Below are positions 1 through 64,000 of a stretch of DNA of 64,000 bases, one piece after another. The notes under the pieces were generated by a model. That model was given only the letters and a program-made list of their open reading frames with translations, searched no databases and was not told the origin of the DNA. How positions within the stretch are numbered: the stretch's first letter is position 1; every line of letters starts with the position of its first letter. Where the stretch lies: positions 1,832 through 65,831 of the forward strand of contig CAYXNG010000002.1 in the NCBI GenBank assembly GCA_964466635.1, read 5' to 3'. The stretch is from an uncultured Candidatus Peribacteria bacterium. GTDB taxonomy: Bacteria; Patescibacteriota; Gracilibacteria; Peribacterales; Peribacteraceae. A program made the position numbers and the translations under genes.

Positions 1-19
1 CGGCAACGAAGCGGTCACG

Positions 20-3000
20 ATGGTCCGCTCGCCGGGACGCGACATTGCCGGCGTCGATCTGTACGTGAACAACGTCATCATCCGCTCGGAACAGTCCGGA
101 CAGCCGATTACGACGGCGCACATCAACACCGGTTACGTCGGCTCCGAGCCGCAGATCACCAATGTTTTCCAGATGAGCGGCAACAATACCATCGTGCAGA
201 GCGGTAAACGGCTCATGACTGTCAGCGACTTTAACGCGGGCGGTAACGTTGTCACGCCGAACGCAACGATCCGACGCGGCTTCACACTCGGTCAGCACAC
301 CTTCGCCAGCAGCGGCGTGGTGCTGCGCGGAAGCGGTGCCTCGTTCAATGCTGGTACGGGATCACTCCAGATCAAGGGTCCGTTCACGCTCTCTGGCGGA
401 ACATTCGTCCAGAACCAGGCTCCGATGCGTGTGACCGGTAACTTCGTCCTGAACCCGGGAACAACATTTACCAAAGCGACAAACGGCGCACCGCTGACAC
501 TCGCCGGAGATCTGGAACTCAATGCGAGCGGCGCCAACCTCGGTAACCTGTACATCGGCGAAAGCCCGGATGTGATCACGCTGTCCGGCGATCTTCTTGT
601 CGATTCGCTCACTATCCGTGCCAACGACACGCTGGTGACGAACGGGTATGACATCACGGTTCTTGGCACATTTACCAACAGCGGAACGCTGACCGCTTCG
701 GCCGGCACATCTGTTGCGGTCGGCGGCGATCTGATCAACTACGGTATCTATACCGCAGCAAGTTCGACACTGACGCTGTCCGGCTCCTTCCTCAATGAGG
801 GAACATTCAGCGCCGGCACAAGCACGGTGATCCTCGACGGTACCGCCCAGACACTCTCCGGAACGACACTCTTCTACAATCTGCAGAAGACGGTCGCATC
901 CGCCGACACGCTGTGGTTCGGTACCGGATCCGTCACCACTGTCTCCGGTTCGCTGACGCTGCGCGGTGCAAGCAGCAACCTGCTCAGTCTGCGTTCGACG
1001 AATGCCGGCACGCAGCGCACATTGATCCTTGACGGCGACAGCGGTACGCAGACCATCGATTACCTCAGCGTCCGCGACAGCAATGCATCCGGCGGACAGG
1101 AACTGCTCTGTTACACCGGTTCGGAAGGATGTGTGAATGCAGGAAATAACAGCGGCTGGATCTTCAGCATTACGGGAACCGGAACGGTGAAGGGTCTTGT
1201 CTGGAACGATGAAGACGGTGACGGAGTCCGCGACAGCGGTGAAAACACGTTCTTCAGCGGTCTGACTGCCGCTCTCACGGGAACAACCGGTACCGGTATG
1301 AGCGTCAACAAGACGGCGTCGACCAACGCTGCCGGTCTGTTCTTCTTCTCCGGCTCGATTATCAGCAACAGCGCCGGTTACACCGTCACCATCAACGGCA
1401 ACGCCGCGCCGAACGGATATATCCGCACGCGCTTCAACAGTTCCGGATCGAATGTTCTGGGAACCGGCGGCATCATCAATGTTCGCTTCGGATATGTTCT
1501 CCCAAGCACCATCACTGGTTCGGTCTTCCTGGATACCGACGAAGACGGTGAGCGCGATGCAGGCGAGAACACGGTCTTTACCGGCGCGACGATCACGCTG
1601 ACCGGCACGACATCGACCGGTGCGTCGATTACCCGCCAGACAACAACGAATACCAGCGGTGCATACCTCTTCTCGAATCTTGCGCCATCGCCGGATGGCT
1701 ATCTGGTGGTCGTCAGTCCTCCGGACGGCTATGAAACAACATCAACCAACAGCCGTACCGTCACCATCACGACGGGAGGATCGGCACGTACCGAGGCATT
1801 CGGTTTCATAGAAGAAGAGGACGAGGAAGCGGGAGGCGGCCATGTCGGTCGTGATGACATATTCGTTTCATCGGATGAAGGTGATGACGAGGCGCCGATC
1901 GTCGTGCAGCCTGAACCGATCATCACAGACGATGACGTTCCGTCCGAGGAAGAGCCGTCCATTGAGCCGGAGCCGATTCCTGCCGGACAGGAACGCGAGG
2001 AGCAACAGGAAGAAGATGCCGAATACATCCGTGATCTCCTGCAGAAGATTGAAGAACGCCGCAATGAACGCCGGCAGAACATCGCAGAAACCGATGTCGA
2101 ACGTGTGCGCATCATTCAGGAGCGTGCACGAACGTGGATCATCGGTGGCCAGGAGACAACACTGCTTCAGGTGTCGCCGATCGTTAAGGGCATTGCTGCT
2201 GCGCCGGATCTGATTCGTGCAGGAATGAAGCAGATCGCCCGCGCAGGAGAAGCAGTCAATACGTTGTCTGATGCAGCTGTTAAGCAGATTGCGTCGGTCT
2301 TCAATCGCGCCACCGAAGCCGCAGATTCCGCGTCTGATGCAGTTGCTAAGCAGATTGCGTCCGTCTTCAATAGCGCCATCGAAGCGGCGGATTCCGCCCG
2401 TGTCGCCGTCATTGCCGTTGCCAATACAGCATTGCAGTCCGTGGTCAACGCAGCAGATCAATCCATCAAGACTGTTGCAGCCATCGTCGACGCATCAGCC
2501 GATATGATTCACCGCGCCGGTGATGCTGCGGTTGTCGCCGTTACCGATACGATTCGCTCAATCGGAGAGATGGGTATTGCAACGGCCGACCGTATTGCCA
2601 TTGCCTGGACTACCAGCGCAGACTCCGCCGCCAATGCATCGGCAACCATCGCACTGCGCACTCGCGATCTTGCTGTGCTCACGGTCAGTACGACACTGCG
2701 CACACTTGGTGAAACCGGTACGGCTGCCGCCGATGCGATTGCCGCTGCATGGAATACGACAACCGATTCTGCAGCCGTCATTGCTCAGCGATTCACTGAC
2801 TTCGGTACGCTCACAGCCATGCGCGCCCGCGACGCAGCCGATTCTGCAGCCGTTATCGCTCAGCGATTCACTGACTTCGGTACGCTCACAGCCATGCGCG
2901 CCCGCGACGCAGCCGATACAGCCGATCAGCTTGCACAGGCCGTCGTAGACCTTGGTGTACTCGTTGCATTCGAAACAGAGGCAATAACCGATGCGCTCCA

Positions 3001-3745
3001 AGAGGGACAGGATCTGCTCGATCAGGCTTCCGCGGAAATCACGGAAATCGCGTTTACCGTCCTCGATGACACGGCTCAGATCGCCGCCGATGCAGTCGAA
3101 ACCGCAGTGGTTGCCGTCGTCGATACCGCAGTGGATGCGGCAACAACGGTTGCAGAAGGCGGTGCATACATCGCCGTTCGGACGAACGATGCCTTCAATG
3201 AATTCTTCACGACCGCCGGCGAAAATTTGACCATCGCATTCGAACAATTGAGCCGTGGCGTGACACCGACGCAGATCACGGAGCTGCCGCCTGCACGACA
3301 GTATGAAACCGAAATCGTGAAGCGTGATGATCAGATTCTTATCGCACAGTTACATCTGAGCGTCTTCAACTCACTCGGTCTGCCGGTCCGCAATACGCCG
3401 GTCGTTCTCTTCTCCACGCCGAAAATTTCCACGACGAACGATGAAGGTGTCGCAACATTCCGCGACGTCGAAGCCGGTAAGCATCGCTTGGAAGTTCATG
3501 TCTCCGGCGAATCCGTCGAATCGCGCGAAATCATCATCGAAGCTCCGGCGGAAATTCAACTATCTGACCTTGAGCGTGTGAAGGCCGTCCTGCCTGTCAT
3601 TCAGGTGATGGTCGAGGACACGACGATGCATGCAGCAGCGCCGTATCAGTTGCCGTGGCTCTGGGCGATCATCGGCATACTCGCAACCGGGAACGCCGTA
3701 TGGTTCGGTGCATGGGTATGGCGAAGAAAGACAAAGTTAGTATAA
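20..3745 (+). CDS. Giant repetitive cell-surface protein, probably 5'-partial at the window edge. It has SdrD/Cna-B-like Ca-binding repeats, an acidic coiled-coil linker, Ala-rich tandem repeats, a carboxypeptidase-regulatory-like beta domain and a C-terminal TM anchor
   Basis: 1241-aa ORF. The frame stays open back to base 2 and the annotated Met has no signal peptide. Repeated VWNDEDGDGVRDSGENTF / VFLDTDEDGERDAGENTV motifs. Acidic tract EEEDEEAGG. C-terminal hydrophobic WLWAIIGILATGNAVWFGAWVW followed by RRK. Confidence 0.75.
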   Translation: MVRSPGRDIAGVDLYVNNVIIRSEQSGQPITTAHINTGYVGSEPQITNVFQMSGNNTIVQSGKRLMTVSDFNAGGNVVTPNATIRRGFTLGQHTFASSGVVLRGSGASFNAGTGSLQIKGPFTLSGGTFVQNQAPMRVTGNFVLNPGTTFTKATNGAPLTLAGDLELNASGANLGNLYIGESPDVITLSGDLLVDSLTIRANDTLVTNGYDITVLGTFTNSGTLTASAGTSVAVGGDLINYGIYTAASSTLTLSGSFLNEGTFSAGTSTVILDGTAQTLSGTTLFYNLQKTVASADTLWFGTGSVTTVSGSLTLRGASSNLLSLRSTNAGTQRTLILDGDSGTQTIDYLSVRDSNASGGQELLCYTGSEGCVNAGNNSGWIFSITGTGTVKGLVWNDEDGDGVRDSGENTFFSGLTAALTGTTGTGMSVNKTASTNAAGLFFFSGSIISNSAGYTVTINGNAAPNGYIRTRFNSSGSNVLGTGGIINVRFGYVLPSTITGSVFLDTDEDGERDAGENTVFTGATITLTGTTSTGASITRQTTTNTSGAYLFSNLAPSPDGYLVVVSPPDGYETTSTNSRTVTITTGGSARTEAFGFIEEEDEEAGGGHVGRDDIFVSSDEGDDEAPIVVQPEPIITDDDVPSEEEPSIEPEPIPAGQEREEQQEEDAEYIRDLLQKIEERRNERRQNIAETDVERVRIIQERARTWIIGGQETTLLQVSPIVKGIAAAPDLIRAGMKQIARAGEAVNTLSDAAVKQIASVFNRATEAADSASDAVAKQIASVFNSAIEAADSARVAVIAVANTALQSVVNAADQSIKTVAAIVDASADMIHRAGDAAVVAVTDTIRSIGEMGIATADRIAIAWTTSADSAANASATIALRTRDLAVLTVSTTLRTLGETGTAAADAIAAAWNTTTDSAAVIAQRFTDFGTLTAMRARDAADSAAVIAQRFTDFGTLTAMRARDAADTADQLAQAVVDLGVLVAFETEAITDALQEGQDLLDQASAEITEIAFTVLDDTAQIAADAVETAVVAVVDTAVDAATTVAEGGAYIAVRTNDAFNEFFTTAGENLTIAFEQLSRGVTPTQITELPPARQYETEIVKRDDQILIAQLHLSVFNSLGLPVRNTPVVLFSTPKISTTNDEGVATFRDVEAGKHRLEVHVSGESVESREIIIEAPAEIQLSDLERVKAVLPVIQVMVEDTTMHAAAPYQLPWLWAIIGILATGNAVWFGAWVWRRKTKLV
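2270..2401 (+). repeat. Imperfect in-frame tandem repeat, 2 x 66 bp (22-aa unit DA.VKQIASVFN.A.EAADSA)
   Basis: gatgcagctgttaagcagattgcgtc at 2270 recurs as gatgcagttgctaagcagattgcgtc at 2336. Confidence 0.85.
2765..2914 (+). repeat. Near-perfect in-frame tandem repeat, 2 x 75 bp (25-aa unit DSAAVIAQRFTDFGTLTAMRARDAA)
   Basis: The unit starting gattctgcagccgt occurs at 2765 and again at 2840, and a third unit begins to diverge at 2915. Confidence 0.9.
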
Positions 3746-3822
3746 GAAAGATACATTTGTGTCATCCCGAGCCTGCCTAACGGACAGGCAGGCGTAGTCG
3801 AGGGGTCAAAGGTGCATATTCA

Positions 3823-4776
3823 TTAATTCTCTCTGCATCCTTCCCGTGTCAGGCGGTAACCGCCCGGCACCGGTTCGAATTCGGCGAAGCAAACCCGGCC
3901 CTGTTCGTCCGCCCAGTAGAGCGAGATGCCGAAGGACGGGAGAATAGTTAATTGGATGTCTTCGCGCAGCGGAATCGAATCGGCAAGTGTTTCGCCGATG
4001 CTAGCCGCAAGGCGCTTACGCCCTTCATCGCGGACCGAGAACAGCGTTGCGCCGCTGTGGTCGACAATGGCAAAACGTCCGACGGCGGCCGAGAGCAGTA
4101 CGCCTGGGCTGCCACCCGGCGGCAGACCTTGTTCTTCCATATCCGCGATCACATAATCCTCGGTCTTATCACCCGTCAGGTCGGTTCGCAGGAGAACGGT
4201 CGAGTGTTCAAATCCCTCTTTTCTGCGGACGATCCCCAGCATCTGTTGGAATCGCTCCTGCTCCTCCTGCCATTCCTGCAGATTCTGTGCTTCCGCAGTT
4301 TTCCATGCTAGATAATCGTTCCGGTAGGCGGTGATGTCCGCATCGCTCATGCCAATGAAAAACGACACCGATCCGGTTGCGCTTTGCTTCTGTTCGCCTT
4401 CACCGGTGAAGGCATCAATCTGCAGCATGTAGGGTGCGGCTGTCCACGCATCGCGGGATCCAAAACTGAACCGCGCGATTTTTGCCCCCGACTGCGTGAC
4501 AATCGATGTGCGCCCCAGCGGCATCTGTCGGTCATCGGGCGAGAACCATGTCGCCTGGACGGTGGTCCCCTCTTTCACGTACTCGAACCCTACTACACCG
4601 ACAAGGTTCCGCTCATCGCGTTCGAAGGTGCTGCTGAACCGTAAGTCTGCCAAATCGGTGACCAGATTCCCCGTTGCAACTCCAATGAAGCTGATCACCG
4701 GACTGTCATGAGGAGAAGTACAGCCCGTTAATACTGAAAGTGCCGCAACAATGAACAATCTTCGCATGGGCATCAT
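3823..4776 (-). CDS. Hypothetical lipoprotein
   Basis: 317-aa ORF. N-terminal signal with lipobox (AALSVLTGC). No recognisable catalytic motif. Confidence 0.6.
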   Translation of the reverse strand: MMPMRRLFIVAALSVLTGCTSPHDSPVISFIGVATGNLVTDLADLRFSSTFERDERNLVGVVGFEYVKEGTTVQATWFSPDDRQMPLGRTSIVTQSGAKIARFSFGSRDAWTAAPYMLQIDAFTGEGEQKQSATGSVSFFIGMSDADITAYRNDYLAWKTAEAQNLQEWQEEQERFQQMLGIVRRKEGFEHSTVLLRTDLTGDKTEDYVIADMEEQGLPPGGSPGVLLSAAVGRFAIVDHSGATLFSVRDEGRKRLAASIGETLADSIPLREDIQLTILPSFGISLYWADEQGRVCFAEFEPVPGGYRLTREGCREN

Positions 4777-4844
4777 GGTAAGGCGTAAAGAGCAAGGGGT
4801 AAAGAAGGAGCATCCTACTCAATACCCCTTTTGCTCAATACTGC

Positions 4845-6395
4845 TTACCGTGCTGTATCTTCCATGATGAGCGGCATGGGGACCGGGTTACCCTGTCCGG
4901 TTCGCTCCTTTAGAAGATCCGCTGCGAGCGGGACGGTGATGCTCTTCTGGTAGAAGTATTCTCCTTCCGGCACGTTCGTGACCGGGAACACGAGAGCGGG
5001 AACAAGCAGTTCGTCACTCATGTTATCGCGGTAGTGGTACATGCGGACCAGAGACACCTCCGGCGTGCCGAGCGTGATATCGACACTTTTCACGGTTGTG
5101 CCCTGCGGCATGAAGTCGGTTGGGAACACACCGTATGCATCGATGAAGGCGCGGATAGCTGCTTCGTCCGTTACGCCGGCGTAGGCAGACTTGCGATACT
5201 TCTGGTCCATAATGCCCCATGCATCAGATACGCGCTTCTCGCGGACGTTCACGTTGATGCTGATGCCGGTTTTCATTCCTCCTTCGTCATAGACGGGCTT
5301 TCCGTCGATGAGTAGGGGATAGATCACCTGTGCGCCATCGGGAATCCAGACCATCGATTTGTCTGTTGCAGCTTCGTACTGGGCGCGCCACTGGTTGTTT
5401 ACTTCGGGCTCGCCGTACTGCGATAGGTCGATGCTGTACTTCTCGACGAAGGCATTCGCAATGCCGATGAGCACGTCGTCGGCAGGGACATCTTCAGCCT
5501 TCACACGGAAGCGCTGGTAGCAGGCTTCGTCGCGGCAGGCGCTTTCCGGATGCGGCCACTTTTCCCAGTTCTGGTTAATGTTGATGGTTCCCTCGCGGAA
5601 CGAGACGTTCACCATGTAGCCGTACTCTGTATCCTGATAGAAGCTGATCATATCGGTCTTGGCATTGCCGAAGGAGCCGAGATCAATGAGACCGGTGTTG
5701 AAGGCAGAGAGAATCTGGCCAATGTCGGCGTTGGAGACGCCGCGCATGCGGCTGTACACATCGACGGAGTCCGTCAGCGATGGCAGAGCGCCATCAAACA
5801 CGAGATTGTATTGTGTCATTTCAGGTGCAATGAGGCCGATTTTTGGATCAATCATCATCGCATCGCCACCTCCACCGCCCGACTGCGGACGTGCGGACAT
5901 GGCAGTATCAATCTCCGGTGCACCTCCGCCGCCCCCGCGTCCATAGGCGGTATTCTGTTGCACAGTTGAAAGATCACCAAAAGCAGAAGAGCCCGAATCT
6001 TCAACGGAATATGAGAACAACTTTTGTGTTCCATTACTCTCGTTTGTGAATGATGGAAGGCCTCCTGACTGGGTCAGGGAGTAGGTAATGGGACCGGCGA
6101 TGATTGCGCCGAGTACCACACCGGTAACGGTGTATTGAAGATGATTCATGGTGAAGAATGAGAAGAAAGAGGAGGAGGAAGAATACTTTTTTTGATCATG
6201 GTTCGACGAGCTCACCATGACATTCTTTTCCCGAAGCATTGAACGTAATCGCTGAATGAATGCTTCATCGGGAGTGACATCCGGCTTCGAGCGCATCATC
6301 GCTTCGAGCACGGGAATCAGTTCCGCTTCATGATCCTGAAGCGATGGGTCGATGGTGTAGAGTTCGCCGAGGATGGAGCGGAGATCGGAGGACAT
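4845..6395 (-). CDS. Putative membrane-spanning anti-sigma factor with a large extracytoplasmic domain
   Basis: 516-aa ORF lying 5 nt downstream of the ECF sigma gene. Short cytoplasmic N-domain, one TM helix (VTGVVLGAIIAGPITYSL), Gly-rich linker, large C-terminal domain. Confidence 0.55.
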   Translation of the reverse strand: MSSDLRSILGELYTIDPSLQDHEAELIPVLEAMMRSKPDVTPDEAFIQRLRSMLREKNVMVSSSNHDQKKYSSSSSFFSFFTMNHLQYTVTGVVLGAIIAGPITYSLTQSGGLPSFTNESNGTQKLFSYSVEDSGSSAFGDLSTVQQNTAYGRGGGGGAPEIDTAMSARPQSGGGGGDAMMIDPKIGLIAPEMTQYNLVFDGALPSLTDSVDVYSRMRGVSNADIGQILSAFNTGLIDLGSFGNAKTDMISFYQDTEYGYMVNVSFREGTININQNWEKWPHPESACRDEACYQRFRVKAEDVPADDVLIGIANAFVEKYSIDLSQYGEPEVNNQWRAQYEAATDKSMVWIPDGAQVIYPLLIDGKPVYDEGGMKTGISINVNVREKRVSDAWGIMDQKYRKSAYAGVTDEAAIRAFIDAYGVFPTDFMPQGTTVKSVDITLGTPEVSLVRMYHYRDNMSDELLVPALVFPVTNVPEGEYFYQKSITVPLAADLLKERTGQGNPVPMPLIMEDTAR

Positions 6396-6400
6396 AGAAA

Positions 6401-6964
6401 TCAGAGGAAACGGGAGAGAACAAAGAGTGCGAATGCGGCGGGCCCCATCGACTGACGAAGGTCAGCGACGGTGCGCGAAAAGGTCATTTTGCATGCGGCT
6501 TCGGATTTTCCGGTTAGGTCGGCAATCTCTTTATACGAGAGGCCGTCCCATAGTCGCATAATCACCAGCTCGCGCTTGTCTTTGGGAAGCTGATTAAGTG
6601 CATCGCGGACACGTGTCGCTTCCACTGCCCCGGCTGCATCCAGAAACGGATTTTCATCCGCTGCCAGATCCCACACGTCATCAATATCGGTGTGGGGCTT
6701 AAGGGTCCGGAAGTGGTCGTGCACCGTATTGCGGGCAATGCGATACAACCACGTCGAGAATGCGCCTTTTCGCTCATCGTAGGAGCCGATGTGCTCCAAC
6801 GCCTTCAGAAAGGTTTGGCTCGTCAGATCTTCCGCGGTCATGCGGTCCATGACGCGGTAAAAGACGAATGCGTAGATGCCTTTCAAATGGCGAATATAGA
6901 GCTCATCGAAGGCGCCGGGATTGCCGCTTTTGTAGGAATGAACAAGATCGGTATCGGGAGTCAT
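6401..6964 (-). CDS. ECF-type RNA polymerase sigma-70 family factor
   Basis: Region 2 (FDELYIRHLKGIYAFVFYRV ... TWLYRIARN) and region 4 HTH (RELVIMRLWDGLSYKEIADLTGKSEAACKMTFSR). Confidence 0.9.
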   Translation of the reverse strand: MTPDTDLVHSYKSGNPGAFDELYIRHLKGIYAFVFYRVMDRMTAEDLTSQTFLKALEHIGSYDERKGAFSTWLYRIARNTVHDHFRTLKPHTDIDDVWDLAADENPFLDAAGAVEATRVRDALNQLPKDKRELVIMRLWDGLSYKEIADLTGKSEAACKMTFSRTVADLRQSMGPAAFALFVLSRFL

Positions 6965-7087
6965 GTCTTCACGTGAAGGTGGTACCGTAACATTGTACGT
7001 CCGGCGGCGTCAGAAGTAACTCGCTCAATGATCAATTCTGTGGAATGAGGAATGTATGTCTCTTTTGCCCTTGGATAAGACGGAACT

Positions 7088-9745
7088 ATGCTATCATCCG
7101 CCCCTTCCATGACCCCGGAGCGCATCGAACTTCCCGAACGGCCAGACCTGATAAACGGTACGAACGTATCGGGACTTTTTGCCGATTCCCTTGTCCGCTG
7201 GAGAGCCGATATCGCCGATGTATTCAATCCTGATAAGAATGAGCATGCGACATGGCCGCCGGAAGATCCGCGCAGACTCTTCGAATATTTTTCAAGCCGA
7301 CCCAAGCTTGCCGTTGAAATGGCATTGGAATTATCGACGATGATTCTGGAAATTGAGCGGGAAGACGGTGTGTTTTTGGAGAAGAAGACCTATGCCCATC
7401 AGCTTGCCCACCTTAAATGGCTGGCGCTGTCGCTGCTGCGCGATGGTACGACGTATCTTATTGAAGGTGCGCCGGGTACCGGCAAAACACTCGTTCTCGG
7501 ATCGATTATGGCTGCCGCAACGCGCTTGCAGATGCGCGGTCTTATGAATGATGCGGTGATGTACGCGACGCACAAGCCCTTCATTCTGGCGCAGCAGACA
7601 TTCAACGCACATGATCGCCGTCTCCGTCTCATACAACCGCCCGATCCCACCTGCATCAGACAGGAGGTTTCCTACATTCAGAAGCTGGTCGGGTCCGAGA
7701 CGCTGTTCCCACGCAACGTGTGGCGCGACATGCGCAAAGAGAGGCATACGCGCGATGCCGCATTGCGGGCTATCGAAACGCACTTGCGTGCGTCGCCGGA
7801 AGGGCAGGATGTTCTTTCGACGAAGAGCGAATTGCTCGATCCGATCGTGCGCTTGATGACGGGCGATGCCGTGCTGGTGTACGACGTTGATGCCGACATG
7901 ATGCATCTTCCTTTGTCTCCCGCGGAGGTAACCGATGACGAGACGGTCGGTTATTACAGCGGCGATATCGGCCGGGGCATTCCGCGGTCGTATGTCGATC
8001 AGCAACTGGTTGCTTCCCGCAAAGGCGCCGACGTGCATGGCGTCAAACTTGATTGCACAAAAAACGGTCAGTCGCTCGACGGAGTGCGCGTCGTGCTGAC
8101 CACCGCCCCCACCATTCTCATGCGAGGCATGCGCCATTCGATCCAGGATATTCTTGGACGCACCGGCATCATCATTGTCGATGAAGGGAGGAATGCGGCG
8201 ACGGCATTCCAGGATGCGGTGCGCGAGGCATCGGGCAAGAAGGAAAAGCCGCTGGTGTTCGCTGCATCCGCGCTCAGTACGACCAACGGTTTGGCAAGCA
8301 GGCCCTATGCAGACTCCTATTCTCCGCGACTGACCATTGCCGCCGCAATGGAACCGGGCCCTGACGGGCATCAGGTCCTGCCGAATATCGGCGTCGATAT
8401 GTTCCCGGGCAGAGGAAACGCGCTGTATCACAGTTCGACCGTCGAGGCGGTGCATCAGTTTGTCGAAGCGCATTTTACCGACCTGCCTTTGCCTGAACGC
8501 GAACATCTTCCGCAGCTGTATCTCTGCACCAGTATCATCGTGGTTTCCGGCGAGACACTTGCCGAGACCGTCAGGATGCTCAGGCAGGAATACCGGAATC
8601 GCGGCATCGCTGCGGATGTTATTCCTTTCTGCAAGCATCCCGAAAAATCGGGAGCAGGTAACACGCAGTATCCGTACAGCGAACGCGTGTTGCAGGCAAT
8701 GATGGATTCCCCCGAGGAGTCTGCCGATCGACGCGTGCGCGTCATGGTTGCAGGTCCAGATTCGATCAAAGATGCGCTCAGTATTCCGACGTTGCAGAAC
8801 GTGACCGTGGCGACCGCGAAGGGCATCAGCAAGAACGTGCTGCTGCGGATTCTTGGTCGTTTGCAGCACTCAAACAAGCATCGTGCCGCCGGGCCCGCGC
8901 ATCGCGTCTATTTCCGGCAAGGGTTGTATCAGGATACGAAAGCGGAAGAGACGGTGTTTCAACTGCTCGGCGAACATACAGGATCTTCCATGCAATGGGT
9001 TCCTTTGCAGATTCTGAAAGGGGACCATGGCGCCGAGGCGGATCGCAAGCGCGTTACCGGTCTTCCGTCCATGTCCGTTCCGTTGTCCGATGAAGAACTG
9101 GGGAAACGGCGTGCAGAAAAAGGAATGCGCGTAAAGACGCTCGAGCTGCATCGTCTTCATGTCGAGTCGAACGGCCACGTTCCCCGCAGTGCCGCAGCCG
9201 AAGCGGTACAATCATCAGCCGTTTGGTCGGCTTTCGATCCCATCATCGCACGTGCGCTTCCTCTCTGGCATGACACGGCAGCACGAAAGGCTTTCTGCGA
9301 CATCGCAATCGAGCGGATGCGTACAGACGTCGTGCCCGATTTCATGGTCGCTCCGGATATCTGGCCGACGTGGAACACAGAATTGATGCTGATAGCGTTC
9401 CGGCATGCCCACGTCGGTCCGCAAGCGATTCTCGATGCACTCAAAGAGCGTATCACTGCCGCCGCGCAATTGGGACGGGTGGAAGAAGAGGTGATTCCTG
9501 GCGAATACATTCCACTGAAGGACGAGGTTCACTCTCCGGAGGATGATGAAGAAATTGAGTCGGCGGAAACGGAAGAGGAGGATGTCGATGAGGTCGACGA
9601 AGCGAGCATCGAACAGTTGGATGAGGTGTTGGCAGAAGAATTCGACGATGAAGATGATATCGGGATTGACCTCGATGAAACGGAGTTGATTGACAGCCTT
9701 CACATAGGATCAGAAGAGTATGGCGTCGATGATGACGACTTCTAA
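7088..9745 (+). CDS. SF2-type helicase/NTPase-like protein with a long acidic C-terminal tail
   Basis: Walker A LIEGAPGTGKT, Walker B/DExx IIIVDEGRN, motif VI-like LLRILGRLQH. The last ~90 aa are extremely acidic and end in GVDDDDF. Confidence 0.7.
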   Translation: MLSSAPSMTPERIELPERPDLINGTNVSGLFADSLVRWRADIADVFNPDKNEHATWPPEDPRRLFEYFSSRPKLAVEMALELSTMILEIEREDGVFLEKKTYAHQLAHLKWLALSLLRDGTTYLIEGAPGTGKTLVLGSIMAAATRLQMRGLMNDAVMYATHKPFILAQQTFNAHDRRLRLIQPPDPTCIRQEVSYIQKLVGSETLFPRNVWRDMRKERHTRDAALRAIETHLRASPEGQDVLSTKSELLDPIVRLMTGDAVLVYDVDADMMHLPLSPAEVTDDETVGYYSGDIGRGIPRSYVDQQLVASRKGADVHGVKLDCTKNGQSLDGVRVVLTTAPTILMRGMRHSIQDILGRTGIIIVDEGRNAATAFQDAVREASGKKEKPLVFAASALSTTNGLASRPYADSYSPRLTIAAAMEPGPDGHQVLPNIGVDMFPGRGNALYHSSTVEAVHQFVEAHFTDLPLPEREHLPQLYLCTSIIVVSGETLAETVRMLRQEYRNRGIAADVIPFCKHPEKSGAGNTQYPYSERVLQAMMDSPEESADRRVRVMVAGPDSIKDALSIPTLQNVTVATAKGISKNVLLRILGRLQHSNKHRAAGPAHRVYFRQGLYQDTKAEETVFQLLGEHTGSSMQWVPLQILKGDHGAEADRKRVTGLPSMSVPLSDEELGKRRAEKGMRVKTLELHRLHVESNGHVPRSAAAEAVQSSAVWSAFDPIIARALPLWHDTAARKAFCDIAIERMRTDVVPDFMVAPDIWPTWNTELMLIAFRHAHVGPQAILDALKERITAAAQLGRVEEEVIPGEYIPLKDEVHSPEDDEEIESAETEEEDVDEVDEASIEQLDEVLAEEFDDEDDIGIDLDETELIDSLHIGSEEYGVDDDDF

Positions 9746-9781
9746 AAGCATCTTGAGCTCGGTCGTTTGAGGGTCTAGCAT

Positions 9782-10552
9782 GTGCCGCCTATGTCTTCGG
9801 GATTTTCCATTGCCGGTCCGGATGAAGATGCCGGGGCGTATGCCCTGGATCAGTTGCATGACGGGAAAGGATTGAGCGGTTCGGGTAAGCGTGTTTCCGA
9901 TATGTGCAAAGTCCTGTCCGAGACCGATCGGTTGCGCGTGCTGTGTCTCCTGCATAGGCAGGAAGAGTGTGTCGAGGATATGTGCGAGAAAATGAACATC
10001 TCCCAGCCCGGACTGTCGCATCATCTCGCGCTCATGCGCACGGCGGGTATTCTGAAAAACGATCATCGTGGCAGGTATCAGTTCTATTCGATTGCAGAGA
10101 GCGGGAAGAGTGCGCTCAGAAACAGCGGAGAAGCGCTTCGCCGCATACGTTCTTTCGGCATACCGGAGGAGTATCCGCCTGCCGAAACACCCCTTTCCAT
10201 CGATCAATTACTGGATCAGGATTGTGCCGTTTCAGCTGTGGGTGTCGAGCTGGCCAAGCGGTTGAAAGTGATCGGCGAAGAGACGCGCATGATGATCCTT
10301 CTTCTGTTGAGCGGAGGGGAAATGAATGTCACGGATCTGTGCACCCGGCTCAAGGAAAGTCAGCCTGCCGTTTCTCATCACTTGAGCTTGATGAAAAAGG
10401 CGGCACTTGTGATCCCCAGAAGAGCCGGAAAGAAAAGCTATTACTCGATTCTCCCTGCGGGTGGTGACCGTATCCACCAAGCCGGGAACATTTTGCAGAA
10501 ATTCGCGGCGGATCCTCATCCTGACACCGGTTCTGCGACGTGTATGTCATAG
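9782..10552 (+). CDS. ArsR/SmtB-family transcriptional regulator with two tandem winged-HTH domains
   Basis: Two copies of the ArsR signature: DMCEKMNISQPGLSHHLALMRTAGIL and DLCTRLKESQPAVSHHLSLMKKAALV. Confidence 0.8.
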   Translation: MPPMSSGFSIAGPDEDAGAYALDQLHDGKGLSGSGKRVSDMCKVLSETDRLRVLCLLHRQEECVEDMCEKMNISQPGLSHHLALMRTAGILKNDHRGRYQFYSIAESGKSALRNSGEALRRIRSFGIPEEYPPAETPLSIDQLLDQDCAVSAVGVELAKRLKVIGEETRMMILLLLSGGEMNVTDLCTRLKESQPAVSHHLSLMKKAALVIPRRAGKKSYYSILPAGGDRIHQAGNILQKFAADPHPDTGSATCMS

Positions 10553-10647
10553 AAAAGACGTGAAGGAAATGCATTCGTATGGAGATGTAACTTCTATATG
10601 TCGGACAAATGATTGATTCCGCTTTCGTAATGCGTATCCTGCGAGTC

Positions 10648-11220
10648 ATGACAACGCCTCTTCGTATTGCGACTATTATCGGTTCCACCCGTCCCAACCG
10701 TTTCAGCGAACATCCGGGGCAGTGGATATTTTCGGAAGTGCAGAAACTCGATGGAGTGGAAGCGGAGTTTCTCGATTTGCGCGATCATCCGTTGCCGTTT
10801 TTTGATCAGCCTCAATCGCCATCGGGCGTTCATGATGGGAATTACGGCAATGACGCCGTCAATGCATGGGCCAAGAAGATTGCCGCCGCCGATGCGTTTG
10901 TCATCGTTTCACCGGAGTACAACCATGGCCCCTCGGGTGTGCTTAAGAATGCACTCGACAGCGTGTATGCGGAGTGGAACAACAAAGCGGTCGGATTCGT
11001 CAGTTACGGGAGTGTCGGCGGTGCCAGAGCAGTGGAGCAACTGCGTCTTGTCGCGATCGAGTTGCAGATGGCGCCGGTGCGAACAGCGGTGCACATTCCC
11101 GGTTCGATTGTCTGGGGAAGCGGATGGAACGACGAAGCCGCGCAGGCGATGAAGAAAAATGCGGATGCGATGCTGCACCAAGTCGTCACGTGGGGGAGAG
11201 CATTGAAAGGCGTCCGATAG
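10648..11220 (+). CDS. NAD(P)H-dependent FMN reductase family oxidoreductase
   Basis: LRIATIIGSTRPNRFS ... VIVSPEYNHGPSGVLKNALD motifs. I chose the internal ATG at 10648 (MTTPLRIA) over the ORF-track start at 10609. Confidence 0.8.
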   Translation: MTTPLRIATIIGSTRPNRFSEHPGQWIFSEVQKLDGVEAEFLDLRDHPLPFFDQPQSPSGVHDGNYGNDAVNAWAKKIAAADAFVIVSPEYNHGPSGVLKNALDSVYAEWNNKAVGFVSYGSVGGARAVEQLRLVAIELQMAPVRTAVHIPGSIVWGSGWNDEAAQAMKKNADAMLHQVVTWGRALKGVR

Positions 11221-11335
11221 GGCGCATAAGGGATTTTGTGCCTGGAATTCCTGTTTTAAGCCATAAAAAAGAACGCTGAAAAATTGGTCAGAGCTTCAAA
11301 ATGCTCTCGTCTTACAGGGGTATCTTTTACCCCTC

Positions 11336-12031
11336 TTGCCTATGCAGCGCCGCACTCAGTACACCATCGGCTACACATTGGCAGCGGCAGCGGCTCTTCT
11401 CCTTGCAGCCTTTGCCCTCGTCAATCAAGCGGATGCACGCTCATCGGGTCCGTCCGTCGGCCAGAGAGTCCGTGTCTGCGTTGAGGAACGCCGTGACAAC
11501 GGATACTTCGACCGCGATCTGAGTTGGAACGAACGCCAAGCCCTTCGTTGGGAATTCCGTCTCTGTATCCGTCATGCGATCTGGGGACACGGCGGACATT
11601 CGTCATCGAAGTCTTCATCCTCGAAGTCATCGAGCAAATCGTCGGTTTCGTCTCTTTCCAGTTCGCGTATCAGTAGCAGCAGTCTGAGTAGTTCTACCGG
11701 CTCCAGCATGAGCAGCAGCACACAATCCTCTGTCACCGGCAGTTCCCTCAGCAGTAGCAGTCGTTCCTCGGCAACCGTGACAGTGAACGTCAACATAGAG
11801 AACAGCGACTTTGCGCCGTCGACGATCTTTGTGAAAAAAGGGACGACGGTTCGATGGACCAACAATGATGATGTACCGCACACTGTTACCAGTATCAACG
11901 GTACCGTCCTCAGCAGCGGAACCATCAGTGCCGGCGGGACGTATGCCCATACCTTCAACAGTACCGGCATCTATTGGTATGACTGTGATTTCCATTCATC
12001 GATGAAAGGAGCAGTTGTTGTGACCAACTGA
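11336..12031 (+). CDS. Secreted cupredoxin (amicyanin/plastocyanin-like blue copper protein) with a poly-Ser linker
   Basis: Signal peptide, long S-rich linker, and C-terminal domain with type-1 Cu ligand pattern PHTV ... YDCDFHSSMKG (H, C-x2-H-x2-M). Confidence 0.75.
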   Translation: MPMQRRTQYTIGYTLAAAAALLLAAFALVNQADARSSGPSVGQRVRVCVEERRDNGYFDRDLSWNERQALRWEFRLCIRHAIWGHGGHSSSKSSSSKSSSKSSVSSLSSSRISSSSLSSSTGSSMSSSTQSSVTGSSLSSSSRSSATVTVNVNIENSDFAPSTIFVKKGTTVRWTNNDDVPHTVTSINGTVLSSGTISAGGTYAHTFNSTGIYWYDCDFHSSMKGAVVVTN

Positions 12032-12087
12032 TACTCTTTCATCACAACCGCCGTTCTGTCGCTGTGCAGGACGGCGGTTTTTTTAAA

Positions 12088-12579
12088 TTATTCCTCCATC
12101 ATCTCAGGATATTCCGCGGCGATTGCCGCCTCCAACTCTTCTGCGTATTGCGTTCCCAACGCTTCGCCGTTTGTTGCGTGCGTTTCGATCTCTGTCACTG
12201 TCCGGATGCTGGCTATGGCGGGATTCTGCGCGATCCTCAGCACGCCTTCGACTGCCATCCGCATTTCCTGAATCGATTCAATCAACAAAGGATGAATGTC
12301 GCTCAGGATTGCCGGAGCAACCATCGCCTCCGCATCCGCTTCCATCTCGATGAGTGACGTATGGACTGCATCAAGTTCCTGTTCTTCTGCGTCCGTCCAT
12401 GCGAAGGTGTCTCCTTGAACGTTCATCAGCGTTTCGAATTTCGTGCCCATTTCCATCATCGAGTCGCCGATCGCCTCTGCGTCGGTTAAATACTGCTCAA
12501 GAGCAACAACCTCCGGATCGGGTGTACAGGCGGAAAACGCTAAAACAGAGAGAGCAATCAGTGAAAGTCGGGTGTTCAT
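12088..12579 (-). CDS. Hypothetical lipoprotein
   Basis: The internal start MNTRLSLIALSVLAFSAC gives a signal peptide plus lipobox. The longer ORF-track start would overlap the upstream gene. Confidence 0.5.
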   Translation of the reverse strand: MNTRLSLIALSVLAFSACTPDPEVVALEQYLTDAEAIGDSMMEMGTKFETLMNVQGDTFAWTDAEEQELDAVHTSLIEMEADAEAMVAPAILSDIHPLLIESIQEMRMAVEGVLRIAQNPAIASIRTVTEIETHATNGEALGTQYAEELEAAIAAEYPEMMEE

Positions 12580-12622
12580 AGAAGGGGAGAGAAAATATCC
12601 CCGCCATTCTACAGTAACCGAT

Positions 12623-13525
12623 TTACCCGTCATATGCCTTTTGCAAGGCGGCAAGATCGAACTTTTTCATGTGCAGGAACGCTTCGGTGACGCGTGCGAC
12701 GCGCGATTCATCCGGGTCATTCATCATCTCATCCATCATCGTTGGATTCACCTGCCACGATACGCCGTACTTGTCCTTCAGCCAGCCGCACTGCTCAGCT
12801 TCCGGAACCGCTGATAGCTTTTCCCAGAAGTAATCGATCTCTTCCTGTGTGTCGCAATTCACCATCAGAGAAACAGCTTCGTTAAAGTCGAACTTGTGCA
12901 TGTGGCCGCTATCCATCGCTGTGAACCACTGATCCTCTAACATAAATTCAGCAAACATGATTTTTGCTGCTGCCTCCGGCGCTGTACCTGGGGGGTACTC
13001 GGCAGTGGTGCCACGTTTGGAATTTTTAAATACTGACACGTAGAAATCGATCGCTTCATTCGCCTTCCCGGTTTTATCGCCGGTGAACATCAACGAGGGG
13101 ATCACGGTTGGTCGCGGTTCTCCCGCTGGGTCGGTGAGAATCAGCTGCCACGACACGCCGTATCTATCCTGAATCCAGCCATAATGTTTGCTGAACGGAT
13201 ATTCGCCGAGTTCCATCAGTACCGTGCCTCCGTCGGATAATTTCTCCCACGCAGCATCCAGCTGTTCCTTGGCATCCGGTTCGCGGGAAGGATCGAAGTT
13301 GATCATGAAGGAGATCGACGGGTTAAGCTTGAAGTACGGCCCAGCGCTGATCGACATGAATTTCTGTCCGCGAACAGTGAACGACACCACATCGCAATCG
13401 CCGGACGGGGTGTTCTTCAGGACGTTTATGCGATCGACCGATGAATCCCGGAAAGCCGATGCATAGAGCCGTGCGGCTTCTGTTGCTTCTTTGTCGAACC
13501 AGAGGTGGGGGGTGATGGAAGGCAT
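12623..13525 (-). CDS. Two-domain VOC/PhnB-like protein (3-demethylubiquinone-9 3-methyltransferase domain family)
   Basis: N-terminus MPSITPHLWFDKEATEAARLYASAF is typical of this family. A second repeat has the YGVSWQ motif (seen twice). Confidence 0.8.
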   Translation of the reverse strand: MPSITPHLWFDKEATEAARLYASAFRDSSVDRINVLKNTPSGDCDVVSFTVRGQKFMSISAGPYFKLNPSISFMINFDPSREPDAKEQLDAAWEKLSDGGTVLMELGEYPFSKHYGWIQDRYGVSWQLILTDPAGEPRPTVIPSLMFTGDKTGKANEAIDFYVSVFKNSKRGTTAEYPPGTAPEAAAKIMFAEFMLEDQWFTAMDSGHMHKFDFNEAVSLMVNCDTQEEIDYFWEKLSAVPEAEQCGWLKDKYGVSWQVNPTMMDEMMNDPDESRVARVTEAFLHMKKFDLAALQKAYDG

Positions 13526-13642
13526 AAAGAAACACTAGCATTTCCTGTTACCTCTGACGATCAGATTCGTATCTTTTTGTACATGTCGTTGTGTGATATC
13601 CGTCTTACACGCATGATGTATCTATCCTTTTCTTCTTCACTT

Positions 13643-14140
13643 ATGAACACTCCACTCGCACTCGCATTCATCGCTCTCTGCATGGTTGCCTGTACGCCAC
13701 AGACTCCCGCGGTCGATCACACAGGATCATCGTCATCATCAAGCTCAATCACATCGGTGTCCGATTCGTATGTCGGCTTATCGGAGGCTGACGCAGAAGC
13801 GAAAGCTGCTGCCGACGGTGTCCCGTTCCGTGTGGTGATGCGCGATGGTGAACCACAGATGGTCACCATGGACTATCGGCCCGGCCGCATCAATGCGACG
13901 GTGGAAAACGATATCGTCATATCCTATGAAGTGGAGGGATCAGAGACGTCTCAGCCCTCTTCATCTGCATCTGCCGAGTATGATCAGAACAGCTGGCGGA
14001 CGATGATCCCCCAGTTTTGCATGTCCTTCTACGATGGCTGTAACACCTGTCACAGGCTCATCGACAGCGATGATGCCGCCTGCACGAAAAAATTCTGCCA
14101 GCAGTACGAGCAGCCGAGATGTTTGGATGGGCAGAATTAA
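13643..14140 (+). CDS. Lipoprotein with a peptidase-inhibitor I78-like domain
   Basis: Start at MNTPLALAFIALCMVAC (lipobox). GLSEADAEAKAAADGVPFRVVMRDGEPQMVTMDYRPGRINATVEND resembles the I78 family signature. Confidence 0.55.
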   Translation: MNTPLALAFIALCMVACTPQTPAVDHTGSSSSSSSITSVSDSYVGLSEADAEAKAAADGVPFRVVMRDGEPQMVTMDYRPGRINATVENDIVISYEVEGSETSQPSSSASAEYDQNSWRTMIPQFCMSFYDGCNTCHRLIDSDDAACTKKFCQQYEQPRCLDGQN

Positions 14141-14167
14141 TACAAGATGGTTGTATACTGATCTCGT

Positions 14168-14608
14168 ATGAACATGTTCAAGCCGACTAAGGCGACGACC
14201 GTCACAGAGTACATTGCGTCCGTTCCCGCCGATCGTCGAGCAACGATCGAGGAGCTCCATGCACTGATTCAAAAGACCGTCCCAAAGCTTAAGCCTTACT
14301 TTTCCTACAACATGCTCGGTTACGGCACGTTTCCGTACAAGAATTATAAGAAGGAAGATATCGAATGGCCGATCATCGCCCTCGCCAACCAGAAACAGTA
14401 CATCAGCCTGTACGTCTGTGCGGTTCATGATGGGAAATACATAGCCGAAATGTATGCGGAAGAACTCGGAAAAGTCAGCGTCGGAAAGAGCTGCATCCGG
14501 TTTAAAAAGCTGGACGATGTGAACCTCGATGCATTGAAAAAAGTGCTGAAACTTGCGGAGAAGCATCCCGGTCTGGACGGAGTCGGTGCATCGAAGAAGA
14601 ATTCTTGA
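14168..14608 (+). CDS. DUF1801 (YdhG-like) domain protein
   Basis: TVTEYIASVPADRRATIEELHALIQKTVPKLKPYFSYNMLGYG pattern. Confidence 0.7.
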   Translation: MNMFKPTKATTVTEYIASVPADRRATIEELHALIQKTVPKLKPYFSYNMLGYGTFPYKNYKKEDIEWPIIALANQKQYISLYVCAVHDGKYIAEMYAEELGKVSVGKSCIRFKKLDDVNLDALKKVLKLAEKHPGLDGVGASKKNS

Positions 14609-15585
14609 CATCGTGTCTCTACGGACTATCCTTTGCGCCAATGACCGAGATGATGCACGAGGCTTTCCTTGCATCCCGGACTGAGACACAGTCCCGAACC
14701 GATACCGACCCCCCGAAACGGATTCAGCACGCATTGCGGGTTTACCGTGCGTGGATTGCCGGCGCGTTGTTGAGTGTACTTCCGACAACTCTTGCGGCAG
14801 GGGAGCCGACGCCGGTGCAGCCGGTTACCGAGGCAGTGAAAGGATCGCTCGTGATTGCAGGCGGTGGGGTATTGCCATCTATCATCCGAGAGCGGTTTGT
14901 GGAGCTTGCAGGCGGGAAAGAAGCAAAAATCGTCGTCATTCCAACTGCCAGTGCAGACGCCGATATTGCGGAAAAACAACAGCTGTTTCTGTGGGATGGA
15001 CTTCGGCAGAGCGTGAAATCGGCGCAGCTGTTTCACACGCGTGATCGCGCTGTGGCGGATGACGAAGACTCAACGCAGATATTGGATGATGCGACGGGTA
15101 TATGGATAGGCGGCGGGGTGCAAAAGAATGTTGTGGATGCGTATAAGAACACAAAAGTTGTTCGGAAAATATGGCAAGTGTTAGATAAAGGAGGCGTCGT
15201 TGGCGGAACGTCGGCAGGTGCCGCGGTGATGAGTCGGGATATGATTCAGCGGAGCATAAAAAATCCGTTGGATGGGAGTGTGGAGCCGGAAATGGGTGAA
15301 GGATTTGGATTTCTTCCCGGCTCCATTGTTGATCAGCATTTCATCAGTCGTAACCGTCTTGATCGCCTGCAGAAAGCGATGCACTCTCGACCGGGACTGG
15401 TTGGAATCGGTGTTGATGAAGGCACTGCGCTGGAAGTGAAGAGAAGTGGAAAAGTGAGAGTGATTGGGAATTCGACGGTGTCGATCTTCACGACAGGGGA
15501 GCCGGTTATTCTTGGGCATGGTGAGGAGGCCGAACTGTCATCATTCGGCATGCCGACGGTCGAAGTGTCGAATAATATGCCCTAG
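14605..15585 (+). CDS. Peptidase S51 / cyanophycinase-like protein with an N-terminal signal anchor
   Basis: LVIAGGG ... KIVVIPTAS ... GGTSAGAAVMS (Ser nucleophile) ... VDQHFISRNRLDRL. Overlaps the previous gene by 4 nt. Exact start uncertain. Confidence 0.75.
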   Translation: MTSCLYGLSFAPMTEMMHEAFLASRTETQSRTDTDPPKRIQHALRVYRAWIAGALLSVLPTTLAAGEPTPVQPVTEAVKGSLVIAGGGVLPSIIRERFVELAGGKEAKIVVIPTASADADIAEKQQLFLWDGLRQSVKSAQLFHTRDRAVADDEDSTQILDDATGIWIGGGVQKNVVDAYKNTKVVRKIWQVLDKGGVVGGTSAGAAVMSRDMIQRSIKNPLDGSVEPEMGEGFGFLPGSIVDQHFISRNRLDRLQKAMHSRPGLVGIGVDEGTALEVKRSGKVRVIGNSTVSIFTTGEPVILGHGEEAELSSFGMPTVEVSNNMP

Positions 15586-15598
15586 TGACTTTTTAGTG

Positions 15599-17785
15599 TC
15601 ATTTCACGGATAGAGCATTCACGATCATCTTTGCAGCTTCCGCGCGATTGATTGGATCTTCGGGTCTGAATCGGTTTGTCCCATCATCACCCGATATAAT
15701 GCCGAGCGCTGTCGCTGCCGCAATCGCGTCTGCAAAAGGTGAGAGCGGTGACACATCGTCATATGTGATGTCATAACCATCCGTCGGAATCCGGAGTGCT
15801 TCCATCAATGACTGTATTACTGCTCCGCGAGAAGCGGCTGATTGAGGATTGATTCTGCGGTTGAAGACAGACAGCGACATGGCATTTGCCGCATCCAAAT
15901 AAGCGTCAGCCCAGCGCTCCCCGGTCGTCATACCAATCACCGATTGCCCAACAATTACCGTGCACACTTTTGCTAATTGGCCGAGCGTGATGGGGTCAGC
16001 AGGGCCGTACAATCCCAGAGGATTGCCATTCATGTCTTTGTACCCTTCAAAAATCTTTAATTCGGCCAATCTTCGAACATGCTGACCGAACCAGTCGTCG
16101 GTCCACACATCCCGGAAGACGATCACGCGGCTGTCGTCGCCTGTGACGGATACATTCGAATTCGGTGCATCACTGACAACGCCGTTCGTTTCATACACAT
16201 CTTCCACGCCTGCGGCCGTTGCATCATCCGGCGTGTGCGCACTTGTCCTGCGTACCGGTGCGTCGCCGCCGCGCCCCGGCGATCCTCTTCGTCCGCCTCC
16301 TCCCCCTTGCGCAGCTGACGAAGATGACGAAGACGAGGAAGATGACGAGGCAGCAGCTGCGGTCGTGAAGTTCCATGTGGTCGACGCCGTGATTGCCGCC
16401 GTGTGATTCCCCGATGCGTCTTTGAACGCATTGGCCGACCATACGACATAGTACGATGTACCCGCGCTGAGCGTCGTCGACGGGTTCAATGTCAGCTGGG
16501 TCGAACCGTTCCCGGAAAGCAGCGCACCCGAAACGGTGATCGTTTCAACCGTCGAGTCATCGGATGATAATTTGATCGTCAATGTTCCCGTTCCGGCGCG
16601 GGTCGTCTCATCGAATGTCAGTACAAGATCGGCAGCAGTACTTACGTCGGTTGCATCATCGGCAGGGGAACGAGCCGATACGCTCGGTCCCGAGAAGTCG
16701 CCGGTGGTGAAATTCCACGATCCTGTTCCCGTCAGACCGGCAAAGTAAGCACCGGAAGCAGTTTTGAATGCGTTAGGCTGTACGATGACATAGTACGACG
16801 TGCTGTCCGACAACGTGGTCACAGGGTTGATGGTGATGGTCGATGAACCGGTGCCGCTGATGCGCGAACCCGAAGCGGCGATGGTTTCCACGGTGGAGTC
16901 ATCCGACGATTTCTTAATGACGATGCTGCCAGTTCCGGCAATCACCGCACGGTTAAAACGCATGACCAGATTGGCCGATCCGTTGATATTCGTCGCGTTG
17001 TCGGCCGGTACCAGCGCTCCGGACAGTGTCGGGGCGGGGGCGGCATCGGGATCATCGGAGCCGGCGACGATGTTGTTGATCTGGCTTTCCGTAAGCGCGT
17101 AATCGTAAATGCGCACATCATCGATGCGGCCGTTTATTCCCTCGTCTCCGGTGTGACGGACGCCGATATACATTGTTCCGTTGATATCACGCCCTGCAGA
17201 CGATCCGGAGAATTTTTCGACACCTGAAACGAACAGTTTCACGTTCGTGCCGTCGTATGTAAATGTAATATTATGCCAAGTACCGACACTGAGGTTATAT
17301 CCCGTATCCCGCCAGCTACCGTCATAAAATGCAAGTCTGTGAACAGCAACGTCGCCGTACGTTCCGGCAATTTCAAACGCATCACCACTCCAGCTCATTA
17401 TGCGGTCAAAATTCCCTGAAGCGATTTCTCCATCTCCGGTCGGCTTGTACCAGAATGAAAATGATCGTTCCTCCGTTCCACTAAAGTTCAGCGATGAGGG
17501 CCATGCAAACTGAACACCGTCTCCAGTGCTGGTGAAATTCAAAGAGTACGGGTTCGTGAAAGAAACCGACGGCACATCGGTCGACCACGTGGGGTTCGGT
17601 GTCATGAATGTCCCTGTCGCAGTACGCGGATTGCTGTAGACGGATGTGCCAGTTCCCTCGTCAAAACGCCAGTGTGCAATGGGCGCTGTTGCAGCGTATG
17701 CCTTGAAAGAACACAGAAACGACAGGAAAACACCTGCTCCAGCAAGCAGTATCCTGTGTTGTCCATGCTGCAGGGGATGAAGCAT
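15599..17785 (-). CDS. S-layer-type surface protein: signal peptide, LamG/concanavalin-like domain, two Ig-like repeats, poly-Ser/Gly linker, C-terminal SLH-like anchor
   Basis: Start moved to MLHPLQHGQHRILLAGAGVFLSF (ATG at 17785). LamG-like DDVRIYDYALT. Repeated SSDDSTVETI.(A/V)SG Ig-like units. C-terminal FRDVWTDDWFGQHVRRLAELKIFEGY and GTNRFRPEDPINRAEAAKM motifs. Confidence 0.7.
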   Translation of the reverse strand: MLHPLQHGQHRILLAGAGVFLSFLCSFKAYAATAPIAHWRFDEGTGTSVYSNPRTATGTFMTPNPTWSTDVPSVSFTNPYSLNFTSTGDGVQFAWPSSLNFSGTEERSFSFWYKPTGDGEIASGNFDRIMSWSGDAFEIAGTYGDVAVHRLAFYDGSWRDTGYNLSVGTWHNITFTYDGTNVKLFVSGVEKFSGSSAGRDINGTMYIGVRHTGDEGINGRIDDVRIYDYALTESQINNIVAGSDDPDAAPAPTLSGALVPADNATNINGSANLVMRFNRAVIAGTGSIVIKKSSDDSTVETIAASGSRISGTGSSTITINPVTTLSDSTSYYVIVQPNAFKTASGAYFAGLTGTGSWNFTTGDFSGPSVSARSPADDATDVSTAADLVLTFDETTRAGTGTLTIKLSSDDSTVETITVSGALLSGNGSTQLTLNPSTTLSAGTSYYVVWSANAFKDASGNHTAAITASTTWNFTTAAAASSSSSSSSSSSAAQGGGGGRRGSPGRGGDAPVRRTSAHTPDDATAAGVEDVYETNGVVSDAPNSNVSVTGDDSRVIVFRDVWTDDWFGQHVRRLAELKIFEGYKDMNGNPLGLYGPADPITLGQLAKVCTVIVGQSVIGMTTGERWADAYLDAANAMSLSVFNRRINPQSAASRGAVIQSLMEALRIPTDGYDITYDDVSPLSPFADAIAAATALGIISGDDGTNRFRPEDPINRAEAAKMIVNALSVK

Positions 17786-17938
17786 GGCTGCGATTGTATC
17801 AAATGAACCCGATGGGTGAAATTGCACAATAATGCAGGTATTTTCCGGTCGCTTGTATATGCACTCGCACAGATGTTCGTTGTAAAAATATGAAGAACTT
17901 GCTGAGACGAATGGGATGTTTTTGCATATACTGACCAT

Positions 17939-18334
17939 ATGAAAAAACTCTTCGCCCCCATCCTGCTCGCATTGGTTCTTCTCGTTGCTGGCTTCTACGG
18001 ACTCAATGCCTATATCTACCAGGAGAAACAAGGTGATCCGTCGGAGATCGAACGCTATCGCGGGACGCTGAGTGGGGAGGTGGTTTGCTTGCCGCATACG
18101 AATACCAGCGGTCCGACAACGCTCGAATGTGCAATCGGGCTCCGCACCGATACCGGCGAGCACTACGCACTTGATCTTGCGCTGATGTCGCAGCAGGCGG
18201 ATCCGCCGGAGACAGGCGAGCGCATCAGCGCCAACGGTATGATTACGCCGATTGAACTGCTCAGTACCGATTACTGGCGGCAGAACGATATCGACGGCAT
18301 TTTCTCGGTGACGGATTCACTGGAGGGACCCTGA
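17939..18334 (+). CDS. Small exported/membrane-anchored hypothetical protein
   Basis: 131-aa ORF with N-terminal hydrophobic segment MKKLFAPILLALVLLVAGFYGL. Confidence 0.5.
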   Translation: MKKLFAPILLALVLLVAGFYGLNAYIYQEKQGDPSEIERYRGTLSGEVVCLPHTNTSGPTTLECAIGLRTDTGEHYALDLALMSQQADPPETGERISANGMITPIELLSTDYWRQNDIDGIFSVTDSLEGP

Positions 18335-18421
18335 TCGTATCGCATTTAGATCAATTTTTGTGTTCGTATTAAATTAATAATCAATATAAATTTATTGTAA
18401 TTCGATAAAACCTGTGCTTAC

Positions 18422-18934
18422 ATGTGCGCATCTTCATTTTCTCCTATGAAACGCGTATCCACCCTCTTTCTGAAAGCAGTCTTGATTCTCATTGCGGGGA
18501 CAGTCACCGTCTTCTGCGTCTTTTTCTTTCCGGACGCATGGCAAGGCGTTCCTGCGGAATGGCCTGCCATCACCGAAACGAACATGGTCTATCCAGGATT
18601 GATCGGTATCTATCTGACCATTGTTCCGTTCCTCTACGCGTTGCTCCAGGCATTCAAGCTCCTGCTGTACATCGATAAGAACCAAGCCTTTTCGGAGTTA
18701 TCGATCCACGCTCTTCGATCGATCAAATTCGCAGCGGTGACCATGACCGTGTTGTATGCGAGTGCGATGCCGCTGATGTTCCTGATTGCCGAAGTGGATG
18801 ATGCGCCGGGTCTCATTCTCATCTACGGCGCGTTCACATGTGCGCCGCTGGTCGTCGCGACGTTCGCCGCTGTGTTACAGAAGCTGGTACAGAACGCAAT
18901 CGATCTGAAAGCCGAAAACGATCTCACTATTTAA
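18422..18934 (+). CDS. DUF2975-like polytopic membrane protein
   Basis: Four predicted TM segments. Lies immediately upstream of a YozG-type XRE regulator, the usual partner of DUF2975. The real start may be MKRVSTLF at 18446. Confidence 0.6.
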   Translation: MCASSFSPMKRVSTLFLKAVLILIAGTVTVFCVFFFPDAWQGVPAEWPAITETNMVYPGLIGIYLTIVPFLYALLQAFKLLLYIDKNQAFSELSIHALRSIKFAAVTMTVLYASAMPLMFLIAEVDDAPGLILIYGAFTCAPLVVATFAAVLQKLVQNAIDLKAENDLTI

Positions 18935-18943
18935 CGTTCATCT

Positions 18944-19159
18944 ATGTCCATTCGTATCAATCTCGATGTCATGCTGGCCAAGCGGAAAATGAGTGTCACC
19001 GAACTCTCGGAGAAAGTCGGTATCACGATGGCGAATATTTCGATCCTGAAAAACGGCAAAGCAAAAGCCGTTCGTCTCTCGACGCTCGAAGCTATTTGCG
19101 CAACATTGGACTGTCAGCCTGGAGATATTCTGGAATATGTCACAGCCAAGAAAAAATAA
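18944..19159 (+). CDS. XRE-family HTH transcriptional regulator (YozG-like)
   Basis: MSIRINLDVMLAKRKMSVTELSEKVGITMANISILKNGKAKAVRLSTLEAICATLDCQPGDILEY. Confidence 0.9.
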   Translation: MSIRINLDVMLAKRKMSVTELSEKVGITMANISILKNGKAKAVRLSTLEAICATLDCQPGDILEYVTAKKK

Positions 19160-19184
19160 TCCCACTCTCTTTTCTTTTCCTCCT

Positions 19185-19616
19185 ATGAATAGCATTTCCA
19201 TCATCGCCATCAGAGCACTTATTGTGCTGACTGCTGTTACGGTTCTTGCATTCCTGATTGTCGAGCCACAGTTTGAAGGAAGGAACATTGGTGCGACGCT
19301 CTTCGAAATCTATTTCACCGATCCGTTCCTGGCGTATGCCTACCTCGCGTCTATTCCGTTTTTCGTCGCGCTGTATCAGCTCTATACACTCGTGAAATTC
19401 CCTAATCAAAAGTCACTACGGATCATCAGAAACTGCGCGCTGATCACGATTCCGTTCATCATTATCGGAGTGGCCTGGATTCTTCAGGTTGAAAGCGATG
19501 ACAGGCCGCCGATTATTGCGCTGGGAACTGTCACGACACTTCTTTTCATAGCAGCAGCCGTTACAGCCGCTGTCTTTGAGAAGAAGGTGCAAAAACAGTC
19601 TTATACATCCCTGTAG
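19185..19616 (+). CDS. Second DUF2975-like membrane protein
   Basis: Start at MNSISIIAIRALIVL (ATG 19185). Four hydrophobic segments with topology similar to 18422-18934. Confidence 0.55.
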   Translation: MNSISIIAIRALIVLTAVTVLAFLIVEPQFEGRNIGATLFEIYFTDPFLAYAYLASIPFFVALYQLYTLVKFPNQKSLRIIRNCALITIPFIIIGVAWILQVESDDRPPIIALGTVTTLLFIAAAVTAAVFEKKVQKQSYTSL

Positions 19617-19624
19617 GACCCCGT

Positions 19625-20389
19625 CTACCGGACTGCCGTGAATGTCAGGACGCCTCCGCGGTCCAGAGAGATGAGTTCGAGTGTTTCGGGCGTGAGTCTG
19701 CCAACCTTGAAAAGCAACGCATCCGCCTGTGTTCCTGATGCGATGATTCTGATATACACCGTATTCTCTTCAAGAGGTATGCCCGTCATCGGAGCGGGTC
19801 TCTCCTTCGTAAATACCTCATATGTACCACTGGAGACTTCTTCAGAGTCATAGAGATCCACAACCGTGCCGATCATCTCTCCTTCTTCAAAGCCTTTAAA
19901 CTCACGGACAAATTTCGCGTCGTCGCTGCTCTGCCATTTGCCCATGATGCTTTCACCAACGACGAGGCGCACGTCGGGTTGCATGCTGCCCGCACCTTCG
20001 TCGGGGTCACCCCAGTTCCATGGCGGCGAGTCCGTGCTTGGTACGGGATTGCACACGGCGTTTTCATTGCCGACCATCAGTCGTACTCCCTCGCCTGCTC
20101 CGGTAAAGACGATGTCCATCCCCATGTACGTACCCTCAAAGCGGGTGTTAGCGGTACTCGTCAGAGTGATTTTTCCGGTAAACATCGCCTGTGATCCTCC
20201 CTCGAGTTCAATAGATTGCATGTCTTCGCTTGGTTTCATCGTGAACGTAGAACCGTTATCGCATGTGTATGCGTATGTTCCAGTATCCTCTTGCATGGCA
20301 GAGTCCTGCACGGTGTCTTGCTGCATATACCAGTAGCCCGCAAGAAGAATAAGGGCCAGAGCAGCCAGATACATCAAAGATTTTTTCAT
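19625..20389 (-). CDS. Hypothetical exported protein
   Basis: The internal start MKKSLMYLAALALILLAGYWYM gives a signal anchor. The rest is beta-rich with no motif I recognise. Confidence 0.5.
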   Translation of the reverse strand: MKKSLMYLAALALILLAGYWYMQQDTVQDSAMQEDTGTYAYTCDNGSTFTMKPSEDMQSIELEGGSQAMFTGKITLTSTANTRFEGTYMGMDIVFTGAGEGVRLMVGNENAVCNPVPSTDSPPWNWGDPDEGAGSMQPDVRLVVGESIMGKWQSSDDAKFVREFKGFEEGEMIGTVVDLYDSEEVSSGTYEVFTKERPAPMTGIPLEENTVYIRIIASGTQADALLFKVGRLTPETLELISLDRGGVLTFTAVR

Positions 20390-20607
20390 AGTGTCGATAG
20401 TGTCTCGTATAGACAATCCGTTTGTCAATATTGGATGTTCCGAACATGGAAGTCGTTTCAACCCTTCGACATGATTCAGCGTCTGAGATCATCAGATGAT
20501 CGCCAGCATGTCGAGTATAAGTGATCCTACACAACAATACATTTTTCTCTTCAATAAAGTGTTTTCGTCACCGGTGTCATACTCGCTTCACCTTCTCCTC
20601 CTTCACG

Positions 20608-22896
20608 ATGCGTTGTGCACGTCGCCTTTCTTCCATTGTCACGATATTCTCATTGCTCTCTCCAGCGTTTGCTCATGCCGCGACGAAGGCGTACATAACG
20701 AATGGATTCTCCAACACTGTTTCGGTATTGAATCTTTCGAATAATCAAACAGTGGATTCCATCAATGCCGGAGGTGCTTCATGGGATGTGGCTATCAACG
20801 GAACCGGTGCATATATCACGCTTTTCAATAGTAATATCGTACGTGTCTACGATACGACGGATAATGAATTGGTAACGACGATTACGGTGGGGGATGGACC
20901 GGTCTATATCGCGTTTTATGGAACAGGTGCGTACATCACAAATTCAAACGATAACAATGTAAGCGTAATCGACACGACAAATTTTTTGGTAGAGAGAACA
21001 ATCGCGGTTGGAAGCAACCCGGGAGGTATTGCTTCGAGCGGTACCGGAATGTACGTCGCAAATAATGGAACCAATACGGTTTCCGTCATTGATGTCACAA
21101 ATAATCTCGTAGAACAGACGTTAACAGTCGGAAGTAATCCCTATGAAATCGCCGCGTCCGGTACCGGTATCTATGTGGCGAATCAAAATGGTTCCACTGT
21201 TTCCATTATTGATAGAAGTAATAACGTCGTGGAAGGAAGCGTCTCTGTCGGGACGAATCCTATCGCCATCGCAATCAGCGGAACAGGTGCGTATGTTGCT
21301 AATTCCGGCAGTGACAATGTGAGCATCATAGATATTTCGAATCGACTGGTGGAGAAAACCGTAACGGTTGGCGGTGATCCAGGTGGTGTGGCAATAAGCG
21401 GAACGGGTGTCTATATATTGAATCGCTCAGGCAATTCGATAAGTGTCATTGATACAGCCAATGGCTTGCTTGAGACAACAATTTCGGGGTTTACCAATCC
21501 AATGCAAATGGCAGTTGCTTCTGATAACGCCACTCTTGCGCCCACGCTCACCGCGCCCGCATCGGGTGCAAGCATTGCTCTCTGCGACGACTTGACGGTG
21601 ACCTACACGCTTCCCGAAAATCCGACGTCGGGATCGGTCGAGATATTTTTCTACAACACATCAACACATACCGGACCCACGTTGACCATGAACAACAGCA
21701 CCGGTGCAAGCTTCAACCTCGATCTGGAAAATTTGACCGCATCGGCAAACGTCGTGTCCGCAACCGGAGGAACAAGTTTAGTAGCAGGCAGTTACGTGAT
21801 GTATCTGAGCTATGAAGATGCATTTGGGAATACAGAGGAAGATGACACGGCGAATCTTACGGTGACAGATTGTCCCGCAAGCAGCTCTTCATCTTCCTCA
21901 TCGGAATCCTCACGGGGAGGCGGGGGTGGCGGTCGCCCGACCATCACACCCGAATATATTCTGGAAGTCGCTGAAAAACGGTTTGGTTCCACGTCCTCAA
22001 GTTCGAAACGGTCGGAGTTTGTGGAAGTGAACGGCCAGGTATTTACCGATGTACGCAGCGGCGAATGGTACGGTACGTTCATCAAAAAAATCGCCGAGCT
22101 CAGAATTTTCGAAGGATATAAAATGTTGGACGGTACGCCGCTGAACCAGTTCGGTCCCGCCGATCCGATCACGCTTGGTCAGCTGGCAAAAGTGGGGACG
22201 ATTCTGTGGGATAAGAAAGACAGGGAGCCCAAGCCGACGGGCAATGAGTGGTTCAAGCCGTATATCGCGACGGTACAGAAACATGAATTAACGGTGTTCC
22301 GCGGATCGCCGAACGCCCTTGCACATGCCACGAGAGGGCACGTCGTGCAAACAATCATGGAAGCGCTGAACTATCCCCTCAGAGACGGCGCATCACCGTA
22401 CGACGATGTTCCCACAGACCATCCGTACATACGGGCGATTGTTACCGCCACGCAGATGGGATTCATCGGCGGTGACAGCGGAACGAATAATTTCCGTCCC
22501 GATGAGCCGATCAACCGCGCGGAAGTGGCGAAGGTCCTCAGTCTCGCGTTGGGACATGTCGGCATCAATTACCTCGATGATCTGCTCTCTGCGACTCCGA
22601 CATCGCGCGCATCAGCGTCAGCATCATCGTCCGTGACTATTTCTTCATCGTCATCATCCGCGTCATCATTGACAAGCAGTACAGCACCCAGCGCGACAGC
22701 CGGAAAAGATATCCGCGTTGTCGCCACCGCCATCCTCAATGTCCGCAGCGATGCGCGCATCGACTCAACGCTTCTCTGGACGGCCAGACAGGGGCAGGAA
22801 TTTGAGGTGTTGCGTATTGTTGCCGAAGATTGGGCGCATGTCCGCGTCTCCGATGGAGGCGAAGGATATGTGTGGGTGCATCATTTGAGTAAGTGA
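20608..22896 (+). CDS. Surface protein: YVTN-type beta-propeller repeats, Ig-like domain, poly-Ser/Gly linker, SLH-like anchor module, C-terminal SH3b-like domain
   Basis: Start at MRCARRLSSIVTIFSLLSPAFAHA. About 8 repeats of GTGAY(I/V)(T/A)N..(S/N)N.VSVID. FTDVRSGEWYGTFIKKIAELRIFEGY and GTNNFRPDEPINRAEVAKV. C-terminal ILNVRSDARIDS...GYVWVHHL. Confidence 0.75.
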   Translation: MRCARRLSSIVTIFSLLSPAFAHAATKAYITNGFSNTVSVLNLSNNQTVDSINAGGASWDVAINGTGAYITLFNSNIVRVYDTTDNELVTTITVGDGPVYIAFYGTGAYITNSNDNNVSVIDTTNFLVERTIAVGSNPGGIASSGTGMYVANNGTNTVSVIDVTNNLVEQTLTVGSNPYEIAASGTGIYVANQNGSTVSIIDRSNNVVEGSVSVGTNPIAIAISGTGAYVANSGSDNVSIIDISNRLVEKTVTVGGDPGGVAISGTGVYILNRSGNSISVIDTANGLLETTISGFTNPMQMAVASDNATLAPTLTAPASGASIALCDDLTVTYTLPENPTSGSVEIFFYNTSTHTGPTLTMNNSTGASFNLDLENLTASANVVSATGGTSLVAGSYVMYLSYEDAFGNTEEDDTANLTVTDCPASSSSSSSSESSRGGGGGGRPTITPEYILEVAEKRFGSTSSSSKRSEFVEVNGQVFTDVRSGEWYGTFIKKIAELRIFEGYKMLDGTPLNQFGPADPITLGQLAKVGTILWDKKDREPKPTGNEWFKPYIATVQKHELTVFRGSPNALAHATRGHVVQTIMEALNYPLRDGASPYDDVPTDHPYIRAIVTATQMGFIGGDSGTNNFRPDEPINRAEVAKVLSLALGHVGINYLDDLLSATPTSRASASASSSVTISSSSSSASSLTSSTAPSATAGKDIRVVATAILNVRSDARIDSTLLWTARQGQEFEVLRIVAEDWAHVRVSDGGEGYVWVHHLSK

Positions 22897-22906
22897 TGAT
22901 TTTTGA

Positions 22907-22935
22907 AAAATGGCTCGACGTGGTTCAGGCGGTTC
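22907..22935 (+). repeat. 29-bp exact direct repeat, copy 1 (aaaatggctcgacgtggttcaggcggttc)
   Basis: Identical 29-mer at 30461-30489. Confidence 0.95.
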
Positions 22936-22965
22936 GGATCAACTACGACCTCATGATGGATGTAG

Positions 22966-23430
22966 TCAGAACGTAGTATTCCGAATTTTTTCAGCAAGTT
23001 CAGCTAGATGTTTATCGTCTGCGCGTTTGTAATCATGCGAGGAGATATAACCTTGGTACCTTTCAAAGAAAATATCGACATCAGATTTCATCTGTTGCCA
23101 TTCTTTCATATCCCCAGTCCCATGCATGGGGAAGAGCTTTGTATGAACATGATTTATGCCAAACCCTTCAAAGATCATGCCGGTTCTGCCAACGTCATCG
23201 AATGCTTTATCCAAGAGTTTGCCCACCTTTTTGGATGCAATGACCAAGTCTGAAAGGACATTGTCCGGCAGGTCAAAGGCGTAACTCGAGAAATGCTTCT
23301 TCGGAATGACTACCGAAAAGCCCTCCGTATTCGGGAAAATCGAGAGGAAAGCAATGTGCGAATCATCCTCCCAAATCTTATGGCAAGGGACTTCTCCAGA
23401 GACAATCTTACAGAAGATGCATTCGGACAT
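22966..23430 (-). CDS. HIT (histidine triad) family nucleotide hydrolase/phosphoramidase-like protein
   Basis: CIFCKIVSGEVPCHKIWEDDSHIAFLSIFPNTEGFSVVIPKKH and diverged triad GINHVHTKLFP. Confidence 0.85.
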   Translation of the reverse strand: MSECIFCKIVSGEVPCHKIWEDDSHIAFLSIFPNTEGFSVVIPKKHFSSYAFDLPDNVLSDLVIASKKVGKLLDKAFDDVGRTGMIFEGFGINHVHTKLFPMHGTGDMKEWQQMKSDVDIFFERYQGYISSHDYKRADDKHLAELAEKIRNTTF

Positions 23431-23516
23431 AACTCGATCTTACCATACTTCAAAAGGACTCAGCCGTACTGAATGAAGTTCGAACCAAGTTCTTGGCTTA
23501 GGTTAAATCAAAGATT

Positions 23517-23538
23517 AATGGCTCCCCGACGTGGCTCC
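23517..23538 (+). repeat. Degenerate copy related both to the 29-bp repeat and to the 3' end of tRNA-Asn
   Basis: aatggctccccgacgtggctcc, compared with the repeat aatggctcgacgtggttc and the tRNA-Asn plus-strand tggctcccccgactgg. Confidence 0.5.
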
Positions 23539-23650
23539 TTCTAGAACTCAGGACAGTGTATAGGATGCTCAGGAATATACAGTTACCGTTGCCACTCACA
23601 GCGTAATGTGTAACATTGACATAAGCAATTTATGCTGTTTTAATAGGATT

Positions 23651-24157
23651 ATGAATAGCATAGCAGCCCCAAAGGGTATTCTCATTGAAGGCGTTGAGTG
23701 CGCAGGCAAGACAACCCTGATCAAAGGAATCAGAGACAAAATTGTACCTTGGGATGCCAAGTATCTTGCGCATCAGCCAGGCCAACAGTTCGAACGTTTC
23801 ATGTACGAGTACATGGTTAATAGGAACATTATTTTCAACAGAGGACATTTTAGTGAAGCAATCTATAGCCGACTGTGGGATCGTGAGACGCCTTTCCAGC
23901 CCCATGAATTGCAGGTGCTGAACGATTATGTACGTCGGAATCTGCTGGTGATTTTATGCGATGCAGATACGGATACTTTGGAAAAGCGTTACAGCGAAAG
24001 GAATTATTCCCAGAAAGCAGCTGCGCCTGAACTTGGCAAAATCCGTGATTTGTTCGAGGACCAATTTCAAGGAGTTGAATGTCTGCGGTACACATCGACT
24101 GACCAGCAAAACCTTGAGAAAGTGCTTGAAGAGATTAAGGCAAAAGTCGGTTCCTAA
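23651..24157 (+). CDS. Small P-loop nucleotide/nucleoside-phosphate kinase-like protein
   Basis: Start at MNSIAAPKGILIEGVECAGKTTLIKGIRD (Walker A). About 169 aa. Convergent with the NTP-transferase gene and overlaps it by 4 nt. Confidence 0.6.
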   Translation: MNSIAAPKGILIEGVECAGKTTLIKGIRDKIVPWDAKYLAHQPGQQFERFMYEYMVNRNIIFNRGHFSEAIYSRLWDRETPFQPHELQVLNDYVRRNLLVILCDADTDTLEKRYSERNYSQKAAAPELGKIRDLFEDQFQGVECLRYTSTDQQNLEKVLEEIKAKVGS

Positions 24158-24945
24158 CTTCCAAACAAATCGCAAAACTTACGCATCATACCGTTGCTGA
24201 TCCATTCGTGATAGATACGAAAATCTTCCTCTGTATCCATCTCGATCCAGCCCCTTTGGACTTTAATTGCCTGAACATTCACGCCTTCATCAATCGTGGC
24301 CTGAATCATATCTGTCATATATGCCTGCCTGAAGGACCGTGAATTATACCAACGATCGCTCTTTCCTGATTGTGATTGTTCGTGCTTATCATGCACTTTC
24401 TTAAAGGCCTCCGTCCCGCTTGAGTCAAATTTTAACAATCCGATATAACGTGCATCCATTTCATTTTCTGCAGGTTGTGGTCTGCCTAGTTCAGTGATTT
24501 GTCCTTGCTCATTCAATTGCAGGCTCTCACTATCACTTTGAACGTTCCCCAGCCTCGTTTTCCAGTACTCCTGAAAATTTGTATCGACCGCGACACCGAT
24601 TGAACATTTTGTGTCACGCATACATTCAAGAATTCTCGGCTCGTACACAATATCCGAATAGCAGAGCAGGCAATCTCCCTCAAACTCGGAACGCGCAGCC
24701 ATGAGTGAACCCACCATATTCGTGGTCGCATACTCTGGATTTTCTACATAACGCACATCAGGGTAATTAATCAATTGTCCCATATATCCTCTGACAATCA
24801 CGATGTCATCTACAATCGTGCGAAGGGCTTCCAATTGGTATTCCAATAGAGGTTTACCGTTCAGGGGAACCAAACATTTCGGCTTGTCTTTCGTATGTTC
24901 CCCTAGGCGACTACCCATGCCGGCGGCGAGTACGATGGCTTTCAT
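24154..24945 (-). CDS. Nucleotidyltransferase (sugar-/phospho-substrate cytidylyl/uridylyltransferase fold)
   Basis: MKAIVLAAGMGSRLGEHTKDKPKCLVPLNGKPLLEYQL signature. Confidence 0.8.
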   Translation of the reverse strand: MKAIVLAAGMGSRLGEHTKDKPKCLVPLNGKPLLEYQLEALRTIVDDIVIVRGYMGQLINYPDVRYVENPEYATTNMVGSLMAARSEFEGDCLLCYSDIVYEPRILECMRDTKCSIGVAVDTNFQEYWKTRLGNVQSDSESLQLNEQGQITELGRPQPAENEMDARYIGLLKFDSSGTEAFKKVHDKHEQSQSGKSDRWYNSRSFRQAYMTDMIQATIDEGVNVQAIKVQRGWIEMDTEEDFRIYHEWISNGMMRKFCDLFGS

Positions 24946-25622
24946 TTGTGAGTGAAGTGAGCAATGACACGATGGAGAAGATCTGCATGCGCATTAACAA
25001 AACCAGCATCTGAGCATTTGCGTTCCGGATGCCACATTAATCCAAGAATTGGTAATTTTGTATGCTCGACTGCTTCGATCGCCCCATCATTTGTCACTGC
25101 GCTTCCTATGAGCTCTTTGCCAAGAGTTTTTATACCCAAGCCATGAAAGGAGTTCACAGTCATTTGTTTCTGATTTCCAAGCAACGACCGCAGTAATTCA
25201 GAGGTGAACTGAATTTCATGATCAACAGCTACATGGCTTTTCGGAGAGGCTACTTCAGCGCATGTTCCTTCATAATATGTATTGATGAATTGTAATCCTC
25301 TGCAAATACCTAGAACTGGCTTTCCATCTTCTATGGCGGTGCGCAGAAGCTTCCACTCTGAACGGTCGCGATCAGCACGTGGATCGTCCGAAGTATCGGA
25401 CTCTGATTTTAGAATAATATTGTCTCCTCCAGAGAGGATAAGCATGGCGACATCGCGAATATACTCAGTACAAATTTCAGGTCTGTTGGGGATAAGAACA
25501 GGCTCAAAGCCCTGACGATGTACATAGTCGATAAGATCGTGAGAAAGGGCATCGCGCCACTCGCCATAGTCACTGCCTACCATTCTCATGGAAATGCCGA
25601 TTTTGTTTGGCGATGTACTCAT
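24942..25622 (-). CDS. Class I glutamine amidotransferase-like / peptidase C26 (gamma-glutamyl hydrolase) family protein
   Basis: Nucleophile elbow PVLGICRGLQFIN and LGLMWHPER His motif. Confidence 0.85.
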   Translation of the reverse strand: MSTSPNKIGISMRMVGSDYGEWRDALSHDLIDYVHRQGFEPVLIPNRPEICTEYIRDVAMLILSGGDNIILKSESDTSDDPRADRDRSEWKLLRTAIEDGKPVLGICRGLQFINTYYEGTCAEVASPKSHVAVDHEIQFTSELLRSLLGNQKQMTVNSFHGLGIKTLGKELIGSAVTNDGAIEAVEHTKLPILGLMWHPERKCSDAGFVNAHADLLHRVIAHFTHK

Positions 25623-28036
25623 TGTGATGATCGAATGGAATGATTCGCACAGTCGATTTCTACCAGGGATTGTCCTTTAAGCTGATCGAAGCGTCTACCT
25701 ACTCCAATAGCGGCGGGCAGCCCGAACTCCGCGCAACGAATCGCCATGTGGGATGCAGCTCCTCCATATTTAGTGACAAGTCCTTGGATTTGATGCACGA
25801 ATATCCAGTCATAGCCGGGGTCAGCACTCTCGATGAAAACAATGCGATTCTGTAATTGCTCGTTTGTTTTACCCGCAGTCAAAACTAGTGGACTTCCAAT
25901 GATGTGCTTTTGCGTAATAAAATTTGGCCTGCTTGCAATGAAGCTCACATGCTCGATATCGGAAACATCGGCGATGAGCTCGGGCAAGATGACCAGCTCC
26001 TGCTGTTCATATCTTATGCGTGCGTTGGCACTTGCATTTCTAATGCGACTTATAGCATCAGCATCGGCAGCGCTTCTCATAGACTGAATTGCATTGATGT
26101 CCAAGTAAGATAAATCATCCTTTGTGAGTGAGTGCTGTTGTCCCCATTCGGCAATGAGTTGCAGTGCATCGCTGACATTTTTCGTGAAGAGAAATTTCGC
26201 GTCTTCCCTGCCGACGATGCTCAACTTGGCGAATTCGAGTACATCGTTTACATCCAGTGAAGACCCCGCATTTCTCAAAACAGATTGCATGGCTGCGAGT
26301 TCAGATGCTACCCATTGAAAATCCCTTGCCTCCTCCACATTAGAAGCTATGTCTGATTGAATGGGAGTTGCGGATCCAAAATATAAATCGGTTGCTTCAT
26401 CATAGCGTGGAGATGAGATATCAAAGGTCCCCGGCCTTAAATGCCCATACTTCTGTAGAAATCCCTCAAGCGGCAATTCTCCTTTCCGGACTCGTGTGAG
26501 TTCTTGCCCCATTTGCCCAGCTGCTGTCTCGAATGATTGCAAAAACGCATTATAGGAGGAATCAGAGATGGCACCTTTTGCAACAAAGGATCGAAGCATC
26601 GCATTGCCAACGAATGCCATTCTGGCAATGGCGGAAAAGCCCTTCGTCCCTCTTTTTCTACAATCAGCTACAAGGAATCGAACACATTCCAGCATGTTTT
26701 CCGGTTGTTTCGTTGCAAGTATGGAAGATCTCGCTTTGTCCATTTGAGCCATTTCGGTCATGTAAGACGCGAGATCACCACGACCACCGCGGATTAATGT
26801 CTCGGTGTGTTTGAGTAGGACCCTCCTGACATCAGCGATTTGATGAGGTGACAATCCGGCGGCTTCAAATCGTGGAGTGCAATCGTCGAAAGAAGGAGTG
26901 AAACAATTGGTCGCCACATCAAACTCCACTTTGTCGTGAAGATGTGGTCTTGCCTGGAGGTAATCCAAAGATTCATTGATTATGCGCTCTCTTTGGGAGG
27001 GGCCAATGAGCTTAGGAAGAAGTGAATTGAAACTGTTTCTCACATCCACGTACGGGCGACCTGCTAGGGTGACGAGCAATTTTTCTCCTTCCGGATTGTA
27101 GTAACCAAGCTCTCCTCTCGCTTCTCTCCATGCACTATCCGTAATCAGTGACTCGAACATTGAGAGTGCAAGCGGACGCGGATGACTTCCTACCAATTCT
27201 GCGGGATTCCAGTCCGACATATCACTCAATATTGCCCTGCGTCCTGCGACACCCGCCTTCCGTTCATTGCAGCGGCCAATAGCAATCCTCGTTTCTTCTA
27301 TGACTGACTGAATATTCGACGACTTGAACCGTTCCAGAGCCGCCTTTTGTGCCAAAGGGCGAACCTGAAAAAGGTATAACTGCTGCTTATTGTCGAAAGC
27401 AAATTCGATATCCAAAGCGTTGTTGTCTGCTAGAGACTCAAGTTCTTTGGCACATTCAACCAGCGACGCTAGGCGAGGATCGTTCGGCGGTGCTCCGCCA
27501 TTTCTGTAGATGTAGTGAGTCTGTTGTTCCTCTGAAACTCCACTTGTGATTTTGTCCGTGGCACCAGAATCGTCGTAGTTGATAACGTAGTACGGTGCAC
27601 CGTTTTGTATGTCGCAGGTGAACATGACACCGCAAATTGCAACATCCGTAAGCTGCGGCTGGATTAGAACCTGATGCTTGCCGTCTTTATCTCCGTATGA
27701 TTTCACGACTCGATTGATGGCTTCAAAAATTGCTGATGCATTAGGTCTCTCCACATTGAGTACAGAGTCGAAAGCACCAGCATTCGACGAATCCGCTGTA
27801 TCCTCAGATAAAGCAGAACTGCGAACAATGAGAAGTCCATCACTAAAATGTCTTTGTACATTGCTAACAATATTCGTTGCATACTGCTTCCATTGCTGCA
27901 CCGTAAAGTGGATTTGTGGAAGAATAATCGCGCTTTTCAGGATTGGACGGAGCCTGTCCAGAGTCTCGGCCTTGGTGCCGAGTTCAATGTGCTTTTTGGG
28001 AACATCAGAGCCGATGAGCGGATCTTGCTCAGGCAT
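25619..28036 (-). CDS. PEP-utilising-enzyme family protein (N-terminal PEP/pyruvate-binding ATP-grasp, C-terminal swivelling phosphohistidine domain)
   Basis: 805 aa. N-terminal GTKAETLDRL...IVRSSALSEDT. C-terminal GLVTKYGGAASHMAIRCAEFGLPAAIGVG. Confidence 0.8.
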   Translation of the reverse strand: MPEQDPLIGSDVPKKHIELGTKAETLDRLRPILKSAIILPQIHFTVQQWKQYATNIVSNVQRHFSDGLLIVRSSALSEDTADSSNAGAFDSVLNVERPNASAIFEAINRVVKSYGDKDGKHQVLIQPQLTDVAICGVMFTCDIQNGAPYYVINYDDSGATDKITSGVSEEQQTHYIYRNGGAPPNDPRLASLVECAKELESLADNNALDIEFAFDNKQQLYLFQVRPLAQKAALERFKSSNIQSVIEETRIAIGRCNERKAGVAGRRAILSDMSDWNPAELVGSHPRPLALSMFESLITDSAWREARGELGYYNPEGEKLLVTLAGRPYVDVRNSFNSLLPKLIGPSQRERIINESLDYLQARPHLHDKVEFDVATNCFTPSFDDCTPRFEAAGLSPHQIADVRRVLLKHTETLIRGGRGDLASYMTEMAQMDKARSSILATKQPENMLECVRFLVADCRKRGTKGFSAIARMAFVGNAMLRSFVAKGAISDSSYNAFLQSFETAAGQMGQELTRVRKGELPLEGFLQKYGHLRPGTFDISSPRYDEATDLYFGSATPIQSDIASNVEEARDFQWVASELAAMQSVLRNAGSSLDVNDVLEFAKLSIVGREDAKFLFTKNVSDALQLIAEWGQQHSLTKDDLSYLDINAIQSMRSAADADAISRIRNASANARIRYEQQELVILPELIADVSDIEHVSFIASRPNFITQKHIIGSPLVLTAGKTNEQLQNRIVFIESADPGYDWIFVHQIQGLVTKYGGAASHMAIRCAEFGLPAAIGVGRRFDQLKGQSLVEIDCANHSIRSSQ

Positions 28037-28081
28037 AAAGTGTATTACTATAAACCAATGTATGTGTTAGTCAAATTTCTT

Positions 28082-28633
28082 TTACTCGCCGTCCTCCACG
28101 ATATATTCCCATCCTGGCCTCCAAGCCTTCGTATGCCTCCAGTCTTCTTCCATAGCCTGCTCCCAAGATTTTCCTTTTAACACCACATCAAGAGCCAGCT
28201 GAGGGCCTTGATGAGCCACTATCGCTATGTGTTTGCCCTTATAGGCTTTCTTTATGAATTCGATAAAATCTGCAATTCTTCGCTCGATATCTTTGTAGCT
28301 CTCGCCGCCCGGAAAAGGCTGATCTATGTAATTTGTGAGATTCTGCTTAAAGTCGTCAGCGGGTTTTTGCGTGAAATCCCCGTAGTTTGCCTCACGCAAT
28401 CTTTCATCAACAACTATCGGACAGCGACCTTCAAAAGCAAGATGGGCAGAATCAATGGCTCTTTGAAGGTCAGAGCAAAAAACAACATCGAATTTTTGTG
28501 GTGCCTGAGTGCCAAGCTCCTTTGCCTGTTTTTTCCCTAACTCGGACAACTCGCCATGAGCCCATCCCGTAGCGAGATCCTGCTCGTTATCCGTTGTCGT
28601 GCCGTGGACGAAATACGTGATTTTCAGAGGCAT
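28082..28633 (-). CDS. Histidine phosphatase (phosphoglycerate-mutase-like) superfamily protein
   Basis: Start at MPLKITYFVHGTTTDNE. VVFCSDLQRAIDSA and IVAHQGPQLAL motifs. Confidence 0.7.
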   Translation of the reverse strand: MPLKITYFVHGTTTDNEQDLATGWAHGELSELGKKQAKELGTQAPQKFDVVFCSDLQRAIDSAHLAFEGRCPIVVDERLREANYGDFTQKPADDFKQNLTNYIDQPFPGGESYKDIERRIADFIEFIKKAYKGKHIAIVAHQGPQLALDVVLKGKSWEQAMEEDWRHTKAWRPGWEYIVEDGE

Positions 28634-28662
28634 TGGTGATGAATCATAGCGTACTTTGCTCA

Positions 28663-28703
28663 CTAATAAAACAGTACCCTGCACACTTTCGCGTGCAGGG
28701 TAC
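28663..28703 (-). terminator. Rho-independent terminator downstream of the HD gene
   Basis: Perfect 11-bp inverted repeat gtaccctgcac/gtgcagggtac (28674-28703) with an 8-nt loop, followed on the minus strand by TGTTTTATT. Confidence 0.6.
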
Positions 28704-28729
28704 CGAGCTGACGATCGTCGTGCATCTTC

Positions 28730-29368
28730 TCACGACGCTGCGGCGGCCATCGCAACCGACAGTTCATCCGGACCGAAGGACAGGTACTGGAAGAGTTCGC
28801 GCTCGAGGGTTTTCTCCTCTTGCAGCTTCTGCTCCCACCAGCCCTCGCCCTTGTCGATCCACTTGTGCTTGTAGGCCTCACGGAGATACGCGAGCCGCTC
28901 ATCGAACGAGGTGATCTGATCGAATTGCACGCGCCAGTCGGCGTAGTGCAGGATCTTCAGTTCGATGCAGTCGGTCAGGTACGTCGGGTTTCCCGTCGAG
29001 CCGATCTTCGAGACGAAGACGGCGAATTCGGGGAATTCATCACGGAACATCTCGGCGGCCACCAGCGTCTCGTGCATGCCGGTGAACCGCGTGCGGAGTT
29101 GCTTCCACACCTCAATCTCGCGTTCGCTTGGGGTGTAACCCCATTCGGGACGCGCTTCGAGCGTGGGAAGCGATGCGGTCTTGAACGCGTCATGGAGACG
29201 GCAGCCGATGGTGACGAGTTCGATGTCCACCTCAGCTCCCCCCTCGCGCATCTTCTGCGCAAGGAACGTTCCGACCTCTGCGACTTTGGCGCAGTGCCTA
29301 CGGATCGGCTCCGGAACCGCATAGCGGTCCAGGAGATCGTCGCAGTACTGCTCTGAAGGAATCTTCAT
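28730..29368 (-). CDS. HD-domain metal-dependent phosphohydrolase
   Basis: IGCRLHDAFK (HD dyad) and LHYADWRV. Start chosen at MKIPSEQ (29368), which has GAGG upstream. Confidence 0.75.
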   Translation of the reverse strand: MKIPSEQYCDDLLDRYAVPEPIRRHCAKVAEVGTFLAQKMREGGAEVDIELVTIGCRLHDAFKTASLPTLEARPEWGYTPSEREIEVWKQLRTRFTGMHETLVAAEMFRDEFPEFAVFVSKIGSTGNPTYLTDCIELKILHYADWRVQFDQITSFDERLAYLREAYKHKWIDKGEGWWEQKLQEEKTLERELFQYLSFGPDELSVAMAAAAS

Positions 29369-29477
29369 GGCTGACCTCACTTTCTGGTTAGGGTACGGGT
29401 TGCGATGCTTGAAAAGAACGCCAGCTCTACTTCCCCAGCATCATGCTGAGGAATGTGCAGTCTACATACCTAAATTA

Positions 29478-29491
29478 TATATTGCAATATA
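29478..29491. promoter_or_regulatory. Perfect 14-bp palindrome TATATTGCAATATA in the divergent intergenic region
   Basis: Self-complementary 14-mer between the HD gene (minus) and the sulfotransferase-like gene (plus). Confidence 0.3.
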
Positions 29492-29534
29492 AATACTATA
29501 TGTCTAATATTGGGAGGTTCCTACTATTCTTGCA

Positions 29535-30362
29535 ATGAATCAGTCATCAAATGAATTGAATAAAGATTTGCGAACTTTGATTTGTTGCGGTCGCAGCGGG
29601 TCTACAGCTCTGCTGCACTGTCTTTCGCAAAGCGACAGCGTGGATGCACGTTATCAGCTTATTAAGACAAGCGTCAGGGATGCAGTACGCTCACAAGCAA
29701 TACCGCCCGCAGAAAGTGACACTGGTGACTACGCAGAAGACTATTCCATTTATTATGGACAGAGCGATCCTAGTAAAACAGTGGTTCTTAAAGAAACCAT
29801 CGGTTCATATAACATTCCAGAATGTGACTATTCTGTTTTTCCCAAGTCAGAAAAAGATCAAGCGATTCGCGCTACCCGTCCCGTGTTTCTTGTACGGGAT
29901 CCTCTGGAAGTAATGGACGCAAAAAAACGGAGAGGCTGGAAATCTACTTTGGAGAATTCTGTGAGGGCTTATGGAAATGTTTTCAAGGAATACCAACATG
30001 CCAAATCTGTAGCTCCGGAAAGCGTATTGAGCTGTACGTATCAACACTTAATGAGCGATCCAGAAAAAACTATTCGCAGAGTTTGCGATCATTGGGGAGT
30101 TAGATATGAAGATGTTATGTTGAAATGGCGATATCCATTCCCATCTGCAATTAAAGGCGGCAAGGATTTTTATGAATTGGGAGCCACCGGCGCATTTGAT
30201 GGAATTGCAAAAAGTGAAACACTAAAAGCGAAAGAGTACCAAGGCTTAACGCTAGACGTTGCCTCGATACTACGAATGACGAGAGGCGATCTCAATAGGG
30301 TTTACGACTATTATGAAAAAATGAAAGTGGATGCAGATCGAGATTTCGGCGAAACTGTCTAA
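29535..30362 (+). CDS. Sulfotransferase-fold (Stf0-like) protein
   Basis: P-loop-like 5'-phosphosulfate-binding motif LICCGRSGSTALL and 3'-phosphate-binding-like VFLVRDPLEV. Confidence 0.6.
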   Translation: MNQSSNELNKDLRTLICCGRSGSTALLHCLSQSDSVDARYQLIKTSVRDAVRSQAIPPAESDTGDYAEDYSIYYGQSDPSKTVVLKETIGSYNIPECDYSVFPKSEKDQAIRATRPVFLVRDPLEVMDAKKRRGWKSTLENSVRAYGNVFKEYQHAKSVAPESVLSCTYQHLMSDPEKTIRRVCDHWGVRYEDVMLKWRYPFPSAIKGGKDFYELGATGAFDGIAKSETLKAKEYQGLTLDVASILRMTRGDLNRVYDYYEKMKVDADRDFGETV

Positions 30363-30460
30363 TGCATGTGTGTGCATTCCCTCCTTCCAGAAGAACTAAT
30401 TATGAAGAATCGATAAAGCAAAGCCTAAGTTTGAAATACTGCTTAATCGACCTAGCGTAC

Positions 30461-30489
30461 AAAATGGCTCGACGTGGTTCAGGCGGTTC
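30461..30489 (+). repeat. 29-bp exact direct repeat, copy 2
   Basis: Identical to 22907-22935. In this copy aatggctc pairs with the downstream gagccatt to form a hairpin. Confidence 0.95.
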
Positions 30490-30615
30490 AGAGCCATTAT
30501 GATTTGATGTCGCAGTTGTATACATAGCTTCTAAGCGCTCAAATTGCCTTTTAAGATAAATATTTGGTTCTATACTTCAGTTCATGTCAGTTTTTAAATT
30601 TAAAGCTCAAATTGC

Positions 30616-33045
30616 ATGGTAAATGTGATTCAGCTGACTGCTGGCTCTATAGCATCACGTCCATGGAAGAAGAGGCCAGGCTTTGATCGTAACCGTGTTG
30701 TAGAGCCAGGGGACTATGGTTTTCAAGCCGGCAATTTAAATGCTTGTTTTAGCAGATTTAAAAATCAAAGCGAATTGGTAAGGGAAGGAATTAATCGTTA
30801 TTTGGAAATTCAACTATTCCCTGAACCTCAAGAACTTAAGGAAGATTATTTCAGGTATCTGGGTGAGCAGTATGCTTTGACCCTTAAGAAAATTGAGAGT
30901 GCCGGGATGCATTCAAGGGCACATTTTCAAATTGAAAATCTAGACTTGCTTCTCAGAAATCTAGAGCAAGTAATACGCGAATTTGAGGGTTATTCTCAGG
31001 AGCAAATTGCTGCTACAGATTTCACAGCAGGCCGTATTAAATTATGGCGCTACTTTCAGCTAAGCACGAGTCAGACAAAAAATCGTGTAGAACCTGTTGA
31101 AGATTTTGATGCACTCAGGTTGAAAGTGGATTTTATAGAAAGCGCCCCAGACTTTAGTAGTGTTGTTTCAGCTGCGGCTATCTCCTCAGGCATTGATGCG
31201 ACTCTTTATCCAAACGGCATCATTAGCATAAAACAAATACGAGAGAATGGGGCACGTAGAGTAGCCGATTTTGCTGAACGCCTTTCACAATATGACAAAA
31301 TACATTTCATAAAATTGGATGATTTTGTTTCAACAATTGAATCTCCTCTTCAGGGTGGGCGATTGGAAGAACGAGAATATGTAATACAGAGAATTGCCCC
31401 AGACGCTCCTGTGGTTGCTGTTATAGATACTGGTGTGCAGAGTCACATTTTGACAAATAGCTTCCTGACAGATGATGGATTGGATTATAGATCGGGTGTT
31501 AGCGATCCCAGAATTGCTGCCCCTTTTGTAGATAACGTTGGCCATGGAACTGCTGTCGCAGCAGAAATTGCTTATGGCAAAAGTATTGAAGAATATCTAA
31601 TTGCCAAGAATGAGGAATATCTCATTCCACTGGTAAAAATTTTTCCAGTGCGGATAGCTGATACAACAAAGAATTTTACTGTGCCTTACGATAAGATTTT
31701 CGACATTAATGGACACTTTGCAGAAGCTGTAAGACGTTACAATATCAAGCTTGTAAATATTAGTTTCGCAAGCACTCAACAAAAATCATTTGAAGAAGAA
31801 AAAATCTCTGAGGCTGCAAACTTAATGGATAGATTTGCCAAGGAACTAGGTGTTACATTTATAGTTTGCGTTGGAAATATTGATTTTGGGAAGCTCGAAA
31901 GTTTAATAGCAGCAGATAGTAGTTTTCTGTTTTTTCAGAGACCCAATGGCTATGGGGAGCCAACTGCTAATCCTCTTTTTAAATGCATAAATATAGGTGC
32001 GCCTTCTGATTTACTCTCAGGAGTGGTGGTTGGCAGTTGTTATCCGCAAAAGTCTAAGTTTGTTGTATCCACATTCAATCGATCTTATTCATTTGATAGT
32101 GTTCGTAATGGGTATTCAAAGCCAGATGTGTTGGCAATTGGCGGAGGGGATGCACCAGTTGATTTAGAATCTTTGCCAGCGCGTGTCTGCAACTCCAGTC
32201 AACGGGTAAGTGTTTTATCGCAGCACGAATCTTTTTTAGCACAGCAAATTGGTACAAGTTTTTCAACTCCAAGGGTTACCAGAGCACTCGCCATCGCTAT
32301 AATCAAATATCCTGACATCTCTCCCGAAACTTTGAAGTGTCTTTTTCTTCATAAAGCCAGCAACTACATGGCTCCAGATAAAAAATATGGCATGAATTTT
32401 GGAACAGTAAATTTACAAAGACGCTCAATAGAATTTGCAGATATTTATAAAGGATTTGGCAGCTTGACCGAGGTTAATGAGTCTGATTTTTTTGAAGATT
32501 CTGAGGATGAAATTTCTTTCATCATCGAGGGCGCTGTACCAGCTGAAAAGATGATCTCTTATCGAGTACCTTTGGCTGCAATGTTAGGTGACGGCACAAC
32601 GGCCAGAACCAACAAAATGGAACTTAAGCTTTCAATTTGTACACTTCCCCGGAGTACTAGAACTGGTGAGGTATCTTTAAAATCAGCAAATCCCTTTCAT
32701 GTGGCAGCATTCATGCACGTTAATAGTTTGGTTCCTACTCGCACAATGATTTTTGCGGGTAGGCAATATCGCGATCAGTGCATACGTAGCAATACTCCAG
32801 GTATAATACTTGGTTGGACCAGTGATTATCAGGTGCGCCATTTTCCAACATTTTCTATACAATCGAAAATGTATAGGAAGGATAAGTTGGCAGCACTGTT
32901 AGGAAGTGGAGATTCGGCGACAATTACCGTAAGAGGTCTTTCAGAATCTGCTGCGCAGACTACCGCTAAGTTTGCGATAGTCTTTTCAGTCAAAGACCTT
33001 GGTGCAACAGGCGAAATTAGGAACCGTATCAGAATCAACGTATAA
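30616..33045 (+). CDS. S8 (subtilisin-like) serine peptidase with unknown N-terminal (~265 aa) and C-terminal (~220 aa) domains
   Basis: Catalytic triad motifs VVAVIDTGV (Asp), DNVGHGTAVAAEI (His), GTSFSTPRVTRALA (Ser), and oxyanion Asn in VCVGNID. No signal peptide. Confidence 0.9.
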   Translation: MVNVIQLTAGSIASRPWKKRPGFDRNRVVEPGDYGFQAGNLNACFSRFKNQSELVREGINRYLEIQLFPEPQELKEDYFRYLGEQYALTLKKIESAGMHSRAHFQIENLDLLLRNLEQVIREFEGYSQEQIAATDFTAGRIKLWRYFQLSTSQTKNRVEPVEDFDALRLKVDFIESAPDFSSVVSAAAISSGIDATLYPNGIISIKQIRENGARRVADFAERLSQYDKIHFIKLDDFVSTIESPLQGGRLEEREYVIQRIAPDAPVVAVIDTGVQSHILTNSFLTDDGLDYRSGVSDPRIAAPFVDNVGHGTAVAAEIAYGKSIEEYLIAKNEEYLIPLVKIFPVRIADTTKNFTVPYDKIFDINGHFAEAVRRYNIKLVNISFASTQQKSFEEEKISEAANLMDRFAKELGVTFIVCVGNIDFGKLESLIAADSSFLFFQRPNGYGEPTANPLFKCINIGAPSDLLSGVVVGSCYPQKSKFVVSTFNRSYSFDSVRNGYSKPDVLAIGGGDAPVDLESLPARVCNSSQRVSVLSQHESFLAQQIGTSFSTPRVTRALAIAIIKYPDISPETLKCLFLHKASNYMAPDKKYGMNFGTVNLQRRSIEFADIYKGFGSLTEVNESDFFEDSEDEISFIIEGAVPAEKMISYRVPLAAMLGDGTTARTNKMELKLSICTLPRSTRTGEVSLKSANPFHVAAFMHVNSLVPTRTMIFAGRQYRDQCIRSNTPGIILGWTSDYQVRHFPTFSIQSKMYRKDKLAALLGSGDSATITVRGLSESAAQTTAKFAIVFSVKDLGATGEIRNRIRINV

Positions 33046-33053
33046 TCTTCCCC

Positions 33054-33941
33054 ATGAAGGCAATGGTTCTACAGAAAAAATCATCATCCAATGGCAGCTA
33101 TTACGATAGTCTTCAATCATTGTTGGGTAATGAGAAGAAACTGGAAACATTTAAGTCGCAGGGAAAAGAGCAAGATTTGTTCGTTAGTGATAGAGCATAT
33201 GAAATAATTAATTCTAAGGTTAAATTCCAAGATGTCGTCCAAACACCTTCATTGAAAAGTGACTTCACAAATTTAATAAATGAATTTTTGCACAAGGAAA
33301 CTTTGAAAAGTTACGGAATAAATGCCGACAATAAAATTATCTTCTTCGGTCCATCTGGCTGTGGCAAAACGATGTCAGCAATGGCTCTTGCTAACAAGTT
33401 AAATAAAAAGCTTTTTCTCGTAAATTTAGCCACCATTGTAGACAGTAGCTTAGGTAAAACTAGTAGTAACGTTGCCGAAATAGTAGCGGAGGCTGCGTCT
33501 CAGAATGGTATTATTTTCTTTGATGAATTTGATGCTTTGGCCAAAATGAGAAGCGATGAGAATGACCACGGTGAGATGAAGAGAGTGGCTAGCTCGATTA
33601 TTCAGATTTTGGATTTCCTGAATGAAGATTCAGTATTCATTGCTGCAACTAATCATATTGATTTGATTGATAAGGCTATCTTACGAAGGTTTGGTAAAAA
33701 GATTTCATTTGATATGCCAACGCCTAAGTTGCTTGAAATCTATATTGAAAAAATCATCAAACCAACCAACTTGAAAATGTCAAAATCAGTCATGAAGGCC
33801 ATTGCAACTGAACTACAAGGCTTATCGTTTGCTGAGGCCAGAGATGCTTTCTTGGCGAAATTAAAAAGATACTTGATTGCTAAAAGTAAGAATAATAAGG
33901 CATCTCTAAAAAGTATTTCATCTGACATTTTGAAAGTCTGA
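33054..33941 (+). CDS. Classical AAA+ ATPase
   Basis: Walker A FFGPSGCGKT, Walker B IIFFDEFDAL, sensor-1 FIAATNH, Arg finger region KAILRRF. Starts 8 nt after the S8 gene stop. Confidence 0.9.
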   Translation: MKAMVLQKKSSSNGSYYDSLQSLLGNEKKLETFKSQGKEQDLFVSDRAYEIINSKVKFQDVVQTPSLKSDFTNLINEFLHKETLKSYGINADNKIIFFGPSGCGKTMSAMALANKLNKKLFLVNLATIVDSSLGKTSSNVAEIVAEAASQNGIIFFDEFDALAKMRSDENDHGEMKRVASSIIQILDFLNEDSVFIAATNHIDLIDKAILRRFGKKISFDMPTPKLLEIYIEKIIKPTNLKMSKSVMKAIATELQGLSFAEARDAFLAKLKRYLIAKSKNNKASLKSISSDILKV

Positions 33942-34183
33942 AGTCATGCACACAAAGTGCTAGATATTGTCTGAAAAACCAATTAGGAGTATTTTAGAAG
34001 TGCACCAGTAGATCTATCGGTATGGACGGCGCGTATTGCGCTGCCTTCAAGAGAGCCTCGAAAGGGGCGCTGACTCCGTCAGCTTTCTCTGAAGGTTCGT
34101 CCTGATGGGTCTGCTGGTGCGCGGAGCAACAGCGCCCCTTTAGTGCGTCTGGACTCCAGGAATTACTTCCTTCTCCAATTTCT

Positions 34184-34561
34184 ATGTCCAATTCAACAGT
34201 TGGTAAGTTGAAAAAATGCCCTCACTGCGCCGAGGAAATCCTCGCTGATGCGAAGAAATGTAAACACTGCGGAGAATTTCTCGACGGCAATTATCCCGCT
34301 GGCCATGGAAGAGGCCCTGTACGTTCATGGAGTCCCGGCGTGGCTGCCGTGCTTAGCGTCTTCGTTCCAGGGTTGGGGCAGATCTACAAAGGAGACATTG
34401 CTATTGGCATTGTAATCTTCATTGTCACCGCGATCGGCTATGTCGTTTTCATTCTTCCGGGCCTCCTCATTCACATTTACGCTGTCAGTACTGCTTACTC
34501 CAAGCCAGCTCCCGGTGACAGGAAGCCAACTCATCCAACTAGAGGGCTTACCTCTTCGTGA
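34184..34561 (+). CDS. Zinc-ribbon plus TM2-type small membrane protein
   Basis: KCPHCAEEILADAKKCKHCGEF followed by VAAVLSVFVPGLGQIYKGDIAIGIVIFIVTAIGYV. Confidence 0.65.
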   Translation: MSNSTVGKLKKCPHCAEEILADAKKCKHCGEFLDGNYPAGHGRGPVRSWSPGVAAVLSVFVPGLGQIYKGDIAIGIVIFIVTAIGYVVFILPGLLIHIYAVSTAYSKPAPGDRKPTHPTRGLTSS

Positions 34562-34808
34562 CATGGTAAGGTACTTCCGAGCTTCTTGAGAGAGGTACGA
34601 GCTACATTTATAGCTCCGACTAACTCCACCACATCCAAAACGCAAGAGCGCAAAGGGGACCCTAAGCATCTTGTTTTTGGCTTATGTATAACAAAACTAA
34701 AAAACCTGTTTCCGTAGGCTCTTGACAGAAGTTTTGCGACTGTAATCTAATGACCACACATCACCATTATTAATCTTCTAACCCAGCCAACTAGCTGGGC
34801 GTTTTGTC

Positions 34809-35024
34809 GTGCCCGCACATTCCTCAGTACCGGCTCCCGATAAAAAAGGCTGCATCAGCTTCAATCCTCTGTTACTGACGGATAAGGACGTACTGGAGTT
34901 CCAGCAGCTCTTCCAAAGGGAAACAGGAATCCTCATTAGCGAGGAAGAGGCACGCACATATGCGGAAAAACTTATACATATTGCAGAAATTTTTGTTTCT
35001 ATTTCCTCTAATAATCATGACTAG
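34809..35024 (+). CDS. Small hypothetical protein (non-ATG start)
   Basis: 71-codon ORF starting at GTG. Its stop overlaps the start of the next small ORF (ATGACTAG). Confidence 0.3.
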   Translation: MPAHSSVPAPDKKGCISFNPLLLTDKDVLEFQQLFQRETGILISEEEARTYAEKLIHIAEIFVSISSNNHD

Positions 35025-35232
35025 TATGGCGCAACCTTTTAACCAAGGACCAGAAATTCATTACTTCTCTAAAGTGATCGATCTTGCAAAGGATGATCGC
35101 AATACATGGTCATTCACACCGGACAACGAAATACCATCATTTGAAGTAGTGATGCGTATTCTCGAATGCGAGGCTGAACAGGCATGGGTTTGGATGGAGG
35201 AGCGGGGACTCAGGCATGAGTTGGAGGATTAA
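35017..35232 (+). CDS. Small hypothetical protein
   Basis: 71 aa from MTSMAQPF. Translationally coupled to the previous ORF and lies just upstream of the recombinase. Confidence 0.35.
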   Translation: MTSMAQPFNQGPEIHYFSKVIDLAKDDRNTWSFTPDNEIPSFEVVMRILECEAEQAWVWMEERGLRHELED

Positions 35233-35323
35233 CTTTTTTTGAAATAGACAGACCGTGCATCTGCTGCATTCTATGCATTTCACACATGTGTTTCTCAATA
35301 TCTTCCAGACCATTTTCTCCTCA

Positions 35324-35332
35324 TGTTAGAAT
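35324..35332 (+). promoter_or_regulatory. Possible extended -10 promoter (TGtTAGAAT) for the recombinase gene
   Basis: catgttagaatataag lies 29 nt upstream of the ATG at 35361. Confidence 0.35.
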
Positions 35333-35360
35333 ATAAGTTTTTCTCTTCCACAAGACTACA

Positions 35361-36980
35361 ATGAAGTATTTCCTCTACTGCCGAAAGTCATCTGATCGCG
35401 ATGATAAACAGGTGCTGAGCATTGAAGCTCAGCAGAGAAAGATGCTTGAAATAGCTGAGAAATTGCATCTTGAAATAGTTGCTGTTTTCCTTGAGCAGAA
35501 GTCTGCTTATAAAACAGGAAGACCGCAGTTCAATGAGATGATGGATAGACTTGAGAAAGGAGAGGCAGATGCCATTCTCACGTATCACCTCACGCGCCTA
35601 GCGCGTAATAGCTTTGATGGCGGAAGAATCGTCTATGCCTTGGACGATAAAGTCATCAAGGAAATTCGGACAGAGGACAGTGTTTTCACCAACATCTCTG
35701 ATGAAAAGTTCATCATGAATATTCACTTTGCGATGTCGAAGAAAAGCTCAGACGACACCAGTCAGTTTGTCCGGCGTGATATCGAAACCAAATTGAAGAA
35801 AGGAGAGTTTCCCGGAGTCGCACCACTTGGTTATCTAAATATCGATAAAAGAGGAACGATAGCCGGACGGCATTATTCGCAGGAGCGACAGAAGATGCTA
35901 TTTGATCTGAACCGACCGCTCAGGCGTGAGGAGATCGACCCGATTAACGGGCCAATTGTGAAGAAGATATTTGAAGAGGCAAGCAAGGGCGTGAAGTCGC
36001 TGAAAGCATTGCGTGAATTGAGTTGGGAACTGGGTCTACGTTCCAAGAACGGTAACAAGCTGCCTGAGGCGACGGTATATGCCATTCTCACCAATCCGTA
36101 CTACTACGGAGTGATCCGCATGAACGGAAAGATCTACGCAGAGAATATTCAGCATGAACCTCTCATTAGTAAACAACTTTTTGATCGAGTGTTACAGCTG
36201 TTACATCAACGTGGCAAAGGCGGAGGTGGCGCACAGCGTCATTTCTTCCCCTACACGGGTCTCTTCAAATGTGGCGAATGCGGCTGTGGTATTACGGCGG
36301 AAATACAAAAGGGACATATTTACTATCACTGCACTCACCGAAAGGGATACTGTAGCCAGCGAACGTGGATATCAGAAGAAAATATGGAGGAACAAATTCG
36401 AGGAGTAATCGACAGGCTTGTAATTCCTGCATCATTCGTAGAGTTTGCATTTAAGAAGCTCAAAGATTCGCACAAAATAGAGGCACAGGTGCAGAACACT
36501 GCGCGTGCGAATACAGAGAGAAGATATGGTCAGCTGAAAGCGAAGTTAGATGCCCTCTTGGAACTAAAGCTATCTCCCAATAATACGAAAGGGGAGCTGC
36601 TGAACGATCAGGAATACATGGACCGTAAGTCAACGATCCAGAATGAAATGCACGAACTGGAACAGCAACGGGAATCATTCAAGAAGCAAGCTGACACTTG
36701 GTTGCAAGACTGCGAGAACTTCATCTCCTTCACACAGGAGTTAGGGCAAAGATACGGCATGGTCAGTTTAGAACGTAAGAAGGAGTTGATGTTCCTGCTT
36801 TGTTCGAAAGGTACCGTAACCAACGGTTCTTTGGCTTTCTCTTACCGAGAGCCGTTCGCGACACTCGCTGAATTCCCCTTAGCCGGTAAAGGCCGGTTCG
36901 AACCGCCTTCGTCGCTTTCTGAAAAGAAGAAGTCCGATTTGTTTACAAAGTGGCTCCCCCGACTGGATTCGAACCAGTAA
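35361..36980 (+). CDS. Large serine recombinase (resolvase N-domain, recombinase domain, zinc ribbon, coiled coil)
   Basis: YCRKSSDRDDKQVLSIEAQ (catalytic Ser region), LTRLARNSFDG, CGECGCGITAE...YYHCTH zinc ribbon. The last 30 nt overlap tRNA-Asn on the opposite strand. Confidence 0.9.
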   Translation: MKYFLYCRKSSDRDDKQVLSIEAQQRKMLEIAEKLHLEIVAVFLEQKSAYKTGRPQFNEMMDRLEKGEADAILTYHLTRLARNSFDGGRIVYALDDKVIKEIRTEDSVFTNISDEKFIMNIHFAMSKKSSDDTSQFVRRDIETKLKKGEFPGVAPLGYLNIDKRGTIAGRHYSQERQKMLFDLNRPLRREEIDPINGPIVKKIFEEASKGVKSLKALRELSWELGLRSKNGNKLPEATVYAILTNPYYYGVIRMNGKIYAENIQHEPLISKQLFDRVLQLLHQRGKGGGGAQRHFFPYTGLFKCGECGCGITAEIQKGHIYYHCTHRKGYCSQRTWISEENMEEQIRGVIDRLVIPASFVEFAFKKLKDSHKIEAQVQNTARANTERRYGQLKAKLDALLELKLSPNNTKGELLNDQEYMDRKSTIQNEMHELEQQRESFKKQADTWLQDCENFISFTQELGQRYGMVSLERKKELMFLLCSKGTVTNGSLAFSYREPFATLAEFPLAGKGRFEPPSSLSEKKKSDLFTKWLPRLDSNQ

Positions 36981-37025
36981 CCCTCTCGTTAACAGCGAGA
37001 TGCTCTACCATTGAGCTACAGGGGA
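36951..37025 (-). tRNA. tRNA-Asn (anticodon GTT), CCA encoded
   Basis: The minus strand reads TCCCCTG TA GCTC AATGGTA GAGC A TCTCG CTGTTAA CGAGA GGGTT ACTGG TTCGAAT CCAGT CGGGGGA G CCA. This gives a full cloverleaf. It begins with U and has discriminator G, as in E. coli tRNA-Asn. Confidence 0.9.
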
Positions 37026-37186
37026 ACGATGCGGCGCGAAAGGCAACCCTCCGGGTTTCCTTCCGCGAACCATCCTTCCGGCAAGGAACGGCTCCAGCAC
37101 GGGAGACCCGTGCTTCGCCGAATTCGTCAGAAAGATCGTGGGGCGATTATACGCATCCATTTGTTCTTTGCCAGTCTATTTAGGCT

Positions 37187-38521
37187 TCAAATCAGGCAAT
37201 TCTCGTGGTCGCACTTCTTGCGACTGTCAGCGATCCATCTGTAAACCCTGCGGCCAATCGGCGCGACGCCGGGAATCCAGAGCAGGGGAGCAATGGGCCA
37301 GAGCGGAGGGAGGCGCTTCGTCATATACCGGAAGGCATCGAATCCGGTGAGATACGATCCATTAGACAGCTTGATATGCATCGACTTATCCAGGCTTCGT
37401 TCGGTGACATCCGGCGCAAATGCGCGGCGATCGTCGGACACCCGGAAGTTCACCGGCTTCAGCGCAGCCAGCCAATCGCATTGCAGAAGGACGAACATTG
37501 AGCGCAGACAGAGGCCGCAATGACCATCATAGAGAACAATTATATTGTTCATGTTCGAGCCCTTCTTTTTGCGCTTTTTAGCGAACACATTTTTTAACCA
37601 TTGAAGATCATCTTCTCGTAGTAATCCGATGTATGCGACGAAGACTGCCAACGAGAACACACCCGCATCAAGCAGGAGATAAATAGCTCCATGGAAGAAG
37701 ATGCCGCCGATGATCAAAATCCGTCGCAGTGAAATCTGCGCCAGCTGCGGCGGAAGCAGACTGGTAATGAAGCGCGGTACCAGAAGAAGAATCCATGCAG
37801 CCTGCCATACCAGCGCCGCGTAGTCGGTAAAGGAAGAGAAGGGAATCAGCATCCGCATGAATGCCGGGTCCCATCGGGCAAACCCAGGATGATGCAGCGT
37901 TGTCTGTATTGCGGTGCCGTTGATCCACATCGTTCCAAGTAGTTTTGTCCACGTGGATGTCGTATACAGCACGATCATCTGCCAGAGTAGCAATCGCCAC
38001 GGCCAGATGGGCATGGTCACGGGCGGCAGAAATGTCCTCTCTTTTTTCCAGTGCGTCCATTGTTCCCGTGCTCTATCGAGGCTGAATGCGTGCGTGCCGG
38101 GCGCAATCATCAGTATGAAACCGAGTGTACGAAGCAATGTGTCACCGCCGCCCAGAATCATCGGATTTCGCTCGTGGAAGGAGAACAATACGATGACGCT
38201 TGCGATTGTCGCAAACCTTGTCCGCAATCCGACCATCGTGCACAACAGCAGAATGCAGAGAATCAGATACAGACAAAAGACCGCAAGCGGCTGATCGACG
38301 TAATCGAGAATGGTAAAGCGGTAGCTGTTACGGACTTGCAGTGCCTCCAACCAGTGCGGAAGAATGCCGATGTTGCTGTAGTAGTAGACGACATCAGGCC
38401 ACTGGAAGAGCAGGTACAGGAGAGTGATGAAACCCCACGCGGCGCGCATCATACCGAAGGCGGTCGCATCAATGCGCCGGAAGAAAAAGCCGTCGATCAT
38501 CTTCAAAGCATTCAAGGACAT
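37187..38521 (-). CDS. Fusion protein: HTTM (vitamin-K-carboxylase-related) membrane domain plus C-terminal DCC-family thiol-disulfide oxidoreductase domain
   Basis: RIDATAFGMMRAAWGFITLLYL at the N-terminus, multiple TM segments, C-terminal IIVLYDGHCGLCLRSM. Start set at 38521 (MSLNALKM), 4 nt after the upstream stop. Confidence 0.75.
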   Translation of the reverse strand: MSLNALKMIDGFFFRRIDATAFGMMRAAWGFITLLYLLFQWPDVVYYYSNIGILPHWLEALQVRNSYRFTILDYVDQPLAVFCLYLILCILLLCTMVGLRTRFATIASVIVLFSFHERNPMILGGGDTLLRTLGFILMIAPGTHAFSLDRAREQWTHWKKERTFLPPVTMPIWPWRLLLWQMIVLYTTSTWTKLLGTMWINGTAIQTTLHHPGFARWDPAFMRMLIPFSSFTDYAALVWQAAWILLLVPRFITSLLPPQLAQISLRRILIIGGIFFHGAIYLLLDAGVFSLAVFVAYIGLLREDDLQWLKNVFAKKRKKKGSNMNNIIVLYDGHCGLCLRSMFVLLQCDWLAALKPVNFRVSDDRRAFAPDVTERSLDKSMHIKLSNGSYLTGFDAFRYMTKRLPPLWPIAPLLWIPGVAPIGRRVYRWIADSRKKCDHENCLI

Positions 38522-39051
38522 GTGGAGGTAAAGCCGATACGTTCGGTGGTCTCCGGCTGCCATGCAGCCCACCATTGTGCGGTCTGCGGTTCGGTGAGAT
38601 AGGGGAGGACGTACACGATGTAGACCAGACGAATCGATGTGCCGGACGCGACATCGTACTCACCACAGAGCAGCTGCATGAAGCGTCCTGCAAATGGTCC
38701 GCGATTATCTTGAAATTCACTGAAGAGATTGCCCGTCATTTTGATGTTGATCGCGCGATTGAAGAATGAATAGCTGCCGGAATGCAGGGTGACGAGTTCT
38801 CTCCAGTCGTTTCCATCTCGCACGTCAAAGCGGTAATGAGTGACGCGGCGGACGGGGTCGGGAGAGAAAATATCCCACAATTGCCATTGGCTCGTCATCC
38901 ACACATACGGCGATACGAACGGGATGAGATGGGACTTCGCGAGCGTGGCAAAATCACTCTTTGAATCACGCGGTGTGCTGTAGACCGCAACGGCGAACAT
39001 GTGCCAGAGGAGAAAGCCGATGAGTAACACTTTTCCGATCGATCGGCGCAT
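38512..39051 (-). CDS. Membrane-anchored hypothetical protein, partner of the HTTM protein
   Basis: 179 aa with an N-terminal TM segment (VLLIGFLLWHMFAVAVY). Tightly linked upstream of the HTTM gene. Confidence 0.55.
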   Translation of the reverse strand: MRRSIGKVLLIGFLLWHMFAVAVYSTPRDSKSDFATLAKSHLIPFVSPYVWMTSQWQLWDIFSPDPVRRVTHYRFDVRDGNDWRELVTLHSGSYSFFNRAINIKMTGNLFSEFQDNRGPFAGRFMQLLCGEYDVASGTSIRLVYIVYVLPYLTEPQTAQWWAAWQPETTERIGFTSTCP

Positions 39052-39126
39052 GAAAGCAGTGTAGCAGGTAGTTGATGGTCAATAGTTGATGGTCATGAGT
39101 AATTCTTCACAACTAATGACTAATGA

Positions 39127-40368
39127 CTATTTACTATTAACCGGTTTCAACACAACCACCTCCCGCCCGACAAACTGATCCGGTCGACGATACAACAATG
39201 ATGTGTGACCGGGAATCTCCGATACCGATCCCGGGGGAAGCACGGGCTCGAAGCCGATTTTCTTGATGTTCTTCCAGATCTGTTCCAGGAAGACCGGACC
39301 GGCTTTCACGTACCAGACCGGCAGCGTCATCACGACCGGCACGCCGGGCAACGTCTCTGCGACGTTTTCCAGGAATGCGGTTTCCAGCGCATCGACTTCC
39401 GCACGGTGCTTGGCTGCATCCTTCGCCGTCGGCCGCTCATCCAGCGCCGGTCCGAGCATCGACTCGGTGACGATGACATCGGGTTTATTCTTCAGTTTAA
39501 ACGGTTTAGTCGCATCCTGCTTCCAGACCTCGCTTGCAGTGTCTTTCTTTAATATCTTCTCCTCTTTGCGGATCCAATCGAGATTTTTCTCGCAGCCGCT
39601 GACCGCTCTCTGCGAAATATCCGACGCAAGAATCGGCCAACCCTTCAGTAGCGACTCCATCGGTATCACGCCGGTGCCGCAGAACGGATCGAGCACTGTT
39701 AGATGCTTGGGCGCTTTCGGGTTTACCTCATGTGCAATCCATCCGCCAAGGTTGAGCAGAATCTGTGCAAGCTTTGGCGGAAGAAGTCCCGCACGCGTAT
39801 CACGGACCGGCTTCTGCATGTCACGCTTGGTGTAGCTGTCGGGATCCTGCGCGGCAATCGTCCGTCCGATCCAGCGGAAATCACCATCGTCCGCGCTGAT
39901 GATCACCAATTCACACCCTTCTTTTCCGGTAATTAATCCCGCGTCGTGCAGTTGTCCGGACACTGGGGCTTTTCGTTCATTGCCGATGTAGCGCGAAGGA
40001 ACGCCCTGCTTCTTCAGATGATTCTTGATGTCGCGATACAAGCCATGCACCGTGCCGAAGTCGACGCCGTAGTTGCGGATACTAAAGGTCACTTTTCCTT
40101 TTACGTTTTTCATCTGGTCCGCGGCAATTGCTGGCAGTCGTTTCCAGTCTGTTTCACCGGGAATTTCTTCGGCCAGTAAAAACAATCCTCCCAAATTTTT
40201 GAGATGGTTGTTCGTCAGTTGCACAGGACTTGCAAGCAGTGCCATCTGCGGCGTGATCATGCGGCGAAGTGTCAGACCGGGAACAACGGCAAACAGCTCA
40301 GCAAGACTGATGGAAGGGTGATTACCAAGGAAGGCGCAGTAGATGCGGATATCAGAAGCGGGAGTCAT
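39127..40368 (-). CDS. SAM-dependent methyltransferase (UPF0020/Trm11/RlmL-like architecture)
   Basis: Motif I VLDPFCGTGVIPMESLL. N-terminal THUMP-like region. C-terminal extension. Confidence 0.65.
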   Translation of the reverse strand: MTPASDIRIYCAFLGNHPSISLAELFAVVPGLTLRRMITPQMALLASPVQLTNNHLKNLGGLFLLAEEIPGETDWKRLPAIAADQMKNVKGKVTFSIRNYGVDFGTVHGLYRDIKNHLKKQGVPSRYIGNERKAPVSGQLHDAGLITGKEGCELVIISADDGDFRWIGRTIAAQDPDSYTKRDMQKPVRDTRAGLLPPKLAQILLNLGGWIAHEVNPKAPKHLTVLDPFCGTGVIPMESLLKGWPILASDISQRAVSGCEKNLDWIRKEEKILKKDTASEVWKQDATKPFKLKNKPDVIVTESMLGPALDERPTAKDAAKHRAEVDALETAFLENVAETLPGVPVVMTLPVWYVKAGPVFLEQIWKNIKKIGFEPVLPPGSVSEIPGHTSLLYRRPDQFVGREVVVLKPVNSK

Positions 40369-41855
40369 GCCTGCAGTATAGTGTCCTCCGACGTTGCGTG
40401 CGGGTTATCAGACGAGATTCCGAGTATACGCGCAAGTGCAAAGCCAGCCTCGTGCAATCGCGGACCTGCATCGGCCAGAAGAAGAACGGTTAATAATGAC
40501 ATGGTCGGTAGCAATTGAACGCCGCCACGAGCCAGACCTGTCTGCATTCGTGCTTCAACCGCAAGGGGGGTAAAGAGGAAAATCAGCATCTGTCCGATGA
40601 ATACAATCAGAATGAAGGCCGTCAGTGGCAACCACTTTCCAAATGCGGATTTCCTGCGCCAGATCAGTAGGCCCATGAGCAGCGGGAAGAACAGATGCCA
40701 GTTTCCTTCGAAGAATGTATTCACAGCAATCGCAATCAACACACCCGATTGCCACCCGATACCCAAGTCGCCGATCGCTTTCGCGTTGCCGAACGTCAGA
40801 CCGTTTGCCCATTTGAACGCGAGCCATGGAAGAACGAACAGAAGCAGGCATCCGGCATACCAGCAGACCGCATGCAGCACTTCATTGGTTGAAATCACCT
40901 TTCGCTTCCAGCCCCACAGTAAGCCAATTGCGAGCAACAGCAACAATGGTGGAAGGTACAGAAGCAGTCCTTCATTTTTTACAAACGGCAAGAGTCCCGC
41001 ACTCAGTGCGCCCAGGCGAATCAGCGACCGTCGTGATCCTTCATCTGCCGCCATCATCGCGCGCAGCGGGAACAGAACGGTCATCAGCACCGTAAGCGAG
41101 AGGAATGCATCGGCATACGGATTTGTCCCGTGCATCATGTAGAGCGGAATTGCCCCAAGCAGATACACGGCAAATAGATCCCACCCCGGTCCTGCCAGTC
41201 GGCGAATCGTTCGTCCCAGAAGAACCAGTGCGCATAGATACCACGCAAGATGAGCCGCATTCGCAGCGGGTTCACTCCAGTCACCGGCAATCGATGCATT
41301 CCATGCTTTAAAGAGTGGAACAGCGGGCGGATACGAACCAATGCTGCGCTTGGAGGCTTCGGGCTCTTCGCCGGGCAGTGAGAGGGTCAGCGCTTGATCG
41401 AAAAAATACAGTTTGCCGCGCAAGTTCCAGTTATCGAATGTGTCGTCCAAAAACGTCGGTGTTAAGAGAAGGAAAACGCTTCCGGCAAACAGCGCACGGG
41501 CAATCACTGTTGCAACTAGAATCCACAAGGTGATGTGGAGCCAGCGCGGGGGCTGAGGTCGATGAACCTCGGTGTTGATGGGTGCAACAGGTCGAGGGAG
41601 CAGCCGCGAAAGAGAAAATAAAATCACGCACAACCCTATCTGCACACCCAAGAATCCCCACCTGTTCAGCGGCATGCCGGATGATGCATGGATGCAGAAT
41701 GTCAGGAACATCGTCACCGTTCCTCCTGCGGCAAATCCAGCGGCCCACTGTTCCATGGCATCAAGTACGCGGGTTTTGCTCTGCAGTAGCTGCAGCAGCA
41801 GACAGCCGTTCACAGCGGGGAAGAGTAGGCCGATGACAATGGCGAGGGCGGTCAT
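40365..41855 (-). CDS. Polytopic integral membrane protein (possible GT-C-fold glycosyltransferase)
   Basis: 496 aa with more than 10 hydrophobic segments. 4-nt overlaps with both flanking genes. Confidence 0.5.
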   Translation of the reverse strand: MTALAIVIGLLFPAVNGCLLLQLLQSKTRVLDAMEQWAAGFAAGGTVTMFLTFCIHASSGMPLNRWGFLGVQIGLCVILFSLSRLLPRPVAPINTEVHRPQPPRWLHITLWILVATVIARALFAGSVFLLLTPTFLDDTFDNWNLRGKLYFFDQALTLSLPGEEPEASKRSIGSYPPAVPLFKAWNASIAGDWSEPAANAAHLAWYLCALVLLGRTIRRLAGPGWDLFAVYLLGAIPLYMMHGTNPYADAFLSLTVLMTVLFPLRAMMAADEGSRRSLIRLGALSAGLLPFVKNEGLLLYLPPLLLLLAIGLLWGWKRKVISTNEVLHAVCWYAGCLLLFVLPWLAFKWANGLTFGNAKAIGDLGIGWQSGVLIAIAVNTFFEGNWHLFFPLLMGLLIWRRKSAFGKWLPLTAFILIVFIGQMLIFLFTPLAVEARMQTGLARGGVQLLPTMSLLTVLLLADAGPRLHEAGFALARILGISSDNPHATSEDTILQA

Positions 41856-43012
41856 GGAGTGACGACGAAGAGGAATGTTTGATCGTTAAAGGTCGCGGTG
41901 ACGGTTCCGGGGCCGGCAATGACCGATCCTGTTCCAACTGCTCCGCGCACACGCAAATAGCCCGCATCATCTACTTCCAGATCCGGTCGATCGATGACGA
42001 CCCATGCGGGAACATCAATGCCTGCCGGGTCCGGTACGATGACGCTGGGGTATGCGTTATAGCGGAATACCGGATAATAGACACTTGGGACGGGACTCAA
42101 CAGTGTGAATGTTTCGTGCTCCCGGATGTGCGGGAAGAGGGCGTTTGCCTTCGCGTAGACCGAGTCGAACGCACGCAATTTTTTCTGATCGTCGTCGGCG
42201 AGCACATATGCGCGGATGTCCGTGATCGCATACGACATGATTTCACTGCCCATGCGGATATCGAACACCAGCCAGCAGAACGAGAAGAAGATCATGAAGA
42301 GGCCGAGCCCCACGTTGCCGTTGCGTTTCATGCGACCGACAATCCAGCACACGATGGCGACAGCAAAGAAAAGTGGATACAGCACTCGGCCGATAGCCCA
42401 CGCAAGCGGAGGTAGGCTTTCGAACATTTCCGTTCGCAGAACGGAGTTCGTCGCAATGAGCGGACCCCAGAGGAAGTTGATGCTGTACGAACGGAACGAA
42501 TCAAACGTCCAGAAGCTCCGCCAGAGTTCGGTAATGCGCTCATAGATGGTCCAGTGGCGAAACTGGATTTCTTCGATGATGACATCCGAACCAGCGGGAA
42601 ATGCGAGTGCGAATTGATCGGTTTGCCAGTTCCACTGCGGATAGCTGGACACTATTACGTGCACATCGTGCATAAAGCCGTCACCAGGAATGCGGAAGTA
42701 TGCCTGTATCAGCTGATCGGGCGTTGCCCCTTTTTCCTGCCAGAGCACAGATCCTTCAGTATCTTTTGCGGCCGCCGCACGAATCGTGATGACGTCTGTC
42801 GGTCCATCCATCGGACCGTTTCCCCAGACGATGTAGCCATCTGCCTCCGTTGCAATGCGTAAACCATCCTCGGTAATCTCCGCTGTTGTCTGCGGCGTTG
42901 TCTGTGCATCTCTCGGCATGTTGCCGCGGAAATTCCACGGGATGATTTCTTCCGCGTGGGCAGTGACAGTCGCGCAGAGGAGAACGGCCGAGATGATGGA
43001 GCGTGCGAACAC
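41852..43012 (-). CDS. Hypothetical exported/membrane protein
   Basis: Signal peptide MFARSIISAVLLCATVTAHA, followed by a soluble domain, then two or three TM segments and a C-terminal domain. Confidence 0.5.
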   Translation of the reverse strand: MFARSIISAVLLCATVTAHAEEIIPWNFRGNMPRDAQTTPQTTAEITEDGLRIATEADGYIVWGNGPMDGPTDVITIRAAAAKDTEGSVLWQEKGATPDQLIQAYFRIPGDGFMHDVHVIVSSYPQWNWQTDQFALAFPAGSDVIIEEIQFRHWTIYERITELWRSFWTFDSFRSYSINFLWGPLIATNSVLRTEMFESLPPLAWAIGRVLYPLFFAVAIVCWIVGRMKRNGNVGLGLFMIFFSFCWLVFDIRMGSEIMSYAITDIRAYVLADDDQKKLRAFDSVYAKANALFPHIREHETFTLLSPVPSVYYPVFRYNAYPSVIVPDPAGIDVPAWVVIDRPDLEVDDAGYLRVRGAVGTGSVIAGPGTVTATFNDQTFLFVVTP

Positions 43013-43134
43013 GGAGAAAGTGTACCCTGAGCCTGCCGAAGGGTTCCAATCAAAATGCTACCTGTCATCCGACAGGCTCGGGATGACAATCATCAAGAAA
43101 TTATGGACCACTTCGACAAGCTCAGTGGCGCTCA

Positions 43135-44991
43135 TTACCGCTCTCCTGCTACCTCTATATCTTCCGGTCCGCCACTGACGACAGCTTTGATGCGTCGCAC
43201 GCCGGCACTCGAGCTCTCTTCTTTCTGGATCTTGAACGATCCGAGCACGCCGGTACGAGACACATGCGGGCCGCCGCAGATCTCTTTGCTGAAGACGGTC
43301 CCGTCACCGATTTTACCGCTGCCGGCAGTCATACCGTTGGGGTCACCCATCACGTAGACTTTCACCTCCGCACCGTAGCGATCATCGAACACGCCGATCG
43401 CGCCTTCTTCTTTCGCACCGTCAACGTTGGTCAGGTGGTACGTCACCAGCAGATCGGCCTTGATCGCGTCGTTGACGAGATCCTCGACTTCTTTGATCTG
43501 TTCGGGCGTCATTTTGTCGCCGTGCGTGAAGTCGAAGCGCAGTCGCTCCGCTGTGATATTGCTTCCTTTCTGCATAACGTGGTTTCCGAGGACGCGATGC
43601 AATGCGGCGTTCAGAAGGTGCGTCGCGGTATGGAGCTTGGTTGTCTCGCTGCTGTTATCGGCCAGACCGCCTTTAAATTTCTGCTCAGCACCTGCACGGG
43701 AAAGGCTCTGGTGAGCGGCAAAAGCTGTATTAAATCCTTGTTCATCAACGGTCAGCCCTTGCTCCTGTGCCATCTCTTTGGTCAGTTCCAGTGGGAAGCC
43801 GTAGGTGTCGTACAAATGGAAGGCGAGTTGACCGTCAATCTGTTTGCCGGTTGTTTCCTCGGCGACTTTTGAAAATCGTTTCAGCCCTTCCTGAAGCGTT
43901 TTTCCGAACTGCTGCTCCTCGTGGCTGAGGGTATCGCGGATCTCTTTTTCCTGATCCTTCAGGGCTCCGTAGATATGTCCGTACTGAGCAATCACCTCAT
44001 CGGCGATGCTCGCGCAGAATGATCCGTCGTGCGTTATACCAAGTGCGCGGGCAGACCGGATCGCGCGACGAATCAGTCGACGCAGTACATAGGACTGATC
44101 GACATTTCCCGGCTTCACGCCGTCGGCGATAATGAAAACCGAGGCTTTCAAGTGGTCGGTGATGATACGAAGGTGACGGATATCCGTTGTCCGTTGTCCG
44201 TTGTCCGTTTGAAGAGATCGGACTTTTTCCAAAATCGGCTTCATCCGATCGGTCTCATACACGTTATCGACTCCCTGCAGCACGGCTGCGACACGCTCGA
44301 GGCCCATACCGGTATCGACGTTCTGCTGCACGAGCGGTTCGAATGTGCCGTCTTCCTTCTTGTTGTACTGCATGAACACGTCGTTCCAGATCTCCATCCA
44401 TTCCGCGTCATGTGTTGCGGGGTTGCCGGTCGGTTCACCCTCGCCGACCCAGTAGAACATTTCGGTATCCGGACCGCAGGGGCCGGTCTGCCCCGCAGGA
44501 CCCCACCAGTTCTTTGCCTTTGGCAGAAAACCGATGCGTTCGCGCGGAATACCGAGGGATTCCCAGATGCCGGCGGATTCTTCGTCCCGTGGAGCATCGC
44601 TGTCACCCTCAAAGCAGGTGACGGCCAAGTGGCTGATGGGGATTTCCAAGACGTCGGTCAGAAATTGAAAGCTCAGCTTGATGGCCCCTTCTTTAAAATA
44701 GTCACCCAAGCTCCAGTTTCCCATCATCTCGAACATTGTCAGGTGTGATGCATCGCCGACTTCATCGATGTCGCCGGTGCGAACGCAGCGCTGCGCATCA
44801 ACCAGCCGTTTGCCCATCGGGTGCGGCTCTCCCAGAAGGTACGGGACCAACGGGTGCATGCCGGCGGTCGTAAACAGCACCGTCGGGTCATTTTCAGGAA
44901 CCAGTGGAGCGCCCGGTATCACGGCATGGCCGTTTTCCGCGAAGAAATCGAGGTAGGCCTGGCGCAGTTCGTCGGTTGTGAGGCGTTTCAT
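43135..44991 (-). CDS. alaS: Alanine--tRNA ligase, short form (catalytic, tRNA-recognition and editing domains; no C-Ala domain)
   Basis: MKRLTTDELRQAYLDFFAENGHAVIPGAPLVPENDPTVLFTTAGM. Editing motifs HTATHLLNAALH and CGGPHV. Ends about 40 aa after CGGPHV. Confidence 0.9.
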   Translation of the reverse strand: MKRLTTDELRQAYLDFFAENGHAVIPGAPLVPENDPTVLFTTAGMHPLVPYLLGEPHPMGKRLVDAQRCVRTGDIDEVGDASHLTMFEMMGNWSLGDYFKEGAIKLSFQFLTDVLEIPISHLAVTCFEGDSDAPRDEESAGIWESLGIPRERIGFLPKAKNWWGPAGQTGPCGPDTEMFYWVGEGEPTGNPATHDAEWMEIWNDVFMQYNKKEDGTFEPLVQQNVDTGMGLERVAAVLQGVDNVYETDRMKPILEKVRSLQTDNGQRTTDIRHLRIITDHLKASVFIIADGVKPGNVDQSYVLRRLIRRAIRSARALGITHDGSFCASIADEVIAQYGHIYGALKDQEKEIRDTLSHEEQQFGKTLQEGLKRFSKVAEETTGKQIDGQLAFHLYDTYGFPLELTKEMAQEQGLTVDEQGFNTAFAAHQSLSRAGAEQKFKGGLADNSSETTKLHTATHLLNAALHRVLGNHVMQKGSNITAERLRFDFTHGDKMTPEQIKEVEDLVNDAIKADLLVTYHLTNVDGAKEEGAIGVFDDRYGAEVKVYVMGDPNGMTAGSGKIGDGTVFSKEICGGPHVSRTGVLGSFKIQKEESSSAGVRRIKAVVSGGPEDIEVAGER

Positions 44992-45114
44992 AGGCCAAAA
45001 GACTACCAGAAACAGCGATCGGCGGTAGTGCTTGCTTTTGTCTGTTTTCAGGATCAAATATGCTCCAAAACTGGCATTTCTGTACATTTTTTGCTATAAT
45101 GGCAAGAAACCCTT

Positions 45115-46542
45115 ATGCACACCTTCAACCCGCTGCGCTCCGTCTGGTCCATCGTACGCATAACAGCGGCGCCGCTCCTGATTGTCGCGGTAACCGTCGG
45201 ACTCGGGTTTGTATTTCACTTGCGCGGTGAGCAGGTTGTCGAACAGCAGTTGCGTGAACGGATGCTCAGTACCGTCGCGATCGCGGCCTTACAAATGGAT
45301 GCGCGGCTGATCGAGCAGGTGCGTACCGATAGGGACGTTTCCAAACAGGCATACAAGACCCTTGTCGGGCAGCTGAAAACTATCCGTGCATTGTCGCCAC
45401 ACACGAGGTTCGCCTACATCATGCGGCGTACCGATGATCCTCTAAAACTTTCGTTCGTTGCTGATGCCGACGCACTGTCGTCGGATAAGGAATTGGATGT
45501 GAACGGCAACGGAACCGTCGATGACGATGAAGTGCCGGGATACCCCGGTGATCTGTATCCCATCAGTGATTCATCTGCACTCCGTGATGTTGCTTTCCGT
45601 GAAGCCGTCGTGGAACGCGATATTACCGAGGATCAGTGGGGACGTCTCATTTCCGCATACGCGCCGATCAAAAACGCTCAGGGCGAAACGGTCGCGATTC
45701 TCGGAATGGACATGAAAGCCGATGAATTTTTCCGCATGACCAACGCGACGTTCTCGATGGTTGCCGTCCTGCTGGTCGCACTTGTCGGTACGTTGCTTGC
45801 GGTCTATATCATGCTCATGGTCCGCGCACGCCATTTCGAGACCTTGCAGCAGCTGGACGTTGAACGGACCGCGCTGCTCGATCTTGCGACGCATCAGCTC
45901 GGCATGCCGCTGGCAACCTTCCGCTGGTGGCTGGAAATTCTGAAGGAACGAGATAACGGACAGTTCTGCAAACGCGGCGATGTATGCGATCAGCTCCAGG
46001 AGGGAATTAATCGGATGGACAGCATCATTCGCGGCCTGCAGCGGGCCGGCGGCCTGAAAGAGAAAGAGTTCACGTCCGTGTCGGACAGTGCGTCCATTTC
46101 CGATGTCACGAAAGCAATCCAGACCGATCTGAAAAAGACGTTCGGCTTGCGTGCGCAGACTGTGCGCATCGATCTACCCAAGAAGCTCCCCCGTGTCCGT
46201 CTGGATACGCAACTGTGCACGGGCATGCTGCGCGAACTTCTGGAGAACGCGTCATTCTACTCTCCACGCAAATCGCGCATTGAATTGAAAGCACGTGCCG
46301 TTCGTGGCAACGTGGAAATAAGCGTGACCGATCACGGTTACGGCATTCCGCAGGAAGATCTGCCTGGCATTTTCCAGCAGTTCAAACGCGGATCGAACGC
46401 ATCGAAATACAAACCGGCTGGTAACGGTCTGGGCCTCTACATCGTTCGACGCATTGTCGAGCGTGCACGGGGAAAGATCCGTATCCGAAGCGAATTGAAC
46501 AAAGGCACGACGGTTGTCGTTCTTCTCCCTGCCGCCGCATGA
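45115..46542 (+). CDS. Sensor histidine kinase
   Basis: TM, sensor domain, TM, H-box LATHQLGMPLATF, and HATPase_c motifs (LLENASFYS, DHGYGIP, GNGLGLYIVRRIV). Confidence 0.85.
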   Translation: MHTFNPLRSVWSIVRITAAPLLIVAVTVGLGFVFHLRGEQVVEQQLRERMLSTVAIAALQMDARLIEQVRTDRDVSKQAYKTLVGQLKTIRALSPHTRFAYIMRRTDDPLKLSFVADADALSSDKELDVNGNGTVDDDEVPGYPGDLYPISDSSALRDVAFREAVVERDITEDQWGRLISAYAPIKNAQGETVAILGMDMKADEFFRMTNATFSMVAVLLVALVGTLLAVYIMLMVRARHFETLQQLDVERTALLDLATHQLGMPLATFRWWLEILKERDNGQFCKRGDVCDQLQEGINRMDSIIRGLQRAGGLKEKEFTSVSDSASISDVTKAIQTDLKKTFGLRAQTVRIDLPKKLPRVRLDTQLCTGMLRELLENASFYSPRKSRIELKARAVRGNVEISVTDHGYGIPQEDLPGIFQQFKRGSNASKYKPAGNGLGLYIVRRIVERARGKIRIRSELNKGTTVVVLLPAAA

Positions 46543-47951
46543 CGTTCCGCGCGCATGTTCGCCTTTGGCCAGTCATTATCTCATCCGTTCTTGTCAGTGC
46601 GGCTATCTCGATGACCGGCTTCTATTTCTTCGTACATGCACAGAACGTGTTGCAGAGCCAGCTGCGCGGCAGACTCGTAGCGATTGCCGGAGCGGCCGCG
46701 CTCTCACTCGACGGTGAGGAAATCGATCGGATTCAGTCCGCAGGCGATATCGACAGTCCGGATTATCGCGCACTTGTCGACCATCTGCAGAAGCTTCGAC
46801 TTGCGACCGGCGTACGTTTCATTTACGTGATGCGCCGCACCACCGATCCGTACACACTCGAATTCGTCGGCGATGCCGACGGCGCACTCAGCGCGGATGA
46901 ACTCGATGTCAACAATAACGGCGTCGTCGAACCTGATGAAGAAGCGGGTTATCCGGGCGATCTCTACGATATTTCGGACACGCTGATACTGCAGAACGAA
47001 GCATTCACACACGCGGTCGCGGACCCCGACACGAGCACCGATCAATGGGGAACGCTGGTCTCCGGTTATGCCCCGATTTACCGGGATGACGGCAGCGTCA
47101 GCGCCATAGTGGGCGTCGACTATCGCGCCGAGGATTTTTACCGCATGTCGCAGCGCATCTTCTCCGTCGACGCATTGGTCGCGGTAATTCTGCTTGCCAC
47201 TGTCATGGGCGGCGGCATCGTCGTTCTATGGGAGCGCCGGCGCATCATGATTCTGCAGCGCATCAACAGTGAACGGTCCGGCCTTCTGCGTCTGACGTTC
47301 CATCAACTTGGTGAGCCGCTGACCATCATGAAATGGTCGCTGGAAACACTCCGCGACGAAACCGATAACCATGAGCTCAAACACCTGGTGAACGATCACG
47401 TGCAGTGCATGGACGAAGGTCTCGGTCGTCTGAACAGCATCATCGATACGTTGCAGCTGGCGGAAAAAATCGATCTCGATACGCTCGATTATCTGCCGAC
47501 TCCCGGCTCTCTGCGGGCGCTGATCGACAACACCAGGAACGAGTGGGATTCGTCTCTGCGCGCGCACAACATCACGCTGAACCTGATCATGAGTGACGAC
47601 ATCCGTTTGCCGATGGATGCAAACCTGATGCAGCTTGTTCTGAGGCAGCTGGTCGTGAACGCAATCGAGTATTCAAAAGAGGGTTCGACCATCGATCTGC
47701 GTGTCTTCAAAAACCACAGCGACGTTAAAATCGAAATCGAAGATCACGGTTGCGGCATTCCTGCCAAAGACATGGAGCACCTCTTCGAGAAATACCGCCG
47801 TGCCGGAAACGCTCATCTCAGCAAACCGGATGGCAACGGACTCGGACTCTACATTGCCCGGGGCATCATACGAAAGGCAGGCGGGCATATTTGGATTGAG
47901 AGCGTCGAAGGCAGAGGCACGACGGTCCACTTCACGTTGCCGCTCGCGTAA
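46539..47951 (+). CDS. Sensor histidine kinase, paralogue of the preceding gene
   Basis: Same architecture. H-box LTFHQLGEPLTIM, then DHGCGIP and GNGLGLYIARGII. 4-nt overlap with the previous gene. Confidence 0.85.
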   Translation: MTFRAHVRLWPVIISSVLVSAAISMTGFYFFVHAQNVLQSQLRGRLVAIAGAAALSLDGEEIDRIQSAGDIDSPDYRALVDHLQKLRLATGVRFIYVMRRTTDPYTLEFVGDADGALSADELDVNNNGVVEPDEEAGYPGDLYDISDTLILQNEAFTHAVADPDTSTDQWGTLVSGYAPIYRDDGSVSAIVGVDYRAEDFYRMSQRIFSVDALVAVILLATVMGGGIVVLWERRRIMILQRINSERSGLLRLTFHQLGEPLTIMKWSLETLRDETDNHELKHLVNDHVQCMDEGLGRLNSIIDTLQLAEKIDLDTLDYLPTPGSLRALIDNTRNEWDSSLRAHNITLNLIMSDDIRLPMDANLMQLVLRQLVVNAIEYSKEGSTIDLRVFKNHSDVKIEIEDHGCGIPAKDMEHLFEKYRRAGNAHLSKPDGNGLGLYIARGIIRKAGGHIWIESVEGRGTTVHFTLPLA

Positions 47952-49346
47952 TCACGCATCCGCGTGCACGGTCTCTTCCACTTCTTTGAAGTCGAACGTG
48001 TCCAATTTCGACCAGATCCAGAAGTAGCCGACCACTGATGCGACGATGTTCCCCGCGGCAATCGATGCCCAGATGCCGATGATCGGGAGCCCGAACACGA
48101 TGGTCAGAATGTAGGACAGTGGAAGCGAGATGACGATGAAACGCAGGAACATGATCCAGAATCCCGGCCACGATTTGCCGATGGCCTGGAACGCACTGGC
48201 TTCCACCATCATCGCCGCGAGGAAGAAGTAGCTGAACGAGACGACGCGCATGTACTGCAGCGCATAGTCCGTCACAACGGGGTCTGTCGTGAACGCACCG
48301 ACGATCTGCGGGGCGAACACCGCGACGATAATGCCGAGGACCAGTGCGATGCCTGACGAATATTTCAGTGCCGTGCGCAACACCTGCTTCGCGCGGTCCA
48401 GTTTCTCCGCGCCGATGTTCTGTCCCATCATCGCCATGGCGCCGAAGCCGAATCCGACAGCGGGCAGATACGCGAAGAACTCAATGCGGAATCCGAGACT
48501 CATCGCAATCGCTCCGGCCTCCTGAAACGCCTGACCGCTGACCAGCGTCAGCACGGCCAGACCGATCGGGTTGATGATCTGCGTGATGGCAGCCGGCAAA
48601 CCGATCTGCAGCACTTTCTTGACGGACTCCCAGCGGAAACTGAGATTCCTGAAATGGAACTGCACCGAGCGTTTCGGGCGGGAGAGTGCATACAGCGCGA
48701 CGACGATGAATACCGCCTGCGAAATGAGGGTCGCGTATGCCGCTCCGCTGATGCCCAGTGCCGGTGCGCCCCACCAGCCGAAAATCAGGACGGGGTCGAG
48801 CACGGTGTTGACCAGGGTCGAGAGTGCGAACAGTTTCGTCAGCGTGAACGTGTCGCCCTGCGCGTTGAAGGCGAACATGATGGTGACGAGAATGAAGAAC
48901 AGAACCGATCCCGCCGCGGTAATGGTGAAGTACTCCAGTGCCGGCTGGAAAATATCGCCGCTGGCACCGGATATCGTCAGCAGGGGATTGCGGAACACCA
49001 GCGCGATGGCCGTGAAGAACAGCGCGACGATCGTCATCAATACGAATGACTGTCCTAGCACGCGCTCAGCTCCTTTCTTGTTTTTTGCTCCGATGTCCAT
49101 CGACATCACCACGCCCGATCCGATCGTGACACCGAACCCGAGTGAGATCATCAAAAACAGCGTGATCTGCGAAATGCTGACTGCGGCAATCGCCTCCGGT
49201 GACAGCTTGCTGACCCAATACGCGTCGACGAGGTTATACAGCGTATAGAAGAACACCGAGAGCATCATCGGCCACGACAGCGACCAGAGTTGTGTGCCGA
49301 TAGGGCCTTTGGTCAGGTCGGTTCCGGTGTGCTCGGTATGTTCCAT
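47952..49346 (-). CDS. MATE family efflux transporter
   Basis: LWSLSWPMMLSVFFYTLYNLVDAYWVSKL and 12 hydrophobic segments. Start set at MEHTEHTG (49346). Confidence 0.85.
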   Translation of the reverse strand: MEHTEHTGTDLTKGPIGTQLWSLSWPMMLSVFFYTLYNLVDAYWVSKLSPEAIAAVSISQITLFLMISLGFGVTIGSGVVMSMDIGAKNKKGAERVLGQSFVLMTIVALFFTAIALVFRNPLLTISGASGDIFQPALEYFTITAAGSVLFFILVTIMFAFNAQGDTFTLTKLFALSTLVNTVLDPVLIFGWWGAPALGISGAAYATLISQAVFIVVALYALSRPKRSVQFHFRNLSFRWESVKKVLQIGLPAAITQIINPIGLAVLTLVSGQAFQEAGAIAMSLGFRIEFFAYLPAVGFGFGAMAMMGQNIGAEKLDRAKQVLRTALKYSSGIALVLGIIVAVFAPQIVGAFTTDPVVTDYALQYMRVVSFSYFFLAAMMVEASAFQAIGKSWPGFWIMFLRFIVISLPLSYILTIVFGLPIIGIWASIAAGNIVASVVGYFWIWSKLDTFDFKEVEETVHADA

Positions 49347-49434
49347 AGAGGAAAAAGAGGAAGAAATGAACCTGGAGTATATCCAGACGGATGAGCAGTG
49401 CAACAGTGGCATGTTCTTCTGATATTCTTTCTGC

Positions 49435-49947
49435 ATGCGTGCAAAGCCCGTCACCGTGCATGTCGATGACCTGATGCAGCAGGCGACCTACGTGTTAACC
49501 GAACCGGAAGGAAAAAATTTCGATCCGCGGTTCAAGCCGGACCTGACGCCCAAGCAGATGCTGGAGCTGGGGGTCTTCGGCGGAAAGTACATGACCGATT
49601 GCCGCGATGAGTTCCCCAAAGACTGGTTTACCAATGCGAAGCTGTGTCACGAGAAGCACGATCCAAAACTGAATTTCTTCGGGGTGAATGCCAGTCAGCC
49701 GCTTTCGGTATGGCGGAAGAACGGATGGATTCACCCCGCTGATCCGCGCGGATGGTTTCAGTGGTATTGCCGGTACTACATGGGGCGGAGAATGGGGGAG
49801 GAGGACGAGCGGCAGATCAAACGGTGGGTCGCCATCAAGCGGCACATTACGCAGATCAAAAAGAACTGTGCGCCGGGAGATTTATCATGTCGAAGACGGC
49901 AGCGGCAGGCTGTGCTGCATTGGGGATATGACAGTCGGAAGATGTAG
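49435..49947 (+). CDS. Conserved-looking hypothetical cytoplasmic protein
   Basis: 170-aa ORF with a Trp/Arg-rich motif GWFQWYCRYYMGRR. I do not recognise the family. Confidence 0.5.
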   Translation: MRAKPVTVHVDDLMQQATYVLTEPEGKNFDPRFKPDLTPKQMLELGVFGGKYMTDCRDEFPKDWFTNAKLCHEKHDPKLNFFGVNASQPLSVWRKNGWIHPADPRGWFQWYCRYYMGRRMGEEDERQIKRWVAIKRHITQIKKNCAPGDLSCRRRQRQAVLHWGYDSRKM

Positions 49948-49983
49948 CTTTCGATTTTGCAATATTTTACTATACTTTCACAG

Positions 49984-50763
49984 ATGAAGCCCAATAGTTT
50001 TGCTACCGGCTTTCTTGCAGGTGCGCTTATCGGTTTTCTTGGAATTGCCGTGACAATCCTTGGGACCTCTAATCGGATGATGATTTTGGAAGATAGGTTA
50101 TCTCGACTTGTCGATATGAATGATGCGAAGCAACGACAAATTCATGAACTTCGAAGTGTCAATGAGCATTTGGAACAGAATCAGGATTACGAATTCATGC
50201 AGGAGCAGCGATTAGTGAACTTGGCTGAATCAAAACAGATCGCAGAGGCTTTCACCTCTTTTGATGGTGAGGTTACGCAGTACAAGAACGAAGAGTTAGG
50301 ATTCACCATGTCCTATCCGGCAGCATGGGGAAAGTTGAGTATCAGCATTAACACACCGGACACAATGGAAAGAATTGAGAGTGGCAAGTTGGTAAGCGGA
50401 CGTTTCAGTCACAAAAATATTTCTTTCGGTGCCTACTCTGCTGATTATCAAGACATCGGTCGTGGCTTCACCACTGCAGAGGCGATTTTCGCAACTTCAA
50501 ATCCCGAGGCTGGCAATCCGGCAATGGACCAAGCAAAGCCCGATGACATCCGGATCTTGGAGTCTGGTGCAAAAGTCTACATGTGGTACGCATGGGAAGT
50601 AGGATGGGACACAGGTGAAACAGTATTTGGCATAAAAGTACCCCTTCTTCATCCGGATATTCCCGCACTGGGCATTGCCGGCCCTATTTCCAATGACGTA
50701 TTGACCGAGGAGGAGATTGCAGGATTTTTGGAGATGGCACGGACGTTTGAGCTTATTCGTTGA
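49984..50763 (+). CDS. Membrane-anchored hypothetical protein
   Basis: Start at MKPNSFATGFLAGALIGFLGIAV (TM), then a coiled-coil segment and a C-terminal globular domain. Confidence 0.45.
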   Translation: MKPNSFATGFLAGALIGFLGIAVTILGTSNRMMILEDRLSRLVDMNDAKQRQIHELRSVNEHLEQNQDYEFMQEQRLVNLAESKQIAEAFTSFDGEVTQYKNEELGFTMSYPAAWGKLSISINTPDTMERIESGKLVSGRFSHKNISFGAYSADYQDIGRGFTTAEAIFATSNPEAGNPAMDQAKPDDIRILESGAKVYMWYAWEVGWDTGETVFGIKVPLLHPDIPALGIAGPISNDVLTEEEIAGFLEMARTFELIR

Positions 50764-50814
50764 ATTCACTCATCTCTCCCGCGCTTACCAACCGCTGCGA
50801 GATGGTGGTCTGCA

Positions 50815-51063
50815 TTATTTCTTGTTTCGTTTGTTCAGAACCCATTGCACCGACGGGCTGATCTTCTTGTCCGTCCGGTGAATGCATCCTATCCAGCAGC
50901 ACGGCCGGCGTTTCCCTTCCAGTAGCTCTTCCTGCAATCGCCGCAGGTGATCTTTCCGTGTTTCCTCCTGCTTCACCATCGTCACCCAGCAGATCCATTC
51001 GTTCCGTGCGAGGGGCGTGAGACTGTTCCATTTCTCCAGCACGTCCGCATGCGCGACGAGCAC
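50815..51063 (-). CDS. YdeI/OmpD-associated family small protein
   Basis: LTPLARNEWICWVTMVKQEETRKDHLRRLQEELLEGKRRPCCWIGCIHR pattern. Confidence 0.6.
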   Translation of the reverse strand: MLVAHADVLEKWNSLTPLARNEWICWVTMVKQEETRKDHLRRLQEELLEGKRRPCCWIGCIHRTDKKISPSVQWVLNKRNKK

Positions 51064-51128
51064 ATCGCGCAGATCATCGGGTACGTCGTGGACAACGCCG
51101 GTGGCAATGGTCTTGTCTGGCAGAGGGG

Positions 51129-52769
51129 TTACGGGGAAACGTGCAACATCCCCATCATCCCATTACTGAGATGTTCCGCAATATGACAGTGGAACATCCA
51201 GTCACCGGGGTTGGAGATGTCCAGCAGAATATCGACCGTGTGCCCCGCGGGGACGAGTGTCGTATCTTTCCAGACGAGGTTGTCGTTCTTTACGCCGTTG
51301 TCCGATAGCACGAGGAACCTCTGGCCGTGGAAGTGGATCGGGTGCTGCATCGGGTGCGGTGAATCTTTCGCATTCACGATGCGGATTTTCAGCTTGTCGC
51401 CGACCTTTGCGGTCCAGAGCAGATCTTTATTCGATTTTCCGGTTGCTGTATCCACCAGTCTCCACTGCATCATGCTGCCCATCGGCATCTCGTTCATCGC
51501 GGCGTCTTCCCATTCAATACCGTCTGCGGGGATGGCACCGGCCATATTCATGCCACCCATCTGTGGTGAGCCTGTCGAATCCATTCCACCATGCATCGAC
51601 ATGGTCAGTGCCAGCGTGTGGTCCACTTCTTTATCGAACGACGACCGGAAGGGGTCGATGCTCTGCACAACATCTGCATGTGTCCGCAGTGTCTTGAATG
51701 CTGTCAGCCGGTCTTCGCCGATCACTCCGCCGACAATGGTAGCCGAGAGAACAGGTGTCGGAGAGGCGGGGTCATCCGCTTCCACCAGCGTAACTGTGCG
51801 TGTTGCGGGGTTGCCGGTGTTCACGTCGTCATCCCAGAAATACACCTCGGCAATCACGCGTTCCGACGGAGACAGAATGTAGCTGTCGGTGAAAAATTCT
51901 TTCTCGTAGCGGCCGCTGTCTCCCCCGACAATTTTCAGCAGGCTGCCCTGCGGTTGCACCAGGCGGTAGGTGCGCGTGTTCGATGCATTTACCATCGAAA
52001 ACCGGACGACGGTTCCCAGTCCTGCCTCTACGGGTCGCGGTGTGTCGCCGTTGACGAGGAACGTATTGCCGAAGCGGCCCATCAGGGTGCGGTCCGCCGC
52101 GTCCGATCCGTACGCAACAGGCATGCCGTCATCATCCAGCAGAATGTCGTCGAGAATAACAGTTTGCTCCTCATCGACAGAGGCATAGGCATCCGCTTTT
52201 TCCGGTGTCACCTGAATGAGACCGTAGAGCCCCATGTCCTGCTGAATGTCTTCGCGGACGTGCGGGTGGTACCAGTAGATGCCTTCATCCGGCACCGTGA
52301 TGGTGTAGGTATAGCTGTCGTCCGGTTCGATTGGCGGCTGCGTCATGCCGACTGCGCCGTCCGAGGCGTTATCCAGACGCAGGCCGTGCCAGTGAATGGC
52401 CGTCGACAGATCGATATTGTTCTTCACCTTCACGGTAAAGGTCGAACCCTGTTTCACTCTCAGCGTCGGGCCTGGAATCTGTCCGTTGTAGCCGTACATC
52501 GCGATGTCTTTTCCATTGATGTTTTTGCGGACGATGGTGGGGTTGAGCTCGATCGTGTCGCCGTCTTCGACGGAGATCACGTCTGTGTCCGTCGCTTCGG
52601 GGAGCGATGAAACGTCCTGACCGTCAGCGGGGAGGAACGATGCCGATTCGGTATCGTCGCCCATCATCATCCCGCCGTGACCCATTGCGGAATGGTCCAT
52701 GGTCGTCGTCGGTGTGCAGGCAGCGAGGACAAACGTGCCGGTGATACTAAGAAGCGTGCGGGTGTTCAT
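51129..52769 (-). CDS. Multicopper oxidase (lipoprotein, Met/His-rich N-terminus)
   Basis: Cu-site motifs [33 protein letters not shown]. Lipobox FVLAAC. Confidence 0.9.
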
Positions 52770-55120
52770 AAACGGGCGAAGAAAAGGAAGAAGGCCGTGA
52801 AGACGACGGTCATCACGACGGGGGCGATATCGGACAGCCAGTTGCGGCGGTCCGGATGAAAGCCGCGGAGAAGCAGAGAGTTGGCGACAACGGAGACGGA
52901 ACTCATCGCCATCGCAAGGCCCGCGAGTTCGGGGCGGAGAATAATGCCGAGTCCGGCAAACATGCGCGTCGCGATGGGAATGCCGATGACGTTGTAGAAG
53001 AGCGCGAAGAACAGGTTCTGGCGGATCTTGCTGACGGTCGCGCGGCTCAGACGGATCGCGTTGCCGACGTCGTCGATGTTGTTGCTCACGAGAACCACGC
53101 CGCCGGTTTCCATCGCGATATCGGTTCCCGACCCCATGGCGATGCCGAGATCTGCTTGTGCGAGAGCGGGTGCATCGTTGATGCCGTCGCCGACCATCGC
53201 GACTGTTTTTCCTGCTGACTGCAGTTTCTTGATCTCCTCCGCTTTGTGCTCGGGCAGCACTTCGGCAAGCACGGTTTCGATGCCGGCCTGTGCAGCGATC
53301 GCTTTTGCCGTCCGTTCGTTATCGCCGGTCATCATGATGACGGACAATCCCATCTTCTTCAGACGGGCGACTGCGTCTTTCGATGTCGGCTTCAGCGTAT
53401 CGGCGACTGCGATCATGCCGATCAATTGCGTTCCCTGCGCCAGCAGCATCACGGTTTTTCCTTCTCCCTCCAGTTTTTGCATCACATCGGCTGCAGTCGC
53501 GATGTCGATGTTCTCGCGTTCCATCAAGCGGCGGTTACCGAAGACGTACCGTTTACCATCGATCGATCCTTCGATGCCGTGACCGGGGATGGCAGTGAAT
53601 GCCGTGCTCTCACTCAGCGTGAGCCCCTTCGACGTCGCATGCTTCACGATGCTTTCCGCGAGCGGATGTTCGGAGCCCTGCTCGAGTGATGCGGCGATGC
53701 GCAGGAGATCCTCGGCCGATCCATCTATTGCATGAATGTCCGTGACAGCCGGCTTGCCGACCGTGAGCGTGCCCGTTTTATCGAACACGATCGTGTCGAT
53801 GGATTTGGCTGCTTCCAGTGGTTCACCGCCGCGGATGAGAATTCCCTGCTCCGCTCCTTTGCCGGTCGCCACCATAATCGCCGTCGGCGTTGCGAGACCC
53901 AGCGCGCACGGACAGGCGATAACGAGCACCGACACGCCCGCGAGCAGCGAGAAGGTGACACCTGCGCCGAGGATCATCCAGACGACGAACGTGACGAACG
54001 CGATGGCGACGACCAGCGGCACGAACCACGATGATACCCAGTCGGCAAAATCCTGAATCGGGGCTTTGGATCCCTGTGCTTCTTCGACGAATTTGATGAT
54101 CTGCGCGAGTGCGGTATCGGCGCCGATTTTCTCCGCGCGGAATTCAATAGATCCGTTCTTGTTGATCGTCGCACCGACGACACGATCCCCTTCTTTCTTC
54201 TCGACGGGGATGCTCTCGCCGGTCAGCATCGATTCATCGACCGATGTGAGGCCTTTGAGGACCACGCCGTCGACGGGAATTTTTTCACCAGGGCGGACGA
54301 CGACGATGTCGCCGACGTTCACCTCTTCCACGGGGATGTCGATTGTCTGGCCATCGCGGATGACACGGGCGGTTTTTGCCTGCAGCCCCATCAGTTTCTG
54401 AATGGCTGCGCTCGTCGCACCCTTCGCCCGCGACTCCAGCCACTTGCCGAGAAGGACGAAGGTGATGAGGAACGCGGCGACTTCAAAATACAGGTCGTGC
54501 ATGCCGCCGATGACAGTCCTCTCGGTAAAAATATGTACAACAAAATTGTACAGACTGTAGAAATACGCGGCGGACGTCCCGATGGAAATCAGGCTGTCCA
54601 TGTTGAACGTATACATCTTCAGGCCGGACCACGTGCTCTGGTAGAACTGCTTCCCGAGCCAGAACTGCACAGGCGTCGAGAGGATCAGCGAGAGGATGCC
54701 CGCATAGTCCATCACCGGGTCCAGAAATGGCATACGAATAAAGGACGCGAGCATGAAGAGTCCCATCGGCGCGCTGAGCACGAGGCCGATCAGGAACTTC
54801 TTCTTATATGCGGCGATTTCCGCCGCGCGTCGCTGCCGGTCCGTCTCGATACCGTGATGACTGTGATCTCCGTGTCCGCCGTGTCCGTGACTCATTCCCT
54901 GCATGTCGCGCACTTCGGCGTTGTAGCCTGCCTTCTTCACGGCTGCGACCATCTGTTCGGGGCTGGCTTTGGATGGATCGAACTTTACGTGCGCTTTCTC
55001 TGACGCGTAGTTCACGTGCGCTTCTTCCACGCCGTCGGTTTTCTTCAGCTGTCGGGTAATTAAAGCGGCGCAGCTGGCGCAGTGCATGCCGGTGATGGAG
55101 AGTGTGCACTGCTCGCTCAT
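52766..55120 (-). CDS. copA: Copper-translocating P1B-type ATPase
   Basis: N-terminal [11 protein letters not shown], then CPC ([11 protein letters not shown]), [15 protein letters not shown]. Start at MSEQCTL (55120), which overlaps the copZ stop by ATGA. Confidence 0.95.
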
Positions 55121-55335
55121 GATGCGGTTGGGTGAACGATGTAATCGGGATTCAATGCTTCTATTTCTTCCTTCCATTGCTGAAAGTTGAACGTGTCATC
55201 GTGCTCGATCGTCACGTTCTTGCTTGCGAGATCCGCATGCGCCGACGTGACACCGGCAATATCTTTACTCACATCTTCAATGAGGCGTGTGCAGCCTTCG
55301 CAGTGAATGCCGGGGATGGAGACGATTGTCTGCAT
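55117..55335 (-). CDS. copZ: Heavy-metal-associated (HMA) domain copper chaperone
   Basis: [21 protein letters not shown]. Confidence 0.85.
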
Positions 55336-55351
55336 AAGGTGGAGGGGAAAT

Positions 55352-55621
55352 TTATCGCTTAGAAAGACCGACGACTTTGATGACTTCGTCGATGAACGCT
55401 GTCTTGTCCTTGTCAGAGTTCAGCTTTTTCGCCGCGCAGGTATGCAGATGCGATTCCAGCACTGCGGCCTGGATATGCTTCAGGTGCCCCTGCATCGCGA
55501 GGGCCAGTTCGAGAATCTGCGCGCAGTACGCGTCATCTTCCACGTCTTTGCGCAGTTTTGCGGTCAGACCTTCGAGGCGGCGGATGGCGCTGAGTGTTTT
55601 TTTCTTCGCGTCTTCTTTCAT
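55352..55621 (-). CDS. csoR: CsoR/RcnR-family metal-sensing repressor
   Basis: IRRLEGLTAKLRKDVEDDAYCAQIL...ESHLHTC (C-H-C ligand pattern). Confidence 0.85.
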   Translation of the reverse strand: MKEDAKKKTLSAIRRLEGLTAKLRKDVEDDAYCAQILELALAMQGHLKHIQAAVLESHLHTCAAKKLNSDKDKTAFIDEVIKVVGLSKR

Positions 55622-55684
55622 AAGAAAAGGGGTAGGGGGTAGGGGTAGTATATCCCCGCCATTTTCCCTGTCAAAGATTTTTTC

Positions 55685-57037
55685 TCAGATTACCTTGAAC
55701 GTGCCGCGGACCATGCCCATGGAACACATGAATGCGAGTTGCCCCGGCTCTGCCGGAGCGGTGAACTCGATGATGTTTTCGCCGGCGTGCAGGGGCTGCG
55801 AAATATTCAGCGCGGGAATCGTCATGATGCTCGTGCAGCCGAATGCGTTGGTGCCGTCGATTTTCCAGCGGACCGGTACGCCGGCGTTGATCGTTACGAC
55901 ATTCGGTTCGTAGGTGCCGTACGGCGTCACGACAATCGACACTTCCTGCACGTTCCCCTTCATTGTCGGCGCTGCGGGCTGCGCGGTTGTCGCCGGAGCG
56001 AACGGCAGATTGATGCCGGTAAGCGCAAGGCCGCTGTTGAGGTTGAAGAGCGCGAGAATCAGGACCAGCGTGCCGGAGAACCGCAGGAACATGCTGAACA
56101 TCGTTCCTTTCATCGACGACGAAAGCATGCTGATACCGAGCAGTGCCGGCAGCGTCCCCAGCGCAAACAGCAGCATGATCGTCGCGCCGGACGAGAAACT
56201 GCCCGAGGCGAGCGCGACCAGCTGCAATGATTGTGTGAATCCGCAGGGGAGGAAGAAGGTCAACGCACCCAAGGCGAACGGCGCAGCGGGGTGATCGCTG
56301 TCCGCGAGAGCCGCGATTTTCCGTGTGAATGTCTTCGGTACCCGGATCGGAAAGCGGCCTTTCGACACGATGTCCAGCATGCTCAGCGCTAGAAACAGCA
56401 TCACGACTGCGACGGCGATGTTCACGTATCCCGTCATCCGCGTGCTGAGGGTAATCGACTGGCCGAGCAATCCGATCAATCCGCCGAACACGAAGTATCC
56501 CGCCAGCCGCCCGAGGTTGAACTGCAGCAGCGGCTGGAATTTCTGCGCGGGGGTTTCGCTGCGGTGGAGTTCGTTGTGTTTCGCCGCGAGTGCCAACAGC
56601 AATCCACCCGTCACCGCCAGACAGCTGCTGGTACCGGCCACGAGGCCGATCAGAAAAATACCGCCGAGCGACAGAGCGCCGGAGGTCGATGGTGCAAGAG
56701 AGACAATGTCGAATGTCTGCAGGAGCATGTACAGCGCGAGGATGATGATCAGCGACACGCCGATCTGCAGCCACTTCCGCGTATCTCCCGGCATCGATGC
56801 ATAGACCGATCCGTCTTCCAGAAGGGTGTACCCGGCCTGTTCGATGACAGCCGCAATCTCCTGCATGTCGGGTGCGTTGCCCGCCTTTGTGACAATGCGG
56901 CCGACACCGCTCTTGTAGCTGACGTCCGCCGACTGCACGCCGGGGACGGTCTTCAGTTTTCGTTCCAGCAGCAGTTCGCAGCTGGGGCAGGTCATACCGC
57001 CGATGTTCACGCAGACGGATGTGTCAGTCTTCTTCAT
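55685..57037 (-). CDS. Three-part fusion: N-terminal HMA domain, TauE/SafE- or CcdA-like permease core, C-terminal cupredoxin-like domain
   Basis: GGMTCPSCELLLE. About 6-8 TM segments with a GTSSCLAVTGG motif. C-terminal VVTINAGVPVRWKIDG...FMCSMGMVRGTFKV. Confidence 0.75.
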   Translation of the reverse strand: MKKTDTSVCVNIGGMTCPSCELLLERKLKTVPGVQSADVSYKSGVGRIVTKAGNAPDMQEIAAVIEQAGYTLLEDGSVYASMPGDTRKWLQIGVSLIIILALYMLLQTFDIVSLAPSTSGALSLGGIFLIGLVAGTSSCLAVTGGLLLALAAKHNELHRSETPAQKFQPLLQFNLGRLAGYFVFGGLIGLLGQSITLSTRMTGYVNIAVAVVMLFLALSMLDIVSKGRFPIRVPKTFTRKIAALADSDHPAAPFALGALTFFLPCGFTQSLQLVALASGSFSSGATIMLLFALGTLPALLGISMLSSSMKGTMFSMFLRFSGTLVLILALFNLNSGLALTGINLPFAPATTAQPAAPTMKGNVQEVSIVVTPYGTYEPNVVTINAGVPVRWKIDGTNAFGCTSIMTIPALNISQPLHAGENIIEFTAPAEPGQLAFMCSMGMVRGTFKVI

Positions 57038-57090
57038 ACAAGGAGTATACGAGTGACGTACCCTTCAGCACAGGATTTTGATTTTTTAAA

Positions 57091-57485
57091 TGGTGGAGAT
57101 GCCGGGATTCGAACCCGGGTCCAACGTGTACACATGGTGTCCATACGATCATGTTCCATTCAATTCTCGCATCCGCATAAGAATGGAACCAAGAAGCGGA
57201 GCGAGTGATGACGCGGAATAGTGAACAGCCACTGCGTCACATGACTGTCACTCTCACTAATGACGTTTCATCCCGTCAGTGAGAATCGCGGGCGAAACGT
57301 GGTTCCAAAAAGGGAACCTATTAGGCGAACGTCAGAGCTGGCACGAATGCCGGGCTCTGGAAGCGAGCGCCAAGGAAATTGCGTTTTGCAATTATTGGTG
57401 CAACAAGTGGGTATCGGGAACCGTTGCCATCCCGGATCGAGACAAACGCATATGCAGAATCACGCTGTCAAAGCCTGTCATCCCC
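57091..57485 (-). ncRNA. ssrA: tmRNA (SsrA)
   Basis: Minus-strand 5' end GGGGATGACAGGCTTTGACAGCG. 3' end GGACCCGGGTTCGAATCCCGGCATCTCCACCA. The acceptor pairing includes G3:U. Internal tag frame ends in TAA TAG. Confidence 0.85.
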
Positions 57486-57692
57486 AATTTGGCACGAAAG
57501 AAAACCGGGACGGTTGTCTTTCGTGAGCTAACTTTCCGGCAAGGAGTGCCTCCACTTCGGGCAAAGCCCTCGTTCGGCACAATCCTTTTATTATTCAGCT
57601 AAACTCTGTACATAATTTGTACTCAGAGTAGAGCCAGCGATGTGAGAGACCGGATGTGGATTGTAGCAAAAGAATGCGCTCTCCGCAGAAAT

Positions 57693-57720
57693 TTGACAAT
57701 TAAATTTTACATTTTACAAT
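57693..57720 (+). promoter_or_regulatory. Sigma-70-like promoter, TTGACA-16 nt-TACAAT
   Basis: ttgaca at 57693-57698 and tacaat at 57715-57720. Confidence 0.5.
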
Positions 57721-57759
57721 AGAAGTGTTCCAATTCAGATCCTCATTAAGGAACTAGTC

Positions 57760-57900
57760 ATGATGGGATGGATGCAGATCGGCTCCTATGAATATGAGCA
57801 CAACGGATTGGAATTCACTGGATGGTACAGATGTGTCGGGGGCCGGCTGGTCAGCGGACACTGGCCACAGTGGAACAATCTCACCGGTGCGACACGGTAA
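57760..57900 (+). CDS. Candidate 46-aa Trp-rich small protein
   Basis: The ATG at 57760 is about 35 nt downstream of the promoter. It translates to MMGWMQIGSYEYEHNGLEFTGWYRCVGGRLVSGHWPQWNNLTGATR. TAA at 57898-57900, with a terminator-like hairpin 20 nt later. Too short to appear in the ORF track. Confidence 0.3.
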   Translation: MMGWMQIGSYEYEHNGLEFTGWYRCVGGRLVSGHWPQWNNLTGATR

Positions 57901-57919
57901 TGCCGGTTCGCACCAAACC

Positions 57920-57943
57920 GGGGGTGTAAGCCCCCATTTTTTT
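57920..57943 (+). terminator. Possible intrinsic terminator
   Basis: ggggg tgtaag ccccc followed by a ttttttt. The stem is only 5 bp. Confidence 0.45.
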
Positions 57944-57978
57944 GCTACACTTCCTTCGATATTTTTTCCTCCTTCTCT

Positions 57979-58371
57979 ATGTCCTCCCGTCTCAACTCCG
58001 TCATTGGCTGGATCTGCCACGGTCTGGTCGCAGCCTTTACGATCTTCAGTGGCGTCATGGAATTCATCGTTGATTTCAGTCTGCCGGAAGTAGTTGCATA
58101 CACGGACAGCCTTGGCATTACCGGCATGGAGTACTACATCGGTGCTGCAAAGCTGGTGATCGTGACGGTGTTCCTGATTCCCCGCACATCAACCGTCGGT
58201 TTCGTGTTCATGGTTGGGTACTTCGGTGGAGTGCTTGCAACGCACATCACCCACGGCATGACCGGCCTTGCTCAGAACGCGCCGATCTATCTCGTATTCA
58301 TTTTGCTCACAATTGGTGCCTGGTTCCGCAATCCGGAGCTGACTGCGCGTCTGCGCGGACAGAAGATCTAA
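57979..58371 (+). CDS. DoxX-like small membrane protein
   Basis: 130 aa with four hydrophobic segments. The N-terminus VIGWICHGLVAAFTIFSGVMEF resembles the DoxX-like family. Confidence 0.55.
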   Translation: MSSRLNSVIGWICHGLVAAFTIFSGVMEFIVDFSLPEVVAYTDSLGITGMEYYIGAAKLVIVTVFLIPRTSTVGFVFMVGYFGGVLATHITHGMTGLAQNAPIYLVFILLTIGAWFRNPELTARLRGQKI

Positions 58372-58402
58372 TAGATCAAATTTTGTATTCAAAAAGGATC
58401 GC

Positions 58403-59380
58403 ATGCCTCAGCGCAGCGGTCCTTTTATGATGGCGCTTTCACGATGCGACCATGAGCGGTATAATTCGTTCGTGTCACACCCCATCACCATCACCGCCTT
58501 CTACAAGTTTCTGCCGCTTGCGGCGGACGGTCTTGCAGCTATTCGCGCAGAGATGATTCGCTTTGGTGAAGACAACGGCATGCGCGGGTTGGTGTTGATT
58601 GCGGAAGAGGGGATTAACGGCACAGTCTGCGGCAAGCCCGAGGTGATAGGGGAGTGGAAAAATCTTCTTACGGAACAATTCGGAGAGATCGCCTTCAAAG
58701 ACAGCTACGCCGATGACCTCGTCTTCAAACGCTGGTCGGTAAAGTTGAAGCCGGAGATTGTCGGACTCAAGCGGCGCGACATGGTTCCCGACGGCAAGAA
58801 CGGACATCTGTCTCCGGCGGAGTTTCACGCGATGCTCCAGCGCGATGATGTGATTGTCGTTGATGCACGTAACTCCTATGAGTACGGCATCGGCAAATTT
58901 GCAAAAGCCGTCGACTGCGGTACTGAGCGTTTCAGTGAATTTGAAGCATTCGCAGAGCAGACAGATCTGCCCAAGGATAAACCGGTGTTGATGTACTGCA
59001 CCGGCGGCATCCGCTGTGAAAAGGCATCACTCGCGATGCAGGAGAAGGGATTCAACGAAGTGTACCAACTCGACGGTGGCATTCTCGCGTATATCGAACA
59101 GTTCCCCAACGGACTGTTTGAAGGGGAGTGCTTCGTGTTCGATAAGCGCGTCGCGGTTGACCAACATCTGCAGCCATCCGCGGTCTATGACACCTGTCCG
59201 CATTGCGGACTACCGGGAAGCGAATCAGTCCTATGCAAAGGCTGTAATACAGAACAAAAAATTTGTTCAAAATGTGCTGTAGTCGATTATCGTCACGCGT
59301 GCAGTAAACAGTGCGCCAATCGTATCAAGTACAAAGGGGTCGCTACGGCATCTGCTGTACCGGCTGGCACCTGTTGCTGA
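58403..59380 (+). CDS. trhO: Rhodanese-domain protein of the TrhO/YceA (UPF0176) family, tRNA U34 hydroxylase
   Basis: ITAFYKFLPL...LIAEEGINGTV...MYCTGGIRCEKAS and a Cys-rich C-terminal tail. True start uncertain (several Met/Val candidates). Confidence 0.8.
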   Translation: MPQRSGPFMMALSRCDHERYNSFVSHPITITAFYKFLPLAADGLAAIRAEMIRFGEDNGMRGLVLIAEEGINGTVCGKPEVIGEWKNLLTEQFGEIAFKDSYADDLVFKRWSVKLKPEIVGLKRRDMVPDGKNGHLSPAEFHAMLQRDDVIVVDARNSYEYGIGKFAKAVDCGTERFSEFEAFAEQTDLPKDKPVLMYCTGGIRCEKASLAMQEKGFNEVYQLDGGILAYIEQFPNGLFEGECFVFDKRVAVDQHLQPSAVYDTCPHCGLPGSESVLCKGCNTEQKICSKCAVVDYRHACSKQCANRIKYKGVATASAVPAGTCC

Positions 59381-59654
59381 CGCAGTCCACGCCGCTGATA
59401 GCGAGGCACGAGTACGTACATGTTGATTCGTATCCGTCGACCATCTCTTTCATCCGATCAACTTCGCTGCTGTTGACGAAGATGTAACAGTCGAACGGAC
59501 ACTTGCCGCCGACGTCGATACAGTCTGCGGGGGTCTCGCAGTAATTCGCTTCAGCAATCTGCTGTTTGATGTACGCCTCGCTTCCAGGTGATGCAGAGCA
59601 TCCGGCAAGAACCAACAGAGCGAGAACGATGATGGGGAGAGTAATGCGCATCAT
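59343..59654 (-). CDS. Small Cys-rich lipoprotein
   Basis: MMRITLPIIVLALLVLAGC lipobox and 8 further Cys. Its 3' end overlaps the trhO 3' end (convergent). Confidence 0.55.
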   Translation of the reverse strand: MMRITLPIIVLALLVLAGCSASPGSEAYIKQQIAEANYCETPADCIDVGGKCPFDCYIFVNSSEVDRMKEMVDGYESTCTYSCLAISGVDCVSNRCQPVQQMP

Positions 59655-59771
59655 GAAAGAGTATACGACTGATAGGACGATCGGTAACGCAGATTCTTAC
59701 TGCTTAAAAATGGTCAAAAAGATCGCATCCTCTTTATTGCTGTTCTTAGGCCTTATGGAGATAATGTCTAC

Positions 59772-61535
59772 ATGTCGCTCACTATTCCCTCCTTCGACGA
59801 TCTCCGTGATTCCAATGAAAAAGCACTTCAGCGTGCAGGGCACAGCTGGGATGCAGAATCGATCCCGAAGGAAAAAATCGATCGGCTGACGACCTTGCTC
59901 GATGAACGCGCAGAGATAGAAGATCTTGCCTCTACGCAATCACAGCGGGAAGAGTATGGCATCGACCGATGGCATCGGGACTTCGTGCGCTTGCGCGATA
60001 TTGCAGATGCAGAACAGCGTGAACGACTATGGGGGGCGATTCCCGACTGCAAGTTCCGCCGATTTCAGGAATCATTCTCGCACCCTCATCAATTCATTGT
60101 TCCGGCGTTTGTTGAGGACGCTGCTGGAATTCATTTTCCACATATCGATTTCCATTCGTTGAGTGTGCATGGATGTCTGGTCAGTGCTGATTTAATTTCC
60201 GGTGCGTTGTCCGAGTCGCTGGAACTTGCGGATGATACCGACACCGAAGGGCAGCCAATTGAGCGTCTTAGACGGCGTCAGCTTGATGCGGCATTGAAGC
60301 TCAAAAAAATATGGGATGAGACGACTCCACTACAGCGTGCAAACCGGCGTATTCTTGTCGTGGGGGAGTCACCATCGGACGGACTGGATTTCGAGTATGC
60401 GGGAGTGACACGCACGCCGTCCGCTCTTGAAGGATCGGTCATTCTGACACGTGAAAGACAGAGTGGCGATCGAAATATTTTCCGTTCCCGTATTGTCCAG
60501 GTATTCGATTCGTCTTTTGCAGCAGACCGTAAGACGGGACATGAAGACGATAACTACAGTCAGGAAATGTCGCTGTTGGTAGGGCTGGAATCCCAATTTA
60601 TCAGTTTCAATCGCAGGTTGAATCAGGAATGGCGTGACGCATCCGATCGAGATGCGCTTCGCAGCGAGGCGCAAGCATTGCTATCGGATGGTGCTGTAGC
60701 ACTCGCGACATGTGAGAATAAGTTTAAGGTCGAGGCGCAGCAATTACTGGAAGCAGCTTCATCGTTGAAAGATCGTCGCGGTCGAGAAAATATCACGGTG
60801 GTGATGACGCGTATGGTGGCGGTCATTCAACGGTTGCAATCGCGCCAGACGGAAATGATTGGAAAAGGAACATATAATCAAGCTGATGCGATGGCGATTG
60901 AACGCGCAAATGAACGCGATCGCTCGACGATCATGACGTTTCGAAAGAGTGTCCTGCAGGCGCCAGCAAAACTAGAAGTATTTGATCAACTGTTTAGCGA
61001 TCGTCCTCTATCGCCTACTGCACACGATGCTGCGGTACAGGGGCTTCTCCGTATGATGCGTCTCGATATGCCTGCGCTGAGTAACGTGCTATTGAAACCC
61101 AACCGCCAGTATGCACAATTGATGTTGGCGCAAGATGTTCACCTGCAGCGTGCATTACACGAGCGCAATCGCGATATGGCGGATGATGCCCTTGTTCGCA
61201 TGCACATCATCGGAAAATTCCAGGAGATCGAACTGCGCTTCCAACACATTCTGCAGGAGATCATGAATCCGCGTGTCGCGATTGAACATCTGATTCAGGA
61301 AGTTGCCGAACTCCGTCAGCAATTTACGGAATATCAACTGTTGCCGCAGCACATCGTCCAGGAATACGTCGCACCCGTCGCCGAGATGAACGTCGTTCTT
61401 GGGCGGATTGAGGGGGGATTGAAGCGCTATGCAAGCCAGAAGCTCGATACAGCCGAACGTGCGGTGATGTACGGCCGCCTTGGTGCATATCTCAAAACGG
61501 TCAACGTACTCACGTTCGCAGGGAGTGCCGCATAA
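59772..61535 (+). CDS. Large hypothetical cytoplasmic, mostly helical protein
   Basis: 587-aa ORF with no motif I recognise. Confidence 0.5.
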   Translation: MSLTIPSFDDLRDSNEKALQRAGHSWDAESIPKEKIDRLTTLLDERAEIEDLASTQSQREEYGIDRWHRDFVRLRDIADAEQRERLWGAIPDCKFRRFQESFSHPHQFIVPAFVEDAAGIHFPHIDFHSLSVHGCLVSADLISGALSESLELADDTDTEGQPIERLRRRQLDAALKLKKIWDETTPLQRANRRILVVGESPSDGLDFEYAGVTRTPSALEGSVILTRERQSGDRNIFRSRIVQVFDSSFAADRKTGHEDDNYSQEMSLLVGLESQFISFNRRLNQEWRDASDRDALRSEAQALLSDGAVALATCENKFKVEAQQLLEAASSLKDRRGRENITVVMTRMVAVIQRLQSRQTEMIGKGTYNQADAMAIERANERDRSTIMTFRKSVLQAPAKLEVFDQLFSDRPLSPTAHDAAVQGLLRMMRLDMPALSNVLLKPNRQYAQLMLAQDVHLQRALHERNRDMADDALVRMHIIGKFQEIELRFQHILQEIMNPRVAIEHLIQEVAELRQQFTEYQLLPQHIVQEYVAPVAEMNVVLGRIEGGLKRYASQKLDTAERAVMYGRLGAYLKTVNVLTFAGSAA

Positions 61536-61580
61536 TCCGCCGGAGTATGGAGGTATGACAAAGGTTATGGAAGGAGTACG

Positions 61581-62072
61581 ATGAGTTCCATGCAGCGCTT
61601 TTTCACGGGATTCTTTCTGGGAACGATTGCGGGTGTGCTTTACGGCGTGGCTGCATATCTGTTCATCCGCAACGTCTGTACCGACCCCGACGCAGTCGAT
61701 GGTATCTGCAGATTCGTCACCCGATGGCCGGTTTATCAGTCGTATCCGCTTCTGAATCTCGACAGTTTTCTTATCAAGCAGCCGCTTCTCGGTATCCCCT
61801 CTTTTGCCACCATCGATGCCTGGGGATTTTTAATCCGGTTAGAGATGATCAATACGGCGCTTTGGATTGCAGTGATGGGCGGTGTTTTGGCAATGATGAA
61901 ACAGGAGTGGCGCGCACGGAAGATCGTCGGCATGTCGATTGTCGCGTTTCTTGCACTTAGTTTTATTCTGCATGTCGCATCGCTGTCCGGTTGCGCAGGC
62001 ATAAAATTCTTCTTCGGGGAGGAAATCCAGTTCTTCGCCTGCGATCCGCCAGCAGCGGGGTGGAGGTGGTAA
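61581..62072 (+). CDS. Hypothetical membrane protein
   Basis: 163 aa with four hydrophobic segments. Confidence 0.5.
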   Translation: MSSMQRFFTGFFLGTIAGVLYGVAAYLFIRNVCTDPDAVDGICRFVTRWPVYQSYPLLNLDSFLIKQPLLGIPSFATIDAWGFLIRLEMINTALWIAVMGGVLAMMKQEWRARKIVGMSIVAFLALSFILHVASLSGCAGIKFFFGEEIQFFACDPPAAGWRW

Positions 62073-62098
62073 AAAAGATATCCAGTATATCTTCTGTA

Positions 62099-63355
62099 TT
62101 AAGGACACGGACCTCCGAAAAACTCCCACGATTGCCCTTCGACAATAACTGTATCAGGCAAATTCGGACCAAAGCAGTAATCGCCGGCACCGATTGCTCC
62201 GTCATTAGAAATTAGTTCACACTGGTTGGTGTCACAAAATCCTCCGAAATTCATGGTCCAAGGTGTGCCGTGATCCAGCCCTCCAATGTTTTCCCATGAT
62301 TCCCTGTTTCCAACAAAATGATCCGTAAATTCATAGCATGATCCTCCGTCAACAATGACATGGAATGCAAAGGGAGGAGAGGGATCGCCACAGGAGAAGC
62401 CACTGGTAGAGGAGGCGGCAAGCGATGATATCGAAGACGATGAAGGACATTCATACAGCAGGGGAATATTCGTACAGTCGGTCGTCACTATGACATCGGC
62501 CCACGTCATGTCTCCATAGTCTGATGCATCAAGACGCAGCGTGTGCGTCCCTGCACTGACCGCAACAACGACCGGCGTGAAAGATGTCTCGCAGAATCCG
62601 GATTCAATCGTTTCCTGCAGATCATCGTCCAGATAGACGGACAAATCGTTGTCTACACCGCCTGAAACTGTAATGGAGCAGGAAGAGGGGACGGTGAAGG
62701 TAAGAGACTCACTGTATTCCCCATTCACCGGGAAGAGATCACAACGCTCATCTGCCGTGAAGCCGCACATTGCTATATTGCCGCACTGCAGCGGACCCAG
62801 ACGCATGATGTGTGGATTGCTCATGCATCCTGCAGATGTCGATGATGATGCACCGCCGCCTCCTGTGCTACCAGACGTACTGCCAGCATCTTCATCCAGT
62901 GCAGTCGTCTGTCCGCAGAATTCATCGTAGTTCAGTGATACAGCGAACTGCCGTTGATATGGTGTTTTGTAGACACCGAATCCGGTTGTTGTCGCGCCCG
63001 TCTCGGTCACATCGACAGGGAGCTCTGCGATATAGTCCGGTACAAGTATGTCCAGGTTGATGCACGTTGAGTCATCTTCAACGCCAGTCCGGCAAATTTC
63101 TTTCGCGTTCTCCGATCCAACCGGTACGTCGTTCCCGCCCGGCATCTCCCATTCGCCGATCATGTACTGCTGCATCGCTTTGGTCAGTTGATCGACGATC
63201 GCCAAACGCTTCGCATTCTGCGCTTCGCACAATTGTTTCCGCGGATTGATGGCGACGATGACGATTGACGCAAGAATGCCGACGATACCTGTTACGACAA
63301 GAAGCTCTATGAGGGTGAAGCCTTCCAGCCACTTCTGGTGTTTTTTTATCGGCAT
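62099..63355 (-). CDS. Type IV pilin-like protein with a large Cys-rich C-terminal domain
   Basis: Prepilin leader and cleavage/methylation motif KWLEG/FTLIELLVVTGIVGILASIVIVAINP (Glu at +5). Confidence 0.75.
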   Translation of the reverse strand: MPIKKHQKWLEGFTLIELLVVTGIVGILASIVIVAINPRKQLCEAQNAKRLAIVDQLTKAMQQYMIGEWEMPGGNDVPVGSENAKEICRTGVEDDSTCINLDILVPDYIAELPVDVTETGATTTGFGVYKTPYQRQFAVSLNYDEFCGQTTALDEDAGSTSGSTGGGGASSSTSAGCMSNPHIMRLGPLQCGNIAMCGFTADERCDLFPVNGEYSESLTFTVPSSCSITVSGGVDNDLSVYLDDDLQETIESGFCETSFTPVVVAVSAGTHTLRLDASDYGDMTWADVIVTTDCTNIPLLYECPSSSSISSLAASSTSGFSCGDPSPPFAFHVIVDGGSCYEFTDHFVGNRESWENIGGLDHGTPWTMNFGGFCDTNQCELISNDGAIGAGDYCFGPNLPDTVIVEGQSWEFFGGPCP

Positions 63356-63789
63356 GCTTCAAGATGATCGGATCGCACAAGATCTAGACCCCCCTGTAAG
63401 CGGAAGATGCTGTAGCCGGATAAGTTCGGATTTGTTTCCAGGGGGTCCTTCGGAATTTCTAGAATGTATTCAGTCGTGAGCATATCCAAGTTGACGCAAC
63501 CGGCGTCCGTCACGCCCTGTGCGCAAATGGCTACGGCGTTCTGTTCTCCCATCGGCATAGATGCCACAGCTGGACGGCGTGCACGGATCTGGTACTGATT
63601 CACCGCGTTACCAAGCTCGCGTACCGTGATATGGCGCTTCGCGTTCGACGTTTCACATAGATGCTTTTGCGGATTGATTGCGACAATGACGATTGTCCCG
63701 ATGATGCCGATGACGCCGAAGACAACGAGGAGTTCTATAAACATGAATCCTCCACGATTCCGCGCCGGTGGATGAACCTGCGTGTTCAT
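63346..63789 (-). CDS. Type IV pilin-like protein
   Basis: RNRGG/FMFIELLVVFGVIGIIGTIVIVAINP, with a short globular head. Confidence 0.8.
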   Translation of the reverse strand: MNTQVHPPARNRGGFMFIELLVVFGVIGIIGTIVIVAINPQKHLCETSNAKRHITVRELGNAVNQYQIRARRPAVASMPMGEQNAVAICAQGVTDAGCVNLDMLTTEYILEIPKDPLETNPNLSGYSIFRLQGGLDLVRSDHLEACR

Positions 63790-63804
63790 AAAATCAGCGA
63801 AGAA

Positions 63805-63990
63805 TTACTGGCCGACGTATACCAGAATCCAGAAGGAGAAGGATAAAATAAGCGTCAGAATCACTTTCTTGTCCTGGCCGCGGGCAATTGTCTGGCCTGC
63901 TAGCAGCACGGACGGCACAAGTAATGCGAGAGGAACAACAATGCGCGTCAGAAAATCTCCGGCGTAGTTAAAGCGCAAAATCAGCAGCAT
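63805..63990 (-). CDS. C-terminal fragment of a membrane protein (probably continues beyond the window)
   Basis: Hydrophobic 61-aa ORF at the window edge. Identity unknown. Confidence 0.3.
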   Translation of the reverse strand: MLLILRFNYAGDFLTRIVVPLALLVPSVLLAGQTIARGQDKKVILTLILSFSFWILVYVGQ

Positions 63991-64000
63991 GAATGCAAGC

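What the first reader, a model, noticed from the sequence alone, without database searches (positions are those of the whole stretch)
22907..37025. About 14-kb composite genomic island at tRNA-Asn
Composition becomes clearly AT-richer immediately after the stop at 22896 and returns to the host level after the tRNA at 36951-37025. The tRNA-proximal end carries a large serine recombinase. The cargo is of accessory type: a nucleotide-phosphoramidate-like pathway, a protease-ATPase pair and small ORFs. One internal gene (HD hydrolase, 28730-29368) is GC-rich like the host, which indicates mosaicism. This is the place in the window to look for novel systems.
Basis: partly seen in the sequence, partly recalled or inferred. 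Interest (0 to 1): 0.7.

Follow-up and report, generated by a model that had tools for sequence, protein, structure and literature searches.

The report
Serine-recombinase cassette array at tRNA-Asn
The 14-kb AT-rich stretch is a real mobile island in a candidate-phylum (Peribacteria) bacterium: three gene cassettes stacked at a tRNA gene by one serine recombinase, carrying a known type of anti-phage system and an uncharacterised variant of a rare nitrogen-phosphorus (phosphoramidate) nucleotide pathway.

Summary
Window 22911-36950 has GC 0.447 against 0.544 for the host. It is bounded by tRNA-Asn(GTT) and by a 49-nt direct repeat (22907-22955 / 30461-30509).

This repeat and a third, diverged site at 23519 split the island into three cassettes:
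- a HIT-hydrolase mini-cassette;
- a 6.9-kb recombinase-less cassette with a seven-gene phosphoramidate-nucleotide module;
- an intact 6.5-kb element with an IetS/IetA-like protease-ATPase pair, a conserved backbone and a large serine recombinase.

Five related elements in other Peribacteria carry the same TGGCTCGACGTGGTTCAGG end motif (≤4 mismatches); three of them sit at tRNA-Asn. Their cargo differs but is mostly recognisable defence: canonical IetAS, Lamassu and methyltransferase-based sets. One relative (80% flank identity) has an unoccupied tRNA-Asn.

The architecture works like staphylococcal SCC composite islands. The attachment site appears to lie inside the recombinase reading frame, so integration swaps the protein's C-terminal tail.

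The phosphoramidate module keeps the Campylobacter Cj1418/1417/1416-type core. The APS-type kinase, methyltransferases and glycan genes are replaced by a dNK-like kinase, an HD hydrolase, a histidine phosphatase and a sulfotransferase-fold protein. Its product and target are unknown.

Verdict: a new variant of known kinds, of moderate interest.

The parts
22897..22973 (+). attL-type site ('siteA'). It comprises a host-side arm directly after the SLH-gene stop, the core TGGCTC (22911-22916), and an element-side P' arm.
   Evidence: Copy 1 of the 49-nt direct repeat 22907-22955. The first 29 nt are identical to 30461-30489. The same P' motif lies at the distal end of 5 related elements.
22966..23430 (-). 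HIT-family hydrolase, the only gene of the distal 608-bp mini-cassette.
   Evidence: Pfam HIT 2.6e-09. Weak HinT / purine nucleoside phosphoramidase hits, below cutoff. GC 0.437. Not found next to the module in L008 or L096.
23479..23563 (+). Internal att-like site ('siteB'). It comprises a relic of a recombinase 3' end, the core TGGCTC (23519), and a diverged P'-like arm.
   Evidence: The left flank aligns with the distal flanks of L003, L006 (two copies) and L091, and with the 3' ends of active recombinase genes apart from a 14-nt deletion. GTCGGGGAGCCAT matches the tRNA-Asn 3' end of L001.
23651..24157 (+). P-loop kinase of the deoxynucleoside-kinase / TMP-kinase-like type (longest ORF starts at 23606).
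   Evidence: Best PDB match is YorR, E 0.001. Only the P-loop aligns to the APS-kinase-type proteins of distant loci. Orthologues lie in L008 (66%), L096 (95%) and L097 (53%) beside the same core genes.
24154..24945 (-). Nucleotidyltransferase (Cj1416-like, NTP_transf_3).
   Evidence: Pfam 1.4e-17. Follows GlnK-GATase in fixed order in most of the 78 distant loci; the NTP-transferase ORF cluster is present in 70 and the GATase cluster in 69.
24942..25622 (-). Class-I glutamine amidotransferase-type hydrolase (Cj1417-like).
   Evidence: Pfam Peptidase_C26 8e-34. Best NCBIfam model is NF045546, gamma-glutamyl-CDP-amidate hydrolase, at 108.7 bits, below the cutoff of 250.
25619..28036 (-). L-glutamine kinase family protein (Cj1418-like).
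   Evidence: NCBIfam NF004508 at 842.8 bits, above the cutoff of 501. Sources name homologues 'glutamine kinase'.
28082..28633 (-). Histidine phosphatase (branch 1), a subfamily with VHG in place of RHG (longest ORF extends to 28684).
   Evidence: Pfam His_Phos_1 2.4e-30. Conserved next to HD and GlnK in L008, L084 and L096.
28730..29368 (-). HD-domain phosphohydrolase (TIGR00295-like); GC-rich.
   Evidence: Weak HD / TIGR00295 / DVU_1551 hits. Best PDB match is the OxsA-like 1xx7, E 0.012. 64-78% identical in L097, L084 and L008. The family is small: 22 clusters at E<=1e-30, some fused to PEP-utilizers, MazG, Sua5, TsaE or HAD.
29535..30362 (+). Sulfotransferase-fold protein; candidate transferase of the module.
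   Evidence: Pfam Sulfotransfer_3 2.9e-10. AF2 model with pLDDT 85.7. All top Foldseek hits are PAP(S)-binding sulfotransferases, TM 0.4-0.55. The GRSGST and RDP motifs and KETIG are conserved. Only 7 homologues were found. It is linked to the module in L008 despite a different position.
30452..30527 (+). Internal attP-like site ('siteC'). It comprises a short P-side remnant (cgTACAAAA), the core TGGCTC (30465), and a P' arm.
   Evidence: Copy 2 of the 49-nt repeat. It shares TACAAA[A/G]TGGCTC with the junction at the tRNA.
30616..33045 (+). IetS-like S8 subtilase.
   Evidence: PADLOC IetS 1.4e-21. Pfam Peptidase_S8 1.6e-26. Motifs IDTG (270), HGT (310) and GTSFS (546) are present.
33054..33941 (+). 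IetA-like AAA+ ATPase.
   Evidence: PADLOC IetA 1.4e-61. NCBIfam IteA 179.5 bits, below the cutoff of 510. Walker A GPSGCGKT and Walker B FFDEFD are present.
33998..34176 (+). Candidate structured RNA in the element backbone, upstream of the Zn-ribbon gene.
   Evidence: Conserved in L003 and L006. RNAalifold predicts 52 pairs, 9 with compensatory double changes. No Rfam match. No further copies in 16 sources.
34184..34561 (+). Zn-ribbon plus transmembrane protein; backbone gene.
   Evidence: Pfam zinc-ribbon hits. Homologues occupy the same position in L003, L006, L007, L091 and L092.
34809..35232 (+). Two overlapping small backbone ORFs (34809-35024 and 34960-35232).
   Evidence: The first is similar to L003_44 and L007_77. 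The C-terminus of the second is similar to L006_82. No Pfam hit for 34960-35232; 34809-35024 was not scanned. Function unknown.
35361..36980 (+). Large serine recombinase. The ORF crosses the junction and stops inside the tRNA gene.
   Evidence: Pfam Resolvase, Recombinase and Zn_ribbon_recom. 64-83% identical homologues lie at the same position in relatives. Tail analysis.
36920..36975 (+). attR-type junction: recombinase 3' end (P arm), the core TGGCTC (36951), and the tRNA body (B' arm).
   Evidence: The junction ...TTTACAAA[G/A]|TGGCTCCCCCGACTGG is conserved in L003, L004, L005 and L091, with TTTATAAAA in L006.
36951..37025 (-). tRNA-Asn(GTT), the integration target.
   Evidence: ARAGORN. 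Rfam 72.3 bits.

Best explanation
Window 22911-36950 is a tandem array of three cassettes. They were laid down one after another at the 3' end of tRNA-Asn(GTT) by large serine recombinases of a family common in Peribacteria and other candidate-phyla-radiation bacteria.

How the array formed. Each incoming circular element recombines its attP with the tRNA-proximal site. attP has the form ...TACAAA|TGGCTC|GACGTGGTTCAGG... and lies within the last codons of the recombinase gene. Each integration pushes older cassettes away from the tRNA, and the older cassettes then lose their recombinase genes.

The three cassettes.
- Youngest (30465-36950): complete. It has a conserved backbone (structured RNA candidate, Zn-ribbon membrane protein, small ORFs, recombinase) and one cargo slot holding an IetS/IetA-like protease-ATPase anti-phage pair.
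- Middle (23519-30464): no recombinase. It could move only in trans, as ccr-less SCC cassettes do.
- Distal (22911-23518): holds only a HIT hydrolase.

The middle cassette's cargo.
- Shown by homology: it makes a nucleoside diphosphoramidate through glutamine kinase, then nucleotidyltransferase, then amidohydrolase.
- Inferred: the dNK-like kinase further activates the product, or recycles nucleotide. The sulfotransferase-fold enzyme transfers the phosphoramidate group from a PAPS-like donor to an unknown acceptor. The HD and histidine phosphatases clear nucleotide by-products.
- My best guess for the biological role is modification of a cell-surface or other phage-relevant target.

The confidence of 0.8 applies to the island and cassette-array mechanism. 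For the inferred chemistry of the middle cassette I put about 0.35.
For: Composition and boundaries.

Sites within the window. A 49-nt direct repeat has its first 29 nt identical, and its two copies lie exactly at the left edge and 7.55 kb further in. TACAAA[A/G]TGGCTC is shared by the internal site and the tRNA junction.

Related elements. The motif TGGCTCGACGTGGTTCAGG (≤4 mismatches) lies at the distal end of five independent related elements: L003, L006 (two copies), L007, L091 and L092. The distance from that site to the tRNA is 6.8-8.7 kb in L003, L006 and L091, close to the 6.5 kb of cassette 3. The recombinases are 64-83% identical. In L003, L006 and L091 they sit next to tRNA-Asn and the DCC1-like gene, with different cargo. 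That cargo is IetAS, Lamassu, or MTase with HNH.

Unoccupied site. L001 has tRNA-Asn with no P' motif and no recombinase.

Accretion. The left flanks of the distal sites are recombinase 3'-end relics.

attP inside the ORF. The P' arms continue the recombinase ORF in frame and encode the conserved peptide WLDVVQAVR.NYDL, with some synonymous differences. Real homologues end in WL(D/G)(V/I/L)LD(G/A/K)IRT.

Module 2. GlnK scores above the NCBIfam cutoff. The GlnK-GATase-NTP transferase order is conserved in most of the 78 distant loci. The full gene set recurs in L008 and L096. It recurs partly in L084, in the cargo slot of a serine-recombinase element at tRNA-Arg, and in L097, next to a PADLOC candidate defence gene. 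The sulfotransferase fold and nucleotide-binding motifs are supported.

Precedent. In staphylococci, Ccr recombinases excise tandem defence cassettes that lack ccr (PMC11470126).
Against: No excised circle or same-species empty site was observed, so the crossover position and current activity are inferred from sequence only.

Serine integrases normally recombine attP only with attB. Repeated insertion next to an older cassette requires that the hybrid P-O-B' site is accepted.

The right end of cassette 2 keeps only about 10-25 nt resembling a recombinase end, and siteB is diverged. Cassettes 1 and 2 may therefore no longer be mobilisable.

L007 and L092 are not next to an intact tRNA.

For module 2:
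- the kinase is not the Cj1415 (APS-kinase) type;
- no acceptor-related gene is present;
- the sulfotransferase-fold gene is missing from L097;
- the defence role rests on neighbourhood alone.

The IetS/IetA-like proteins score well below the NCBIfam equivalog cutoffs, and their gene order is inverted.
Confidence: 0.8

Rival explanations
1. The island is one 14-kb element that arrived in a single event. The internal sites at 23519 and 30465 are pseudo-att sequences or internal duplications, not cassette boundaries.
For: All three parts are AT-rich relative to the host. Only one recombinase gene is present. In SCC systems, linked cassettes can move together (PMC11470126).
Against: Related elements measure 6.8-8.7 kb from P' site to tRNA and carry one cargo system each, which matches cassette 3 alone. 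Three compositions differ: cassette 2 has GC 0.470, the cassette 3 cargo 0.391, and the cassette 3 backbone 0.463. The siteB flank is a recombinase-gene relic, which implies a former second recombinase gene. Module 2 occurs elsewhere without cassette 3 (L008, L096, L084).
Confidence: 0.1
2. The region is a fossil, a hypervariable hotspot downstream of tRNA-Asn. Its cassettes are fixed and no longer mobile, and its recombinase is inactive or has been repurposed.
For: No excision evidence could be obtained. Every genome examined has different genes downstream of tRNA-Asn, including the relative without an element. The older cassette ends are decayed.
Against: The recombinase ORF is full length with all three domains. 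64-83% identical recombinases carry entirely different cargo at the same site, which requires recent turnover. The att motifs are conserved to within 4 mismatches over 19 nt across genomes.
Confidence: 0.12
3. The segment is a degraded prophage or phage satellite.
For: Large serine recombinases are common phage integrases, and tRNA genes are common prophage sites (general knowledge). L008 has an S24 repressor-like peptidase and ParB-methyltransferases near the module.
Against: No capsid, terminase, tail or replication genes were found in the window island or in any of the six related elements. The att motif is absent from 2.9 million viral contigs. Only 22-25% identical recombinases occur there. 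GlnK has a single phage-collection hit, and HD has none.
Confidence: 0.03
4. For cassette 2 only: the module is an ordinary glycan-decoration pathway like the Campylobacter O-methyl phosphoramidate (MeOPN) capsule modification. It is carried passively and is not a distinct system.
For: The core triad is the MeOPN core. In 76 distant loci it sits among glycosyltransferases, epimerases, aminotransferases, methyltransferases and APS kinase. Borg elements carry it in surface-decoration regions (10.1101/2024.11.05.622173). MeOPN affects phage susceptibility in C. jejuni (title and abstract of PMC3417653).
Against: The window, L008 and L097 versions have no glycan, methyltransferase, APS-kinase or sulfatase-family genes nearby. 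They have instead a dNK-like kinase and a specific HD hydrolase that the glycan-type loci lack. Their neighbours are defence-type or mobile-element genes.
Confidence: 0.3

Closest known systems
Staphylococcal cassette chromosome (SCC/SCCmec) composite islands with tandem defence cassettes
   Same: Large serine recombinase(s). Insertion at the 3' end of one conserved housekeeping gene. Several att repeats delimit cassettes. Some cassettes lack a recombinase. Cargo is rich in anti-phage systems. No transfer genes (PMC11470126; window).
   Different: The target is tRNA-Asn, not rlmH. There is a single recombinase rather than CcrAB. The host is a candidate-phyla-radiation bacterium. The cassettes are much smaller (0.6-8.7 kb). 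attP appears to lie inside the recombinase ORF. Orthology to ccr was not tested, and excision has not been shown.
Classical tRNA-linked genomic or defence islands with tyrosine integrases
   Same: Foreign composition, tRNA 3'-end target, integrase at one end, variable defence cargo, and accretion of older remnants.
   Different: No long duplication of the tRNA 3' end is present: the best direct match is 9-12 nt. The recombinase is of the serine type. The repeat is the element's own P' arm, not tRNA sequence.
IetAS (Iet/Ite) anti-phage system (AAA+ ATPase IetA plus S8 protease IetS)
   Same: An adjacent AAA+ ATPase and an S8 subtilase with catalytic motifs. PADLOC IetA 1.4e-61 and IetS 1.4e-21. 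A canonical IetAS occupies the same cargo slot in relative L007.
   Different: The gene order is S then A. The scores are far below the NCBIfam equivalog cutoffs (179.5 against 510, and 49.7 against 900). IetA is only 33-34% identical to the L007 copy, and IetS gave no BLAST match to the L007 copy.
Campylobacter jejuni O-methyl phosphoramidate pathway (Cj1418 glutamine kinase, Cj1416 cytidylyltransferase, Cj1417 hydrolase, Cj1415 3'-kinase)
   Same: A glutamine kinase family member scoring above cutoff, followed by a C26 amidohydrolase and an NTP_transf_3 enzyme in the widely conserved order.
   Different: No APS-kinase-type Cj1415, no methyltransferases and no glycan genes. Added instead are a dNK-like kinase, an HD hydrolase, a VHG-type histidine phosphatase and a sulfotransferase-fold protein. 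The module sits on a mobile cassette.
PAPS-dependent sulfotransferases
   Same: The fold (Foldseek probability 1.0 to TPST, 3-OST, SULT and CurM ST) and motifs equivalent to the 5'-phosphosulfate and 3'-phosphate binding loops.
   Different: TM-scores are only 0.4-0.55 and identity is 10-17%. No PAPS synthesis genes are in the cassette. The protein is genetically linked to a phosphoramidate-donor pathway, so the group transferred may be phosphoramidate. That is inference.
Integration-dependent gene remodelling in temperate mycobacteriophages (attP inside the repressor gene; recalled from my own knowledge, not checked here)
   Same: attP lies within a coding region, so integration changes the C-terminus of the encoded protein.
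   Different: Here the affected gene is the serine recombinase itself. The new tail (PRLDSNQ*) is supplied by the antisense strand of the tRNA. The functional consequence is unknown.

Membership tests
tRNA-associated genomic island | Composition deviates from the host | tested here: met
   GC 0.447 against 0.544, p = 5e-8. Tetranucleotide distance 0.404 against a host maximum of 0.089.
tRNA-associated genomic island | Site-specific recombinase gene at one end, adjacent to a tRNA gene | tested here: met
   Large serine recombinase at 35361-36980 overlaps tRNA-Asn at 36951-37025.
tRNA-associated genomic island | Flanking or delimiting repeats (att sites) | tested here: met
   49-nt repeat at 22907 and 30461, with a shared core at the tRNA junction.
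tRNA-associated genomic island | Absent from, or different in, related genomes | tested here: met
   L001 has an unoccupied site. L003, L006 and L091 have other cargo. No same-species empty site was available.
Large serine recombinase (integrase type) | N-terminal resolvase catalytic domain, recombinase domain and zinc-ribbon domain | tested here: met
   PF00239 1.3e-18, PF07508 9.7e-13, PF13408 1.7e-07. The N-terminal sequence YCRKSS is present.
SCC-like composite cassette array | Several att copies delimit cassettes, at least one of which lacks a recombinase | tested here: met
   Sites at 22911, 23519, 30465 and 36951. Cassettes 1 and 2 have no recombinase.
SCC-like composite cassette array | Recombinase-driven excision of individual and linked cassettes | not testable with these tools
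   Needs reads from the source sample, or an experiment.
SCC-like composite cassette array | Ccr-family recombinase and the rlmH (orfX) target | tested here: not met
   The target is tRNA-Asn. Orthology to Ccr was not examined. I therefore file this as 'works like', not as a member.
IetAS defence system | IetA-type AAA+ ATPase | tested here: inconclusive
   PADLOC IetA 1.4e-61, but NCBIfam IteA 179.5 bits against a cutoff of 510.
IetAS defence system | IetS-type S8 protease adjacent to the ATPase | tested here: inconclusive
   PADLOC IetS 1.4e-21, but NCBIfam IteS 49.7 bits against a cutoff of 900. The genes are adjacent (8-nt gap) but in inverted order.
IetAS defence system | Protection against phage | not testable with these tools
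   Needs an experiment.
MeOPN / cytidine diphosphoramidate pathway (Cj1415-Cj1418) | Cj1418-type L-glutamine kinase | tested here: met
   NF004508 at 842.8 bits, above the cutoff of 501.
MeOPN / cytidine diphosphoramidate pathway (Cj1415-Cj1418) | Cj1417-type gamma-glutamyl-CDP-amidate hydrolase | tested here: inconclusive
   NF045546 is the best model, but at 108.7 bits, below the cutoff of 250. The position after GlnK is conserved.
MeOPN / cytidine diphosphoramidate pathway (Cj1415-Cj1418) | Cj1416-type nucleotidyltransferase | tested here: inconclusive
   NTP_transf_3 1.4e-17. Its position is conserved in most of the 78 distant loci. No specific model was available.
MeOPN / cytidine diphosphoramidate pathway (Cj1415-Cj1418) | Cj1415-type (APS-kinase fold) 3'-kinase | tested here: not met
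   The kinase here aligns to APS-kinase-type proteins over only 20 P-loop residues. It is dNK/YorR-like.
MeOPN / cytidine diphosphoramidate pathway (Cj1415-Cj1418) | Methyltransferases and a glycan-biosynthesis context | tested here: not met
   None in the window, L008 or L097. They are present in the distant loci.
PAPS-type sulfotransferase | Sulfotransferase fold with 5'-PSB and 3'-PB motifs | tested here: met
PAPS-type sulfotransferase | Uses PAPS and transfers sulfate | not testable with these tools
   Needs biochemistry. The genetic linkage suggests a different donor.

The most novel reading that the evidence does not exclude
The compact module is a previously undescribed conflict (anti-phage) or target-modification system. 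Its core is glutamine kinase, amidohydrolase, nucleotidyltransferase, a dNK-like kinase and an HD hydrolase. The candidate-phyla-radiation versions add a histidine phosphatase and a sulfotransferase-fold enzyme.

It would build a PAPS-like activated phosphoramidate nucleotide. It would then either transfer the P-N group to a macromolecular or small-molecule acceptor through a sulfotransferase-fold 'phosphoramidyl transferase', or release a phosphoramidate nucleotide analogue.

The module travels as cargo of serine-recombinase cassettes whose cargo slots otherwise hold mostly recognisable defence systems.
Probability: 0.25. Interest if true: 0.8.

Novelty: new variant of a known kind. Interest (0 to 1): 0.55.

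Why it matters
Candidate-phyla-radiation bacteria have tiny genomes and few recognised defence systems or mobile elements. This locus shows a compact, definable vehicle: a 3-kb backbone with one cargo slot, a fixed att motif and a tRNA-Asn target. In this lineage it swaps IetAS, Lamassu and methyltransferase-based systems in and out, and it stacks cassettes as SCC elements do in staphylococci.

That gives three practical handles.
- A searchable signature (the recombinase plus TGGCTCGACGTGGTTCAGG) for mining cargo slots in uncultivated bacteria for new defence systems.
- A small serine integrase with predicted attP and attB sites. Its attP lies inside its own reading frame, which suggests a built-in switch between the integrated and excised states.
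- A self-contained phosphoramidate-nucleotide module with a sulfotransferase-fold partner. If confirmed, this would be the first sulfotransferase-like enzyme tied to P-N group transfer, and it would extend phosphoramidate biology beyond the Campylobacter capsule.

Tried and rejected
- Exact-sequence look-ups of two window proteins found nothing on record.
- I looked for a long duplication of the tRNA 3' end, as tyrosine-integrase islands have. Only 9-12-nt chance-level matches turned up, so that model was rejected.
- The att motif is absent from viral contigs. Close recombinase relatives are also absent there.
- Rfam found only tRNA and tmRNA at gathering threshold. It found nothing credible for the backbone RNA at a permissive threshold. 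A covariance model found no further copies in 16 sources.
- I tested whether the P-loop kinase is the Cj1415/APS-kinase type. Only the P-loop aligns, so this was rejected.
- Sequence search of the sulfotransferase-like protein against PDB was not significant. Fold comparison was needed.
- I checked whether HIT belongs to the phosphoramidate module. It is separated from the module by siteB and is absent from L008 and L096, so I treated it as a separate cassette. A functional link remains possible.
- GlnK, HD and the kinase gave one or no matches in phage and plasmid collections.
- The literature search found no paper linking a sulfotransferase to phosphoramidate transfer. The Raushel Cj1415 paper (PMC5938747) was not held.
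- L007 and L092 do not end at an intact tRNA. I did not resolve their right junctions.

Full report
**1. Observation**

A sliding GC profile shows a sharp drop just after the stop codon at 22896. GC is 0.575 at 22400-22799 and 0.445 at 22800-23199. It returns to host level just past the tRNA, from 0.487 at 36600-36999 to 0.557 at 37000-37399.

Over 22907-36950 the GC is 0.447, against 0.544 for the rest of the window. One-kb windows differ with Mann-Whitney p = 5e-8. The tetranucleotide distance to the host is 0.404, while host 14-kb chunks reach at most 0.089.

ARAGORN and Rfam place tRNA-Asn(GTT) at 36951-37025 on the minus strand, with its 3' end facing the island.

- HIT hydrolase;
- P-loop kinase;
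- NTP_transf_3 nucleotidyltransferase;
- C26 amidotransferase-type hydrolase;
- an 805-aa PPDK_N/PEP-utilizers protein that scores 842.8 bits on NCBIfam NF004508 (cutoff 501), the Cj1418 glutamine-kinase family;
- histidine phosphatase;
- HD hydrolase (GC 0.604, GC3 0.78);
- Sulfotransfer_3 protein;
- S8 subtilase and AAA ATPase;
- a Zn-ribbon protein;
- a 539-aa large serine recombinase.

**2. Host and comparative frame**

The flanking DCC1-like protein found two loci at 80% identity in Candidatus Peribacteraceae MAGs (lineage).

In L001, synteny with the window runs from window ~49900 down to the tRNA. Then come 7.2 kb of unrelated ordinary genes (glyoxalase, VIT1, PNPOx-like, Big_13, SLH). 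Synteny resumes at window ~19585. L001 has no recombinase and no element-type sequence after the tRNA, so it is an unoccupied site in a relative.

The left flank is itself variable. The SLH/beta-propeller gene (20521-22896) and a 278-aa ORF are not at this place in L001. The hypervariable zone may therefore start near 19600, although the att-defined island starts at 22911.

**3. Internal anatomy: att sites**

No long copy of the tRNA 3' end exists in the window. This argues against the tyrosine-integrase pattern.

Repeat finding gave instead a 49-nt direct repeat at 22907-22955 and 30461-30509. It is 84% identical overall, and the first 29 nt are identical: AAAATGGCTCGACGTGGTTCAGGCGGTTC.

The sites line up as follows:
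- The internal copy and the tRNA junction share TACAAA[A/G]TGGCTC on the left.
- The two repeat copies share everything to the right of TGGCTC.

This is the pattern expected for attL (B-O-P'), an attP-like hybrid (P-O-P') and attR (P-O-B'). The crossover would fall within or next to TGGCTC, which is the complement of the tRNA's terminal GAGCCA.

A third, diverged site lies at 23519 (TGGCTCCCCGACGTGGCTCC).

**4. The same sites in relatives**

Homologues of the recombinase are numerous in Peribacteria, Peregrinibacteria and other Patescibacteria. I fetched contigs for six of them, at 56-83% identity.

L003, L006 and L091 carry the recombinase at the identical position, next to tRNA-Asn and the DCC1-like gene. 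Their junction sequence is the same, ...TTTACAAAA|TGGCTCCCCCGACTGG (TTTATAAAA in L006).

Every element of 64% identity or more carries TGGCTC(G/A)ACGTGGTT(C/A)A at its far end:
- L003 at 2867;
- L006 at 3103 and 3704;
- L007 at 4701;
- L091 at 4731;
- L092 at 3142.

In L003, L006 and L091 the element spans 6.8-8.7 kb from this site to the tRNA. Window cassette 3 spans 6.5 kb.

The sequence immediately left of the distal site aligns across window siteB, L003, both L006 copies and L091. It also aligns with the 3' ends of the active recombinase genes, apart from a 14-nt deletion. This sequence is therefore a relic of an older recombinase gene. I take that as direct evidence for successive insertions at the tRNA-proximal side, followed by decay of the older recombinase.

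**5. Element backbone and cargo slot**

The following are conserved between the window and its relatives:
- the Zn-ribbon/TM protein, in L003, L006, L007, L091 and L092;
- a small ORF (window 34809-35024, similar to L003_44 and L007_77);
- part of a second small ORF (34960-35232);
- the recombinase.

The cargo between the P' end and the backbone differs in every element:

| Element | Cargo |
|---|---|
| Window | IetS/IetA-like pair |
| L007 | Canonical IetAS (IetA 2e-148, IetS 9e-290) |
| L091 | Lamassu LmuA/LmuC/LmuB |
| L003 | Type II methyltransferase, HNH/PtuB-like protein, HATPase protein |
| L006 | C5 methyltransferase with unknown genes, plus a 600-bp mini-cassette that by inspection looks like a GNAT acetyltransferase gene (not scanned) |
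| L092 | LmuB-like SMC protein plus helicase |

No element has phage structural or conjugation genes. The att motif and close recombinase relatives are absent from IMG/VR.

The family is thus a minimal integrative vehicle whose cargo slot holds mostly recognisable defence systems. The closest working analogue is the staphylococcal SCC composite island. There, Ccr serine recombinases excise tandem cassettes, including ones that lack ccr and carry defence systems (PMC11470126).

**6. attP inside the recombinase ORF**

The recombinase ORF crosses attR and stops inside the tRNA. Its last residues...KWLPRLDSNQ*, are encoded antisense to the tRNA. The same holds in L003, L006 and L091.

Joining the ORF to any P' arm keeps the frame. 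It gives ...KWLDVVQAV(R/Q)(I/S)(N/H)YDLM... followed by a stop after about 20 codons.

Across nine P' arms this peptide is conserved. Some nucleotide differences are synonymous, for example TAC/TAT, GAC/GAT and CTC/TTG between the two window copies.

Database homologues that are not at tRNA-Asn really do end in WL(D/G)(V/I/L)LD(G/A/K)IRT... (P0014, P0022, P0026, P0028, P0030).

I infer that attP lies within the 3' end of the recombinase gene and that integration swaps the C-terminal tail. Whether this controls directionality or stability is unknown.

**7. Cassette 3 cargo**

The S8 protein has the Asp, His and Ser motifs. The AAA protein has Walker A and Walker B. The PADLOC Iet models match. 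However, the NCBIfam equivalog cutoffs are missed by a wide margin and the gene order is inverted.

I call the pair IetAS-like. Its mechanism is presumably that of IetAS, which is itself not well understood.

**8. Cassette 2: the phosphoramidate module**

*The common form.* In the metagenome scan, 76 loci with 30-40% identical GlnK have GlnK, the C26 hydrolase and the NTP transferase, nearly always in that order. Their neighbours are sulfatase/phosphodiesterase-family proteins, methyltransferases, APS kinase, glycosyltransferases, epimerases and aminotransferases. This is the Campylobacter-like glycan-decoration context. The pathway chemistry is as summarised in PMC6429109 and from my own knowledge of the Raushel work.

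*The window form.* It has no glycan, methyltransferase or APS-kinase genes. It has instead:
- a dNK/YorR-like kinase;
- a TIGR00295/OxsA-like HD hydrolase;
- a histidine phosphatase with VHG in place of RHG;
- a sulfotransferase-fold protein.

*Where this gene set recurs.*
- L008 has the full set at 59-78% identity. The sulfotransferase gene sits at the other end of the cluster, and the neighbours are methyltransferases and another serine recombinase.
- L096 is 95% identical in nucleotide sequence.
- L084 has HD, HisPhos and a truncated GlnK in the cargo slot of a serine-recombinase element. The recombinase ORF ends inside tRNA-Arg.
- L097 is a 68%-GC bacterium with GlnK, hydrolase, NTP transferase, kinase (53%) and HD (64%), but no sulfotransferase. 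The cluster sits beside a PADLOC candidate gene (PDC-S39) and a CHAT/TPR protein.

*HD family.* It is small, with 22 clusters at E<=1e-30 among 1.84 billion representatives. Some members are fused to PEP-utilizers, MazG, Sua5, TsaE, HAD or methyltransferase domains. This pattern points to nucleotide chemistry.

*Sulfotransferase-like protein.* It models confidently (pLDDT 85.7). It matches only PAP(S)-binding sulfotransferases, at low TM-scores. It keeps GRSGST, RDP and an invariant KETIG.

*Shown and inferred.* Shown by homology: the module makes a nucleoside diphosphoramidate. Inferred: the kinase and the sulfotransferase-fold protein use it as, or convert it to, a PAPS-like donor for phosphoramidate transfer, and the HD and HisPhos enzymes recycle nucleotide by-products. 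The nearby HIT hydrolase may do the same, but it is in a separate cassette.

*Role.* The acceptor is unknown. Surface modification that affects phage adsorption is the most conservative role, by analogy with C. jejuni (PMC3417653). A soluble nucleotide-analogue defence is the more novel alternative.

**9. The HD gene and mosaicism**

The HD gene is GC-rich in the window, and relatively so in L008. It is the best-conserved protein of the module, including in the 68%-GC L097.

It is therefore an integral module gene with a probable high-GC ancestry, not a host gene. The island's mosaicism is real, but the att sites are what prove it.

**10. Verdict**

The finding is a genuine composite island. 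Its mechanism is well supported by comparative sequence evidence, though not by direct observation of excision.

In kind it is known: a genomic or defence island, with SCC-like accretion. The following are new variants:
- the candidate-phyla-radiation host;
- the compact backbone;
- the attP-in-ORF arrangement;
- the structured RNA candidate;
- the non-glycan phosphoramidate module with a sulfotransferase-fold partner.

Noticed in passing
window 33998-34176 (+); also L003 8294-8484 and L006 8268-8451: A ~180-nt conserved non-coding stretch lies between the cargo and the Zn-ribbon gene. It folds into a 19-bp closing stem with a multi-branch core and a 3' hairpin. Nine of 52 pairs show compensatory changes among three sequences. 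There is no Rfam family. Relatives L091 and L092 have a divergent HTH regulator gene at this position instead.
   Followed up: partly
window 36890-36980, with the P' arms at 22911-22973 and 30465-30527: The recombinase ORF runs across the att junction. The integrated form ends in PRLDSNQ*, read antisense from the tRNA. The excised form would end in DVVQAVR.NYDL..., a tail conserved across nine P' arms and present in real homologues. Many database homologues end in ...DSNQ or DSNPRP, which suggests tRNA-integrated copies are common.
   Followed up: partly
L006 3103-3703: A 600-bp mini-cassette lies between two att copies. Its single ORF looks like a GNAT acetyltransferase by eye; it was not scanned. 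It parallels the window's 608-bp HIT mini-cassette. Single-gene cassettes flanked by recombination sites recall integron cassettes.
   Followed up: partly
window 19617-22906: An SLH/beta-propeller/SH3 surface protein gene (20521-22896) and a 278-aa ORF with no Pfam hit (19625-20461) are missing at this place in relative L001, which has other SLH and Big_13 genes there. GC is 0.508, intermediate. This may be an older layer of the same hotspot.
   Followed up: partly
L094 10001-11635 and 19993-21618: Two large serine recombinase genes lie 8 kb apart on one contig (56% and 25% identical to the window's). A Mutator-type transposase and a DUF3631 protein are nearby. This may be another tandem arrangement.
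   Followed up: no
L092 19020-20521: A CBASS-like pair (SMODS/CD-NTase plus a Cap15-type effector) lies 7 kb beyond the recombinase element, next to a copper-resistance cluster. A radical SAM, AAA_28 and NUDIX trio lies just outside the element's distal site.
   Followed up: no
window 28082-28633; L008, L084, L096: The module's histidine phosphatase has a conserved VHG motif where the family normally has RHG. The HIT protein has HVHTK instead of the usual HxHxH. Both may have altered chemistry.
   Followed up: no
proteins P0250, P0267, P0273, P0274, P0325: Members of the module's HD family occur fused to a PEP-utilizers mobile domain, MazG, Sua5/YrdC, TsaE, HAD and methyltransferase domains. 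These are Rosetta-stone hints that the HD acts on activated nucleotides.
   Followed up: partly
window 57091-57485 (-): A tmRNA gene with an unusually long predicted tag, AKRNFLGARFQSPAFVPALTFA.
   Followed up: no
L007 11600-11750 and L092 11600-11713: These two elements do not end at an intact tRNA. The L007 recombinase tail begins WLPRL, like the tRNA-integrated forms, and both continue with homologous tails (FLVRTI(I/V)DAC...). This suggests an alternative or rearranged target site.
   Followed up: no

Follow-up and report, generated by a model that had tools for sequence, protein, structure and literature searches.

Within the 64,000-nucleotide stretch of DNA analyzed here (the window), three minus-strand genes with products of 805, 226, and 263 aa overlap one another and are met by a convergent P-loop gene (Table 1). 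The two 4-nt overlaps, at 25619-25622 and 24942-24945, have the coding-strand sequence ATGA and recur in the relatives L081, L082, L084, and L086. The P-loop ORF spans 23606-24157 on the plus strand, but its homologues use the start codon at 23651; at their stops, this ORF and the NTP-transferase gene overlap by 4 nt. The original prediction described three coupled genes and a convergent P-loop gene and quoted motifs from them, all of which we recovered in the ORFs and their junctions. It left out the HD-domain protein and the His_Phos_1 phosphatase, both encoded upstream on the same strand, as well as the Sulfotransfer_3 gene.

Table 1. Genes and sequence features of the module and its immediate surroundings
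Feature	Coordinates	Strand	Basis
HIT-family protein, 154 aa; adjacent only	22966..23430	-	Pfam HIT, 38 bits
YorR-like P-loop nucleotide kinase, 168 aa	23651..24157	+	AF2 fold match; convergent with operon
NTP_transf_3 nucleotidyltransferase (Cj1416-like phosphoglutamine nucleotidylyltransferase), 263 aa	24154..24945	-	Pfam, 64.7 bits
Class-I amidotransferase-like C26 hydrolase (Cj1417-like gamma-glutamyl-NDP-amidate hydrolase), 226 aa	24942..25622	-	NF045546 best match
L-glutamine-kinase-family protein (Cj1418-like), 805 aa	25619..28036	-	NF004508 and Pfam
Promoter-like site immediately 5′ of the 805-aa gene	28047..28074	-	Consensus match only, 10/12
His_Phos_1 histidine phosphatase (start probably near 28636)	28082..28684	-	Pfam, 106 bits
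Strong terminator-like hairpin in the HD/phosphatase gene gap	28672..28705	-	Consensus match only
HD-domain phosphohydrolase, 212-216 aa (probable start 29368)	28730..29380	-	Conservation in clade loci
Sulfotransfer_3-family protein, 275 aa, GRSGST loop	29535..30362	+	Pfam, 41.2 bits (cutoff 27)

By Pfam, the 805-aa protein consists of an N-terminal PPDK_N ATP-grasp part and a C-terminal PEP-utilizers swiveling domain with His763, which is contained in GGAASHMAIRCAEFGLPA, invariant across 15 homologues. The protein matched NCBIfam model NF004508 over its full length at 843 bits (cutoff 501). P0118, which JGI names a glutamine kinase, scored 880 bits on this model, and several of the more than 5392 homologues carry the same JGI name. 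Since PpsA models gave at most 63 bits and the rifamycin phosphotransferase model 44.5 bits, PpsA and rifampin phosphotransferase are ruled out as identities for this protein; clustering with these enzymes, a test set beforehand, did not come out.

The 226-aa protein is a Peptidase_C26/GATase in Pfam, with Cys107 in the motif GICRG and His198 and Glu200 in WHPER. Its best NCBIfam match was NF045546 (gamma-glutamyl-CDP-amidate hydrolase) at 108.7 bits, which is under the 250-bit cutoff; C26 proteins of canonical loci also reached just 114-131 bits, and the score is comparable to those of C26 proteins from loci with an APS kinase and methyltransferase. As the PuuD model gave 53.6 bits, assignment as PuuD is disfavored, and the PuuD-type outcome raised beforehand was not what we found. 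The 263-aa NTP-transferase has LAAGMGSRLG at its N-terminus; among solved structures, LicC, a CTP:phosphocholine cytidylyltransferase, is the nearest to it. Together with the conserved gene order, the NF004508 and NF045546 matches bear out the proposal that the trio are counterparts of Cj1418, an L-glutamine kinase, Cj1417, a gamma-glutamyl-CDP-amidate hydrolase, and Cj1416, a CTP:phosphoglutamine cytidylyltransferase. Orthology to Cj1415-Cj1418 was assessed from NCBIfam models, JGI names, and synteny.

We determined how often the three genes are linked in 80 genomes picked via the large protein, searching the neighbors by tblastn. The C26 gene was present in 73 of these genomes and the NTP-transferase in 71, almost always directly downstream of the large-protein gene, with strand and order unchanged. 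The order kinase, C26 hydrolase, NTP-transferase recurred in approximately 70 of the 80, in bacteria and archaea. Thus, linkage of the trio is far beyond chance. The glutamine kinase is found in at least 597 species-representative genomes, CPR and DPANN lineages included; lineages with the trio include Peregrinibacteria, Nomurabacteria, Woesearchaeota, and Methanosarcinales, and the trio has been reported from Borg elements too. Because of this recurrence and distribution, the trio is of a known, widespread kind, and the claim of novelty for such an organism was overstated.

The P-loop kinase belongs elsewhere. It has weak Pfam matches to AAA_28/Thymidylate_kin, and profile searches with Pfam and NCBIfam gave no APS_kinase membership. 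Its AF2 model (pLDDT 88.8) best matched YorR of the B. subtilis SPbeta prophage (PDB 2axp, 3kb2; TM 0.78 over the whole kinase), followed by PPK2, dNK, and TMPK. YorR, for which we found no established function in the literature, is also the best PDB sequence match, yet at just 17% identity. The expectation of a dNK/TMPK-like rather than APS-kinase-like enzyme therefore held; the predicted fold is NMP/dN-kinase-like and gives no direct pointer to 3′-OH phosphorylation. Cj1415 (cytidine diphosphoramidate 3′-kinase, APS-kinase family, PF01583) is likewise a small P-loop kinase encoded beside the NTP-transferase, but the window kinase is of another family (YorR/dNK/TMPK-like), convergent rather than co-directional, and always accompanied by the HD hydrolase. 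Since the kinase belongs to this other family, the locus does not hold a homologous Cj1415-Cj1418 four-gene set, as had been suggested. In the survey, linkage of the trio recurred massively. The YorR-like family is rare (95 representatives at E<=1e-10) and includes fusions with a dCTP-deaminase domain and with HAD phosphatases.

The window trio is part of a separate, rare clade of approximately 10 loci. One NJ clade grouped seven GlnK sequences (window, L018, and L081-L085), and the loci of all seven hold a YorR-like kinase and an HD gene. These two genes were in all clade loci and missing from 79 of 80 other loci; 26 of those 80 have an APS kinase after the NTP-transferase, and none was found in the window or the clade loci. 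Canonical loci combine an APS-type kinase and methyltransferases within glycan clusters; the clade lacks all three of these canonical components. The kinase is kept in every clade locus at 42-96% identity, and in L018, L082, and L084 it is co-directional, exactly at the canonical APS-type kinase slot after the NTP-transferase. In L082 and L084, both the kinase and HD genes either abut the NTP-transferase gene or show translational coupling to it. The pairing also occurs with a distant GlnK in Pectobacterium, in an operon that includes a TauE-type permease, and without the trio in L090, beside radical-SAM and NUDIX genes on a conjugative element. Because the pair occurs without the trio, it may have its own function and need not act on an amidate.

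Among the clade-specific partners, the HD protein is conserved best, at 58-82% identity across all clade loci, and just 48 relatives were found in 5.8 billion proteins; it is 83% identical to a protein from a Candidatus Peribacteraceae MAG, which points to the probable host lineage. Residues H25, H59-D60, H99, H141, and D144 are conserved, an H...HD...H...H...D pattern compatible with a predicted two-metal site. The nearest folds to its AF2 model (pLDDT 93) are YqeK-type HD hydrolases, a weak match (TM ~0.45), and the best PDB sequence match is 1xx7, an OxsA-like "oxetanocin-like protein." Thus, it shares fold, size, and residue pattern with small HD hydrolases (YqeK Ap4A hydrolase, 1xx7, and YfbR 5′-deoxynucleotidase), but differs from them in structure and sequence (13-18% identity) and forms a separate family. 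The His_Phos_1 gene fills a variable phosphatase slot of the module. Homologues adjoin the module in L086, L096, L081, L099, and L103, and L082 also has one nearby; elsewhere the slot holds NT5C (L083 and L085), HAD (L084), or NUDIX and CYTH (L087) genes. The Sulfotransfer_3 protein is tentatively an accessory protein and possibly a transferase. A 60% identical homologue adjoins the module in L081, though not in the same relative position, and the gene is missing from the remaining clade loci, leaving two of approximately 10 with one.

An IetAS defense system, a serine recombinase, and tRNA-Asn neighbor the module, which lies in an island of lower GC. GC content dips at the module region, and IetS and IetA were both found among the neighbors, which also encode SLH-domain surface proteins nearby. 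Defense genes adjoin the module in L081, L082, and L084 as well. No att repeat was found at the island edge. A mobile or defense island, as the original prediction had it, is plausible. The window trio represents an unstudied branch in which another kinase and an HD hydrolase join the trio, and its surroundings are a defense or mobile island rather than a sugar-coat locus.

We favor a model, to which we assign a probability of about 0.6, in which the operon would make a nucleoside diphosphoramidate, probably cytidine diphosphoramidate, as a distinct clade with a YorR-like kinase replacing the Cj1415 step. Following the steps that published papers describe for Cj1418, Cj1416, and Cj1417, the 805-aa protein, by orthology with Cj1418, would form glutamine phosphate from ATP and L-glutamine, and the NTP-transferase, by orthology with Cj1416, would couple this phosphoglutamine to an NTP to give NDP-glutamine. 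The C26 hydrolase, through Cys107, His198, and Glu200 and by orthology with Cj1417, would cleave off glutamate to leave NDP-NH2. By non-orthologous displacement, the YorR-like kinase would most probably take the Cj1415 role and phosphorylate the NDP-amidate to an activated donor, and the HD enzyme and phosphatase may trim the nucleotide product or a by-product, or recycle it. No glycan genes are present here that would specify the acceptor. The predicted catalytic His and Cys-His-Glu triad for the core chemistry are present. Like the Campylobacter jejuni MeOPN donor pathway, the module has the three families, their order, a tight operon, the catalytic residues, and an NDP-amidate as predicted product. 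However, its proteins are only ~35-42% identical to typical family members, its host is probably a CPR bacterium (Peribacteraceae), and it is located in an island, with no capsule or glycan locus, Cj1419/Cj1420-type methyltransferase, or recognizable Cj1421/Cj1422 transferase. Domain calls on the neighbors agreed with the earlier observation that no SAM methyltransferase is nearby.

As in Campylobacter, the activated phosphoramidate could decorate a cell-envelope glycan or protein, with the transferase encoded elsewhere or being the sulfotransferase-fold protein. Capsule modification is the published role of the canonical family, which sits among sugar-nucleotide genes in many other genomes, and the LPS of Xanthomonas and Shewanella is known to carry phosphoramidate in unmethylated form. 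The flanking Sulfotransfer_3 proteins of the window and L081, the nearby surface proteins, and the constant presence of some phosphatase, whatever its family, also fit. If the sulfotransferase-fold protein is the transferase, a 3′-phospho-NDP-amidate would stand in for PAPS, and recycling of the 3′,5′-bisphosphate nucleotide would fall to the phosphatase. The window and L081 share the logic of PAPS-dependent sulfation (APS kinase, sulfotransferase, PAP phosphatase) in pairing an NDP-X donor and kinase with a sulfotransferase-fold protein and phosphatase. This is an analogy only; most clade loci have no sulfotransferase-fold gene. Moreover, no clade locus has a glycosyltransferase or sugar-nucleotide gene near the module, and we found no literature tying Cj1421/Cj1422 to a sulfotransferase fold. 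We regard surface decoration as unlikely. An equally doubtful proposal is that the five genes form a cassette for a soluble phosphoramidate nucleotide or nucleoside analogue (antiviral, antimetabolite, or signal), tailored by the kinase and HD hydrolase much as viperin-like enzymes occur with kinases and OxsB with OxsA (oxetanocin). Defense or mobile neighbors in four loci (IetAS, PDC-S39, TIR proteins, and an MTase with a Cas4-like gene) point this way, as do the radical-SAM and NUDIX association on the conjugative element, the oxetanocin-like match of the HD profile, the kinase-family fusions, and the Pectobacterium permease. However, position in a defense island is guilt by association only, no module protein matches a PADLOC model, searches of viral contigs found no member of the HD family, neither an effector nor a sensor is evident, and we found no supporting literature.

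It is improbable that the kinase, HD hydrolase, and phosphatases are an independent nucleotide-salvage or nucleic-acid end-healing set that travels with the trio and does not act on its product. HD homologues below ~42% identity are indeed found where the trio is absent, frequently beside housekeeping genes of small-genome archaea or bacteria, L090 has the pair without the trio, and the relative P0200 fuses a PNK3P-type phosphatase to a YorR-like kinase. Against this stand the presence of both genes in every clade locus, their coupling to or abutment with the NTP-transferase in L082 and L084, and their recurrence with the distant GlnK; moreover, the top 50 fold matches held no polynucleotide-kinase structure. 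A reading with no P-N chemistry, in which a PEP synthase/rifampin-phosphotransferase relative and a PuuD-type gamma-glutamyl hydrolase are chance neighbors, draws on domains common to those families. It is effectively refuted by scores 10- to 20-fold under those families' cutoffs, by passage of the NF004508 cutoff, and by the three-gene order.

The HIT gene was not found beside the module in any other clade locus. Shuffled sequence holds more promoter-like sites than the region around the site upstream of the 805-aa gene. The hairpin between the HD and phosphatase genes has a 15-bp stem with nine G-C pairs, followed by TTTTATT.

Three minus-strand genes of the window, encoding an L-glutamine-kinase-family protein, a C26 hydrolase and an NTP-transferase (the trio), are joined by an ATGA overlap at both junctions, and 4-nt overlaps also occur in relatives. 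The ORF list, these junctions and the Pfam assignments bear out the original prediction of three coupled genes with a converging P-loop gene. The motifs on which it relied were found: His763 within GGAASHM of the large protein, and Cys107, His198 and Glu200 of the C26 protein. His763, the phospho-carrier histidine of the swivelling PEP-utilizers domain, was invariant in 15 homologues. Consensus scans revealed a site resembling a promoter immediately 5′ of the 805-aa gene and, following a gene for an HD-domain protein, a strong hairpin resembling a terminator, weakly suggesting that the trio may form its own transcription unit.

Features of the window in and around the glutamine-kinase module
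Feature	Position	Strand	Remarks
SLH-domain surface protein	15599-18163		
SLH-domain surface protein	20521-22896		
HIT protein	22966-23430		
P-loop kinase, 168 aa	23651-24157	+	from ATG at 23651 (the homologues' start); stop overlaps NTP-transferase stop by 4 nt
NTP-transferase, 263 aa	24154-24945	-	Pfam NTP_transf_3 (PF12804), 64.7 bits
C26 hydrolase, 226 aa	24942-25622	-	Pfam Peptidase_C26/GATase
L-glutamine-kinase-family protein, 805 aa	25619-28036	-	Pfam PPDK_N (PF01326) and PEP-utilizers (PF00391)
His_Phos_1 phosphatase	28082-28684		
HD-domain protein	28730-29380	-	outside the span of the original prediction
Sulfotransfer_3-family protein	29535-30362		
IetS subtilase, 809 aa	30616-33045		strong PADLOC-DB 2.0 match
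IetA AAA ATPase, 295 aa	33054-33941		strong PADLOC-DB 2.0 match
Large serine recombinase, 539 aa	35361-36980		XisF/Ccr-like; end overlaps tRNA-Asn 3′ end
tRNA-Asn	36951-37025	-	
Short-form alanine-tRNA ligase, 650 aa	43135-45087		PRK01584 type
tmRNA	57091-57485		

The 805-aa protein matched NCBIfam family NF004508 (PRK05849) at 842.8 bits (cutoff 501) over residues 13-802 of 805. A homologue that JGI names "glutamine kinase" (P0118) scored 880 bits on this model, and we infer that Cj1418 itself falls within the family. More than 5392 family members of the 805-aa protein were recovered at E<=1e-10 from a collection of 5.8 billion proteins, several carrying the same JGI name. We rejected identity as a rifamycin phosphotransferase or PEP synthase, as the Rph model gave 44.5 bits (cutoff 999) and the PpsA models at most 63 bits (cutoffs 598-1063). 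For the C26 protein, the best family was gamma-glutamyl-CDP-amidate hydrolase (NF045546), at 108.7 bits against a cutoff of 250. Because control C26 proteins from canonical non-Campylobacter loci with an APS-type kinase and a methyltransferase reach only 114-131 bits, this cutoff is narrow and the shortfall is no sign of another function. Identity as the gamma-glutamyl-GABA hydrolase PuuD was rejected at 53.6 bits (cutoff 266), half the NF045546 score. The protein has the Cys-His-Glu triad of class-I amidotransferases, and its gene sits between those of the kinase and the NTP-transferase. The NTP-transferase, encoded directly after the C26 hydrolase, has the NTP_transf_3 fold with an N-terminal GxGxR loop; no Cj1416 model was among the best 25 of 39 NCBIfam matches. 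PDB sequence searches returned no solved relatives of Cj1416-Cj1418, just generic PpsA, C26 and LicC matches.

The trio has the gene arrangement of Cj1418-Cj1417-Cj1416 in Campylobacter jejuni, where these genes are needed for phosphoramidate modification. As published, the C. jejuni route runs from glutamine phosphate through CDP-glutamine to cytidine diphosphoramidate. Earlier work had noticed the trio in settings other than Campylobacter, Borg elements among them. In a scan of one genome per species, at least 597 genomes carried a full-length relative of the large protein (best identity 42%), with hosts including Pseudomonas, Cohnella, Aeromonas, Peregrinibacteria, Nomurabacteria, Woesearchaeota and Methanosarcinales. 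The suggestion that finding such a pathway in an uncultivated lineage would as such be new therefore lacks support: the trio is widespread across bacteria, archaea, CPR and DPANN, so its presence in a CPR genome is unsurprising in itself.

By tblastn, the C26 gene was present in 73 and the NTP-transferase gene (29-52% identity) in 71 of 80 genomic loci sampled through the large protein, nearly always directly downstream and in the order kinase, hydrolase, transferase. Since the large protein groups with neither Rph nor PpsA, the C26 protein does not group with PuuD and the gene linkage recurs, the core interpretation of the trio as Cj1416-Cj1418-like stands. Many relatives of the 805-aa protein are about 1010-1050 aa long (such as P0004, P0006 and P0010), and several have an N-terminal NTP_transf_3 domain; by their domain content, the latter are natural fusions of Cj1416-like and Cj1418-like enzymes. 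On an IMG/VR giant-virus MAG contig (L093:6864-10163), a C26 hydrolase, an NTP-transferase and a glutamine-kinase relative lie in a row, with 31-33% identity to the window proteins.

Clustering of neighbours across the 80 loci revealed an APS_kinase-family gene (PRK05541 subfamily) after the NTP-transferase in 26, Methyltransf_11 genes in at least 21, and frequent sugar-nucleotide genes (DegT aminotransferase, epimerase/dehydratase, NeuB and UDP-GlcNAc 2-epimerase). This set is the canonical, glycan-linked pathway, and the window contains none of these genes. Whereas the complete MeOPN system (Cj1415-Cj1422) has Cj1419/1420-type SAM methyltransferases near the donor genes, no Methyltransf_11/25 protein is encoded within the island, as had been noted. 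Three other partners, poorly annotated or without annotation, recur in canonical loci such as L005, L006, L016 and L027: a membrane protein of 425 aa that has a GDSF motif (11 loci; L006:8051-9328), a 205-aa protein lacking a Pfam match (15 loci; L041:7557-8174) and a formyltransferase-like 244-aa protein (19 loci; L045:9256-9990). These three are candidate proteins for the transferase or tailoring steps that the widespread pathway is missing.

The window locus belongs to a small clade. Its nearest relatives are the loci L086 (97% identity), L081 (59%), L082 (50%), L083 and L085 (46-47%), L084 (44%) and L018 (42%), together with the fragments L096, L098 and L103; a neighbour-joining tree places the large proteins of the window, L018 and L081-L085 in a single clade. 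All nearest relatives encode the P-loop kinase (42-96% identity) and the HD protein (about 215 aa; 50-78%), with conservation of the HD protein exceeding that of the trio in most. Among the 80 sampled loci, the kinase and HD genes turned up in a single one, the clade member L018. A phosphatase is nearly always present, with the family varying: His_Phos_1 in the window, L081, L082, L086, L096, L099 and L103, NT5C in L083 and L085, HAD in L084, and NUDIX plus CYTH in the Pectobacterium operon L087. The window's HIT gene did not recur in other clade loci. We found no literature on the clade-specific gene combination. This combination of a non-homologous kinase, a rare HD hydrolase and a phosphatase slot, with no methyltransferase or glycan genes, in a defence or mobile island, is uncharacterised.

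A more distant large protein accompanies both the kinase and HD genes in L087. This Pectobacterium versatile locus (JAINZR010000013.1; L087:1-7864) reads GlnK, C26, NTP-transferase, HD, CYTH, YorR-like kinase, TauE permease, a 294-aa protein and NUDIX. HD homologues, WP_224653001.1 among them, occur in the cultivable P. versatile, P. carotovorum and P. aroidearum, with the full operon checked in this one P. versatile contig. As cultivable Pectobacterium strains are included, what becomes of the phosphoramidate donor in organisms other than Campylobacter is directly testable.

The P-loop kinase, which had been proposed to complete a Cj1415-Cj1418-like set of four, does not belong to the Cj1415 family, so that the likeness holds for the trio and not for the kinase. 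Cj1415 is an APS_kinase protein (PF01583/PRK05541), whereas the window kinase had no APS_kinase match in Pfam or NCBIfam, only weak AAA_28 and thymidylate-kinase Pfam matches. With an APS-type kinase from a canonical locus as query, tblastn gave no match in either the window or the clade loci. The predicted structure (pLDDT 88.8) best matched YorR of the SPbeta prophage along the whole chain (TM 0.78), followed by PPK2, deoxynucleoside kinases and thymidylate kinases, in keeping with the expectation that it would not be APS-kinase-like. YorR was also the best PDB sequence match. One of the YorR entries bears the title "in complex with phosphorylated GDP"; we found no literature on YorR function. 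This is a rare family: 95 representatives out of 1.84 billion passed E<=1e-10. Its members include tandem kinase-kinase proteins as well as fusions to HAD/PNK3P phosphatase, dCTP-deaminase or homing-endonuclease domains. Together, these folds and the fusions to nucleotide enzymes indicate that the kinase is nucleotide-directed and not an APS-kinase homologue. A polynucleotide kinase, the activity to which the PNK3P fusion of one relative would point, is a minor alternative, as no PNK structure was among the top 50 fold matches.

In L018, L082 and L084, the YorR-like kinase gene is co-directional and lies right after the NTP-transferase, the slot that canonical loci give to the APS-type kinase; the two types of kinase did not co-occur. 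A shared slot with mutual exclusion is the classical signature of non-orthologous displacement, and mainly for this reason we tentatively assign the Cj1415-like step to the YorR-like kinase.

The HD protein was modelled with a pLDDT of 93. In structure it came closest to HD hydrolases of the YqeK type, though only modestly (TM about 0.45), and its conserved residues (H25, H59-D60, H99, H141 and D144) are compatible with a two-metal site. The best PDB sequence match was an OxsA-like "oxetanocin-like protein" (1xx7), with a weak match to YfbR. We did not take up a PhnZ/MIOX-type oxygenase reading: the ligand pattern is compatible, but no such structure was among the fold matches. Only 48 relatives were found in the collection of 5.8 billion proteins, one of them (83% identity) from a Candidatus Peribacteraceae MAG (phylum Peregrinibacteriota); those below about 42% identity are unlinked to the module. 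A 178-aa ORF on the plus strand (28820-29356) is an artefact, as its tblastn matches in related loci arise from the conserved HD gene opposite.

One further contig bears on the kinase and HD genes. At L090:7728-10687, a radical-SAM enzyme of 300 aa and a NUDIX protein are encoded in a row with a YorR-like kinase and an HD protein, at 38% and 49% identity, respectively; the contig also carries TrbC/TrbL/VirB4-like conjugation genes and lacks the trio. Thus, the kinase and HD pair is separable and appears to be a reusable unit, which makes its role on the amidate uncertain.

Between about 18 and 36 kb, the GC content of the window drops from 0.52-0.59 to 0.39-0.50. The lowest-GC stretch (0.39) holds IetS and IetA, a complete Iet anti-phage system adjoining the module. 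At the far side, the overlap of the serine recombinase with tRNA-Asn looks like an integrative-element junction; a search of the window for copies of the 3′ end of tRNA-Asn as att-type direct repeats gave chance 11-mers only. A related recombinase adjoins the HD gene in fragment L096. In other clade loci, the module is likewise flanked by genes of defence type, namely by TIR proteins (L084), by a ParB-methyltransferase and a Cas4-like gene (L081), or by a PDC-S39 candidate (PADLOC; DUF7380/EMARD_N; L082:15132-16793) directly after it and a 1510-aa CHAT-TPR protein on the other side (L082). The viral contigs contained no member of the HD family, and glutamine kinase was limited there to a single giant-virus MAG contig plus two fragments; we therefore consider that the module is not phage-borne.

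To our knowledge, biochemical work on P-N bond formation via glutamine kinase has been confined to the capsule modification of Campylobacter. By orthology, three steps can be assigned fairly safely: the large protein would form glutamine phosphate from ATP and glutamine via His763, the NTP-transferase would convert glutamine phosphate and an NTP to NDP-glutamine, and the C26 hydrolase would release NDP-amidate and glutamate. With moderate confidence, from gene position and mutual exclusion, the YorR-like kinase would then phosphorylate the NDP-amidate, as Cj1415 does. Far more tentatively, the HD hydrolase and the variable phosphatase might recycle a nucleotide by-product or trim the product.

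The module, carried in defence or mobile islands, may be a new route to a soluble P-N nucleotide or nucleoside analogue that acts in antagonism between microbes or in defence against phages, and not a pathway of glycan decoration. We give this reading of the clade-specific five-gene cassette, comprising the trio, the YorR-like kinase and the HD hydrolase, and of its phosphatase a probability of roughly one in four. Candidate products would be a 3′-phospho- or further phosphorylated NDP-amidate, or a dephosphorylated derivative, and the kinase and HD proteins would form a reusable unit for "nucleotide tailoring", one that can pair with a radical-SAM enzyme too. Support for such a product is contextual: the defence islands, the radical-SAM pairing, the OxsA-like HD protein and the TauE permease of the Pectobacterium operon. 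Against a role in phage defence, none of the five module proteins, nor the sulfotransferase-fold protein, had a meaningful match in PADLOC-DB 2.0 (the 805-aa protein matched a DRT model at E 0.0018), and no publication that we found ties glutamine kinase to phage defence. The adjacent HIT protein matched ThsC weakly (E 5e-4).

Surface decoration is the other end use that we weighed, with a similar probability. The donor would be used either by a transferase encoded elsewhere or by the sulfotransferase-fold protein, for which a 3′-phospho-NDP-amidate would resemble PAPS. The Sulfotransfer_3-family gene recurs only in L081 (60% identity), at a different relative position; its PDB sequence matches to sulfotransferases were all sub-threshold, and we found no literature link between Cj1421/Cj1422 and sulfotransferases.

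Thus, there is a small, coherent clade in which an uncharacterised nucleotide kinase, together with a rare HD hydrolase, appears to have replaced the pathway's downstream half and in which the module has left glycan loci for defence or mobile islands. If its product is a soluble nucleotide analogue, the compound would belong to a new class, either of P-N natural products or of immune metabolites.

Elsewhere in the window, several very large ORFs (1241, 885 and 854 aa) had no NCBIfam match, which fits a poorly characterised lineage. Taken with the short form of the alanine-tRNA ligase and the 83% identity of the HD protein to a Peribacteraceae one, they make a CPR host likely. Of two large surface proteins with SLH domains, both encoded upstream of the island, one has Big_5 and Laminin_G_3 domains and the other a beta-propeller and SH3_3; they suggest an envelope that bears an S-layer. 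The window also encodes a short-form alanine-tRNA ligase and a tmRNA.

Follow-up and report, generated by a model that had tools for sequence, protein, structure and literature searches.

A sulfotransferase-fold protein as candidate phosphoramidyl transferase of a repeat-bracketed phosphoramidate cassette

Gene content and boundaries of the cassette

The window, i.e. the whole stretch of 64,000 nucleotides (64 kb) analysed here, contains eight genes with a direct repeat of 49 nt on either side. This repeat is present in exactly two copies in the window, whereas none would be expected by chance, and the copies enclose precisely these eight genes on about 7.5 kb, from the gene of a HIT-family protein through an open reading frame (ORF) of 275 codons which is free of stops in the translation of the window. 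The following features were assigned:

22907..22955, plus strand: direct repeat, left copy, 49 nt with a perfect core of 29 nt (repeat search of the window)
22966..23430, minus strand: HIT-family protein, 154 aa, candidate nucleotide phosphoramidase (Pfam HIT, E=2.6e-9)
23606..24157, plus strand: P-loop kinase Kin183, 183 aa (thymidylate/deoxynucleoside-kinase-like Walker A; weak AAA_28 and dTMP kinase matches)
24154..24945, minus strand: Cj1416-like nucleotidyl (cytidylyl) transferase, 263 aa (NTP_transf_3, E=1.4e-17)
24942..25622, minus strand: Cj1417-like class-I glutamine amidotransferase-fold (GATase) hydrolase, 226 aa (Peptidase_C26, E=8e-34)
25619..28036, minus strand: Cj1418-like L-glutamine kinase, 805 aa, with PEP-utilising swivelling domain (NCBIfam PRK05849)
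28082..28684, minus strand: histidine phosphatase, 200 aa, candidate 3'-phosphatase for the spent nucleotide (His_Phos_1, E=2.4e-30)
28730..29380, minus strand: HD-domain phosphohydrolase, 216 aa (weak HD and DVU_1551-family matches)
29535..30362, plus strand: sulfotransferase-fold protein, 275 aa, candidate phosphoramidyl transferase (Pfam, AlphaFold2, Foldseek, motifs)
30461..30509, plus strand: direct repeat, right copy, 49 nt (repeat search of the window)

Since the two repeats flank exactly eight genes, these genes appear to act as a single inserted cassette, in which the 275-aa ORF is the terminal gene and the sole one of a transferase type. To the right of the cassette an IetS/IetA-like protease-ATPase pair (30616-33941) is followed by a zinc-ribbon ORF, and a large serine recombinase gene (35361-36980) overlaps a tRNA-Asn with its end. 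The G+C content falls from about 55% to 46-50% across the cassette and to 39% across the IetS/IetA-like genes. This drop, together with the IetS/IetA pair, the recombinase and the tRNA-Asn, argues that the cassette and the genes to its right form an acquired island. IetS and IetA are also the sole PADLOC matches, and no gene of the cassette itself was matched.

[quoted passage not shown] The glutamine kinase-like protein reaches 843 bits with PRK05849 (cut-off 501), a model that presumably covers Cj1418, and some of its homologues are labelled 'glutamine kinase' by JGI. The top NCBIfam match of the GATase is a gamma-glutamyl-CDP-amidate hydrolase (108.7 bits, under the cut-off of 250), and the top PDB match of the NTP_transf_3 protein is CTP:phosphocholine cytidylyltransferase. 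PDB sequence searches with the cassette neighbours gave no Cj1415-Cj1418 structures among the matches. As in Campylobacter, the trio is accompanied by a kinase gene, and the cassette also has one candidate transferase. However, the MeOPN pathway belongs to a capsule locus, whereas the setting in the window is an island of the defence type that holds a mobile cassette; the eight cassette genes include neither polysaccharide or capsule genes nor a methyltransferase, and the cassette adds the HD protein, the histidine phosphatase and the HIT protein.

A further difference concerns the kinase. The initial annotation had assumed a Cj1415-type pathway, a premise which did not hold: no APS-kinase-like ORF is present in the 64-kb window, and the adjoining gene at 23606-24157 encodes a different P-loop kinase which, unlike Cj1415, stands outside the APS-kinase family. 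With the APS-kinase-like family of other glutamine-kinase loci Kin183 shares an alignment of 25 residues around the P-loop and nothing else. Its Walker A region (EGVECAGKTT) and its top PDB match, the prophage protein YorR (E=0.0016), point to a place within the thymidylate/deoxynucleoside-kinase group. Since Kin183 is homologous to Cj1415 at the P-loop only, the production of 3'-phospho-CDP-amidate in the cluster is something that we infer. Kin183 is strictly conserved in this type of module, which is found in the window and in three further loci designated L001, L006 and L030.

Fold, donor site and family of the 275-aa protein

The sulfotransferase fold of the 275-aa protein and its donor-site motifs are genuine. 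Pfam assigns it to Sulfotransfer_3 (PF13469, E=2.9e-10, 41.2 bits versus a cut-off of 27), a match spanning just residues 117-193, and gives Sulfotransfer_1 as a weak second match; NCBIfam and PADLOC gave no match. The AlphaFold2 model, calculated from an alignment of 24 relatives, has a mean pLDDT of 94.3 and a pTM of 0.92. In a Foldseek search of this model against the PDB all of the 50 matches listed are sulfotransferase-fold proteins, nearly all of them PAP-bound crystals (E down to 4.7e-6, TM 0.45-0.56, identity 11-16%). Heparan sulfate 3-O-sulfotransferases, the sulfotransferase domains of CurM and of an olefin synthase, and tyrosylprotein sulfotransferases (TPST) are among them. The motifs described in the initial annotation as Stf0-type PAPS motifs are both present, the CGRSGST loop within CCGRSGST (residues 17-24) and VRDPLEV at residues 120-126. 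The label Stf0 itself had to be dropped, as neither Pfam nor NCBIfam gave a match to an Stf0 profile.

The 5'-phosphosulfate-binding loop is formed by R20-S21-G22-S23-T24, with G22 nearly invariant among 24 family members, and the 3'-phosphate motif contains R121, which is invariant in the same set. The protein therefore has the fold, the 5'-phosphosulfate loop and the 3'-phosphate arginine of PAPS-dependent Sulfotransfer_3-type enzymes, although it is only 11-16% identical to the solved structures among the matches listed. It also differs in the serine which usually binds the 3'-phosphate: at position +8 of the motif this residue is alanine in the window clade, and K130, K131, R132 and R133 lie near it. 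Invariant or nearly invariant residues of the 24 members include G22, Q41, K44, R48, K86, E87, G90, R121, P123 and W198. As judged from the alignment, this conservation agrees with a transferase that is active in catalysis.

Members of the family are very rare: searches gave 7 clusters among 5.8 billion, and 163 representatives among 1.84 billion at E<=0.001. Scans for close relatives detected none in GTDB species genomes or in IMG/VR, and in JGI metagenomes a single interrupted copy. Phage records gave no match and plasmids one weak match only.

An obvious alternative to phosphoramidyl transfer is an ordinary PAPS-dependent sulfotransferase of the same pathway, which would sulfate the acceptor or the phosphoramidate nitrogen with PAPS supplied by housekeeping genes elsewhere. 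The N-sulfo-diaminophosphinyl group of phaseolotoxin is a precedent for an N-sulfo-phosphoramidate. We regard it as the main rival and a serious one, though less likely than phosphoramidyl transfer. All structural matches listed are PAP/PAPS enzymes, and the donor-site residues speak for it as well: the conserved positions are the same in relatives that are linked to phosphoramidate modules and in those that are not, which is explained most simply if the whole family uses one donor, PAPS. On the other hand, the protein is partnered by a phosphoramidate-donor module and not by sulfate activation. The earlier observation that no sulfate-activation genes lie nearby was borne out: tblastn and HMM searches of the 64 kb detected no CysD, CysN, APS kinase or TagF-like genes, nor did Pfam among ten further ORFs of the window. 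Such an absence is weak evidence, because sulfate-activation genes are usually housekeeping genes. A PAPS-dependent enzyme would, however, leave the cassette without any enzyme that attaches the phosphoramidate.

Distribution beside glutamine kinases

The linkage of the 275-aa ORF to the phosphoramidate module is observed in two further loci. A protein with 60% identity (P0003) is encoded on the 24-kb contig L001 together with the module genes from HD through the sulfotransferase gene, with identities of 59-78%. The neighbour of the sulfotransferase-fold gene is here the kinase and not the HD gene. The same contig carries genes for a serine recombinase and a ParB-methyltransferase as well as an S24 repressor-like gene. 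In a third arrangement (L012) a homologue with 71-75% identity stands tail-to-tail with a histidine phosphatase; of the module genes L012 shows the histidine phosphatase alone, whereas L001 shows those from HD through the sulfotransferase gene. A close homologue of the histidine phosphatase thus accompanies the sulfotransferase-fold gene in all three loci (window, L001 and L012).

Survival of this linkage through three gene orders argues for a functional tie. It speaks at the same time against an unrelated passenger gene that happens to lie beside the module, an explanation to which we give hardly any probability and which was disfavoured already. The gene is indeed transcribed divergently from the module operon, and its family is rare and poorly sampled, as a passenger would allow; yet it sits within the repeat-bracketed cassette, and the association of sulfotransferase-fold genes with glutamine kinases described below is broad across phyla.

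Not every module of this type includes the gene. L006 and L030 contain five-gene operons consisting of glutamine kinase (GlnK), GATase, nucleotidyltransferase (NTPtr), kinase and HD, without any sulfotransferase-fold gene within 10 kb. Their HD proteins are close to that of the window (64% identity in L006, 320 bits in L030), and HD is the best-conserved accessory gene of the module type, with 64-78% identity in L001 and L006 and a further copy in L030. The surroundings of L006 and L030 are variable or mobile; one of the two has a CHAT-TPR protein, the other a resolvase. Moreover, distant members of the family with 34-49% identity (L003, L004, L005 and L011) do not adjoin the module; three of these four contigs are shorter than 2.5 kb, and the fourth, L003, covers 20 kb of a contig of 262 kb.

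The five-gene core without the gene in L006 and L030 would suit a cassette whose product is a free small molecule, for example a cytidine phosphoramidate nucleotide that is toxic or serves as a signal. In that case the sulfotransferase-fold protein would be an accessory for binding, tailoring or detoxification and not a phosphoramidyl transferase. The lack of polysaccharide genes in the cassette and the mobile or defence-like surroundings of all four loci of the module type agree with such a product. So does the HIT protein, which resembles HIT immunity enzymes; these cleave phosphoramidate nucleotide antibiotics. The conservation of residues of a catalytic type stands against a mere accessory, and the pairing with the histidine phosphatase in each of the three loci is in keeping with a transferase whose by-product is a 3'-phosphonucleotide. 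We therefore regard a free small molecule as improbable.

For a wider view, one genome per species was scanned with a glutamine-kinase alignment, which gave at least 597 matching places; the best 80 of them were analysed. The glutamine kinase is accompanied by the hydrolase in 73 and by the cytidylyltransferase in 71 of the 80 loci. An APS-kinase-like gene (PRK05541; Cj1415-type) is found in 41. An HMM built up iteratively, starting from the window family, places sulfotransferase-fold genes no farther than 10 kb from the glutamine kinase in 23 loci (24 genes); among the 43 loci whose 10-kb flanks are complete, 17 have one. Pfam matched 19 of 20 candidate ORFs checked to a sulfotransferase family, several of them weakly or below the curated cut-off. 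Sulfotransferase genes generally amount to a few per genome at most. A random neighbourhood of 20 genes would then contain one in an estimated 1% or so of cases, far less than the 29-40% observed. The co-occurrence with Cj1418-like genes, which had been proposed as a check of the initial annotation, is thus positive both for the close homologues in L001 and L012 and for 23 of 80 species-level loci.

Most of these genes are near the glutamine kinase (20 of 24 at no more than 5 kb) and co-oriented with it (17 of 24). No called gene intervenes in seven cases, and several more are separated by pathway genes only. Examples are the orders formyltransferase-GlnK-GATase-NTPtr-sulfotransferase in L013 and GlnK-GATase-NTPtr-methyltransferase-sulfotransferase in L070, and compact arrangements with gaps of 8-24 nt exist in L065, L067, L078 and L088. 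The hosts include Lachnospiraceae, Cohnella, Paenibacillus, Planctomycetota, Magnetococcales, Nomurabacteria, Woesearchaeota and Nanoarchaeota. The proteins fall into more than 15 sequence families, some of them fused with TPR repeats, an AMP-binding domain or a PglD_N domain, and in most of the domains the RSG(S/T) loop and the R(D/N)P...S motif, which bind a 3'-phosphorylated nucleotide, are retained. An hhalign comparison of the recurrent neighbour families with the sulfotransferase family revealed no hidden sulfotransferase-like family except family 25.

The survey bears on the donor from both sides. If the enzymes were phosphoramidyl transferases, their origin from more than 15 families would require many independent switches of donor, and the presence of many unrelated sulfotransferase families near glutamine kinases is simplest if all of them keep PAPS. 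APS-kinase-like genes occur in 15 of the 23 sulfotransferase-positive loci, a weak trend (odds ratio 2.2, p=0.14); this lack of a significant association likewise favours PAPS. In addition, CysD and CysN adjoin one glutamine-kinase locus (L094), though this locus has no sulfotransferase-fold gene. Against PAPS, ATP sulfurylase is absent from the recurrent families of the 80 loci. Three sulfotransferase-positive loci (L024, L044 and L063) belong to the reduced-genome lineages Nomurabacteria, Woesearchaeota and Nanoarchaeota, which are not generally known as PAPS makers. SAM methyltransferases are enriched in sulfotransferase-positive loci (10 of 23 versus 6 of 57, p=0.0018), as would be expected if the product were an O-methyl phosphoramidate.

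Other candidate partners for the transfer step were found in the survey: TagF-like enzymes, a CDP-alcohol phosphatidyltransferase and a family of 404-444 aa. TagF-like CDP-glycerol-type phosphotransferases are encoded in 14 of the 80 loci. No locus contains both a TagF-like and a sulfotransferase-fold gene; 14 have the former and 23 the latter alone. This mutual exclusion suggests that the two are alternative enzymes for one role, and it is hard to square with a sulfotransferase that adds a mere extra decoration. The third recurrent partner is the 404-444 aa family, which has no Pfam match and is present in 14 loci, always co-oriented. On a plasmid of Vibrio alfacsensis the trio is joined by a TagF-like gene, with cysDN adjoining, and on a plasmid of Agrobacterium vitis S4 by a CDP-alcohol phosphatidyltransferase and a LysE exporter. 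The CDP-dependent phosphotransferases, i.e. TagF-like enzymes and CDP-alcohol phosphatidyltransferases, sit directly after the trio as the sulfotransferase-fold genes do, but their fold is unrelated. Their shared position makes them a likely alternative means of phosphoramidate delivery; they would use CDP-amidate, release CMP and need no 3'-phosphate.

Proposed function and significance

These arrangements are read most economically if the glutamine-kinase trio makes the donor and is combined, as a module, with alternative group-transfer enzymes. CDP-dependent phosphotransferases would take CDP-amidate directly, while sulfotransferase-fold enzymes would take its 3'-phosphorylated form. For the window it is proposed, with a confidence that we put at an even chance, that the 275-aa protein is the enzyme by which the mobile cassette of eight genes transfers the phosphoramidate group from a PAPS-like cytidine donor.

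According to their family assignments, the glutamine kinase, the cytidylyltransferase and the amidohydrolase would make cytidine diphosphoramidate. The P-loop kinase of the cassette may then phosphorylate the ribose and thereby yield 3'-phospho-CDP-amidate, which resembles PAPS. The sulfotransferase-fold protein would bind this donor through the R20-S-G-S-T loop and R121, and pass its phosphoramidyl group in-line to an acceptor, probably not a polysaccharide, that offers a hydroxyl or an amine; the conserved K86/E87 are the likely base in this transfer. CysQ clears PAP, and by analogy either the histidine phosphatase or the HD hydrolase may strip the 3'-phosphate from the spent pCp. Enzymes of the Hint type within the HIT family are nucleotide phosphoramidases, so the HIT protein of the cassette might hydrolyse stray nucleotide phosphoramidates.

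The designation as candidate phosphoramidyl transferase can be kept in part. The co-occurrence with glutamine kinases and the position as sole transferase-type gene of the cassette uphold it. The absence of a Cj1415-type kinase and the modules L006 and L030 without the gene count against it, as do the unlinked distant relatives and their shared conserved residues.

Of the phosphoramidate pathway of Campylobacter, the reactions of the glutamine kinase, the cytidylyltransferase, the hydrolase and the kinase are established. The transfer step has been assigned to Cj1421 and Cj1422 by knockout phenotypes only, and the MeOPN transferases of Campylobacter are proteins of 592-603 aa (PMC11800397, PMC12096443, PMC13317227). 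When a 599-aa sulfotransferase-domain protein of one of the glutamine-kinase loci (L062) was taken as the query, no Campylobacter proteins were retrieved. Within the open full-text literature no paper was found that ties MeOPN transferase, glutamine kinase or cytidine diphosphoramidate to a sulfotransferase or to PAPS. What is plausibly new here is therefore a phosphoramidate pathway that employs another kinase, includes additional hydrolases, has a transferase candidate of the sulfotransferase fold and is carried by a mobile cassette outside a polysaccharide locus.

A more general form of the proposal is put forward tentatively and with less confidence than that for the window itself. Sulfotransferase-fold phosphoramidyl transferases may be widespread and unrecognised in bacteria and archaea, using 3'-phospho-CDP-amidate in the way PAPS is used by sulfotransferases. 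The window would then hold a minimal version, bracketed by repeats and horizontally mobile, that combines donor synthesis, transferase, spent-nucleotide phosphatase and phosphoramidase and has a non-polysaccharide target, possibly within an island for defence or antagonism.

The attachment of phosphoramidate is the uncharacterised step of MeOPN formation, known in Campylobacter from knockouts only (PMC11800397, PMC12096443). If the proposal is true, a well-studied fold would gain a new reaction chemistry, a testable transferase candidate would be at hand in hundreds of species, and many 'sulfotransferases' beside genes of 'PEP-utilising enzymes' would be misnamed. Furthermore, a mobile cassette free of polysaccharide genes hints at targets of phosphoramidylation beyond capsules.

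Boundaries of the cassette and of its island

The eight genes from the HIT gene through the sulfotransferase-fold gene are exactly enclosed by the copies of a 49-nt direct repeat, of which just two exist in the whole window. This arrangement suggests that the genes form a cassette which was inserted via site-specific recombination or target-site duplication.

22907-22955 and 30461-30509: 49-nt direct repeat with a 29-nt perfect core
30616-33941: IetS-like S8 protease (809 aa) and IetA-like AAA ATPase (295 aa)
34184-34561: zinc-ribbon ORF
35361-37025: large serine recombinase (539 aa) and tRNA-Asn

IetS and IetA are a known anti-phage gene pair. The related genes are located immediately beyond the cassette and have the lowest GC content of the window (39 %). 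Further to the right, the 3′ end of the serine recombinase gene overlaps the tRNA-Asn gene (36951-37025), which lies on the opposite strand; the island probably ends here on its right side. Elsewhere in the window a tmRNA gene (57091-57485, minus strand) with the tag peptide AKRNFLGARFQSPAFVPALTFA is present.

Features within the cassette and start of the sulfotransferase-fold gene

In the HIT protein (22966-23430) the classical HxHxH triad is replaced by the motif N-H-V-H-T-K (HxHxK). Between the genes for the HD protein and the histidine phosphatase, a hairpin followed by a T-run was found, which could act as a terminator or attenuator within the presumed operon.

28672-28705, minus strand: GC-rich hairpin with a 15-bp stem, then a T-run

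In the public record behind the window, the sulfotransferase-fold gene is apparently 14 codons shorter at its start (29535-29577), giving 261 aa. Conservation of residues 5-14 among the homologues, together with a strand that the structure model shows for residues 12-18, makes the longer ORF more likely than the 261-aa call to be correct. A metagenomic copy of this gene (L010, 28-255 and 1572-1694; 82-88 % identity) carries an insertion of about 1.3 kb that splits it after residue 76.

Partners of the phosphoramidate genes in other loci

The trio of glutamine kinase, amidohydrolase and cytidylyltransferase occurs together with different genes in the compared loci.

L094, 5478-14015: Vibrio alfacsensis plasmid, TagF-like phosphotransferase after the trio
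L096, 8908-13987: Agrobacterium vitis S4 plasmid, LysE exporter and CDP-alcohol phosphatidyltransferase after the trio
L007, 11054-11992 and L008, 15942-16748: HD-like protein in capsule-type loci
L006, 10001-15111 and L030, 8809-13802: five-gene operon of glutamine kinase, hydrolase, cytidylyltransferase, kinase of the type found in the cassette (Kin183) and HD protein
L018, 8051-9325; L088, 8436-9767; 12 other loci: family of 404-444 aa

The Vibrio locus is adjoined by cysD and cysN, and that of A. vitis resembles a pathway for a small molecule. The family of 404-444 aa, for which no Pfam match was obtained, is present in 14 of the 80 best glutamine-kinase loci, each time co-oriented with the glutamine kinase gene and less than 4.5 kb away from it; it is a further candidate partner of the pathway.

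Both capsule-type loci possess a cytidylyltransferase fused to the glutamine kinase, and the HD-like protein is encoded directly after a second cytidylyltransferase. Since it is found also in these loci, HD hydrolases are recurrent companions of the phosphoramidate pathway. The five-gene operons, which adjoin a CHAT-TPR protein or a resolvase, were found to lack a sulfotransferase-fold gene within 10 kb, and thus the core module may make a product by itself.
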